A stretch of 41,095 nt of DNA. It comes from an uncultured Verrucomicrobiales bacterium (GTDB lineage: Bacteria > Verrucomicrobiota > Verrucomicrobiia > Limisphaerales > Palsa-1400). The DNA lies in the NCBI GenBank assembly GCA_903927905.1, contig CAIYOY010000020.1, forward strand, positions 1 to 41,095. The letters are read 5' to 3'. Positions 1 through 41,095 of this stretch are shown here, one piece after another. How positions within the stretch are numbered: position 1 is the first letter of the stretch; each line of letters starts with the position of its first letter. Below the pieces are notes generated by a model, which was not told the origin of the DNA, made no database searches, and worked only from the letters and a program-made list of their open reading frames with translations. The position numbers were made by a program, and so were the translations under genes.

Positions 1-187
1 GCCGCTTCAGCGTAATGAGCCGGGTGATTTTATCAGTTCTTTCGTGTTTCACGGTGAAGCGGCATGAATGCCGCGCTCCTGGCCGGTGGAAAATGTCCGT
101 CATTTTGTAACTGACTTATTGACTGGGTCTGGTAAACATTCCTCATGTCACGACGCGCCGAAACAAACGCAGTGTCATAAAAGCCAT

Positions 188-739
188 ATGGAATTCACAG
201 TTTTTATCATTTGCATGGGAGCCGGATTGCTCTTCGTGTTGATTTCCCTGGCGGCGGGCCATATCGGCGGCGGCCACGGCCACATCGGCAGCGGCGGCCA
301 TGCCTCTACCGGCGCAGACGGATCGGATGGGGACAGTGTTTCCGCCTTCAGTCCCACCGTCATCTCGGCGTTTATCATGGCCTTTGGCGGTTTCGGGATC
401 ATTTTCCATGAAATTCCCGCCACCAAACCCATTTGGTTGAGCGTGCCGCTGGCCATCGTGTGTGGGTTGCTCTGCGGTTACGGCCTGATGGCATTGCTCC
501 GTAAATTATTTCGCCATTCGCAAAGCTCCAGCGAATCAAAGATCGGCACGCTCGTCGGCATGAGCGCCACGGTGATTTCGCCCATTGCCCAAAACGGCAT
601 GGGAGAAATCGCCTATGTGCAAGGCGGTTCCCGTTATACGGCCCCGGCCCGCACTGAATCCGGCTCCGCCTTGGCGGCGGGCCAGACGGTCAAGATCAAC
701 CGCATCATCGGCACCCAGTTTTACGTCGTGCCAATTTGA
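188..739 (+). CDS. NfeD-like membrane protein (flotillin-associated). Three N-terminal TM helices, a Gly/His-rich linker and a C-terminal OB-fold-like beta segment. The ORF track extends to 68, but the hydrophobic N-terminus starts at the Met at 188.
   Basis: Lies immediately upstream of and co-oriented with a flotillin gene, which is the classic NfeD-SPFH operon arrangement. TM segments MEFTVFIICMGAGLLFVLISLAAG, VISAFIMAFGGFGIIF and IWLSVPLAIVCGLLCGYGLMALL are followed by a C-terminal soluble beta-rich tail. Confidence 0.6.
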   Translation: MEFTVFIICMGAGLLFVLISLAAGHIGGGHGHIGSGGHASTGADGSDGDSVSAFSPTVISAFIMAFGGFGIIFHEIPATKPIWLSVPLAIVCGLLCGYGLMALLRKLFRHSQSSSESKIGTLVGMSATVISPIAQNGMGEIAYVQGGSRYTAPARTESGSALAAGQTVKINRIIGTQFYVVPI

Positions 740-769
740 ATTTAGCAACCAACAACCCTCCATTATCCT

Positions 770-2320
770 ATGACCATTAATCCAATCATCGCCGGCCTGT
801 TCCCCGAGTCGTTCTCCCCGGCCGTTATTGCCCTCACTGTGGTGGTTCTCGCCATCGGCGCGTTCGCCATCCTTTGGATGGTCTTGAGCCGTTACACCAA
901 GGTCGGTCCGAATGAAGTCCTGGTTGTCTCCGGCAACAAACATAAATTCGTGGAAGCCGACGGCACCGTTTCCACCCGCGGCTTCCGCATTGTTAAAGGC
1001 GGCGGCACTTATGTCTGGCCGATTTTTGAGAAGGTGGATGTTCTTTCTCTTGAATTACTGACGATTGACGTGCAGACGCCGGAAGTTTACACCAGCAAAG
1101 GCGTCCCGGTGAAAGTGGACGGCGTCGCTCAAATCAAAATTAAAGGCGACGACATCTCCATCGCGACCGCAGCGGAACAGGTTCTGAGCAAGAGCATTGA
1201 TGACATCAAGAACGTCGCCATGCAAACGCTCGAAGGCCATCTCCGCGCCATCCTCGGCACGATGACGGTGGAAGATATTTACCAGAATCGCGACGCTTTC
1301 GCCTCCAAGGTTCAGGAGGTCGCCGCCGGTGATATGGCCAACATGGGCCTCGGCATCGTCAGCTTCACCATTCGCGATATCCGCGATACTCAGGGCTATC
1401 TCGACGCCCTCGGCAAACCCCGTATTGCCCAGGTCAAACGCGACGCCACCATCGCCCAGGCCGAAGCCGATCGCGACGCCATGATCCGCGCCGCCCAAGC
1501 CACTCAGGCCGGGCAGGAAGCAAAATTCATCTCCGATTCAAAAATCGCCGAAGCTCAGCGCGACTATCAAATGAACGTCGCCAGCTATCAGGCCTCCGTT
1601 AACCTCAAGAAAGCCGAAGCCGACCTCGCTTACGATTTGCAGAAATTCAAAACCGGCCAGTTGGTCAAAGCCGAAGAAATCCAGGTCAGCATCATCGAGA
1701 AACAGAAACAGATCGAACTGCAACAGCAGGAAATCCAGCGCAAACAACGCGAACTCGAAGCCAACGTCCAGAAGCCCGCCGATGCCGAACGTTATCGCGT
1801 CGAGACCCTGGCCAACGCCACCAAATTCCAGCTCGAAACCGAAGCCGCCGGTGCCGCTTCCGCCGCCCGGGCCAAAGGTTTTGCAGCCGCCGAAGTTTCC
1901 AAAGCCACCGGTCTGGCTGAAGCCGATGTCAACAAAGCGCGCGGTCTGGCCGAAGCCTCCGTCATCGAGGCCCAGGGTGCCGCCACCGCCGAAGCGATGA
2001 AGCTCAAAGCCGAGTCCTTCAAGCAATACAACGAAGCGGCTGTCATCGAAATGATCGTGCGCATCCTGCCGGAAGTCGCCGGCAAGATCAGTGAACCGCT
2101 CTCCAAGACCGAGAAGATCGTCATCATCAACAGCGGCAACGGTCCCGGTGGCGGCGCCAGCAAAATGACCGGCGACCTGACTCAAATCATCGCGCAGCTT
2201 CCGCCGGTGATCGAAAGTTTGACCGGTATTAAATTTGAAAAACTGTTGGAACAAGTCCCGGCGTTGAAAAACGCGATGGGGAAAACCAGCGATCCAACGG
2301 ATACCAAGGATGCGAAATAA
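770..2320 (+). CDS. Flotillin / SPFH (band 7) family protein, FloT/YuaG-like, 516 aa
   Basis: N-terminal TM segment, an SPFH core (PNEVLVVSGN...FRIVKGGGTYVWPIFEKVDVLSLELLTIDVQTPEVYTSKGVPV), then a long Ala/Glu/Gln-rich coiled-coil flotillin C-terminus. Confidence 0.9.
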   Translation: MTINPIIAGLFPESFSPAVIALTVVVLAIGAFAILWMVLSRYTKVGPNEVLVVSGNKHKFVEADGTVSTRGFRIVKGGGTYVWPIFEKVDVLSLELLTIDVQTPEVYTSKGVPVKVDGVAQIKIKGDDISIATAAEQVLSKSIDDIKNVAMQTLEGHLRAILGTMTVEDIYQNRDAFASKVQEVAAGDMANMGLGIVSFTIRDIRDTQGYLDALGKPRIAQVKRDATIAQAEADRDAMIRAAQATQAGQEAKFISDSKIAEAQRDYQMNVASYQASVNLKKAEADLAYDLQKFKTGQLVKAEEIQVSIIEKQKQIELQQQEIQRKQRELEANVQKPADAERYRVETLANATKFQLETEAAGAASAARAKGFAAAEVSKATGLAEADVNKARGLAEASVIEAQGAATAEAMKLKAESFKQYNEAAVIEMIVRILPEVAGKISEPLSKTEKIVIINSGNGPGGGASKMTGDLTQIIAQLPPVIESLTGIKFEKLLEQVPALKNAMGKTSDPTDTKDAK

Positions 2321-2336
2321 GATATTGGCCCAAGTT

Positions 2337-2669
2337 TTAGGCTAAAATATTTCCGAAGAAATTTTTAAGGACGTTTTTGACGTTGTTCCAGTCATCGGCC
2401 TTGATCCGTCCCAGTCGTCGTTGAACCGTGGATTTGTGCACCGTTGCCAGTTTTTCCAGCCGGATGATGGAAGGGAGACGCAAACCAGATTGCTGCCATT
2501 GATTTAACGCGATATCCCGATCAGAGCGAATCGGCTGACTTGTGACCGGAGCGACCAAAAGGTCATCGTCACCACTGTCAAAGACGACCAGAACAGGCCG
2601 CTTTTTAGTTCCGCTGCCATCCGTAAAAACCATGGTCACCAATAAAATTTCACCCTTGGAAAAAATCAT
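2337..2669 (-). CDS. Type II toxin, PemK/MazF family endoribonuclease (110 aa)
   Basis: Alignable by eye to MazF: GEILLVTMVFTDGSGTKKRPVLVV resembles MazF GDLIWVDFDPTKGSEQAGHRPAVVL, and the C-terminal ...VHKSTVQRRLGRIKADDWNNVKNVL resembles ...ARGATKKGTVAPEELQLIKAKINVL. Its start overlaps the stop of a small upstream ORF (the antitoxin). Confidence 0.75.
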   Translation of the reverse strand: MIFSKGEILLVTMVFTDGSGTKKRPVLVVFDSGDDDLLVAPVTSQPIRSDRDIALNQWQQSGLRLPSIIRLEKLATVHKSTVQRRLGRIKADDWNNVKNVLKNFFGNILA

Positions 2670-2677
2670 GCCCCAAT

Positions 2678-2872
2678 TTAATCCTGATCGTAAATGGCAT
2701 CAGCCAAAACGTATTGTTTGGTCAATTCTGAAGAGGAAAATTTAGTCCAGGCAACGGCTTCACCCTCCGGATGCTGGTGCGCCAGCAAATAATCCACATA
2801 ATGCAATGCTTCGCTTTGCAAGTTTTCGGGCAGATGCCTCGTTTTCTCGTAAACCAATTCCGCAGTGCTCAT
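2678..2872 (-). CDS. Antitoxin, DUF2281-like (64 aa), partner of the MazF-like toxin
   Basis: A small acidic ORF directly upstream of the toxin on the same strand, 8 nt apart. The N-terminal MSTAELVYEKTRHLPENLQSEALHYVDYLL fits the DUF2281 antitoxin pattern. Confidence 0.6.
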   Translation of the reverse strand: MSTAELVYEKTRHLPENLQSEALHYVDYLLAHQHPEGEAVAWTKFSSSELTKQYVLADAIYDQD

Positions 2873-2911
2873 GTTTTTACGATACCCGTTTTTTTCGCTT
2901 TGTAAATTAGC

Positions 2912-3511
2912 TTATTTCAAACTCAAAATCCACTCGCCTAATGCCTTCACTTCGGCGGGAGAAAATTGAGTGAATGGCGGCATCGGAATCGGGCCCCACT
3001 GACCGGAGCCGCCGTGGGTGATTTGATGGGCTACTTTGGCCATGGCATCTGATTTGTTACGATATTTGGCAGCCACGTCCTTGTAGGCGGGGCCGATTAA
3101 TTTGGAACTGATTTGGTGGCAGTTGAAGCAGCCACTTTTGATGGCGAGTTCTTTGGCGTTGATGCCATTGGCGACCGGTGCCGGAGCAATCGTGGGCATG
3201 ACCACCACGTTGGTGTCCGTGCCATAATTGTTCGCGAAATAACCGATCAATCCGTCGAAATCATTGGTGGAATAGGGCGCGCCATATTTGCCCTTCATCT
3301 TTTCCACTTCCGCTTTCCAGAAATCACGCGGCTTGGGCGGTTGCATCGCGGCATAATCAGCGGAATGACAGGTCATGCACTGCGCATTGGCCAGTTCCGC
3401 GCCGGGACCGGCTTTATAGACGGCGGTTTCGACCGGCAAGGTGATTTTGAGCGGCTTACCGCTGGCAGTTACAGCCAGAATCAGACTTAATGGGAGAAAA
3501 AGAAATTTCAT
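2912..3511 (-). CDS. Di-haem c-type cytochrome, SorB-like electron acceptor subunit; signal peptide MKFLFLPLSLILAVTASG
   Basis: Two CxxCH haem-binding motifs (CMTCH and CFNCH) and a signal peptide at the Met that lies 54 codons into the listed ORF. Its start is 5 nt downstream of the stop of the molybdopterin oxidoreductase gene. Confidence 0.8.
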   Translation of the reverse strand: MKFLFLPLSLILAVTASGKPLKITLPVETAVYKAGPGAELANAQCMTCHSADYAAMQPPKPRDFWKAEVEKMKGKYGAPYSTNDFDGLIGYFANNYGTDTNVVVMPTIAPAPVANGINAKELAIKSGCFNCHQISSKLIGPAYKDVAAKYRNKSDAMAKVAHQITHGGSGQWGPIPMPPFTQFSPAEVKALGEWILSLK

Positions 3512-3516
3512 AAAAA

Positions 3517-4743
3517 TCAAACCGCTTTGACGTGCGTGGTTTCGATGGTGTTGCGCATGTAGCCGGAGGGGTTCCAGAGGGATTCGACCGGTTGCGTTTG
3601 GCCGATGGTGTTGGTGGCGCGCACTTTTAATTCGTAATTGCCATCGTTCGCGGGAGTGAATTGCGCGGTCCACGGACGGAAAGAGTATTTACCCAGGTTT
3701 TGGCCGAGGGTGGCATCGCGCCATTCTTTCCCGCCGTCATCGGAAATCTGGACTTTGGTGATGCCATAACCGCCGTCGAAGGCGATGCCTTTCAGTTCGA
3801 TGGCTTGTCCGGTCCTGACCTTGTCACCGTCAGCGAGACTGGTGATGAAAGAGCGAATGGTGTAGCGCTTGATCGGCGTGGTGGCCTTCGGCACGGTGCC
3901 CGCCTCACAAAAGCCGGTGCCGTTATCGGGGATGCGATACGCCGTGGCCATCCAGAAATTAGCCAACGCCTCGTCAACGACCGTGATGTCGCTGACGTGC
4001 TTGACCCAATAAGTGCCGAAGTAACCGGGCACGATCAGGCGCAGAGGAAAACCGTTGAGCATGGGCAACGCTTCGCCATTCATTTCATAGGCGAGCATGA
4101 CTTCGCCGTCCCGGGCTTGTTCCACATCGAGGGCTTTTACGAAATCGGGCGTGGCTTCGAGAATGGGTTTGTCGAGGCCGTTGAAAGTAACTTGTTTGGC
4201 CGTGGCTTTAAGACCCGCCTTGTCGAGAATGTCTTTTAAGCGGACGCCTTTCCACTTGGCATTGCCCATCGCGCCATTGGCGAGTTGACCGCCGCCGACC
4301 CGTGGAGTGACAAAGCCGCGGCTGTTGCCGGAGCATTGCAGAACGGCGGTGACTTCGGTGGGTTCAAATTTTTTCAGATCGGCCAGCGAAAGGGTCAAAG
4401 GGGTGTTGACCGAGCCGCCAATTTTCACCTGATAAGTGTCCGGATCAATCTCCGTCGGAATGCCGGCCAGATGATAGCGGACGAAAAAAGCATCGTTCGG
4501 CGTGATCACGCCTTCATTGAAAACCGAGAAGGGCGTTTCCAATTGCGGCGGCCGAGTGGTCAGGCGGATGAGAGGACGTTTCTGCGGATATTTGACGAGA
4601 TCGCGCTCACCATGGGCAAAGGGCAGGGTGACCTTTTCTCCGGAAAAAACTTTACCAGGCACGCTGGCGAGGCCGGCAGCGAGCAAACCAGCCGAGCGCA
4701 AAAACTTGCGCCGATTCAAATGCGGAACAAAAAACTTGGCCAT
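3517..4743 (-). CDS. Sulfite-oxidase-family molybdopterin oxidoreductase (SorA/sulfite dehydrogenase-like), Tat-exported
   Basis: Twin-arginine signal (NRRKFLRSAGLLAAGLASVP). Moco-binding and dimerisation regions typical of the SO family, with a 408-aa length. It is in operon order with the downstream cytochrome c. Confidence 0.85.
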   Translation of the reverse strand: MAKFFVPHLNRRKFLRSAGLLAAGLASVPGKVFSGEKVTLPFAHGERDLVKYPQKRPLIRLTTRPPQLETPFSVFNEGVITPNDAFFVRYHLAGIPTEIDPDTYQVKIGGSVNTPLTLSLADLKKFEPTEVTAVLQCSGNSRGFVTPRVGGGQLANGAMGNAKWKGVRLKDILDKAGLKATAKQVTFNGLDKPILEATPDFVKALDVEQARDGEVMLAYEMNGEALPMLNGFPLRLIVPGYFGTYWVKHVSDITVVDEALANFWMATAYRIPDNGTGFCEAGTVPKATTPIKRYTIRSFITSLADGDKVRTGQAIELKGIAFDGGYGITKVQISDDGGKEWRDATLGQNLGKYSFRPWTAQFTPANDGNYELKVRATNTIGQTQPVESLWNPSGYMRNTIETTHVKAV

Positions 4744-4827
4744 AAGAAAGAAACGCTAGAGAAACGGGCAAAACATGCAACCAATAAAATGGAAATTTTG
4801 GTTGGCTGATTTTTTCGGACGAAAACC

Positions 4828-7011
4828 TTACACCATCCCCCACCACTTGCGCCCAATCCAATACAGCGTCAGCAGAAAAAGTATCGCACCACCCCACCAG
4901 GGATCGCTCCAGAGGCGGAGACGCTTTTCCATCGGCTTGGGTTCCGGCAACAGGGAAATCTGGCTGATGACTTTGTTGAAGTCGTCCACCGAAAAATTGG
5001 CACCGTGGGTGATGGCCGAGATTTCGCGCAGGACTTGGGAATTGATCGGCAGGCCTTGCTTTTCAATCAACGGTTGAGCGACCTGGATTTCGGTGGTCAG
5101 GTGGCGACCGTGTTTGTCGGAAGAGATTTCTACTTTATATTTGCCGCTTTCCTGGGCGTTGAAGCCGGACTTGAACACGCCCCAGCCACCTTCGAGTTGC
5201 GCGAAGTCGAGGCGTTCGGCGCGGCCATTGGGTGACGTGATCTTGCCGACGACCGGGCCTTGTTCGATGGGGAAACCGGCCTCGTCCAGCACTGTCGCTT
5301 GCAGGAAAATCGGATCACCGGCCTGCGGCGCTTCGGGACTATAACTCAAACGGACGCCTTCTTTTTCGGAAAGATGCCGTTGATGCGCCATCCAACGGAC
5401 GACCTGACCCCAGAAACGGTAATGGAATTTGTCTTCCACCCCGCGCCGCCAACGCCACGCGCTGTCGGTGCCAAGGAACAGGACTTTGCCGGTGCCGGCG
5501 GGACGGGTGACAAGCAGCGGCATACGGCCATAGGCATTGCGCATGGCGGAATGGACGGCGAGAACTTCGGAGCCGGGTCGGCTTTTTTCCACCGCCGCCG
5601 ACCAGAAGAAGCCGGGCAATTGTTTCCACAATTCATCGTTGCGCTCTTCGTCCAAATCAAAGCGCGTCAGCCAATGCCGTTTGCCAGCGGAGGAAAGGAG
5701 GAGCAGCGATTCGTTCTGCATCGCGATGCCCGCCGGTTTTTGTTCGTCCAAAACCACCGGCATCAAATCACCCAGCGGACTTTGCAATAAACTCGCTTCG
5801 CGCCCGCGCCGACCCGGCACAAAAACCAGTCCGCTCGATTGTTGCTCCACCAGCCCCTTGAGCAACTCTGCGTCTTTCTCGGTCAATTCGCCTTGCCCGA
5901 TGCCGACATCACCGATGAACACCACGTCATAGGGCGATAATGTTTCTTTGGTGTTCGGAAAACTCTGGATGTAATTCGGCCCATCGCCCGGGCCGAGATC
6001 GGGATGAAACAACAGGCAGTGCATTTCCACGCCTGGATCGCGCGAGAGAGCATTGCGTAAATAGCGATATTCCCAGCGTGGCAAAGAATCCACCACCAGC
6101 ACTTTCAATTTCTCAACGCGGATTGAGGAATGAAATGTGCGTTCATTGTTTTCCACGATGCCTTCCTCAGGCTCTACTGGTAGTTTGAGGGAAGCGGTCA
6201 CTTCGCCAACGGCACGTGGTGACCAGAGAATCGCATCCTCCACTTCGCCCTTGGCCGGGATGGTGATGTCCTTTTTGTTAAGTTCGCCAAATTGATCCAC
6301 GAGCGTAATGGTCGTTTTCACATCGCGCGCCAGATGACTGACGACCTTGAAAGGAATGGCGATCTGTTCGCCGAACAATCCGTAAGCCGGCGCGGAAACA
6401 TTTTCCAACGCCAGATCCGGCACCGGCGTTTCGCGTCCGACCCCGACGGTGAACACCGGAATATTTTGCTCGCGATAACGCGTGGCCACACCGAGCGGTG
6501 ATTTGCCGGTGTTCCAATCACCATCGCTCAGGAGAAGAACGGCTTTGAGATTCTTGTGACGATTCAGGGCTGATTCCAACGCGCCATTCAGATCGGTGCC
6601 GACGATGGCGTTTTGATTTGTGGTCGGCGCGGCAAAATCTTCGACGGCGACTTTGGCGTGGCTCTCGAGTGGCCGCCAGAATTGTTGTTGTCGTTGCGCG
6701 GCGAGCCAATCAGCGCGGCTGACGACTTTATTGGCCAAAACCAGATCCCGCGTCTTCATGCTGTCCGATGCGTCCGTCAGCACGGCGATTTCCGGCGCGG
6801 CCGTCCGTTCAATGCGCTGCACGTATTCCGGCCGAAACAGAGTAAAGACCAGGGCCGTGATGAGGAAAAAGCGCACCAATTCCAACCGTCCGGCGGCGCG
6901 TGGATTTCCGCTGCGCCGCCAGTTTTGCCAGCACAACCAAACCGCGCCCAGCCAGACAATGAGGCCAAGCACGATCACAGAAGCCGGAGCAGCAACGGAA
7001 AGATGATCCAT
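4828..7011 (-). CDS. Membrane protein with a von Willebrand factor A (VWA) domain (727 aa); N- and C-terminal TM helices
   Basis: N-terminal TM (VIVLGLIVWLGAVWLCW). VWA/MIDAS-like segment (AVLTDASDSMKTRD ... VLLLSDGDWNTGKSP ... VFTVGVG). C-terminal TM (WWGGAILFLLTLYWIG). Confidence 0.7.
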   Translation of the reverse strand: MDHLSVAAPASVIVLGLIVWLGAVWLCWQNWRRSGNPRAAGRLELVRFFLITALVFTLFRPEYVQRIERTAAPEIAVLTDASDSMKTRDLVLANKVVSRADWLAAQRQQQFWRPLESHAKVAVEDFAAPTTNQNAIVGTDLNGALESALNRHKNLKAVLLLSDGDWNTGKSPLGVATRYREQNIPVFTVGVGRETPVPDLALENVSAPAYGLFGEQIAIPFKVVSHLARDVKTTITLVDQFGELNKKDITIPAKGEVEDAILWSPRAVGEVTASLKLPVEPEEGIVENNERTFHSSIRVEKLKVLVVDSLPRWEYRYLRNALSRDPGVEMHCLLFHPDLGPGDGPNYIQSFPNTKETLSPYDVVFIGDVGIGQGELTEKDAELLKGLVEQQSSGLVFVPGRRGREASLLQSPLGDLMPVVLDEQKPAGIAMQNESLLLLSSAGKRHWLTRFDLDEERNDELWKQLPGFFWSAAVEKSRPGSEVLAVHSAMRNAYGRMPLLVTRPAGTGKVLFLGTDSAWRWRRGVEDKFHYRFWGQVVRWMAHQRHLSEKEGVRLSYSPEAPQAGDPIFLQATVLDEAGFPIEQGPVVGKITSPNGRAERLDFAQLEGGWGVFKSGFNAQESGKYKVEISSDKHGRHLTTEIQVAQPLIEKQGLPINSQVLREISAITHGANFSVDDFNKVISQISLLPEPKPMEKRLRLWSDPWWGGAILFLLTLYWIGRKWWGMV

Positions 7012-7114
7012 GTTTACCCTGAAAAATTACACCGGACACCAACTATTGGCAATGTTGTGGAACGAACGGGGTGCGATTGTCCCCAGTCGCAACGAGGTTC
7101 GCACGCATGAAGGC

Positions 7115-9109
7115 TCAAGGATTTAAAATCGGCAAGAGACGGTGACTAATCAACTGGCGGACTTCCTCCACATGTTGAAAGTAATCGCGCAAATTGTCCA
7201 CCGGAACAAAGTCATTCTGCGCCCGGTATTCACATTCCAAATCCAGCCGGGTTTCCTGCACCCGCAGGTGGCGGCTGAAGGTGAAGGCCGGGTCCTCCAC
7301 TTTTTTATCCTCGGTAAAATTCTGGCCGGTGAACATAAAATTGGCTTTGATCCGGCAAATTTCATGCCGTGGAAAACCGATCCGCAATGGCATGGTGCGA
7401 AAAGTAACTTCCGGCCGGGCGATCAGAGGACTGAGGCTTTCCGCGTATAAATCACAATAATACGAGTCCCCGGCTTGGCGCCGCTCCCAGAAATTATCAA
7501 TGGTATAGAACTCGGTTATTTCAAAACGATCTTCCTGTTCATCATCCTTAAAAATCATCGGGCTGGATGATTTGATTTGGGTATAAAGATGCGAGTAAGC
7601 ATTCAGGTAATCTTTTTCAATTTCTTCGTGCGGTCGGCTGGCGAACAAATGACGCAGGCGGTCCGCATCCCGGCCTTCCGCCTCTGTGACCACCTTTAAT
7701 TCCACCGGTCGGCCCAACGCCCCCGCGTTGATATATTCCGTGACCACGGTTTTGGAGAATTCGTCGTCAAACGGGATCGCGGTCAAACCCACGGTGCCCG
7801 GGCGGACGACTAGGCCGCGTTCGTAATCGCGCATGGACCGCAAGGCCAATGGCCCGCGCTGGAAAGTGGCCGTGCCATCGAGCCAAAAGGTTCGACCGTC
7901 AATCACCACTTGGGCAATGGCGTGGTTGAACGCATACATCGTGGGTTGCCAATCATCCAGTGAGCGCCGGACTTTGGTGTTGACCAAAACCGGCCACGCT
8001 TCAATTTTCATCGCCCGCAGGATGGTCACCAGCAACAGGGCTTTGTCTTTGCAATCCCCGAACCGCCGGGCATAAATCTCGGAAGGATCAGCCGGGCGAT
8101 ATTCGCTGCCGACAGTTTCGAGGCCCAGATACCGCACATCTTCCTGGACAAATTGCAGGGCGGCCAACACCTGATCTGTCTTGCCGGGGATTTTTTTCCA
8201 CTCGGCCACACGCTGAAGTAATTCCCGGGAAAGGGCGTTGGTATATTTAAATAATTCCATAGCCCGGAGGTTGACCTCCGCCCAGGTTTTAAACTCGCTG
8301 CATTGCAGCGAGGGGGCGGCTTCATACCAGCCCGGCACCGCGTCCTCCGCCGGCAGGGCGGCGACTCCTTTTGCCTCCCATTTATATTCCCACAAATTTC
8401 CGCGCCTCACCGGCACCGACTTGGGAAAGGCCCCGTGCTCCTTCATGTATAGCCGTCGCTGCGCGGGCCATAACAGCCGATATGACAATCGCTCCACCGC
8501 TTCACCAAAAGCACCGGACATCGTGTCAGTAAATTTGCCGGCGGTGACCGCGTTGGTTCCCTGGGAACTGAAGGCGTAATCAATAATGTCACCCGGCCGG
8601 ACATCATCGAGAAAAAGCACGGCTTCCTTTGTGCCGTTGTAAAGATTTTCATCCAGCTCGCGTTCTGGCTGGATGATTTTTATTTTGGCCAGGTCCAGCC
8701 GGTTCAGCGCGTTGGGCCCGCGCCAGATTTTAATCCAATGAAAAGCCAGCGTTTCTCCCGCCGGATCAAAGTCCACCGAAATAGTAGATCGGTTTTTCAC
8801 CCCGGCACTGGTAAAAACCTGGCGCACAAAATGATAAAAAATTTCATTGGTGGCCGCATTGACTTGCCGGTCGAACAGCAACAGGCGCGAATCCTCTCCG
8901 GGCCGGGCCTGATTAAGTATGGTCAGCCGGGAAAAATTCACCGGTGCCACCCACGCCGATGGCTGTCCCGAAACGGGATTACCTTCGCCACCGGTTTTAT
9001 CCGCCGCCCACAGAACAGATGCCTGCAATAAAAAGACCATACCCGCCAGCCAGCGTAGCGGAGACTTTTGCGTACTTGGACGAACGGCCAAATGTAAGTG
9101 GGTCAACAT
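7115..9109 (-). CDS. Transglutaminase-like / DUF3857-type protein (cysteine-protease fold), secreted
   Basis: Signal peptide at an internal Met (MLTHLHLAV...LWAADK). The Cys-containing core motif YARRFGDCKDKALLLVTILRAMKIE is typical of the transglutaminase-like superfamily. Confidence 0.65.
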   Translation of the reverse strand: MLTHLHLAVRPSTQKSPLRWLAGMVFLLQASVLWAADKTGGEGNPVSGQPSAWVAPVNFSRLTILNQARPGEDSRLLLFDRQVNAATNEIFYHFVRQVFTSAGVKNRSTISVDFDPAGETLAFHWIKIWRGPNALNRLDLAKIKIIQPERELDENLYNGTKEAVLFLDDVRPGDIIDYAFSSQGTNAVTAGKFTDTMSGAFGEAVERLSYRLLWPAQRRLYMKEHGAFPKSVPVRRGNLWEYKWEAKGVAALPAEDAVPGWYEAAPSLQCSEFKTWAEVNLRAMELFKYTNALSRELLQRVAEWKKIPGKTDQVLAALQFVQEDVRYLGLETVGSEYRPADPSEIYARRFGDCKDKALLLVTILRAMKIEAWPVLVNTKVRRSLDDWQPTMYAFNHAIAQVVIDGRTFWLDGTATFQRGPLALRSMRDYERGLVVRPGTVGLTAIPFDDEFSKTVVTEYINAGALGRPVELKVVTEAEGRDADRLRHLFASRPHEEIEKDYLNAYSHLYTQIKSSSPMIFKDDEQEDRFEITEFYTIDNFWERRQAGDSYYCDLYAESLSPLIARPEVTFRTMPLRIGFPRHEICRIKANFMFTGQNFTEDKKVEDPAFTFSRHLRVQETRLDLECEYRAQNDFVPVDNLRDYFQHVEEVRQLISHRLLPILNP

Positions 9110-9233
9110 GCTCTTGTTTCGACAACTTAACCCAATCCGGAAAGTTTTAAACCTCAAATATTACAGCGACTGAGACAAAAATCATCGGCCTGGACTTGAT
9201 TGCCCGCTCTTTTGCAGCCATAGATGAAGGGTC

Positions 9234-10877
9234 ATGCAGACAATTGTCATCGGTCATCGCAATCCGGATATGGATTCCATTTGTGCCGCGCTCGGTTACG
9301 CGCGGCTGAAGCAGCTTTTGGGCATGCCCGAGGTCATCGCCGCCCGGGCGGGCAATACCAACGCCCGGATTGATTTCGTCCTCCAGAAATTCGGCGTCGA
9401 AGCCCCGCTTTTTCTGAGCGACGTGGCCCCGCGGGTCAGCGATGTCATGCAGCGCAATGTGCTTTCGGTCCGGGCCGATTCCGCGATCTACGATGCCGTA
9501 TTATTGATTGAACAGAAACAATTGCGCGGACTGCCGGTGATTGACGAGCAGAATCATTGTCTCGGGATGCTTTCGGCTTCCAAGATCAGCCATCACCTTT
9601 TCCCGCCGCGCGAAGAAGCGGCCAATGCCCGGGTCATCGTCACTTCACTGGCCAATATCGTGAAAACTTTCGGCGGCACGGCCGTGGTCGGTGAACTTTC
9701 GGAAGAAACGACCGAGCAAATCCTCATGGTCGGCGCCATGAGCGCGGATACATTCTCCAAACGATTGGAACGGCACAAACCGGAAAAAGTTCTCGTCATC
9801 GTCGGCGACCGCGATGAGATCCAGATGCGCGCCATTGATTCGGGCGTCCGCGCGATCATCGTCACCGGCGGGCTGCCTGTCCTGAGCAGTGTCAAGAGGT
9901 CGGCTAAAGAAGCAAAGGTCGCGATCGTCAGCTCACCGCACGACAGCGCCACCACCGTCATGCTGGCGCGCGGCGCGGTTCGGGCCGATCACATGGTGGG
10001 GGCTGAATATGTCAGTTTCAAACCGGACACCTTGCTGGAAGTGGCCCGCGCCCAAGCCGCAACGTTGACCGCATCGCTTTTCCCGATCCTGGATGCCGAT
10101 GGCGTATTGGTCGGAGTTTTGTCCAAGAGCGATTTTATCAAGCCGGTGCCGCGCCGTTTGATTTTGGTGGATCACAACGAGCTTTCCCAAGCCGTGCCGG
10201 GCGCGGACAAAGTGCCGATCGTGGAAATCCTGGACCATCACCGTCTCGGCGGATTCGCCAGTGATGCGCCGATCCATTTTTGGAACAACCCAGTTGGCTC
10301 GACCAGCACGATCGTGGCGCTTTGTTATCAACAAATGGGCGTGCCCATTCCGCCCGACATTGCCGGGCTGCTCATGGCCGGGCTTATTTCTGACACATTG
10401 AACCTCACTTCACCCACCGCCACGCCGGTGGACAAACAGGTGCTCGAACAACTTTCCAAAATCGCCAAAACCAATCCTGCCAAACTGGCGGAAGAAATTT
10501 TTGCGGTCGGTTCGCCGCTGCTGACCATGACGCCCAAGCAAGCCGTCACGGCGGATTGCAAGGAATACGAAGAAGGAGGCAAACGCTTCACGGTTTCGCA
10601 GATCGAGGAATTAACTTTTTCGCATCTGGCGGAAAAACAAGCTGCTCTCATCGAAGCGCTCGACCGGCAGGTGCGCAACAAAGACCTGTATCTCGCCGCG
10701 CTTCTGGTCACCGACATCAACACGCAAAACTCCGTGCTGCTGGCCTGCGGCGCGCCGGAGTTTTTGCCGCGCATCAATTTTCCTTCCCTGGCTCCCCATG
10801 TCTGGGAGCTAAACGGCGTCGTCTCCCGCAAAAAACAATTGCTGCCGCATTTGCTGCAATGCCTGGCCGGCATGTGA
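9234..10877 (+). CDS. ppaC: CBS-domain-containing family II (DHH/DHHA2) inorganic pyrophosphatase
   Basis: DHH motif I VIGHRNPDMDSICAALGYA. An inserted CBS pair. LILVDHNE and the DHH motif EILDHHRLGGF. C-terminal DHHA2 region. Length 547 aa. Confidence 0.85.
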   Translation: MQTIVIGHRNPDMDSICAALGYARLKQLLGMPEVIAARAGNTNARIDFVLQKFGVEAPLFLSDVAPRVSDVMQRNVLSVRADSAIYDAVLLIEQKQLRGLPVIDEQNHCLGMLSASKISHHLFPPREEAANARVIVTSLANIVKTFGGTAVVGELSEETTEQILMVGAMSADTFSKRLERHKPEKVLVIVGDRDEIQMRAIDSGVRAIIVTGGLPVLSSVKRSAKEAKVAIVSSPHDSATTVMLARGAVRADHMVGAEYVSFKPDTLLEVARAQAATLTASLFPILDADGVLVGVLSKSDFIKPVPRRLILVDHNELSQAVPGADKVPIVEILDHHRLGGFASDAPIHFWNNPVGSTSTIVALCYQQMGVPIPPDIAGLLMAGLISDTLNLTSPTATPVDKQVLEQLSKIAKTNPAKLAEEIFAVGSPLLTMTPKQAVTADCKEYEEGGKRFTVSQIEELTFSHLAEKQAALIEALDRQVRNKDLYLAALLVTDINTQNSVLLACGAPEFLPRINFPSLAPHVWELNGVVSRKKQLLPHLLQCLAGM

Positions 10878-10912
10878 GGCGCGAATAGACGGCGGAGTGC
10901 GCATTTTCCAGT

Positions 10913-11181
10913 TTCTCAACCCGGAGGGTTGCCAGAAGGTAGCCGGGGGTTGAGGAGCGCCGCGCGACGATACCCCCGGAACGGGTTGGAATTGGTTTTG
11001 CACCCCGGAGGGGTGCCAGAATTCTTTCGACAGAAACAACTCCAACTCTGCGCGAACCAATCACTTGCTCTGGAAATCTGCCACCCCTCCGGGGTGGAGT
11101 CTCTTTTTACTCATTATACCGGAGGTCTTCGCCAAGCCTTCGACCTCCGGCTACCTTCTGGCAACCCTCCGGGTTGAAAAA
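10913..11181. repeat. Nested inverted-repeat element, MITE-like. 34-bp terminal inverted repeats (10913-10946 and 11148-11181, 33/34 identical) enclose a second inner inverted pair (11001-11024 and 11078-11101) and local hairpins.
   Basis: Read directly from the sequence. ttctcaacccggagggttgccagaaggtagccgg versus reverse complement ttttcaacccggagggttgccagaaggtagccgg. Inner caccccggaggggtgccag versus caccccggaggggtggcag. Extra hairpins ccggggg...cccccgg (10944-10978) and ccggaggtc...gacctccgg (11119-11149). Confidence 0.6.
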
Positions 11182-12970
11182 CAGCCCAAGCCGGCGCGGG
11201 CGCGGTAAATTCCATCTGTTTATTATACAGCGGATGGACGAACGAAATCTTCCAAGCGTGCAGGCATAAAGGCGGATCATCGGGATGCAACGTCTGCGTT
11301 TCCCCAATTTTGTGTCCCGCCAAATAAACGGCATCACCGCAAACCGGCATGTTCAGGTGCCAAAGATGGATGCGGATTTGATTGGTTCGCCCGGTGAGAG
11401 GGCGTGCTTCCAAAAGAGTCGTGCCGTCCGCATGACGCGCGAGGACCCGGAATTCAGTGCGAGCCGACAACCCCGTTTCCATTTCCACCAGGCGAGAGCC
11501 GAGCACTCCGGATTCGGCACTGATGGGCGCATCGCAGCTAAAATCATCTTCCTTGGGGTGGCCTTGCACCCGCACCAGATACGTTTTTTTCACCTTGCCG
11601 ACGGCGAATTGCGGTTGCAACCGCGCGGCGAATCGGCGCGTGCGAGTGATGAGGACCAAGCCGGTGGTGTTGGCGTCGAGCCGATGCGCGGGGCGCGGTT
11701 TTTCGGGGTGATAAACCTGATTGAGAATGTGTTGCAGCGTGTTCAAGTTGAACCGGCCTCCGGCGTGCATGGGGAGTGGCGCGGGTTTATTCAGTACCAC
11801 CAGAGCTTCGTCTTCATGCAGGATTTCAATGCCGCCATTCACCGGAGGTTCGATGGTGCCGGGAAATTTGTGCAAGTAACGCTCGCCCACGCGAGCGATG
11901 TGTTCAGCAGTCACCGGTTGTTCCGCGCGATTCAAAATCAATCCACCCTCACATTCGCGTTGCCAATAATCACGCGGCAGATGCGCCACCACGCGACAGA
12001 GCGTGTCCAAGAGAGTCCGGCCATCGCAATCGAGCGGCACGGTGAAGGGACGCAGCCGGTCATAGGCGACGCTGCCGGGCATGGGATCAACCAACGCACG
12101 AATGGCGGCATGACGCGCGGCGATGGAGAGGGCCATTTGCTCGGCGGCGGTTTTGAAACAATGCGGGCAAGACCGGTTCGGGACGTAGCGCGGATCCTGC
12201 TGCTCCGCTTTGGTCAGCGGAGTCTGACACTTGAAACAATTGGCGGAATCTGTTTCGTGCAGGCTTGGGTCGAGGCCAACGCGGTGATCAAAAACAAAAC
12301 ATTCGCCGTCGTAATGCGAGCCGCCACATTCCTCAAAATATTTCAGGATGCCGCCGTCGAGTTGGAAAATATTTTTGAATCCCGCGCGCTCCATGAACGG
12401 CCCGGCCTTTTCGCAACGGATGCCGCCAGTGCAAAACATCACGATCGGCTGACCTTTCATCTCTGTTGGCAAGCGTTCCACCGCCTGAGGGAATTCCCGA
12501 AAATGATCTATGCCGATGGGTAAGGCGTTTTTGAACGTGCCGAGCTTCACTTCGTAATCATTGCGTGTGTCAAGCAATGTCACCGGCCGCCCTTCGTCAA
12601 GCCATTGCTTTAACGTGACGGCGGAAAGCTTGGGCGAAGGATTTCGCGCGGGATCAATCCCCTCGACACCGAAGGCGATGATTTCTTTTTTGATCCGCAC
12701 CAACATGCGATTGAACGGCTGATGGTCCGTTTCACTGGCTTTGGCGGCCAACTTTTCCAGACCGACCATCGCGCGCAAATGCTCCAGCAAGCAATCGGTT
12801 TTTTCCGGCGCGCCGGCTACGAAAAGATTGATGCCTTCCGGACTGATCAGAATGGAGCCTTTTAATTCCCATCCGCGACACAGCCCCAATAATTGCGCGC
12901 GAAGCGATTTTAGCTCGGGCAAGGGCGCAAATTGGTACGCGGCGATGTTGCGGATTTTCGGCATCACCAT
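11114..12970 (-). CDS. Two-domain tRNA-modification protein: N-terminal rhodanese-like TrhO/YceA (tRNA U34 hydroxylase family) fused to a C-terminal RluA-family pseudouridine synthase
   Basis: TrhO signature IVMFCTGGIRCEKAG plus a C-terminal Cys cluster (CFKCQ...CPHCF). After that come RluA motifs HRLDANTTGLVL and GRTNQIRIHL. The last ~22 codons run into the inverted-repeat element. Confidence 0.75.
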   Translation of the reverse strand: MVMPKIRNIAAYQFAPLPELKSLRAQLLGLCRGWELKGSILISPEGINLFVAGAPEKTDCLLEHLRAMVGLEKLAAKASETDHQPFNRMLVRIKKEIIAFGVEGIDPARNPSPKLSAVTLKQWLDEGRPVTLLDTRNDYEVKLGTFKNALPIGIDHFREFPQAVERLPTEMKGQPIVMFCTGGIRCEKAGPFMERAGFKNIFQLDGGILKYFEECGGSHYDGECFVFDHRVGLDPSLHETDSANCFKCQTPLTKAEQQDPRYVPNRSCPHCFKTAAEQMALSIAARHAAIRALVDPMPGSVAYDRLRPFTVPLDCDGRTLLDTLCRVVAHLPRDYWQRECEGGLILNRAEQPVTAEHIARVGERYLHKFPGTIEPPVNGGIEILHEDEALVVLNKPAPLPMHAGGRFNLNTLQHILNQVYHPEKPRPAHRLDANTTGLVLITRTRRFAARLQPQFAVGKVKKTYLVRVQGHPKEDDFSCDAPISAESGVLGSRLVEMETGLSARTEFRVLARHADGTTLLEARPLTGRTNQIRIHLWHLNMPVCGDAVYLAGHKIGETQTLHPDDPPLCLHAWKISFVHPLYNKQMEFTAPAPAWAVFQPGGLPEGSRRSKAWRRPPV

Positions 12971-13683
12971 CCCATGATCTTGTTGACCTCGGCCTGCCAG
13001 AGGGCATAGGCCGCCGCGTTGATGTGCAGGCCATCCTTGGTGAATTCCGCTTTCAACTCGCCCTTGTCATCCACGAGCAATTTGTGCAGATCAATGTAAT
13101 CATAACCGTATTTTGCCGCGAGCTTGGCGATGATTTCGTTGAACTCAAGCACCGCAGCGTTGTGTTTGGCATACCTGTCGCGGGTCGGAAAGAGCGATTG
13201 GACATGGACCCGGATTTTCGGCGCGCCGCTGTGGATTTTTTTTAGAATTTCACGATAACCTTTTTCCATGTCGGAAATCTTATGGCCTGCGCCCAAGTCA
13301 TTGATGCCGATCAGGAGAAAAACATCCGAGGCGTCGCAGTCAAACACAGAGTTGTCCATCCGTCGCAAAATGCCGCGATGATCATCCGGCGGCAGGGCCA
13401 CGCCGATAATATCCGCACCGATGCCCCGATTGATGACGCGATGTCCCGGGAAAAATTTATTGACATCAAACCCTTCGGTGATGCTGTCGCCGAGCATGAC
13501 GACATTTTTCCAGTGGCGGTCCTGTTCTTTGAAATCACGCACCCGATTGTCCCAATGTGCGCGAAACATGGCCATGAGATCGTTGGCTTTGGGTTTGGCC
13601 GGGGCGTTGGTGGTTGTGGCCGGCTCCGCCGCGCTGACATGCAACACGAACAACAGGCCGAAGATACAAGAAATGAATTTCAT
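12964..13683 (-). CDS. SGNH/GDSL-family hydrolase (lipase/esterase-like), secreted
   Basis: Signal peptide MKFISCIFGLLFVLHVSAA. GDS block VVMLGDSITEGF. Conserved blocks ...GINDL... and a DxxH-like C-terminal region. Its stop overlaps the start of the downstream gene (ATGGTGATG). Confidence 0.8.
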   Translation of the reverse strand: MKFISCIFGLLFVLHVSAAEPATTTNAPAKPKANDLMAMFRAHWDNRVRDFKEQDRHWKNVVMLGDSITEGFDVNKFFPGHRVINRGIGADIIGVALPPDDHRGILRRMDNSVFDCDASDVFLLIGINDLGAGHKISDMEKGYREILKKIHSGAPKIRVHVQSLFPTRDRYAKHNAAVLEFNEIIAKLAAKYGYDYIDLHKLLVDDKGELKAEFTKDGLHINAAAYALWQAEVNKIMGW

Positions 13684-14199
13684 GATTAACCAATAACAAA
13701 TTTCACAGGCGCAGCACAATCCGCAAACGTTGGATGAAATATTTTCCTATGGTGAAGGCTTGATTTGCCTTTACGGAAAACTTGAGGATTAACAGGATTT
13801 GCGGGGGTTGGTTTATTTGCGACCTTTACGGCTTTTGTTTCAAGCTTTTTTCTGGAATCTACCTATAAGAAAAATGAAAACGAACTTGCAGAGCTGATTA
13901 AGGAGATCCGCCTATTAAAAGAGAAAGTGGATTCGTTGAGTGATTCGGATTCAAAAGTTATTGAGCCCAAAAACCCTGTGGAGAAATAATCAAGCGACTT
14001 GGCGAGCGACCACGGTTCTGCCGCTAGGTTTCTGCACGTTGCAAGCGCGGGCGACTTCGCCATAATTTTTAACGGAGATTTTTAAACCAACGCCATTGAC
14101 ATTATTCGTGGCAACTCGTAAGTTTTTATTGGTTCGAGGGACAAATGTCGGCCCTGTGCCGTGTGAACGATGTGCTGAGGCGTGTCGGTCCTATATCCC

Positions 14200-15021
14200 T
14201 CAACCACTTTTTAAAGCTGCTGCTGTCAGCGGCTTTTTTCTTGTATAATAAGTCCCATATTCAGCCTGTCGGGTGTCATCCACATCCACCACCAAGCTGC
14301 ATTGCGGCCAGAGCAATTCCAGAAAACGATCCTCCCGCTTTTCAATAGTGCGCTGCAAGGCCCAGAGAAAATAATCCACGGCTTGCAGCGCCGGTTCGGA
14401 AGTCGGGTAGGCTGCCTGCACGGCAAGCTGGCCGACCGCCGCCCTCGAATGTTCGAGAGCGAAACGTTCGCGCGACTGTTCCAGCGCCAGGTGAAAAGCG
14501 GCAGTCCGATGGCTGTTGCCTCGAATGGCAAAGGTGATGTTGTAGGCATCATGTTTATGCAGGCGTTCTTTGAACAGACGACGGACCGCATGGTCGTAAA
14601 GTTCATCTGGCTTGTAACGGTAGGCGGTGTCGCGCTGATTGCGTGAACGCACATAATCCAGCACAGATTGTTTATGGCGCACGATGGCAGAAAAACGGAT
14701 GGGTTGCCGTTGCAAAAGTTTGAAGACTTCGCGGCGCACCTCGGGAAGGTCGTCTTTGGCGTGAAAGAAAAGTGCAGTCTTTCTTGCTTCCGGTTGCATG
14801 GACGGCACTTTTTTGAAATAGGGATCAGCCAAGACATCAGCCCGGAGCTTTTTGAGATCGTCCGCCAATCCAACCGGATCAGGCACATCCAGCAACCCCA
14901 CCGCGAAATAACAACTGCATCCCTCAGAGCCAATCAGAACGCGGCCTTTGGAGTCAAATAAAACAGGATCACCAGCTTCATCCACGAAATAATGCTTTGG
15001 CGTTACGAGGGCAATACTCAT
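14200..15021 (-). CDS. Hypothetical protein, possibly DUF3800-like (DE-x and QxxD motifs), in a lower-GC islet
   Basis: 273-aa ORF with N-terminal YFVDEAGD and C-terminal LQAVDYFLWAL. These match the two short motifs, DES and QxxD, described for DUF3800. It is flanked by AT-rich non-coding DNA on both sides. Confidence 0.45.
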   Translation of the reverse strand: MSIALVTPKHYFVDEAGDPVLFDSKGRVLIGSEGCSCYFAVGLLDVPDPVGLADDLKKLRADVLADPYFKKVPSMQPEARKTALFFHAKDDLPEVRREVFKLLQRQPIRFSAIVRHKQSVLDYVRSRNQRDTAYRYKPDELYDHAVRRLFKERLHKHDAYNITFAIRGNSHRTAAFHLALEQSRERFALEHSRAAVGQLAVQAAYPTSEPALQAVDYFLWALQRTIEKREDRFLELLWPQCSLVVDVDDTRQAEYGTYYTRKKPLTAAALKSG

Positions 15022-15254
15022 GGTTTTGGATCAGCCTTGGTAGCGGTCATGATTAAGGTCGTAGCACTTAGGCCGATGAGGACGTGAGTTTGCCAGTCGA
15101 GCCATAAATGATTTTTTCCGGTCGCGCTCAAGCTTGCTGGATAACCTGAATTTCAGGCAAAAGCAAGCGATTGCCTGGGATGAAATGTTTCACTTGATCA
15201 ATGGCTAAAAACACCCGCTCTTGAACTTTGTTCATTAGTGAGTATGTTGCAGGC

Positions 15255-15461
15255 ATGGATTGGCAGCAAATTACGGCGCTGGGGATTGTGGCGGTGACGG
15301 CGGGATTTTTCCTGCGGTCAAAGCTGCGTCGGCGCAAGTTCAGTTTTGAGCACGATACGCATTGTGGGTGCAGTTCTCCCGCGCAATCCGGTTCGAAGAG
15401 TTCCATCGTGTTCAAGGCGCGGAAGGGGCAGCGGCCGGAAATTGTGGTCAAAATGAAATGA
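15255..15461 (+). CDS. Small Cys-rich membrane protein, FeoB-associated Cys-rich family-like
   Basis: One TM helix (ITALGIVAVTAGFFL), then a basic stretch RSKLRRRK and a CGCSS motif. This is the pattern of the small FeoB-associated Cys-rich membrane protein family. The start is taken at the internal ATG at 15255. Confidence 0.4.
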   Translation: MDWQQITALGIVAVTAGFFLRSKLRRRKFSFEHDTHCGCSSPAQSGSKSSIVFKARKGQRPEIVVKMK

Positions 15462-15517
15462 AAAATTACTGCCACTTGCACAACTCCAGAACGTGAGATA
15501 GCTTCTCCTTCATAGCC

Positions 15518-15919
15518 ATGCATAAGATCAGCTCGTCCCTTCATTTCTCCAAACGGCCAGTCAGCGCCACAAAGGAGGCCGGAACCCATTGGGCACCCAA
15601 CACCGATGTCTATGACTGCGAATCAGGCATCGTCATCAAGGTCGAACTGGCCGGATTGAAACGCGAGGATCTGGAGCTAACCATTGACGGGAATCGGTTG
15701 AAGATCAGCGGGCAGCGCCCGGATGGTTGTCGCGGCGCGAAATGCAAATTTCTCATCATGGAAATCAATTACGGCGCTTTCGAGACGATCATTGATCTTC
15801 CGGCCGGTTGCGATTTGAGCCAGGCCAAGGCGGCTTATCAAAACGGTTTTCTGCGGATTGATGTGCCGTGCAAGGAATGTGAAAGCAAAGCGGTTTCCAT
15901 TGCCGTGACCGATTCTTAA
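15518..15919 (+). CDS. Hsp20 / alpha-crystallin family small heat-shock protein
   Basis: Alpha-crystallin domain blocks: APNTDVYDCESGIVIKVELAGLKREDLELTIDGNRLKISGQR ... GAFETIIDLP...AAYQNGFLRIDVPK. Confidence 0.9.
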   Translation: MHKISSSLHFSKRPVSATKEAGTHWAPNTDVYDCESGIVIKVELAGLKREDLELTIDGNRLKISGQRPDGCRGAKCKFLIMEINYGAFETIIDLPAGCDLSQAKAAYQNGFLRIDVPCKECESKAVSIAVTDS

Positions 15920-15925
15920 GGTAAA

Positions 15926-18337
15926 GTGGATAATGGCATGACTTCACCGGAAACTGAATTTATCAGCATTCTTGGCGCCGGGAACACCCCGGATTCCTCG
16001 GGCACGAAGGTTTGGTCCAAATCTTTGCCTGAATCCCTGCCCATTCTCGGCCTCTCCGACATCGTGATTTTTCCCGGAACGGTGACGCCGCTGCTGGTGG
16101 AAACGCCGCAAAGCATCCGTTTGATTGACGATGTGGTGGCGGGCGATCGTTTTCTCGGCCTGGTGCTGCAAAAATCACCGGAAAAGGATAATCCGGTCCC
16201 GGCGGATTTGTGGCTGCACGGTTGCGCCGGGCGCGTGCTGAAGATGTTGAAATTTCCCGATGGCACGGTTCGCGTGCTGGTGGAAGGGTTGCGCCGGTTC
16301 CACATCAAACAGTTCACCACGGAAACGCCCTACCTGATCGCCAAGGTTGATAAGCTGAAAGACGTGGTGGATGACTCGCTGGAATTGGCCGCGCTGGTAC
16401 GCAATGCCGACCGGGAATTTCAGGAGATCATCAAGCTTTCGCCCACGTTGTCCGAGCAGATCAAAGTGGCCTCGCTGAACACGGAAGACTCGTCGAAGCT
16501 CTCGGACTTGATCGCGGTCAATCTCAATTTAAGTTTGGAGGAACGCCAGCATCTTTTGGAAATGCCCTCGGTCAAGGACCGGCTGACCCGGCTGCTGCCC
16601 CTGCTCAGCCGTGAATTGGAAGTGTTGAAGCTTGGCTCGAAAATCCAGAACGAGGTCGTCACCTCGATGTCCAAAAATCAGCGCGAGTTTTTCCTGCGCG
16701 AACAGATTCGCGCCATTCAGCGGGAATTGGGCGAAGCCGATTCAGGCATGGCCGATGCCAAGGAATTGCGCGAACAGATCGAAAAAAATAATTTGCCCGA
16801 GGAGCCGAAAAAAGTGGCGCTGAAGGAATTGGAGCGTCTCGAACAGATTCCCAACGCTGTCGCCGAATATACCATCACGCGGAATTATCTCGATTGGCTG
16901 ATCAATCTGCCGTGGTCAAAATATACCGAAGACAAGCTGGATCTCGCGGCGGCGGGACGTTTGCTGGACGAACAGCATTTTGGCCTGCACAAGGTCAAAG
17001 ACCGGCTGTTGGAATTTCTCTCGGTCATCAAACTTAAACATCAGATCAAAGGCCCCATCCTTTGTCTCGTCGGTCCGCCCGGCGTGGGCAAAACTTCGCT
17101 GGGCAAAAGCGTGGCCGAAGCGATGGGCCGAAAATTCATCCGCATTTCACTGGGAGGAATGAGAGACGAAGCGGAGATACGAGGACATCGGCGGACTTAC
17201 GTCGGCGCTTTGCCCGGTCGTTTCATCCAGAGCCTGCGCCGCGTTGAGTCCAGCAACCCGGTCATTCTGCTCGATGAACTTGACAAGGTTGGGTCGGATT
17301 TCCGGGGCGATCCGTCTTCCGCGCTGCTCGAAGTGCTTGACCCGGCGCAGAACACCACGTTCACCGATCATTATCTGGATTTGCCCTACGATTTGTCGCG
17401 CGTGCTGTTCATCACGACGGCCAACTGGCTGGATCCGATCCATCCGGCGTTGCGCGACCGGTTGGAAGTCATCGAATTGCCCAGCTACACTTCGACGGAA
17501 AAATTACAGATCGCCCGCCGCCATCTGGTCCCGCGCCAGATCGAAGAACACGGCATCAACAAGAAGCTGGTGAAATTTCCTGACTCGACGTTGCGGCAGG
17601 TGATCCAGGATTACACCCGCGAAGCCGGCGTGCGTCAGTTGGAGCGCGAAATTGCGGCGCTGACACGCAAAGCCGCTCGGAAAATTGTCGCGCGCAAGGA
17701 ATCGAAGGAACCGATCACGATCAAGCCGACCATGCTCAAGGAAATGTTGGGGCCGGCGGATTATGTTTCGGAAGTGGCCGAGCGGATCACCGATCGCGGC
17801 ATCGCCATCGGATTAGCTTGGACGCCCGTTGGCGGAGAAATTCTTTTTATCGAAGCCACCCGCATGCCGGGTCGCGGCAACCTCATCCTCACCGGTTCAC
17901 TGGGCGAAGTAATGAAAGAAAGCGCGCAAACGGCGCTGAGTTATTTGCGCAACAAGGCGCAGGATTTGGACATTGATCTGAGCAATTACGAGAAGCGCGA
18001 CATCCACATCCACGTTCCCGCCGGCGCGACGCCCAAAGACGGCCCGAGCGCGGGTGTGACTATCGTCGTGGCGCTGGCCTCGCTCTTTATGCGCCGGATG
18101 GTTCGTTCCGACATCGCCATGACTGGCGAGATTAGTTTGCGCGGGCGGGTGCTGCGCGTTGGCGGCATCAAAGAAAAAGTGATGGCCGCCGCCCGGGCTG
18201 GGTTAAAACACGTGATCCTGCCCGACCAATGTCGCAACGACTGGACCGAAGTGCCGGAAGAAGTCCGCAAAAAACTGACGGCGCATTTTGTCAAAGACAT
18301 AGCTGGCGCCATCAAAGTTGCCTTGCACACCAAATGA
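15926..18337 (+). CDS. lon: ATP-dependent Lon protease (LonA type)
   Basis: N-terminal LON substrate-binding domain, Walker A GPPGVGKTS, and protease active-site region PKDGPSAGVTIVVALAS with Ser-Lys dyad context. Length 803 aa. Confidence 0.95.
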   Translation: MDNGMTSPETEFISILGAGNTPDSSGTKVWSKSLPESLPILGLSDIVIFPGTVTPLLVETPQSIRLIDDVVAGDRFLGLVLQKSPEKDNPVPADLWLHGCAGRVLKMLKFPDGTVRVLVEGLRRFHIKQFTTETPYLIAKVDKLKDVVDDSLELAALVRNADREFQEIIKLSPTLSEQIKVASLNTEDSSKLSDLIAVNLNLSLEERQHLLEMPSVKDRLTRLLPLLSRELEVLKLGSKIQNEVVTSMSKNQREFFLREQIRAIQRELGEADSGMADAKELREQIEKNNLPEEPKKVALKELERLEQIPNAVAEYTITRNYLDWLINLPWSKYTEDKLDLAAAGRLLDEQHFGLHKVKDRLLEFLSVIKLKHQIKGPILCLVGPPGVGKTSLGKSVAEAMGRKFIRISLGGMRDEAEIRGHRRTYVGALPGRFIQSLRRVESSNPVILLDELDKVGSDFRGDPSSALLEVLDPAQNTTFTDHYLDLPYDLSRVLFITTANWLDPIHPALRDRLEVIELPSYTSTEKLQIARRHLVPRQIEEHGINKKLVKFPDSTLRQVIQDYTREAGVRQLEREIAALTRKAARKIVARKESKEPITIKPTMLKEMLGPADYVSEVAERITDRGIAIGLAWTPVGGEILFIEATRMPGRGNLILTGSLGEVMKESAQTALSYLRNKAQDLDIDLSNYEKRDIHIHVPAGATPKDGPSAGVTIVVALASLFMRRMVRSDIAMTGEISLRGRVLRVGGIKEKVMAAARAGLKHVILPDQCRNDWTEVPEEVRKKLTAHFVKDIAGAIKVALHTK

Positions 18338-19077
18338 TCATTCGCTTTTCGCTGCTGCTGCTGATCGCCACCTTTTCACTTCGGGCCGACGACTCGTCCG
18401 AGGTCGGGCAGACCATGGCCGAACAAATGCGCGCCGGACAGCCCAGCAAAGAGTCAATCGTCTATGGAACGCTGCAAATCCGCGCCGGCAAGATCAAGAC
18501 GGACATCCCGGCGATCTGCCAGGTCAAGGTAAGTCAAACAAATTGGGAAACGATTTACGAAACCGGTTCGATCAATGAAACACCGGCGGAACGGCTGGTC
18601 ATCATCCATCAGCTCAATCAGCCCAACCAATATCTTTACGCCCAGGCCCCCGCGCCGAACGCCCCGTTGCCGGAGCCGAAGCCCATTTCCGCCGCGCAGG
18701 CGGCGCACCCGCTGGCCGGTTCGGATTTTTGGCTGTCGGATCTCGCGTTGGAATTTCTGCACTGGCCCGGGCAGCGCAAATTAAAAGACGGCAAGGCCAT
18801 GGGCCAAGAGTGTTACCTTTTGGAAAGCAGCAATACCAACCGGGTGGAGATGGATCGGGTCGTTTCCTGGATAGACAAAGAAAGTTTTGACCAGGGAAGC
18901 GGCGGATTGCTTCGGGCCGAGGGGTATCAAGGCACCAATCTGGTCAAAGAATTTTCCCTGAGTGGCAGCAGCTTCGTGAAGGTCAATGGAGAGTATAAGC
19001 TGGAAAAAATGAAGATCACTTCCCCGCTCAAAAAATCCCAGACCACGCTGAAATTCGATCTGTCGCCCAACAAGTGA
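18334..19077 (+). CDS. Secreted hypothetical protein, possibly an outer-membrane-lipoprotein-sorting (LolA-like) fold. Translationally coupled to lon by an ATGA overlap.
   Basis: The internal Met at 18334 starts the signal peptide MIIRFSLLLLIATFSLRA. The beta-rich body (GSDFWLSDLALEF..., EYKLEKMKITSP) is loosely LolA-like. Confidence 0.5.
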   Translation: MIIRFSLLLLIATFSLRADDSSEVGQTMAEQMRAGQPSKESIVYGTLQIRAGKIKTDIPAICQVKVSQTNWETIYETGSINETPAERLVIIHQLNQPNQYLYAQAPAPNAPLPEPKPISAAQAAHPLAGSDFWLSDLALEFLHWPGQRKLKDGKAMGQECYLLESSNTNRVEMDRVVSWIDKESFDQGSGGLLRAEGYQGTNLVKEFSLSGSSFVKVNGEYKLEKMKITSPLKKSQTTLKFDLSPNK

Positions 19078-19087
19078 CCGGGCCGCC

Positions 19088-19762
19088 TTAACGCCCAGCC
19101 ATCGCCCCCGTTAAAAACATATCCGGCTGCCGGGGTGGTTCGAGACATTCCGGGCCTTCATTTCCTGTTTTATTGACAAAATCACCGACCGCATAAGCCT
19201 CCCATTCCACAAATGGATCGCGCCATGCCTCGTCAAAATTCTCCGCCGCCGGATTCAGCCACTGCTCCATATATTTCTCCTGCACCAGCACCGGCATCCG
19301 TTTATGAACGCGCGCCACGGCGGGGGCGGCGGCGGTCGTCAGAATGGTGTAACACGGGACGGCCCGGCCATTGTAATCAAGTGAATTTTCCCAAATGCCG
19401 GCCAGACAAAAGGGGGCGCGATCCTCGCGGACAAACCGCATGGCCTGCCGCCCGCTGGTCCATTCATAAAATCCATCCGCCGGAATCAAGCAGCGCCGCT
19501 GCCGGACCGATTCTTTAAACGCCGGTTTGTCCGCCACCGTTTCCGATTGCAGATTGATCAACGGCGCCTTGCTCCAGGACGGTTGCAGCCCCCACCGCAT
19601 TTGCCGGACCGAGATATTGCCGCTTTCCTGCAAAATAACCGGAGCCAACTGAGTGGGCGCGATGTTGTAACGTTCAAAGGTCAGAAGAGTCAGGATCATT
19701 TCGGCGACCTCTTGCAAGGCCAGCCGCATCTCCTTCTTGGTCAATGAATATCGTCCGCACAT
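19088..19762 (-). CDS. SOS-response-associated peptidase (SRAP / YedK / DUF159), abasic-site DNA-protein crosslink protein
   Basis: Begins MCGRYSL with the catalytic Cys at position 2, which is diagnostic for the family. Length ~224 aa. Confidence 0.85.
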   Translation of the reverse strand: MCGRYSLTKKEMRLALQEVAEMILTLLTFERYNIAPTQLAPVILQESGNISVRQMRWGLQPSWSKAPLINLQSETVADKPAFKESVRQRRCLIPADGFYEWTSGRQAMRFVREDRAPFCLAGIWENSLDYNGRAVPCYTILTTAAAPAVARVHKRMPVLVQEKYMEQWLNPAAENFDEAWRDPFVEWEAYAVGDFVNKTGNEGPECLEPPRQPDMFLTGAMAGR

Positions 19763-19769
19763 TCCCATT

Positions 19770-20074
19770 GATTATGCCAAGAAAAAGCGTCTCGCCAACC
19801 ATTTCCACTTGTGGGGAGCCGCAAAAGCATGGATTTGGAGCATTTTATCAATTTATGCCCATAAAATGGCAATTTTTATCTAACACCTATGGTATGGTTG
19901 GTGCTATAAGAGACAGTAACTTTACTGCAAAAAAATAAGAAAATGTTTTAAAAGAACAATTTAACACCCAAGAGTTACTTGGTTGTATATATAAGTTGTT
20001 CATTATGATATATTTATATTATTAAAGCAGCCTTCGCTTTGTTGCTTGGGCGCACTCATTTTCACCCATACCAA
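19770..20074 (+). promoter_or_regulatory. AT-rich (~35-40% GC) upstream/leader region of the giant gene; probable promoter region
   Basis: Sharp GC drop relative to the flanking genes, with runs such as tatatataagttgttcattatgatatatttatattattaaag immediately 5' of the giant ORF. Confidence 0.3.
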
Positions 20075-20923
20075 ATGCCCAAAATTCATAAATATTTAAA
20101 AATAGTGTCAAAACTCGCTTTTTGTTGCCTGTTTCTCATGGCTGCGAAGGTAGATGCGCAAACTTCCTGGAAAGGCACCGTTAGCACCGCTTGGGCCAAC
20201 ACCACCAATTGGACGGCGGGGATTCCGACGGCGACGCTGGATGTGATCATTGGGGACGCCAATTTTACCGGCACCAACCAGCCGTCCATCACGGCCACGG
20301 CGGTGGCCAAATCATTGACGATTGGAACTGGGACAACGAATTGTGTGTTGTCCATGTCCAAGGGATTGACGGTTTCCGGGAATGTCACGATTGGAACGAA
20401 CGGCACGATTCTGCACAGCGGCACCACTTCTTTGACGATCAGCACCACGGGCAATTGGAGCAACTCGGGCACCTACACCAACAGCGGCACGGGCGCGGTG
20501 ATTTTTTCCGGCACGGCCCAAGCTGTTTCCGGCACGGCAGCTTTCAAGAATTTGACGGTCAACAGCACGTGCACTTTGACCTTGAACACGAACATCAGCG
20601 TGTCCACGACCTTTACTTGCACCGGCACACTGAATCCGAATGAATCGCCGACTTATCAAGTCACCGGCGCAGGCAATCTGGTCATGGCCGCGACGACGGT
20701 CTTGCTGGTCAAAGCGAGCACGTTTGCGGGCAATTACGCCTTGACCGGCACCAACGCGCTCAACACCAAATACACCGTCAACTACGCAGCGACGACGGTG
20801 AGCCAGACGATCACGTCCAACCTGGTGTATGGCACGTTGATCGCCAGCGGGGGCACGACCAAGACGCTGCAAGGCAACCTGATTTTCACCAACGCCTCTG
20901 GTGCTGGCAATATCACCGTGTAA
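20075..20923 (+). CDS. N-terminal fragment (signal peptide plus first beta-helix-type repeats) of the giant secreted repeat protein. Ends at a TAA created by a 1-nt frameshift relative to the main ORF.
   Basis: Signal peptide MPKIHKYLKIVSKLAFCCLFLMAAKVDA. It is followed by the same W..G..S..W.N.TNWT / NNLT-type repeats found in the 20901-40955 ORF. Removing one nt at ~20919 gives ...GAGNITVNGVLDLQTFTA..., which matches the internal repeat consensus ...AGNATMNGDLNISAGTLDLGSFTA... Confidence 0.6.
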   Translation: MPKIHKYLKIVSKLAFCCLFLMAAKVDAQTSWKGTVSTAWANTTNWTAGIPTATLDVIIGDANFTGTNQPSITATAVAKSLTIGTGTTNCVLSMSKGLTVSGNVTIGTNGTILHSGTTSLTISTTGNWSNSGTYTNSGTGAVIFSGTAQAVSGTAAFKNLTVNSTCTLTLNTNISVSTTFTCTGTLNPNESPTYQVTGAGNLVMAATTVLLVKASTFAGNYALTGTNALNTKYTVNYAATTVSQTITSNLVYGTLIASGGTTKTLQGNLIFTNASGAGNITV

Positions 20924-20925
20924 TG
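20895..20925 (+). other. Frameshift site (1-nt insertion relative to the repeat consensus; sequence atcaccgtgTaatggtgtg) joining ORFs 20075-20923 and 20901-40955
   Basis: Frame A reads ...GNITV*. Frame B reads ...CNGVLDLQTF. Deleting one nt after gtg gives ITVNGVLDL, continuous with the downstream repeat consensus. Confidence 0.6.
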
Positions 20926-23900
20926 GTGTGCTGGATCTGCAGACTTTCACGGCCACGCGGCCCACTGGCGGGACGGCGGGCGGGACGGTGTCGGTGTTGG
21001 CCGGGGCGACGCTGCGGATCGGCGGGACCAACAGCGAGCCGACTAATTTTAAAACCTACACCTACAATGCGGCCAGCACAGTGGAATATTACGGGGACAA
21101 TCAGTCGGTTTCCAACGCCACTTATGGCAATCTGATTTTCAGCAGCAGCACGGTGTCGGTCAAGACCATGCCCGCTGCGGCGATAACGGTCGCGGGCAAT
21201 TTCACCAGCCAGGTGGGCGTGGGGACGGGGGTGTCGTTTGTGGCGGGGGCGGCCATCACCGTGACGGGGAGTGTGTCCATCGGGGCCGGGACGACCTTTG
21301 ACGGCGGTTCATTTGCGCATTCAGTCACCGGCAATTGGACGAATAACGGGACGTTCACGGGCAATGCCAGCACGGTTTCACTCAAAGGCGCGAGTGCGAC
21401 GATCACCGGCACTGGAACCAATAATTTTGTCAACCTGACGATTGCGACGGGGGCCAATGTCACCGTGGCCACTAACACAAGCTTGACGCTGTCGGGAACA
21501 TTGACGACGACGACGACCGGAACTTTTACCCATACGGCGGGCGGGACGGGGACGGTGACGATGAGCGGCACAGCCAAGGCCATCACGGGCACGGGCATGG
21601 TTTTTAATAATCTGAATCTCCCCGGCACGATCACCACGGCCAATGGCTGGACGGTGGCCGGGAATTTGACCGTGTCCGGTTCGTTGACCGCGAGCGCCGG
21701 AACGATCATCTTGAGCGGGACCGGCGCAACGTTCACCGGCGGTGGCGTGACATCTTTCAAGAATTTGACCGTCAGCGGAACGGTCACGGCCACCAACAGC
21801 TTTACCATCGCCGGAGCAGCTCTCAACATCAGCGGCGCTCTCACGGCCACGGCGGGCACGGCCACCTTTACGGGAACTTCGACCAATTCCGGCACGGCGA
21901 ATCTGTTCAATGTGACCATCAATGGCACCAAGTTGCTGATGAGCGCGAATTCCACGCTGGGCATAGCGGGAACGGAGACCTTGACCGCAGGCACGCTGGA
22001 CACGGCCACGGCCACGCCGAATACAGTCAATTATAATTCGACCGGCGCACAAACGGTGCTGGCGGGCGCTTATTATCATTTGACCGTGTCCAACGGCGGA
22101 ACCAAGACGGCAGGCGGGGCGGTGACGAACAACGGGGATTTCACGATCGGGACGGGCACCACCTATAATGCCAGTTCGTTCACCAATCAATTGAGCGGCA
22201 ACTGGATCAATAACGGGAGTTACAGCGCCGGGACAGGCACGGTGCAGTTGCTCGGCAGCGCGGATGTGGCCATCACCGGCGCGACCACCTTCAATATCCT
22301 GACCGAAAACAAAGCCACCGCCAACAACGTCGTCACGCTGAACAACAACGTAAGCGTGGGGACGTTGAACATGACGCTCGGCCAGATGCAGACCGGCCCG
22401 AATACGCTGACCATCACCTCCACCAGGACGGGTGGCGGAACCATCCTGGGAACCATCACGCGGGCTCATGCCTTTTCTACGGCGACGGCTTATGCCTTTG
22501 AGGGGACGAACAGCACCGTCACTTTCACCACGATCAGCGGTTCGGTTTCCTCGGTGACCATGGCGGTGGGCGTGGGGACGGTGGCGGACTTTCCGTTTGG
22601 CGGGGCGATCAACCGGCAATACACCAACAGCCTGACGGCCAGCGGCGCTTATGTGGCGACGCTGCGGCTGCACTACAATGATTCGGAGTTGAACGGGAAT
22701 GTGGAAACCAACATGCAATTCTGGCGCAACAGCAGCTCCTGGGCTCAATCCGGCAAAACCAGCACCAATAGCACCGACAACTGGATCGAACAAACCAATT
22801 TGACCGACCTCACCGGGCGCTGGACGATGTCGGACGATGCCAATGTCGTGCAATGGAACGGCTCCGTCAGTTCCGCCTGGGAAAATGCCACCAACTGGAC
22901 GGCCATCCAAGGGGTGCCGAGCCGTCCGCCCACTTCGGCCGAGGCGGTGCAAATCGGCACCTCGAATTTTGTCAATCAACCGACGATCAATTCCGCCGCC
23001 TCGGTCAAGAGCATCCAGTTTGGCAGCGCACAGGCGGCGACGCTGACGGTCAATTCCGGTTCCTTGACCACCGCCGGCAACATCAGCGGCGTCTGGACGA
23101 ACACCGTGACGCATGCCATCAATATCGGAGCCACCACCCTGACGGTGGGGGGCAATCTGGCTTTGAGCGATGGGACCACGGGCGACGCGATCAACTTGAA
23201 CGCCAGTTCAGGAACAGTCACCGTCACCGGTTCGGTGACAGAATCGGGCGGAGCCAACCTGGCTTTCACCGGCGCGGGCGCCTTGAATGTGGCCGGTGAT
23301 TTTGTCTATGGCAGCGGGACGTTCACCCCGGGCAGCAGCACGGTGACCTATAATGGGAGCGGCTCGCAGATTGTGGCCGGAGGCATCACCTACAATAATC
23401 TTTCCCTCAACAAAGCGTCGGGCGCGGCGACGCTGGGGAGCACGGCCACGGTTAATGGCAATTTGAACATGGCGACGGGCGGCAGCCTGCTGCTGAATGG
23501 CGCACTGACGGTGGCGAGCAACGTGGTGGTGGGGACGGGAACAACCTTGAACTGCGGCAGCGTGACCCTGTCGGTCGGCGGCAACTGGACGAACAGCGGA
23601 ACGTTCACCGCCGGAACCAGCACGGCGGTTTTGAATGGCACCGGGGCGCAATCCGTTCCGGGGGTCACCTTTAATAACCTGACCATCAACAAAACCTCAG
23701 GCACGGCGACGCTGGCGGGCAATGCCACGATGAATGGTGATCTGAACATCAGCGCCGGGACACTGGATCTGGGCAGCTTCACCGCGAATCGCGGCGCGGC
23801 GGGCGGCACCTTGACGCTGGGCGCGAACACGACCCTGAATGTGGCCGCCTCATTCCCGGCCAATTATTCGACGCACAGCCTGGCGGCGAACAGCCTTGTG

Positions 23901-26900
23901 TTTTATAATGGGGCGGCGGCGCAAACCGTTTCGGCGGAAGCTTACGGCAATTTGTCCCTGGCCAACGGCGGGGCCAGCGCCAAGACGCTGGCGGGAACAG
24001 CCAGCATCGCCGGCGATTTTCTGATCAACAGCGGGGCGACGTTCGACGCCAGCACCTTTGCCCTGACCGCTCAAGGCAACTGGACCAATAACGGGACTTT
24101 CACCCCAACTACCAGCTCGGTCACCCTGGCGGGATCGTCGAAAACAGTCGGCGGCATCAACACCTTTAACAACCTGAGCGTCACCGGCAGTTATACCGCC
24201 ACCACTAACATCACAGTGAATGGGACGATGAATAATTCTGGCACCTGGAGCGCGGGCGCGGCCACCAATACGTTCGCCGGAGATTTTTCCAATTCCGGCA
24301 CCCTGACCAGCAGCGGCACGGTGATCTTCAGCGGGACTGCGGCGCAAAATCTGACGTTCAGTTCCGGCTTCACCAGCACCGGCGCGGTGAATTTTAACGG
24401 CACGACCGCGCCGGTCCTGCAAAACGTCAATGTCAACAATACCGGTGGTCTCGCGCCGAACACGGGTTGGACCATTGGCGGAACTTTTGTCGTGGCCAGC
24501 GGAGTGACGTTCACCGGGGGCGTGAATAGTTATGCGTTTAACGGTTCCTTCACCAATAACGGAACTTTCACCAGCGCCGGGACGGTCACTTTCAATCCCG
24601 CCGCCGCCGTGACCTGCGCCTTGCAGGGCACCGCCTTCACCAGCACCGGCCTGGTGATCTTCGGCGGCAGCGGAGCGATCACCCTTTCCGGTGGCGGGCC
24701 GACGTTTGCCCTGGTGACCATCACGAACAACAACGCGGCCGGGATCACGCCTTCGGCCAACTGGACGACCACCGATGATCTGACCATCGCGGCTGGCGCC
24801 ATCTTTAATGCCGGCACCGGATTGACTCATACCGTCGGCGGAGACTGGGTGAACAACGGCACCTTTAATGCCGGCACTTCCACCATTTCCTTCAACAGCG
24901 CGACCGCCATCGGTGGCAGCGCCACCACCACGTTCAACCATTTGACCATCGCCAGCGGCGGGGCGGTCACCAATACCGTCAATTTCAATATTTCCGGAAA
25001 CTTCACCAACAACGGCACGTTCAACACTTTTAACATCGCCATCACCTTCAACGGCAGTTCGTCCTCGGTCATCACGGGCAGCACCACGCCGACGAGTTTC
25101 GATGACGTGCTCGTCGCCAAAAGCGCGGCCATTGTTACTTTGGGCCTCAATCTTTCCAACACCGGTGACCTGCATATTTCCGGCGGAACGGTGGATTGCA
25201 CCAACTTCACCATCACCACCACCGGAACATGCGCCCTCATCGTGGATGCGGGCGCCACGCTGAAAATTGGCGGCGGCAACACCCTGCCCACCTACACCAC
25301 TTACAGCTTCGATCCGGCGGGGACGGTGGAATATTCCGGCAGCAGCAGCCAGGCCATCGCCGCGCAAAGTTACGGCAATCTGACCAGCAGTTCGACCGGG
25401 GCGCGGGTGTTGCCATCAAGTGGAACGGTCGGCGTGGCCGGAACGTTCACGCCCGGCGCGAACAGTTACACGATCACCGGCAGCACGGTGAATTTCAACG
25501 GTGCCGGATCGCAAACCATTCCGGCTTTCAATTACAACAATTTGACCAGCAGCTCGAGCGGGGCGCGCACCCTGGCTTCGAGCGGGACGATTGGCGTGGC
25601 CAGCGTCTTCACGCCCGGCGCGAACAGCTACACCGTCACGGGCAGCACGGTAAGTTTCAACGGCACGACCCAATCCATCCCCATCTTTACCTATAATAAT
25701 CTGACCGCCAACGACAGCGGCACCGCCACCCTGGCCGGCAACGTCACCGTGGGTGGCGCTCTCTCGATCGCTTCCGGCACTTTAGCCGATGGCGGTTTCG
25801 TGGCTGCGGTCAACGGCAACGTGTCGAATGCCGCCACTTATTCCGGCGCGGGTAAAATTTCTCTGACCGGCGGTTCCGCCAGCCACACGCTCTCGGGCAG
25901 CGGAACTTACAATAATCTGGAATTAAACGATGCCAACGGAGCGGCCTTGAGCCTGACCAATCTGACTGTCAACGGTACGCTGACCCTGACCACCGGAACC
26001 ATCACGACCACCACCAACAAAGTCATCATCCCGACCGCTGGCTCGGTCAGCCGGACCAACGGTTATGTCATCGGCAATTTGCAGAAGGCCGTCGCATCGG
26101 GCGCGGGCGTGGCCCGGACTTTTGAAGTGGGCACGACCAACGGCTACAATCCCGTCAGCGTGACCTTCAGCAACGTGACCGTGGCGGGCAATCTGACGGC
26201 CGCGGCCACTTTCGGCGATCATCCTTCGATCGGTTCGGCCACGATCAATCCGACCAACTCGGCGAATGTCTATTGGACGTTGAGCCAGGACGCGCCGCTG
26301 GCCTTCAACTCGTTCAACGCCGTTTTCAATTTCAACAATCCGGGTGATCTCGATGCCGGCGGCAATCCGGCGGTGTTCAAGGTGGGTAATTTTGTCTCCT
26401 CCGCCTGGAATTATCCGGTGCTCGGCAACCGCACCACCACCAACACGGCGGCCGTGGCGATGGCCAGCCTGGGCGATTTTCAATTGGGCCAAAACATCAT
26501 CACCACGCTGACGGTGACGGTGAACAATACGAACCGGATTTACGGGGCGGCCAATCCGGCGTTTAGCGGGAGCTTCAGCGGATTGCAGAGCGGAGACAAC
26601 ATCACCGCGACCTACACCACCACGGCGACGACGAACAGCACGGTGGGTGGTTACAATATCACCCCGGTGTTCAGTGACCCGGGCAACAAGTTGGGCAATT
26701 ACGCCGTGACGACCAACCTCGGCACTCTGACCATCACGCCCGCCGCTTTGACCGTGACCATCAATAGCACCAACCGTGGCTACGGCGCGACCAATCCGGG
26801 GTTCAGCGGGACGATCACTGGTTTGCTGAACAACGACAACATCACCGCGACCTACACCACGACGGCGACGACCAATAGTGCGGTGGGTGGTTACAGCATC

Positions 26901-29900
26901 ACGCCGGTGTGGAGTGATCCGGGCAGCAAGTTGGGTAATTACGCGGTGACGACAAATCTTGGGACTTTGACCATCACCAAAGTAATCCTGACCGGAACGA
27001 CCGACAACAAATCACGGGCTTACGGCCAGACCAACCCGGTTTTCACGGTGACTTACAGCGGATTCGTCAACGGCGAGAACAGCACGATCGTGACCGGGAC
27101 CTTGAGCAGTTCGACGGCTGCGACCACCAACAGTCCGGTGGGGAATTATGCCGTCACCGTTTTTGGCCAGACCGCGCCCAATTATACCATGAACTATGTG
27201 GCCGGAACCCTGACCGTGACCAGCAGCGCGCTGACGGTGACGGCCAATGGCGCCAGCCGCGGTTACGGCGCGACCAATCCGGCGTTCAGCGGGACGATCA
27301 CTGGTTTGGTGAACAACGACAATATCACCGCCACCTATACGACCACGGCGACGACCAACAGCGCGACGGGCAGTTACAATATCTCACCGGTGTTCAGTGA
27401 CCCGGGCAGCAAGCTGGGCAATTACACGGTGACGACCAACCTCGGCACGTTGACCATCACGAATGCGCCCTTGACCGTCACTGTCAATAACACCATTCGC
27501 GGCTACGGCGCGACCAACCCGGTGTTCACCGGAACGATCACCGGGTTGCAGAACAACGACAACATCACCGCCACCTACGCCACCACGGCGACAACCAACA
27601 GCGCGGTCGGCGGCTACGGCATCACGGTGACTTTGAGCGATCCGGGCAGCAAGCTGGGCAATTACACCGTGACCACCAACCTCGGCACGCTGACCATCAC
27701 CAACGTCGCGCTGACCGTCACAGTCAACAACACCAATCGCGGCTATGGTGCGGCCAATCCAACTTTCACCGGAACGATCACCGGGTTGCAGAACAACGAC
27801 AACATCACCGCCACCTACGCCACCACGGCGGCGACCAACAGCGCGGCGGGCGGCTACGGCATCACGGTGGCCTTGAATGATCCGGGCAGCAAGCTGGGTA
27901 ATTATACGGTGACGACCAACCTCGGCACCTTGACCATCACGAATGTGGCGCTGACGGTCACAGTCAACAATAGCAGTCGTGGTTACGGCGCAACCAATCC
28001 AGTGTTCACCGGCACCATCACCGGGTTGCAAAACAACGACAATATCACTGCCACATATGCCACCGCCGCGACCACGAACAGCGCGGTCGGGGGTTACAAC
28101 ATCACGCCGGGGTTGAGTGATCCCGGCAGCAAACTGGCCAATTACACGGTCACGACCAACCTTGGGACGTTGACCATCACGAACGCGATCCTGACCGGAA
28201 CCGCCGACAATAAATCGCGGGCTTACGGCGCGACCAACCCGGTCTTCACCGCGACCTACACCGGCTTCGTCAACGGCGAAACCAGCGCGATCATCACCGG
28301 AACCTTAAATGGCTCATCCACCGCCACGACCAATAGCTCGGTCGGGAACTACCCCGTCACCGTCTCCGGCCAAAGCGCGCCCAATTACACCATCAACTAT
28401 GTTTCCGGAAACCTGACCATCACCAACGTGGCGCTGACGGTCACAGTCAACAACAGCAGCCGGGGTTACGGCGCAGCCAATCCAACTTTCAGCGGCACCA
28501 TCACCGGGTTGCAGAACAACGACAGCATCACGGCGACCTACACCACCACAGCGACGACGAATAGTGCGGTGGGCGGTTATAGCATCGCGCCGGTGTTGAG
28601 TGATCCGGGCAGCAAGTTGGGCAATTACACCGTGATCACCAATCTCGGCACCTTGACCATCACAAATGCGATCCTGACCGGCACCGCCGATAATAAATCG
28701 CGCAGCTATGGCGCGACCAACCCGGTCTTCACCGCGACTTACACCGGGTTTGTCAACGGCGAAACCAGCGCGATCGTCACCGGAACTTTGACCGGTTCCA
28801 CCACCGCCGCGACCAACAGCGTGCTGGGGACTTATCCCATCACGGTTTCCGGTCAAAGCGCTCCTAATTATACGATCAATTATGTGGCCGGGACGCTGAC
28901 GGTGACCGGCGCAACCCTGACCGTGACGGTCAATAATTCGAGCCGGGGCTACGGCGCAACCAATCCAATTTTCAGCGGCACCATCATTGGGTTGCAAAAC
29001 AACGATAACATCACCGCCGCCTACACCACGGCTGCGACCACGAACAGCGCCGTCGGCAGTTACAGCATCACACCGGTGTTAAGCGATCCGGGCAGCCAAC
29101 TGTCCAATTACATCGTGACCACCAACCTGGGCACCTTGACCATCACCAATGTGTCTTTGACCGTAACGGTGAACAGCGCCAGCCGGGGCTACGGCGCGAC
29201 CAACCCGGTGTTTACCGGCACCATCACCGGGTTGCAAAACAATGACACCATCACCGCCACTTACACCACGACGGCGACAACAAACAGCGCAGTTGGAACC
29301 TACAACATCGCCCCGGTGTTGAGTGATCCGGGCAGCAAGCTTGGGAATTACACCGTGACCACCAACCTCGGCGCCTTGACCATTACTAATGTGTCTTTGA
29401 CCGTGACCGTGAACAGCGCCAGCCGGGGCTATGGCGCGACCAATCCAGTTTTCAGCGGCACCATCACCGGCCTGCAGAACAACGACAACATCACCGCGGC
29501 CTACACCACCACCGCCACCACAAACAGTCCGAACGGCAATTACAACATCACGCCGGTGTTCAATGATCCGGGCAGCAAGCTGGGCGATTACACCGTGACC
29601 ACCAATCTCGGCACTTTGACGATCACGAACGTGGCTCCATTCCTGACTCTCCCGACCAACCAGATCATGGACGAGTTGACCACGCTCAGCGTCAACGCCG
29701 TCGCCACCGATCTTGACCCGAGTCAAACATTTACCTTTGTCCTCCTCGCCGCGCCCACCGGCATGACCATTGATCCGTCGAGCGGGCTGATTTCCTGGAC
29801 CCCGGACGAAACGCAAGGGCCCAGCACCAACACCGTCACGGTCGCAGTGACCGATTCCGGCACGCCGGCTTTGAGTGTGACCAATAGTTTCACCATCGTC

Positions 29901-32900
29901 GTCCGCGAAGTGAATTGGGCCCCTGCACCGATCAATCTGCAGCTCCTCAAATCCTTCGGCACCACCGGCACCGATGGCCAGACGGCGGAAGGCACCCCGA
30001 TGGTGGGCGCGGATGGATTATTGTATGCGACCACTTTTGAAGGTGGCATTTACGGCGGCGGCACGATTTTCAAGATCAACACCAATGGCACCGGTTACAC
30101 GATCATCTATAACTTTGGCGCTACTGGTTCGGACGGTTTGTCGCCTTATTGCGCGTTGGTGCAGGGTGGTGATGGCACGCTTTACGGGACGACTTATTTT
30201 GGCGGCAGCGCGAACAAGGGAACGGTTTTCAAAATCAAGCCCGACGGCACCGGCTACACCAAGCTCCACGATTTCGGCCTCGGCTCCGATGGCGCGAATG
30301 CCTACGCCGAACTGTACATCGGCCAAGATGGCGCCCTCTATGGCACCACATTGTACGGCGGTCCGTTTGCTTCCGGTGTGGTGTTTAAACTCAACACCGA
30401 TGGCAGCGGCTATACCCGGCTGCATGATTTCGGCAGCGTGGCCAATGACGGTTCGTTGACCTATGCCGGTCTCGTCCAGGGTCCGGCCGGATTTTTCTAT
30501 GGCGTGACCGATTCCGGCGGCACCAATGGAGTCGGCACCGTGTTCAAGCTCAACGCCACTGGCTCGTCTTACCAGATTCTCTACAGTTTCAGCACCACCG
30601 GTGGCGACGGCCAGTTTGCCGATGTGACCTTGACCCTCGGGAATGATGGCGTGCTTTACAGCACGACTTACGGCGGCGGCGTCAACGGGGACGCCAACAG
30701 CGGCGGCACCGTTTTCAAGATCAATCGCGACGGCACCGGTTACGCCAAGCTCCATGATTTCGGCGGCCCCGGCGAAGGACAATTGATCAACGCCGGTTTG
30801 GTCAAAGGCGACAACGGCGTCCTCTATGGCGGGGCGTACGTCGCTGGAGCCTACGGCGATCTGGTCAGCGGCGGCACCCTGTTCAAGATCAACACCGACG
30901 GCACCGGTTACCGTTTGCTTTACAGTTTCCACACCACGGGCAACGATCCGCAATTGCTCAACGCCACGTTCGTGCGCGACAGTTCGGGCGCATTCTATGG
31001 CACTTCGGAAATCGGGGGCAGCGCGGGCGATGGAGCATTGTTCCGTTTCGTGGATTTGGATGATCAGGTGTTGAATTCAGTTTCCACTCTGAGCGTCACC
31101 GCCCCGGCCTCCGACGCGGATATTCCGACCAACACGTTGACTTACGCCTTGATTTCCGGCCCCGGCGGACTGTCCATGAATTCTTCCTCCGGCCTGATTA
31201 CCTGGACCCCGACCCATGCGCAAGATGGCACCACCAACACCGTGCTCTGGCAGGTGACGGACAACGGCAGCCCGGCCCTCGGCGCCACCAATAATTTCAA
31301 CGTGATCATCCAACTGGTCAATCAAGCCCCCGGCTTTAATCTGGGCGGCGCGGCCTTGACCAACCTGGAAGATGCCGGCGCGCAAACGGTTTTGAATTGG
31401 GCCACCAACATCAGTTCCGGCCCGGCCAGCGAATCCTGGCAGACCGTCAGCTTCCTGGTGACGAATAACAATACGAATTTATTTTCCACTCAGCCCGCCA
31501 TTTCCCCGACTGGCACCCTGACTTATACCTCTGCGACCAATGCCAACGGCACCGCGACGGTCACCGTTTATGCGCAGGACAACGGCGGAACAAATTATGG
31601 CGGGACCAATACCAGCGCGTCGCAAACCTTCACCATCACGGTGACCCCGGTCAACGATCCGCCGACACTGGACGCCATCAGCAACGTTTCCATCAACGAA
31701 GATGCCGGCTTGCAAACTATCAGCCTCACCGGCATCACCGCCGGTCCGACCAATGAAGTTCAGAACCTCACCATCACAGCTTCCTCGAGCAATCCCGCTT
31801 TGATCCCGACCCCGGGTGTTTCTTACATCAGTCCCAACACCACGGGCGCGCTGACCTTCACCCCGACGATTTACACCATCGGCAGCAGTGTCATCACCGT
31901 GGTGGTCAGCGATAATGGCGGCACGGCCAACGGCGGAGTGAACGCGGTCACCAACACGTTCACCGTCACCGTCAATGCCGTGAATCATGTGCCCAGCTTC
32001 ACCGGCGGCGGCAATGTGTTCAGCGCGGTGACCAACGTCGCCCAGACTTTCCCGAATTGGGCCACCAACATCAGCCCCGGCCTTCCGGCTAATGAATCCG
32101 GCCAGATGGTGAATTTCCTCGTTTCCATTAATTATGTGGTTGACAACGATTTCACGCCCCACGCCAGCAGTTATCTGTTCTCCACCCTTCCGGCCATTGA
32201 TGCCGGCGGAAATCTGACCTTCACCCCCACCGGCAATGCCGGCCTGGCGAACATCAGCGTCCGGATCCACGACGATGGCGGCACCAGCAACGGCGGCGTG
32301 GATACCAGCGCGGCGCAGACGTTCAACCTCGGCGTCGGCTCCACCGGCTTTACTCCGGCCACCGGCGGCGAAGCGATTTCGGTGGATGACTTTGCCACCG
32401 GCCACTGGACGTTTTTGAGCGGGCCGACTTATTATGAAGGTTCCTCCGGCATCATCTCCGCCGGCACCATCGTCCTCATTCCCCCGCCTGGATTTGAATT
32501 CGACACCAACACCATTTACAACGGCACGAACAGCCCCGCCCAAGTCGTGATCACCGACACCGTGTCGCCAACGGTCAATTCGACTAACATTAATGGCGCG
32601 ACCAACGGCCAGGCATTTCCGCTCAGCATGACGTCCACCAGCGCCACCTTCACCATCACCTCGGCCAGCATCAATGGCGCGCTGGATTCCATTGTCGCCC
32701 AAAATTTCCGCATCCGTCCGACCACCACCAACCTGGTCTCCGGCTACATTTATTTCACCGGCACTTCCAGCACGAATCTGATCGCCTCCGGGCCGACCGG
32801 GACTGATTTTGGCGATCTCTCCACGGTGCCGGGTGCGCCTTATCAGCTCGCTTTCCAAACGCAGCCTTCGGCCACGGCCACTGCTGGCATCGCTTTTGAC

Positions 32901-35900
32901 CAGCAACCGGTTGTTTTGGTGCAAGATCAATTTGGCAATACCGTGACCAATGCCAACACCAACTTTGTCACACTTTCTCGCTTCCCATTTGCCGCCAACT
33001 CAGCGTTGCAAGGCGACACCAATGCCACCGCCGTTGCCGGGGTGGTTGATTTCACCGGCCAGGGCCTTTTCTTCAGCACCAACGGCACCTGCCAGTTGAG
33101 CGCCGACAGCGCCGGTCTCGTGTCTGCACTCTCCAGTAATATCACCACCTATGCGGCGGCGGGCGTCGCTCTCGTCATCCAAACGCAACCGTCGGCCACC
33201 GCAGCGGCGGGCGTCGCTTTTGCCCAGCAACCGGTGATTGCCGTGGTGGATTCATTTGGCAACGTCACCACCACCAATACCACCACCGTGGTGACGGTCT
33301 CGCGCAACACCGCCAGCGGCACGACCAATTTGCAAGGCACCACCAACATCACCGTGGTCAACGGCATCGCCACCTTCACCGACCTGAACTATCAATTACC
33401 CGAAACGATCCAAATTGATTTCACCGCCACTTCGCTCACCACCACCACTTCGACCAGCATCGCGGTTTCGCCCGGCGCGGCCAGCCGTCTCGTCTTTATG
33501 CAGCAACCCGCCTTGGAAACCAATGGCGCGGTCTTCACGACTCAACCGGTGGTTAAAACGTTGGATGCCTTTGGCAATCTCACCACCAACGTCGCCAGTT
33601 CCGTTCCGGTCACCATTTCGTTGGCCAGCGGTTCGGGAACTCTTTCCGGCACCACCACGCTCGACATCGGTTCCACCGCCGGTTCCGGCGTTGTTTCTTT
33701 CACCGGTTTGAAAATCACCAACACCAACGTGACCGATGCCACCGAAAGCCTCGCGGTCAGCGCTTCGGGTCTGACCGGCGCGACCTCCACGGTGTTCACC
33801 ATCGTCGCCACCAATCGCGCCCCGGTGTTTGCCGGTTGGAGCGCCCTGGACGTCGAACGCATCCGCTCATTCGGCGCGCCGGCCTTGCAAGGAAATTTGC
33901 CGTTTGCCAACTTGATCGTCGGCAGCGACGGACGGTTGTACGGCGCGGCCCAACTGGGCGGGATCAATGGGGATGGCACCCTCTTCTCTTTCCAACCGGA
34001 TGGCACCGGTTTCCAAGTGCTCCATTCTTTTGTGGAGAGCGATGGCGAGAATCCTTACGGCGCGGTCTGCGAAGGCAACGATGGCGTTCTCTATGGCACG
34101 ACCTACAACGGCGGCGCCAACGATTCCGGCACCATTTTCAAAATGAACAAAGATGGCTCCGGGTTCGCCGTGCTTTACAGCTTTGGCGACGGTTCGGACG
34201 GCGGTAATCCGCAGGCCGCGCTCATCCAGGGCGCGGATGGAGTTCTCTATGGCACCACGTCGCTCGGCGGCATCAGCGACATGGGCACGCTCTTTAAGAT
34301 CAATACCGATGGCAGCCACTACGCCGTGCTGCACACTTTCAACGCCACGCATGGTGAAGGCCGTTATCCCAAGGCTGCGTTGTTCCAGGCCGCTGACGGC
34401 TTGCTCTATGGCACCACCGAACGCGGCGGCAATAACAATCTGGGCGCGGTTTTCAAAATGAGCCCCAGCGGCAGCGGTTATACTGTCCTCCATCATTTCA
34501 CCGGCGCGAGCGGCAAGTTCCCGGACGCGCCTCTGATCCAGGGGACCAATGGCTTGCTCTATGGCACCACCTACTTTGGCGGCAGCAGTGACGTGGGCGC
34601 GGTCTTCAGCCTGACCACCAATGGGGTCGAATCGGTCGTCTATAATTTTGTGCCGGTCAGCGGAGAAAATAATCCGGCGGCCGGTCTGGTCTTTGGCCAG
34701 GATGGCGCACTTTACGGCACCACCTATTATGGCGGCGATAACGCGCACGGTCTGGTCTTCCGCGTCACCACCAACGGCAGCTTCAGTCAACTTTACAGCT
34801 TCACCGGCACCAGCGGCGATGGCCAGAATCCCAACGCCTCGCTCGCCCGCGCGGCCGATGGCACGCTCTTTGGCACCACCTTGTATGGCGGCAGTTCCGG
34901 TCTTGGCACGATTTTCACCATTGATCCGAGTCTGTCTTATCATGCCCTTCTCAGTTTACAGTCCAGCGACTCCACCCAGTCCCAATCGCCGGACGGCGCG
35001 TTGGTTGAAGGCCCGGACGGCACCTTGTATGGCAGCACCTTTTACGGCGGCAGCGAAAATGCCGGCGTGCTTTACAAGATGAGCAAAGACGGCGCTGCAT
35101 ATACCGTCCTGCACGATTTCAAACCCTCCACCGGTGACGGTCGCAATCCTTATTACGCTCTGAAATTTGGTTTGGATGGACTGCTCTATGGGACGACGGA
35201 CCGCGGGGGCACCAACGATTCCGGGTTGCTGTTTAAGATCAGCACCAACGGCAGTTCCTATGTGAAGTTGCATGACTTCGGCGCTTCGGGCGATGGCGTG
35301 ACTCTTTACTCCACGCCCATCCAGTCCGCCTCCGGCAAATTATTTGGCGTCACGGATTCCGGCGGGGTCAACGGTTCAGGCACGCTTTACGCCATTAATC
35401 CCGACGGCACCGGTTACATCATTCTGCACAGTTTCGGCGGTGCCGGTGATGGCGCGAATTCCGATGGCCGCCTTCTGCTGGCCGGCGACGGCCTGATTTA
35501 CGGCACCACTCTTTTTGGCGGGGCCAATAGCGAAGGGACGGTCTTTACCATCGCGACCAATGGCAGCAGCTATCAAGTGCTTTACAGTTTTGGCAACGGC
35601 CCGACCGATGGCCAGCAACCCTTCGCCGGCCTGATCGAAGGACTGGACGGCTCCCTCTACGGCGCGGGCACCTTCGGCGGCACCGATGGCGCGGGGACTT
35701 TGTTCAAGATCAATAAAGACGGCTCCAGCTACACCACCCTGCACAACTTCAGTCTCTCGTCCGGTGATGGCGCGCAACCTTACGCCGATCTGACTTTCGG
35801 CACGGATGGCCTGATCTACGGCACGACTTATTACGGCGGCGCTTTCGGGTTCGGCACCATTTTCCGATCCTCCGCCAACGGCGTTTACAGTTTGCTTTAC

Positions 35901-38900
35901 AGCTTCGGCGCGGGCGCGAACGACGGCGAATTTCCTTTCGTGCAACTGACCCAGGCGAGCGATGGCAATTATTACGGCGTGACCGAAAGCGGCGGCGACC
36001 TGGGCCTCGGCACCGCCTTCCGCCTGCGCTCCTTTACCAATGATCTGACCATCAACGAACTCAGCACACTTTCCATGACCATCAATGCGACCGACGCCGA
36101 TGGTCCGGGCGCCAATTTGACCTTTGCCCTCCTTTCTGCCCCGGTGGGCATGAGCATTGATCCCACTTCGGGTATCATCACTTGGACGCCCTCTGAAGCC
36201 CAGGGCCCAAGCACCAACATCTTTAACGTCGTGGTCACCGATAATGATTTCACGCCTTCCTTGAGCGTGACCAACAGCTATACCAACATCGTCAATGAAG
36301 TGAACGCCGCTCCCCGGTTGATTGTTCCGGCCAATCAAACGGTCTCCGAGGCGGTCACCATGACCGTCACCAATCTTGCGATTGACAGCGATCTCCCGAC
36401 CAACACCCTGACCTTCGCCCTGATCTCCGGGCCTTCGGGTCTGACCCTGGATTCGGCCAGCGGCGTCATCACCTGGACGCCGTCCTTGAGTCAGGCGCCC
36501 AGCACCAACACTGTGGTCGTGTCTTTGACCGATTACAACGCCGCCGCCCTGACCAACAACATTCTCAGCGTCACCAACAGCTTCACCATCACCGTCGGCC
36601 TGGTGAATCACGCGCCCAGCTTCACCAAAGGTTCCAATGTCGCCGTGGATCAGAAGTCCGGTTCCTACAGCCAAACCGGGTGGGCCACCGCCATCAGCCC
36701 CGGCCCGGCCAATGAATCGAGTCAGACGGTTAGTTTTATTGTCACTAATAACAATGCCGGTCTCTTTACCATTCAACCCGCTGTCGCCAGCAACGGCACC
36801 CTGGCCTTCACCCCCAATGCCACCCAGACCGGCACCGCCACTGTCACGGTTTACGCCCAGGACAACGGCGGCACGGCCAACGGCGGCACCAATGCCAGCG
36901 CGGCGCAAACCTTCACGATCGTGGTGGGCCAGGCTTCCTTGTCGGTGGCGGCCGGTGGCACGGCGATCTCCGCCGATACGGCTGGTGTGACTTGGACCCC
37001 CCTTTCCGGCCCGGTCTATCAGGAAGGCGGCAGTGGCAATGTTGGCGCAGGCGCGATCACCCTCAATGCGCCTACTGGATTTGCGTTTGACACGACCTCG
37101 CCCGTGCCTACGGTGATCATGCATCGCACCGCTGGTTCCGGTGCCTCCAGCCTTAATATTAATGGAGCGGCTGATGGCACTGCCTTGACGCTTAGTTCCG
37201 TTTCGTCATCCCAACTTCAATTGACCATCACCCAACCTAGCGCCAGCGGCGTGGTTTGCTCGCTCACCTGGCAAAATGTCCGCGTGCGCCCCACCGTCGG
37301 CACTCCGCTCGCCTCCGGCAACATCACCAGTTCCGGCACGGCGGCGATTTATAAAATCACCAATGGCGTCAGCAACTTCGGTTCGCTCAAAGAAATATCC
37401 GGCATAGCGGCGCAGGTCGGCATTTCGACCCAACCTTCCGGCACGGCGACTGCGGCCGTACCCTTTGCGCAACAACCGGTGGTCACGATTCAAGACCAGT
37501 TCGGCAACGTCCTCAACACCGCCAATGGCCGGGCGGATAACAGTTCCTCCGTCACTGCGGGCATCCAAACTGGCTCCAGTTCGTTGCAAGGCACGACCAC
37601 TGTTTCTGTCAGCAACGGGGTGGCGACGTTCAGCAATCTTTCCTATAATATTGCTCAGACCATCACCCTTTCTTTCCATAGCGCTTCGCTGACACCGGCT
37701 GTTTCTTCGGCCATTAATATCATGGCTGGGAGCGCTTATCAGATCGGTTTTGCTCAACAACCCGTCAACACCACGGCGGGCGCGACTAACCCCATTTCTG
37801 TCCAAGTGCGCGATTTGTATGGAAATAGCGTAACAAGTGCCGGTGTTTCCATAACTTTATCGTTACAGTCAGGCGCTGGGCCTTTGGGCGGAACACTCAC
37901 CCAGTTGACCGATGCCAGCGGTCTGGCCACCTTTACCAACGTCACCCTCAAAGTTGTCGGCACCAAACAATTGCTCGCCACCAACTCCTCGCTCGGTTCA
38001 GTTTTGAGCAGTTCGTTTGTGGTTTCTGCGGCTCCGGCTGTTCGCTTGGTTTTTGTCCAACAACCCGGCACCGAAACTGCCGGAGTCCTTTTCCAATCTC
38101 ATCCCAGTGTGCAAACGTTGGACGCTTACGGCAACGTTTCCACTTCCGGCCTGCCTTCCAGTATTAATGTCAGCCTGTTCGTTGTCGGCACCGGCGTGTT
38201 GTCCGGGACCACCAATGTGGATATCGGCACCGGCGCGGGCAAAGGTCTGGCCACCTTCACCAACCTGACCATCAATCTCGGCGGCGCCAAACAACTCGGG
38301 GCCAGCGCTTCCGGTTTGACCGGCGCGGCCAGTTCATCCTTCACTGTCAACACCAGTCTCTCCATCCTGCAACCGCACACAGATTACTCCGTTGGCCGCG
38401 GTCCGACCGGCATGTATCTCGGCAATCTTCGCGGCAAGAGCACCTGGCGCGACATGGCCGTGGCCAACTATCTCGACGGCACCATTACTGTTCGCCTTTG
38501 CAACGACGACGGCACCTTTGCCTCTGCTGCAACTTATGCCGTCGGCCCGAACCCGATGGGCGTCTGGAGCGGTAATTTCTATCACACCACCTGCGAAGAC
38601 ATCGTCGTGGCCAACTCCGGCACCAATACCATCACGCTGCTCCTCAATCTTGGCCACGGCACCTTCTGGAATCCGCGCAGCTTCCGCGTCGGTAGCACGC
38701 CCAATCCCGGTCCGGTTGCCCTCATCGGCGCTTATCTCCGCAGCAGCACGCCCGATCTCGTCGTGGCCAATCAAAACGAAAACACCGTCAGCGTCCTGCT
38801 CAACACCGGCGGCGTTTTCGGCGCGCCAGTCAATTATCCAGTTGGTTCCGGCCCAAGTTCCATCGTGGTCGCTGATCTGAACGGCGATGGCATCCCCGAC

Positions 38901-40955
38901 ATTCTCACCGCCAATAAAAACGACAACACGTTGAGCATCCTGCCTGGTCGCGGCAACGGCGTCTTCGGCACGGCCATCACCATTACGCTGCCGGGCAATC
39001 CGCAGCCGGTTTATGCTTTGGTTGGCGATTTCAACAACGACAAACGTCCAGACATCGCCGTGGCCAATTACAATTCCAACTCCATCAGCATTCTCCTGTG
39101 CCAAACCAATCACACCTTCGTTCTTTCCACCAATTACCCCGTGGGCATGCAACCCTCGAGCCTGTTGGTGCGCGACATGGATCAAGACGGTTATGTGGAT
39201 ATGGTGACGGCCAATTCCGGCGACAACACTCTATCTTATCTGCGCAATCTTCGTAATGGCAGCTTCACCAATCTCGGCTCCTTCTCCGTCGGTTCCAAGC
39301 CGGTCACGGTGGTCGGCAGTAATTTCAACAATGATCAAGCCACCGACCTCGCTGTGACCTGTTACAATGATAATATCGTTTCTGTGTTGTTGAATGCCGT
39401 GCCGCTCGCTTACGCCGTGGCCGTCACCGTGCCGGAAAATGTTCCGGCCCGCGTCACCCTGGTCGGCACGCTGCAAGGGTCGGGCACCCTTTCTTACGCC
39501 GTGGTGGACCAACCGGCCCATGGCACCTTGAGCGGCACCCCGCCGGTGTTGACCTACACGCCGAATCTCAATTACCTCGGCAACGACGTCTTCCACTTTT
39601 CAACCAGCAACGGCTCGGCCGTTTCGGCCCCGGGCACTGTGACGTTGACTGTCCTGGGCATCAATCAGGCGCCCACGTTCTCCCTCGCCGCGACCAATAT
39701 CACGGTCATCCAGGACTCCGTGGCCACCAACATCACTTTCTTTGTCACCAACATTGTGGCCGGTCCGATCAACGAAGCCACTCAGACCGTGACCTTTGTG
39801 GTCACGACCACCAACAAGACCCAGTTCACCAACCAGCCGGTCATCGGCAAAACCGGCACGCTCGCCTTTAAGGTTGCGAACGCCGCGATCGGCGTGGCCA
39901 CGATCAACGTCTATGCCCAGGACAACGGCGGCACCTTGTTTGGCGGCACCAATCGTTCGCCCATCCAGACTTTTACCGTCACCATCACGCCCAATCCGAT
40001 GCGTTCCCGCAGCGGCACTTACAATGGGCTTTTCTATAATGAAACCAATATCGGCGAAGCCAGTTCCGGTTACTTTTCGGCCACCGTCACCGGTCCGGGC
40101 ACTTACAGCGGAAAAGTGCTTTGCGATGGCCGCTCCAACGTCATCGCCGGCAAATTCGATGTCACGGGTTACTTCCAGACTAATCTCGTTCGCACCGGCA
40201 AGCCGACTATCACCATGGCCATGACGTGTGATGGCAACGACCAGATCACCGGGACTTTGGCGACCACTAATTGGTCTGCCTCACTGATCGCGGATCGCCT
40301 GGTTTTTAATGCCACGACCAATCCGGCTCCGAAAGCGGGTCATTATACTTTTGTTTTGCCGGTGACCGGCGCGGCGGCCACTAACGGGGTTGGTTATGGC
40401 TTGGCCACGATTGCCACAAGCGGGACGGTGACCGCCAGCGGCACCTTGAGCGATGGCACGGCTTACAGCCAGTCCACCACCATCTCCAAGAATGGCGAAT
40501 GGCCCTTTTACCTGCCGCTATACAGTGGCGCGGGCTCGCTCATCAGTTGGGTGAACTTCACCAATCGTCCGGCTTCGAGTCTTGAGGGCGCGGCGGTCTG
40601 GATGCGCACGAATAGATTCACCAACGCGATTATTTTGACTGGTTCCAGTTATGTGAAGCCGCTGACTGGTTTTCGCGCTCTGGACGTGACCAACGGCAAC
40701 GCCATCTTCGGTGTCGGTGCTCTCATCACCAACACCATCACGCTGAAGACCAACAACACGATTACTGTCACCGGCGGTACCAATCGCCTCGCGCTCGCCA
40801 TCAACACCACTAATGGCGCGATCACCGGCACCTTCCTGAATCCGACGACCCACGTCAGTACCGCGATCAAGGCCGTCCTTCTGCAACAGACCCGCGAAGC
40901 TGCGGGTTTCACCGGCGGCACGAACACCACCAACTTCAAGATTGAACCGCAATAA
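20901..40955 (+). CDS. Giant (6,684-codon ORF; ~6,950 aa with the N-terminal fragment) secreted multi-repeat adhesin-like protein. Beta-helix-like N-x-T-rich repeats, 13 MBG-like domains, cadherin/He_PIG-like and Ig-like modules, two GloVer-repeat blocks, an FG-GAP/VCBS-like block and a unique C-terminal domain.
   Basis: A single uninterrupted frame of 20 kb with strong protein-level periodicity (described in the findings). The first ATG of this frame is at 20901, but the real N-terminus is the upstream frameshifted ORF. Confidence 0.85.
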   Translation: MLAISPCNGVLDLQTFTATRPTGGTAGGTVSVLAGATLRIGGTNSEPTNFKTYTYNAASTVEYYGDNQSVSNATYGNLIFSSSTVSVKTMPAAAITVAGNFTSQVGVGTGVSFVAGAAITVTGSVSIGAGTTFDGGSFAHSVTGNWTNNGTFTGNASTVSLKGASATITGTGTNNFVNLTIATGANVTVATNTSLTLSGTLTTTTTGTFTHTAGGTGTVTMSGTAKAITGTGMVFNNLNLPGTITTANGWTVAGNLTVSGSLTASAGTIILSGTGATFTGGGVTSFKNLTVSGTVTATNSFTIAGAALNISGALTATAGTATFTGTSTNSGTANLFNVTINGTKLLMSANSTLGIAGTETLTAGTLDTATATPNTVNYNSTGAQTVLAGAYYHLTVSNGGTKTAGGAVTNNGDFTIGTGTTYNASSFTNQLSGNWINNGSYSAGTGTVQLLGSADVAITGATTFNILTENKATANNVVTLNNNVSVGTLNMTLGQMQTGPNTLTITSTRTGGGTILGTITRAHAFSTATAYAFEGTNSTVTFTTISGSVSSVTMAVGVGTVADFPFGGAINRQYTNSLTASGAYVATLRLHYNDSELNGNVETNMQFWRNSSSWAQSGKTSTNSTDNWIEQTNLTDLTGRWTMSDDANVVQWNGSVSSAWENATNWTAIQGVPSRPPTSAEAVQIGTSNFVNQPTINSAASVKSIQFGSAQAATLTVNSGSLTTAGNISGVWTNTVTHAINIGATTLTVGGNLALSDGTTGDAINLNASSGTVTVTGSVTESGGANLAFTGAGALNVAGDFVYGSGTFTPGSSTVTYNGSGSQIVAGGITYNNLSLNKASGAATLGSTATVNGNLNMATGGSLLLNGALTVASNVVVGTGTTLNCGSVTLSVGGNWTNSGTFTAGTSTAVLNGTGAQSVPGVTFNNLTINKTSGTATLAGNATMNGDLNISAGTLDLGSFTANRGAAGGTLTLGANTTLNVAASFPANYSTHSLAANSLVFYNGAAAQTVSAEAYGNLSLANGGASAKTLAGTASIAGDFLINSGATFDASTFALTAQGNWTNNGTFTPTTSSVTLAGSSKTVGGINTFNNLSVTGSYTATTNITVNGTMNNSGTWSAGAATNTFAGDFSNSGTLTSSGTVIFSGTAAQNLTFSSGFTSTGAVNFNGTTAPVLQNVNVNNTGGLAPNTGWTIGGTFVVASGVTFTGGVNSYAFNGSFTNNGTFTSAGTVTFNPAAAVTCALQGTAFTSTGLVIFGGSGAITLSGGGPTFALVTITNNNAAGITPSANWTTTDDLTIAAGAIFNAGTGLTHTVGGDWVNNGTFNAGTSTISFNSATAIGGSATTTFNHLTIASGGAVTNTVNFNISGNFTNNGTFNTFNIAITFNGSSSSVITGSTTPTSFDDVLVAKSAAIVTLGLNLSNTGDLHISGGTVDCTNFTITTTGTCALIVDAGATLKIGGGNTLPTYTTYSFDPAGTVEYSGSSSQAIAAQSYGNLTSSSTGARVLPSSGTVGVAGTFTPGANSYTITGSTVNFNGAGSQTIPAFNYNNLTSSSSGARTLASSGTIGVASVFTPGANSYTVTGSTVSFNGTTQSIPIFTYNNLTANDSGTATLAGNVTVGGALSIASGTLADGGFVAAVNGNVSNAATYSGAGKISLTGGSASHTLSGSGTYNNLELNDANGAALSLTNLTVNGTLTLTTGTITTTTNKVIIPTAGSVSRTNGYVIGNLQKAVASGAGVARTFEVGTTNGYNPVSVTFSNVTVAGNLTAAATFGDHPSIGSATINPTNSANVYWTLSQDAPLAFNSFNAVFNFNNPGDLDAGGNPAVFKVGNFVSSAWNYPVLGNRTTTNTAAVAMASLGDFQLGQNIITTLTVTVNNTNRIYGAANPAFSGSFSGLQSGDNITATYTTTATTNSTVGGYNITPVFSDPGNKLGNYAVTTNLGTLTITPAALTVTINSTNRGYGATNPGFSGTITGLLNNDNITATYTTTATTNSAVGGYSITPVWSDPGSKLGNYAVTTNLGTLTITKVILTGTTDNKSRAYGQTNPVFTVTYSGFVNGENSTIVTGTLSSSTAATTNSPVGNYAVTVFGQTAPNYTMNYVAGTLTVTSSALTVTANGASRGYGATNPAFSGTITGLVNNDNITATYTTTATTNSATGSYNISPVFSDPGSKLGNYTVTTNLGTLTITNAPLTVTVNNTIRGYGATNPVFTGTITGLQNNDNITATYATTATTNSAVGGYGITVTLSDPGSKLGNYTVTTNLGTLTITNVALTVTVNNTNRGYGAANPTFTGTITGLQNNDNITATYATTAATNSAAGGYGITVALNDPGSKLGNYTVTTNLGTLTITNVALTVTVNNSSRGYGATNPVFTGTITGLQNNDNITATYATAATTNSAVGGYNITPGLSDPGSKLANYTVTTNLGTLTITNAILTGTADNKSRAYGATNPVFTATYTGFVNGETSAIITGTLNGSSTATTNSSVGNYPVTVSGQSAPNYTINYVSGNLTITNVALTVTVNNSSRGYGAANPTFSGTITGLQNNDSITATYTTTATTNSAVGGYSIAPVLSDPGSKLGNYTVITNLGTLTITNAILTGTADNKSRSYGATNPVFTATYTGFVNGETSAIVTGTLTGSTTAATNSVLGTYPITVSGQSAPNYTINYVAGTLTVTGATLTVTVNNSSRGYGATNPIFSGTIIGLQNNDNITAAYTTAATTNSAVGSYSITPVLSDPGSQLSNYIVTTNLGTLTITNVSLTVTVNSASRGYGATNPVFTGTITGLQNNDTITATYTTTATTNSAVGTYNIAPVLSDPGSKLGNYTVTTNLGALTITNVSLTVTVNSASRGYGATNPVFSGTITGLQNNDNITAAYTTTATTNSPNGNYNITPVFNDPGSKLGDYTVTTNLGTLTITNVAPFLTLPTNQIMDELTTLSVNAVATDLDPSQTFTFVLLAAPTGMTIDPSSGLISWTPDETQGPSTNTVTVAVTDSGTPALSVTNSFTIVVREVNWAPAPINLQLLKSFGTTGTDGQTAEGTPMVGADGLLYATTFEGGIYGGGTIFKINTNGTGYTIIYNFGATGSDGLSPYCALVQGGDGTLYGTTYFGGSANKGTVFKIKPDGTGYTKLHDFGLGSDGANAYAELYIGQDGALYGTTLYGGPFASGVVFKLNTDGSGYTRLHDFGSVANDGSLTYAGLVQGPAGFFYGVTDSGGTNGVGTVFKLNATGSSYQILYSFSTTGGDGQFADVTLTLGNDGVLYSTTYGGGVNGDANSGGTVFKINRDGTGYAKLHDFGGPGEGQLINAGLVKGDNGVLYGGAYVAGAYGDLVSGGTLFKINTDGTGYRLLYSFHTTGNDPQLLNATFVRDSSGAFYGTSEIGGSAGDGALFRFVDLDDQVLNSVSTLSVTAPASDADIPTNTLTYALISGPGGLSMNSSSGLITWTPTHAQDGTTNTVLWQVTDNGSPALGATNNFNVIIQLVNQAPGFNLGGAALTNLEDAGAQTVLNWATNISSGPASESWQTVSFLVTNNNTNLFSTQPAISPTGTLTYTSATNANGTATVTVYAQDNGGTNYGGTNTSASQTFTITVTPVNDPPTLDAISNVSINEDAGLQTISLTGITAGPTNEVQNLTITASSSNPALIPTPGVSYISPNTTGALTFTPTIYTIGSSVITVVVSDNGGTANGGVNAVTNTFTVTVNAVNHVPSFTGGGNVFSAVTNVAQTFPNWATNISPGLPANESGQMVNFLVSINYVVDNDFTPHASSYLFSTLPAIDAGGNLTFTPTGNAGLANISVRIHDDGGTSNGGVDTSAAQTFNLGVGSTGFTPATGGEAISVDDFATGHWTFLSGPTYYEGSSGIISAGTIVLIPPPGFEFDTNTIYNGTNSPAQVVITDTVSPTVNSTNINGATNGQAFPLSMTSTSATFTITSASINGALDSIVAQNFRIRPTTTNLVSGYIYFTGTSSTNLIASGPTGTDFGDLSTVPGAPYQLAFQTQPSATATAGIAFDQQPVVLVQDQFGNTVTNANTNFVTLSRFPFAANSALQGDTNATAVAGVVDFTGQGLFFSTNGTCQLSADSAGLVSALSSNITTYAAAGVALVIQTQPSATAAAGVAFAQQPVIAVVDSFGNVTTTNTTTVVTVSRNTASGTTNLQGTTNITVVNGIATFTDLNYQLPETIQIDFTATSLTTTTSTSIAVSPGAASRLVFMQQPALETNGAVFTTQPVVKTLDAFGNLTTNVASSVPVTISLASGSGTLSGTTTLDIGSTAGSGVVSFTGLKITNTNVTDATESLAVSASGLTGATSTVFTIVATNRAPVFAGWSALDVERIRSFGAPALQGNLPFANLIVGSDGRLYGAAQLGGINGDGTLFSFQPDGTGFQVLHSFVESDGENPYGAVCEGNDGVLYGTTYNGGANDSGTIFKMNKDGSGFAVLYSFGDGSDGGNPQAALIQGADGVLYGTTSLGGISDMGTLFKINTDGSHYAVLHTFNATHGEGRYPKAALFQAADGLLYGTTERGGNNNLGAVFKMSPSGSGYTVLHHFTGASGKFPDAPLIQGTNGLLYGTTYFGGSSDVGAVFSLTTNGVESVVYNFVPVSGENNPAAGLVFGQDGALYGTTYYGGDNAHGLVFRVTTNGSFSQLYSFTGTSGDGQNPNASLARAADGTLFGTTLYGGSSGLGTIFTIDPSLSYHALLSLQSSDSTQSQSPDGALVEGPDGTLYGSTFYGGSENAGVLYKMSKDGAAYTVLHDFKPSTGDGRNPYYALKFGLDGLLYGTTDRGGTNDSGLLFKISTNGSSYVKLHDFGASGDGVTLYSTPIQSASGKLFGVTDSGGVNGSGTLYAINPDGTGYIILHSFGGAGDGANSDGRLLLAGDGLIYGTTLFGGANSEGTVFTIATNGSSYQVLYSFGNGPTDGQQPFAGLIEGLDGSLYGAGTFGGTDGAGTLFKINKDGSSYTTLHNFSLSSGDGAQPYADLTFGTDGLIYGTTYYGGAFGFGTIFRSSANGVYSLLYSFGAGANDGEFPFVQLTQASDGNYYGVTESGGDLGLGTAFRLRSFTNDLTINELSTLSMTINATDADGPGANLTFALLSAPVGMSIDPTSGIITWTPSEAQGPSTNIFNVVVTDNDFTPSLSVTNSYTNIVNEVNAAPRLIVPANQTVSEAVTMTVTNLAIDSDLPTNTLTFALISGPSGLTLDSASGVITWTPSLSQAPSTNTVVVSLTDYNAAALTNNILSVTNSFTITVGLVNHAPSFTKGSNVAVDQKSGSYSQTGWATAISPGPANESSQTVSFIVTNNNAGLFTIQPAVASNGTLAFTPNATQTGTATVTVYAQDNGGTANGGTNASAAQTFTIVVGQASLSVAAGGTAISADTAGVTWTPLSGPVYQEGGSGNVGAGAITLNAPTGFAFDTTSPVPTVIMHRTAGSGASSLNINGAADGTALTLSSVSSSQLQLTITQPSASGVVCSLTWQNVRVRPTVGTPLASGNITSSGTAAIYKITNGVSNFGSLKEISGIAAQVGISTQPSGTATAAVPFAQQPVVTIQDQFGNVLNTANGRADNSSSVTAGIQTGSSSLQGTTTVSVSNGVATFSNLSYNIAQTITLSFHSASLTPAVSSAINIMAGSAYQIGFAQQPVNTTAGATNPISVQVRDLYGNSVTSAGVSITLSLQSGAGPLGGTLTQLTDASGLATFTNVTLKVVGTKQLLATNSSLGSVLSSSFVVSAAPAVRLVFVQQPGTETAGVLFQSHPSVQTLDAYGNVSTSGLPSSINVSLFVVGTGVLSGTTNVDIGTGAGKGLATFTNLTINLGGAKQLGASASGLTGAASSSFTVNTSLSILQPHTDYSVGRGPTGMYLGNLRGKSTWRDMAVANYLDGTITVRLCNDDGTFASAATYAVGPNPMGVWSGNFYHTTCEDIVVANSGTNTITLLLNLGHGTFWNPRSFRVGSTPNPGPVALIGAYLRSSTPDLVVANQNENTVSVLLNTGGVFGAPVNYPVGSGPSSIVVADLNGDGIPDILTANKNDNTLSILPGRGNGVFGTAITITLPGNPQPVYALVGDFNNDKRPDIAVANYNSNSISILLCQTNHTFVLSTNYPVGMQPSSLLVRDMDQDGYVDMVTANSGDNTLSYLRNLRNGSFTNLGSFSVGSKPVTVVGSNFNNDQATDLAVTCYNDNIVSVLLNAVPLAYAVAVTVPENVPARVTLVGTLQGSGTLSYAVVDQPAHGTLSGTPPVLTYTPNLNYLGNDVFHFSTSNGSAVSAPGTVTLTVLGINQAPTFSLAATNITVIQDSVATNITFFVTNIVAGPINEATQTVTFVVTTTNKTQFTNQPVIGKTGTLAFKVANAAIGVATINVYAQDNGGTLFGGTNRSPIQTFTVTITPNPMRSRSGTYNGLFYNETNIGEASSGYFSATVTGPGTYSGKVLCDGRSNVIAGKFDVTGYFQTNLVRTGKPTITMAMTCDGNDQITGTLATTNWSASLIADRLVFNATTNPAPKAGHYTFVLPVTGAAATNGVGYGLATIATSGTVTASGTLSDGTAYSQSTTISKNGEWPFYLPLYSGAGSLISWVNFTNRPASSLEGAAVWMRTNRFTNAIILTGSSYVKPLTGFRALDVTNGNAIFGVGALITNTITLKTNNTITVTGGTNRLALAINTTNGAITGTFLNPTTHVSTAIKAVLLQQTREAAGFTGGTNTTNFKIEPQ
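26500..29630 (+). repeat. Tandem array of 13 MBG-like (Y-G / YDG-type) ~80-aa domains, ~240-bp DNA units with high nucleotide identity
   Basis: Unit consensus LTVTVNN(T/S)(N/S)RGYGATNPVF(T/S)GTITGLQNNDNITATY(A/T)TTATTNSAVGGY.I.P.LSDPGSKLGNYTVTTNLGTLTITN, with alternating variant units (T(A/T)DNKSR(A/S)YG...TGFVNGE(T/N)S...). Adjacent units share identical runs of more than 60 nt, for example around 27525 and 27765. Confidence 0.8.
29930..31060 (+). repeat. GloVer-type (Gloeo_Verruco) repeat block 1, ~8 repeats of ~47 aa; likely beta-propeller
   Basis: Repeats of the form DG.NPYA.L..G.DG.LYGTT..GG..G.GT(V/I)FK(I/L)N.DG(T/S)GYT.LH.F. Examples: ADGLLYATTFEGGIYGGGTIFKINTNGTGYTIIYNF and GDGTLYGTTYFGGSANKGTVFKIKPDGTGYTKLHDFG. 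Confidence 0.7.
33820..36050 (+). repeat. GloVer-type repeat block 2, ~16 repeats; second propeller module(s)
   Basis: Same consensus as block 1: ...GNDGVLYGTTYNGGANDSGTIFKMNKDGSGFAVLYSFG..., GADGVLYGTTSLGGISDMGTLFKINTDGSHYAVLHTF, and so on, through ...GLGTAFRLRSFTNDL. Confidence 0.7.
38370..39400 (+). repeat. FG-GAP / VCBS-like repeat block (~7 repeats), integrin-alpha-type beta-propeller
   Basis: Repeats with hydrophobic-VAN-x-x-(D/N)NT(I/L)S(V/I)LLN and DxNGDGxxD motifs. Examples: VADLNGDGIPDILTANKNDNTLSILPGRGNGVFG and VGDFNNDKRPDIAVANYNSNSISILL. Confidence 0.55.
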
Positions 40956-41095
40956 CAGGCAGGCAGTAGGGGGTGATTGAAGTTAAATTTCAGCATTGAT
41001 CTCGCACAAGAGAAAGCGCCAGAGGACTGGGCGCAGTCCAAGACGCTTCGCGTTTTATGGGGCGCATTATTTTGGCGCCAGCTTTTGGACTGCGC

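Follow-up and report, generated by a model that had tools for sequence, protein, structure and literature searches.

About half of the contig analysed here (41,095 nt, hereafter the window) is occupied by a single gene for a secreted, adhesin-like, putative surface protein of approximately 7,000 residues. On balance, this gene probably encodes a Sec-exported, cell-surface fibrillar adhesin-like protein of ~6,959 aa, whose C-terminal (tail) domain would act as an attachment or sorting module, in a copy that would have been inactivated recently. A giant multi-domain, adhesin-like protein with a Sec signal had been proposed in the first-pass annotation of this DNA, and the signal peptide and the domain search supported that proposal; the module order proposed at the same time was right, nearly module for module, according to the Pfam/NCBIfam HMM search. 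Its earlier description as rarely characterised is correct, but size by itself does not set it apart, since proteins of 10,000 aa or more are reportedly frequent in Verrucomicrobiota (10.1101/2023.11.21.568195). As a kind of protein the giant adhesin is ordinary, and its class is an ordinary one for PVC bacteria. The term S-layer-like was not sustained, and an S-layer protein was rejected, as neither SLH nor S-layer models matched.

Gene extent and reading frame

The ORF listing of the window included a frame of 6,684 codons at 20901..40955 (+) and, upstream of it, an ORF at 20039/20075..20923 (+) that carries the signal peptide and stops at TAA 20921-20923. The two had been regarded as continuous, and removal of one base does join them: when T20921 is skipped, '...GAGNITV' is followed by 'NGVLDLQTF...', and the resulting conceptual protein of 6,959 aa has zero internal stops. 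The long ORF is not accidental, because chance alone is estimated to place ~220 stops in 6,684 codons of this base composition and none is present. The features of the gene outside its modules are as follows.

20075..20158, + strand: Sec-type signal peptide (aa 1-28, MPKIHKYLKIVSKLAFCCLFLMAAKVDA followed by QTSW), read from the translation
20918..20925, + strand: frameshift site GTG-TAA-TG, with the stop TAA at 20921-20923 and the downstream frame resuming at AAT 20922
41044..41074, + strand: terminator-like hairpin and T-rich tail, ~90 nt 3' of the stop codon

Residues 2-28 of the signal peptide formed a helix in the AF2 model; cleavage would occur after aa 28, and the junction of A with QTSWKGT is common to homologues. 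Terminator-like sites numbered two against 0.2 expected in shuffles, as consensus matches only. The contig ends 140 nt past the stop codon of the gene.

Frameshift

The interruption falls after codon 282 and cuts the signal peptide off from the remaining 6,677 codons, so that 96% of the protein is left without an export signal; the 20-kb frame downstream carries no further lesion. In an alignment with eight homologues, these were continuous across the site and the protein of the window showed a one-residue gap, compatible with either a +1 insertion or a -2 deletion. An identical truncated product of 261 aa was called in four ENA assemblies (ERZ1426842, ERZ1426713, ERZ18668157 and ERZ27313604), and the contigs of two of them (L011 and L012) were 100% identical to the window across the site. 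Because four deposited assemblies all show this same frameshift, it is present in the data and is not an assembler artefact. The earlier advice to correct it presumed an error, against which this recurrence argues.

It is improbable that the frameshift is an error of sequencing or of the consensus, or a minor variant taken by all assemblers, and that the intact 6,959-aa protein is in fact made. This explanation would agree with the lack of other lesions over 20 kb and with the corrected junction, which was confidently modelled by AF2 and aligns with homologues; moreover, as L011 and L012 do not differ from the window, the four assemblies may go back to related or identical read sets. However, the site is neither a homopolymer nor a simple repeat, the same truncation appears under different ENA analysis accessions, and the contig naming (scaffold, k141) suggests that different assemblers were used. 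Far less credible still is that translation bypasses or exploits the interruption, by a programmed +1 frameshift at GTG-TAA-T or by coupled re-initiation at GTG 20928, the split being functional. A stop codon does lie exactly at the shift site, a GTG in the long frame follows the stop by 5 nt, and in ERZ1426842 the long gene was called with this GTG as its start; but a Val tRNA would be unable to re-pair on TGT, a re-initiated product would lack the signal peptide, and all eight aligned homologues are one continuous protein across the site. Programmed frameshifting was rejected because GTG-TAA-T is not slippery.

The gene is most likely a very recently inactivated copy, since no stops have accumulated in the 20-kb frame beyond the interruption, and a functional product may be absent in the source organism. 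Given so reproducible a frameshift, silent 'correction' of giant ORFs in MAGs is inadvisable.

Modular architecture

The modules of the conceptual protein are the following.

20159..22847, + strand: N1 module (aa 29-924), modelled as a right-handed beta-helix and then a beta-sandwich at approximately aa 790-920; spans the frameshift
22848..26495, + strand: N2 module (aa 925-2140), second beta-strand-repeat module with a terminal domain at approximately aa 2000-2140
26496..29645, + strand: 13 tandem MBG_2 (YGX-type) domains of 80-81 aa each (PF18676, 13 stretches, E 7e-204)
29652..29903, + strand: He_PIG domain (aa 3193-3276; PF05345, E 2e-8)
29946..31070, + strand: seven GloVer repeats (aa 3291-3665; TIGR03803, 7 stretches, E 4e-79)
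31062..32345, + strand: He_PIG/Big_9 domain, then three tandem-95/cadherin-like beta-sandwich units with VN(D/Q/H)xP linkers (aa 3663-4090)
32337..33821, + strand: ~165-aa unit (aa 4088-4255) and three ~105-aa Ig-like repeats (aa 4254-4582), from repeat alignment
33846..36065, + strand: 14 GloVer repeats (aa 4591-5330; TIGR03803, 14 stretches, E 1e-203)
36051..36926, + strand: two He_PIG domains and one tandem-95-like unit (aa 5326-5617; He_PIG x2, E 4.5e-12)
36927..38360, + strand: second ~160-aa unit and three Ig-like repeats (aa 5618-6095), paralogue of aa 4095-4576
38373..39395, + strand: FG-GAP repeat region (aa 6100-6440; FG-GAP_3, 4 stretches, E 1e-30; FG-GAP, E 1e-14)
39393..39992, + strand: two Big_9/tandem-95-like beta-sandwich units (aa 6440-6639; Big_9, E 8e-9; tandem-95, E 1.5e-7)
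39993..40955, + strand: C-terminal conserved domain with the stop codon (aa 6640-6959), modelled as three consecutive 8-stranded meander beta-barrels

A conserved beta-helix cassette, here called the head, makes up the N-terminal ~1,850 aa. The AF2 model of the N-terminal head had a pLDDT of 94.3, and in it N1 is a right-handed beta-helix that resembles autotransporter passengers. N2, whose opening motif W-N-G-S-x-S-x-W-x(4)-NW is shared with N1, aligned with N1 at 29.5% identity over 809 aa (E 2e-30), a homology that suggests a beta-helix fold for N2 as well. The repeats noted at 20.1-26.5 kb are therefore beta-helix-like, from the AF2 model for N1 and by homology for N2, but their reported richness in N-x-T/S amounts to a modest enrichment (84 N-x-S/T sequons in aa 29-2140 against 63 expected from composition).

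The head had 164 homologues, with up to 56% identity and 99% coverage, which run on from N1 into N2. Named relatives of head and tail were Verrucomicrobia or Limisphaerales MAGs, so that the host, represented by a metagenome-assembled contig, probably belongs to Verrucomicrobiota. An N1-based search of genome contigs for related loci returned only Bacteroidota and Calditrichota loci. The nearest relatives are Bacteroidota 'beta strand repeat-containing' T9SS cargo proteins, namely a 2,838-aa protein of a Ferruginibacter sp. MAG (L002:3404-11920), Chitinophaga polysaccharea HGH93_01835, and two proteins with PF18962 (P0044 and P0045), a domain carried by many Bacteroidota homologues of the head. 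They have in common with the giant protein the signal peptide, the start 'QTSWKGTxSTxWxTxxNWT' and the N1 and N2 beta-helix head, colinear over ~1,850 aa and 50-56% identical over N1; the Ferruginibacter protein was 44.6% identical over 1,896 columns and colinear up to aa 1846. These cargo proteins belong to another phylum and end in a T9SS Por_Secre_tail CTD, as the Ferruginibacter homologue does, and they have neither the MBG stalk nor the GloVer and FG-GAP propellers nor the triple-barrel tail. The mixed architecture, previously described as unusual, is in part a conserved head cassette common to Bacteroidota T9SS cargo. A head of ~1,850 aa that is 45-56% identical between Verrucomicrobiota and Bacteroidota and joined to different tails is a clear case of cassette exchange with 'choice of anchor'.

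The head also resembles the passengers of autotransporters and two-partner-secretion (TPS) adhesins (Vag8, pertactin, EtpA, UpaB, Hap, TibA and Ag43), with an identity of only 10-15%. Unlike these adhesins, the giant protein lacks both a C-terminal 12-stranded translocator barrel and a TPS domain, and its helix is N-terminal to a multi-domain tail of 5,000 aa.

Behind the head, the 13 MBG-like domains recognised initially were recovered as a PF18676 array with 661 bits against a gathering cut-off of 25. Two subtypes occur in the order AABAAAABABAAA, and the DNA of the array has a period of 240/483 nt with 68-81% matches. The He_PIG-like domains previously placed at 29.64-29.93 kb and, as a pair, after 36.05 kb were likewise detected, the pair falling in aa 5326-5515; PF05345 matches in three segments scored 35, 32 and 46.7 bits, above the gathering cut-off of 24.

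Two GloVer blocks, the second twice as long as the first, were found as proposed, and these tandem ~50-aa repeats scored 260 bits for the block of 7 and 659 bits for the block of 14, the TIGR03803 cut-off being 44. The second block is 40-44% identical to the first, which matched designed 'Cake' beta-propellers by sequence (E 1e-7). Judging from sequence, the first block is probably one propeller of seven blades and the second probably two propellers. With 21 GloVer repeats, far above the cut-off, the protein belongs with the 'choice-of-anchor tandem repeat GloVer-containing protein' of NCBIfam, a name that implies interchangeable C-terminal anchors; the putative anchor of the giant protein is none of the catalogued ones (PEP-CTERM, LPXTG, T9SS CTD).

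The block from 31.06 kb, described as cadherin-like, contains candidate tandem-95/cadherin-like sandwich units, but it starts with another He_PIG/Big_9 domain. In aa 3663-4090 the matches were Big_9 (E 6e-9), He_PIG (E 2e-7), Cadherin_5 (E 2e-3) and tandem-95 NF012211 (3 stretches, E 7e-15, below its cut-off); the scores of the cadherin-like/tandem-95 units were 37 bits for Big_9 (cut-off 23.6), 54.8 for tandem-95 (cut-off 90) and 18 for Cadherin_5 (cut-off 26.5). The regions at aa 5326-5617 and aa 6440-6639 are related to this block, the former as a paralogue of aa 3663-3856 (53% identity over 199 aa) and the latter with 42% identity to aa 3687-3858.

The two Ig-like stretches differ from their initial description in that each triple of Ig-like repeats is preceded by a separate ~165-aa unit. 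No Pfam match was obtained for aa 4088-4582, and PDB sequence searches with the Ig-like block and with the Ig repeat profile found nothing useful. An assignment to the invasin/Big type did not hold: one of the six units, the middle one of the second triple, matched Big_1 (E 3e-5, 24.5 bits against 34.9) and Invasin_D3 (E 2e-4, 22.3 bits against 33) below threshold, and the other five were without match. An Ig-like fold of the six ~105-aa units is plausible. Self-comparison confirmed the suspected internal segmental duplication, with 41% identity over 490 aa (E 1e-70) between aa 5618-6095 and aa 4095-4576. The FG-GAP/VCBS-like repeats seen at 38.37-39.4 kb exceeded the Pfam gathering scores (FG-GAP_3, 106 bits against 26.9; FG-GAP, 54 against 22.1) and form a probable beta-propeller.

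That assembly fused several shorter repeat-containing genes into a chimeric 20-kb ORF is extremely improbable. Repetitiveness is high at the protein level and the contig ends soon after the stop codon, but the internal DNA repeats have diverged (60-88% identity) and long exact repeats are absent, a single uninterrupted frame crosses 20 kb, the order N1-N2 is kept in homologues, and the same gene, identical in Pfam content and at least 6,595 aa long, is present on a 25.5-kb contig of a second assembly. Mis-assembly is unlikely because no internal DNA repeat exceeds 88% identity, and it was rejected on these diverged repeats.

C-terminal domain

The C-terminal ~320 aa had been left as an orphan with no recognisable motif. 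They had no Pfam or NCBIfam match, yet they are a member of a very large conserved C-terminal family, which is not described by either database. The family comprised 11,533 matching representative proteins (more than 11,500 sequence clusters), and the domain lay at most 10 residues from the C-terminus in 147 of the 150 top members. It is strongly conserved over its full length and follows variable upstream partners (InlB B-repeat, Big_7, cyclophilin, LRR, Calx-beta, fn3 and Ig); signal-peptide-like N-termini are common among the members, and those named so far are mostly Verrucomicrobiota (Limisphaerales and relatives). The tail of the giant protein matched the family representative P0001 with E 8e-55 and 96-100% coverage, ending at the last residue. 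A few members carry 2-4 copies, some internal, which would be unusual if the domain were solely a sorting signal and agrees with a binding or structural role.

The AF2 model of the tail had three 8-stranded units with strands of 5-11 residues. The best fold matches of each barrel were Slam/T11SS cargo barrels (TbpB, fHbp, hemophilin), with avidins also among the best. Profile-profile comparison of the three barrels gave a best E of 7e-4 over 40 columns, without convincing homology, and a search of PDB sequences with the C-terminal profile found nothing useful.

None of the known anchors was found in the Pfam/NCBIfam searches, as already stated in the first-pass annotation for PEP-CTERM, LPXTG and the T9SS CTD. 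Neither PF18962 nor TIGR04183 matched aa 6630-6959; the protein ends in '...TNTTNFKIEPQ' with no hydrophobic segment and no match to PEP-CTERM or LPXTG models; and the type Va autotransporter translocator barrel PF03797 had no Pfam match, the resemblance to autotransporters being restricted to the head. T9SS, PEP-CTERM, LPXTG and autotransporter anchors were accordingly rejected.

Slam/type XI cargo proteins (TbpB, LbpB, fHbp, NHBA, HpuA and hemophilin) likewise combine a variable N-terminal part with a C-terminal soluble 8-stranded beta-barrel, which directs the cargo to an outer-membrane secretor (10.1101/2024.09.26.615229). The giant protein differs in its three tandem barrels, in having neither handle domains nor a lipobox, and in the lack of a sequence match of its tail to the TbpBBD or Lipoprotein C families; T11SS has been described in Proteobacteria, and no DUF560 secretor was found among the genes of the 41-kb window. 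No conserved partner gene recurred beside three members of the tail family or in the window.

Alternatively, the tail may be a ligand-binding or effector module, like the barrels with handles of TbpB, fHbp and hemophilin or those of avidins and lipocalins, and not an anchor, the protein being released or held by another part; this is possible but rather unlikely. The fold matches to ligand-binding surface proteins and avidins, the multiple and internal copies in some members and the lack of a nearby secretion or anchoring partner gene all favour it. On the other hand, the tail stands at the extreme C-terminus in nearly all top members and, strongly conserved throughout, behind unrelated passengers, as is typical for modules of sorting or attachment, while the tips of adhesins tend to diversify; in the relatives that share the head cassette, the same position is taken by the T9SS CTD. 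Envelope attachment or sorting is the function that we propose for the tail from this distribution.

Proposed architecture and role

In the proposed architecture, the signal peptide is followed by a double beta-helix head of ~1,850 aa and a stalk of 13 MBG_2 domains. Next comes a super-module that is duplicated in tandem and consists of a GloVer propeller, sandwiches of the He_PIG/tandem-95 type, the ~165-aa unit and three Ig-like domains; the FG-GAP propeller, two beta-sandwiches and the ~320-aa triple-barrel end domain complete the protein. The protein would cross the inner membrane by Sec, the triple-barrel would be the envelope-proximal attachment or sorting module at the place where relatives carry the T9SS CTD, and the beta-helix head and the propellers would project outward as binding surfaces. 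Surface location, orientation and adhesive role are predictions from sequence.

The protein is in the same size class as the giant fibrillar adhesins and giant PVC proteins of Omnitrophota and Verrucomicrobiota (10.1101/2023.11.21.568195), with which it shares long 'stalk' arrays of Ig-like/beta-sandwich domains, binding modules and a probable extracellular location. It differs from them in the absence of RTX/T1SS, C39 peptidase and SecA-like domains, in its other domain set and in its C-terminal domain.

A broader proposal, which we regard as speculative and doubtful, is that the tail domain, ~320-340 aa long in the family, is the mark of a C-terminal system for sorting or envelope attachment that has not been described before and serves thousands of secreted cargo proteins, of which the giant protein would be among the largest. 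Its role would then be like that of the T9SS CTD in Bacteroidota and of the single T11SS barrel in Proteobacteria. To our knowledge, Verrucomicrobiota lack T9SS, and the giant protein of the window has no PEP-CTERM. Should the tail prove to be a signal for sorting or attachment, this would help to explain how large proteins are placed on the surface in Verrucomicrobiota, and the surface proteomes of this phylum would become predictable from sequence.

Reading Frame and Interruption of the Giant Gene

The giant gene lies on the + strand; its main features and the stretch before it are the following:
19769–20074, intergenic stretch of ~300 nt, strongly AT-rich, separating the giant gene from the divergent SRAP gene
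20075–20923, upstream ORF ending at TAA 20921–20923
20901–40955, single ORF of 6,684 codons, occupying the second half of the window
20075–26495, head of ~1,850 aa
26496–29645, MBG array
39993–40952, tail (last ~320 aa)

The upstream ORF has a typical signal peptide at its N-terminus (MPKIHKYLKIVSKLAFCCLFLMAAKVDA/QTSW) and lies in a different frame from the long ORF. Omission of T20921 fused "...NASGAGNITV" to "NGVLDLQTFTATR..." and gave an uninterrupted protein of 6,959 aa, used here for aa numbering; the long frame thus continues the signal-peptide ORF, as previously annotated, with one base skipped. About 220 stops were estimated for a random frame of this length at the base composition of the window, which argues that the frame is under selection now, or was until very recently. 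The AT-rich stretch is presumably the promoter region; a sigma-70 consensus scan of it found no convincing + strand site. A terminator-like hairpin lies 3' of the gene.

Eight close homologues were uninterrupted across the frameshift junction, where the protein of the window is one residue shorter, so the lesion is a +1 insertion or a −2 deletion. The AlphaFold2 (AF2) model of the frame-corrected N-terminus was confident through this site. The truncated product (261 aa, Met22 to TAA) was called identically in four ENA assemblies (ERZ1426842, ERZ1426713, ERZ18668157 ("scaffold") and ERZ27313604 ("k141" contig)); the two contigs with readable DNA were 100% identical to the window over 2.3–2.4 kb, frameshift site included, and the site is neither a homopolymer nor a simple repeat. 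It was concluded that the data themselves carry the interruption and that no assembler introduced it, although read sets may be common to the four assemblies.

The frameshift cuts the export signal off from 96% of the protein, and very recent inactivation of the gene is most likely. A programmed +1 shift is unlikely, as GTG-TAA-T does not appear slippery, and re-initiation at GTG 20928 would yield a product without signal peptide. This long-frame GTG, 5 nt past the frameshift stop, was taken as start by one gene caller. At 20918–20930 the stop sits in a "TAATG" stop/start overlap, whose third-frame ATG is a dead end.

Mis-assembly of the giant ORF is also unlikely, since DNA repeats inside the gene showed only 60–88% identity and a separate 25.5-kb contig has the same gene, called at at least 6,595 aa with identical Pfam content. 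No long exact DNA repeats were found within the gene.

Domain Composition

The translation was cut into ten consecutive pieces, each compared with Pfam and NCBIfam, and most modules of the first-pass annotation were confirmed. The 13 tandem MBG-like domains were recovered as MBG_2 (×13, E 7e-204), the propeller repeats as FG-GAP_3 (×4, E 1e-30), and the GloVer block and its twice as long successor as TIGR03803 (×7, E 4e-79, and ×14, E 1e-203). He_PIG domains were detected once ahead of GloVer block 1, once behind it and twice behind block 2, the first and the last two of these having been annotated before. The GloVer block resembles designed "Cake" beta-propellers in sequence (E 1e-7).

Other assignments held in part. 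For the cadherin-like sandwiches, Big_9 exceeded its cut-off, whereas tandem-95 and Cadherin_5 remained under theirs. The Ig-like invasin/Big-type stretches consist of 3 + 3 repeats of ~105 aa, but a single repeat matched Big_1 (E 3e-5) and Invasin_D3 (E 2e-4), both under the gathering score. The head described as rich in N-x-T/S has sequons above the composition-based expectation, with a modest excess only.

The MBG array comprises two subtypes in the order AABAAAABABAAA, ten of the "GYGATNPxF(T/S)GTITGLQNND" type and three of the "RAYGxTNPVFTxTYxGFVNGE" type; this sequence order points to a probable origin by duplication of multi-unit blocks. Paralogous ~165-aa units (32337–32840 and 36927–37412), one ahead of each Ig-like triple, share the motif "...GxIxLxxPxGFxFD..." and had no sequence match in Pfam, NCBIfam or the PDB.

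The internal segmental duplication suspected earlier is real. The following pairs were aligned:
aa 4095–4576 and 5625–6091, 41% identity over 490 aa, E 1e-70
aa 3663–3856 and 5420–5617, 53% identity
aa 3198–3283 and 5326–5413, 60% identity
GloVer blocks 1 and 2, 40–44% identity
N1 and N2 (first and second head modules), 29.5% identity over 809 aa

Head Cassette

With aa 1–924 as query, 164 homologues were obtained (top match 56% identity, 99% coverage). Those named belonged to Verrucomicrobia MAGs and many Bacteroidota (Chitinophaga, Cyclobacteriaceae, Ferruginibacter), several with the T9SS CTD PF18962. The AF2 model of this region (pLDDT 94.3, 51 aligned sequences) begins with a signal helix, continues as a long solenoid built of 3–4-residue strands and closes with a beta-sandwich. 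A 2,838-aa Ferruginibacter protein (locus L002, 3404–11920), with a Por_Secre_tail C-terminus, was colinear with aa 22–1846 at 44.6% identity; the head is therefore a conserved cross-phylum cassette carried on differing tails. Between the giant gene, probably of Verrucomicrobiota origin, and T9SS cargo of Bacteroidota, identity across the ~1,850-aa head is 45–56%, which suggests that the cassette was transferred between phyla.

Among the matches listed (120 of 164), all head homologues were of 1,607 aa or less, many annotated "partial". Neither the 261-aa fragment nor the giant ORF of the window was among the head-search matches. Long relatives seem truncated in, or absent from, the searched protein collection, and the lack of full-length orthologues in this search thus carries little weight.

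Tail Domain Family

The last 320 aa, in which no motif had been recognised, indeed matched nothing in Pfam and NCBIfam, but they are not an orphan. A first search gave 13 relatives (27–39% identity), and all those with complete sequence stop at the same point. An exhaustive profile search over 1.84 billion cluster representatives retrieved 11,533 proteins at E ≤ 1e-3 (5,149 at E ≤ 1e-30); in 147 of the 150 best matches the domain ends ≤10 residues from the C-terminus, with the characteristic ending "...vLQkxNxGxGyFLGTNQSGrVxLxP". The tail domains of ten representative members against Pfam, and of seven against NCBIfam, gave no match. The family, of more than 11,500 representative clusters, is covered by no model of either database. 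Members with a taxonomic name are few: Limisphaerales MAGs, MAGs labelled "Verrucomicrobia bacterium" and one Dongiaceae MAG.

N-termini resembling signal peptides are common among members, and the domains preceding the tail differ (InlB B-repeat, Big_7, cyclophilin, LRR_5, Calx-beta, fn3, Ig, cadherin-like). The AF2 tail model (pLDDT 82, pTM 0.80) has 24 strands in three 8-stranded meander units; comparison of the three barrels with each other gave no detectable homology. Foldseek placed TbpB at the top (E 2e-6). TbpB is cargo of the Slam/T11SS, described in Proteobacteria, whose cargo has a C-terminal 8-stranded barrel after a variable effector, thought to guide it to the outer-membrane secretor (10.1101/2024.09.26.615229). 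The tail and T11SS cargo are alike in fold only.

An attachment or sorting module is the favoured, still tentative, reading of the tail, on account of its strictly C-terminal position, its conservation and its variable passengers, and of the T9SS CTD in the same position in relatives of the head cassette. In the chief alternative the tail is a ligand-binding module, in line with the 2–4 full copies, ~350–650 aa apart, in a few members (search entries P0134–P0139, P0156 and P0185) and with the ligand binding of its structural analogues. No conserved partner was found among the neighbours of three tail-family genes.

Genomic Context and Significance

The genes flanking the giant gene are housekeeping genes: NfeD/flotillin, MazF, cytochrome c with molybdopterin oxidoreductase, VWA, transglutaminase-like protein, DHH-CBS phosphoesterase, rhodanese-pseudouridine synthase fusion, GDSL, DUF3800, HSP20, Lon, LolA-like protein and SRAP. 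No secretion-system components were seen within the 41,095-nt window, which is a whole contig deposited at NCBI and ENA. Three flanking regions were further characterized:
2337–2669 (−), MazF/PemK-type toxin gene (PF02452, E 6e-14), with a short gap upstream as a possible place for an antitoxin
4828–9157 (−), adjoining large genes of 727 aa (VWA domain) and 680 aa (DUF3857 and transglutaminase-like core)
11114–12970 (−), 618-aa ORF with UPF0176/rhodanese domains fused to an RluA-type pseudouridine synthase domain

A Sec-exported, multi-domain, adhesin-like product of the giant gene is well supported, and we infer that it is placed at the cell surface with the head pointing outward and the tail proximal. 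Proteins of this size class have been reported as frequent in Verrucomicrobiota (10.1101/2023.11.21.568195), so the giant gene is a variant of an already known kind; the part worth following is the undescribed C-terminal family rather than the giant gene itself.
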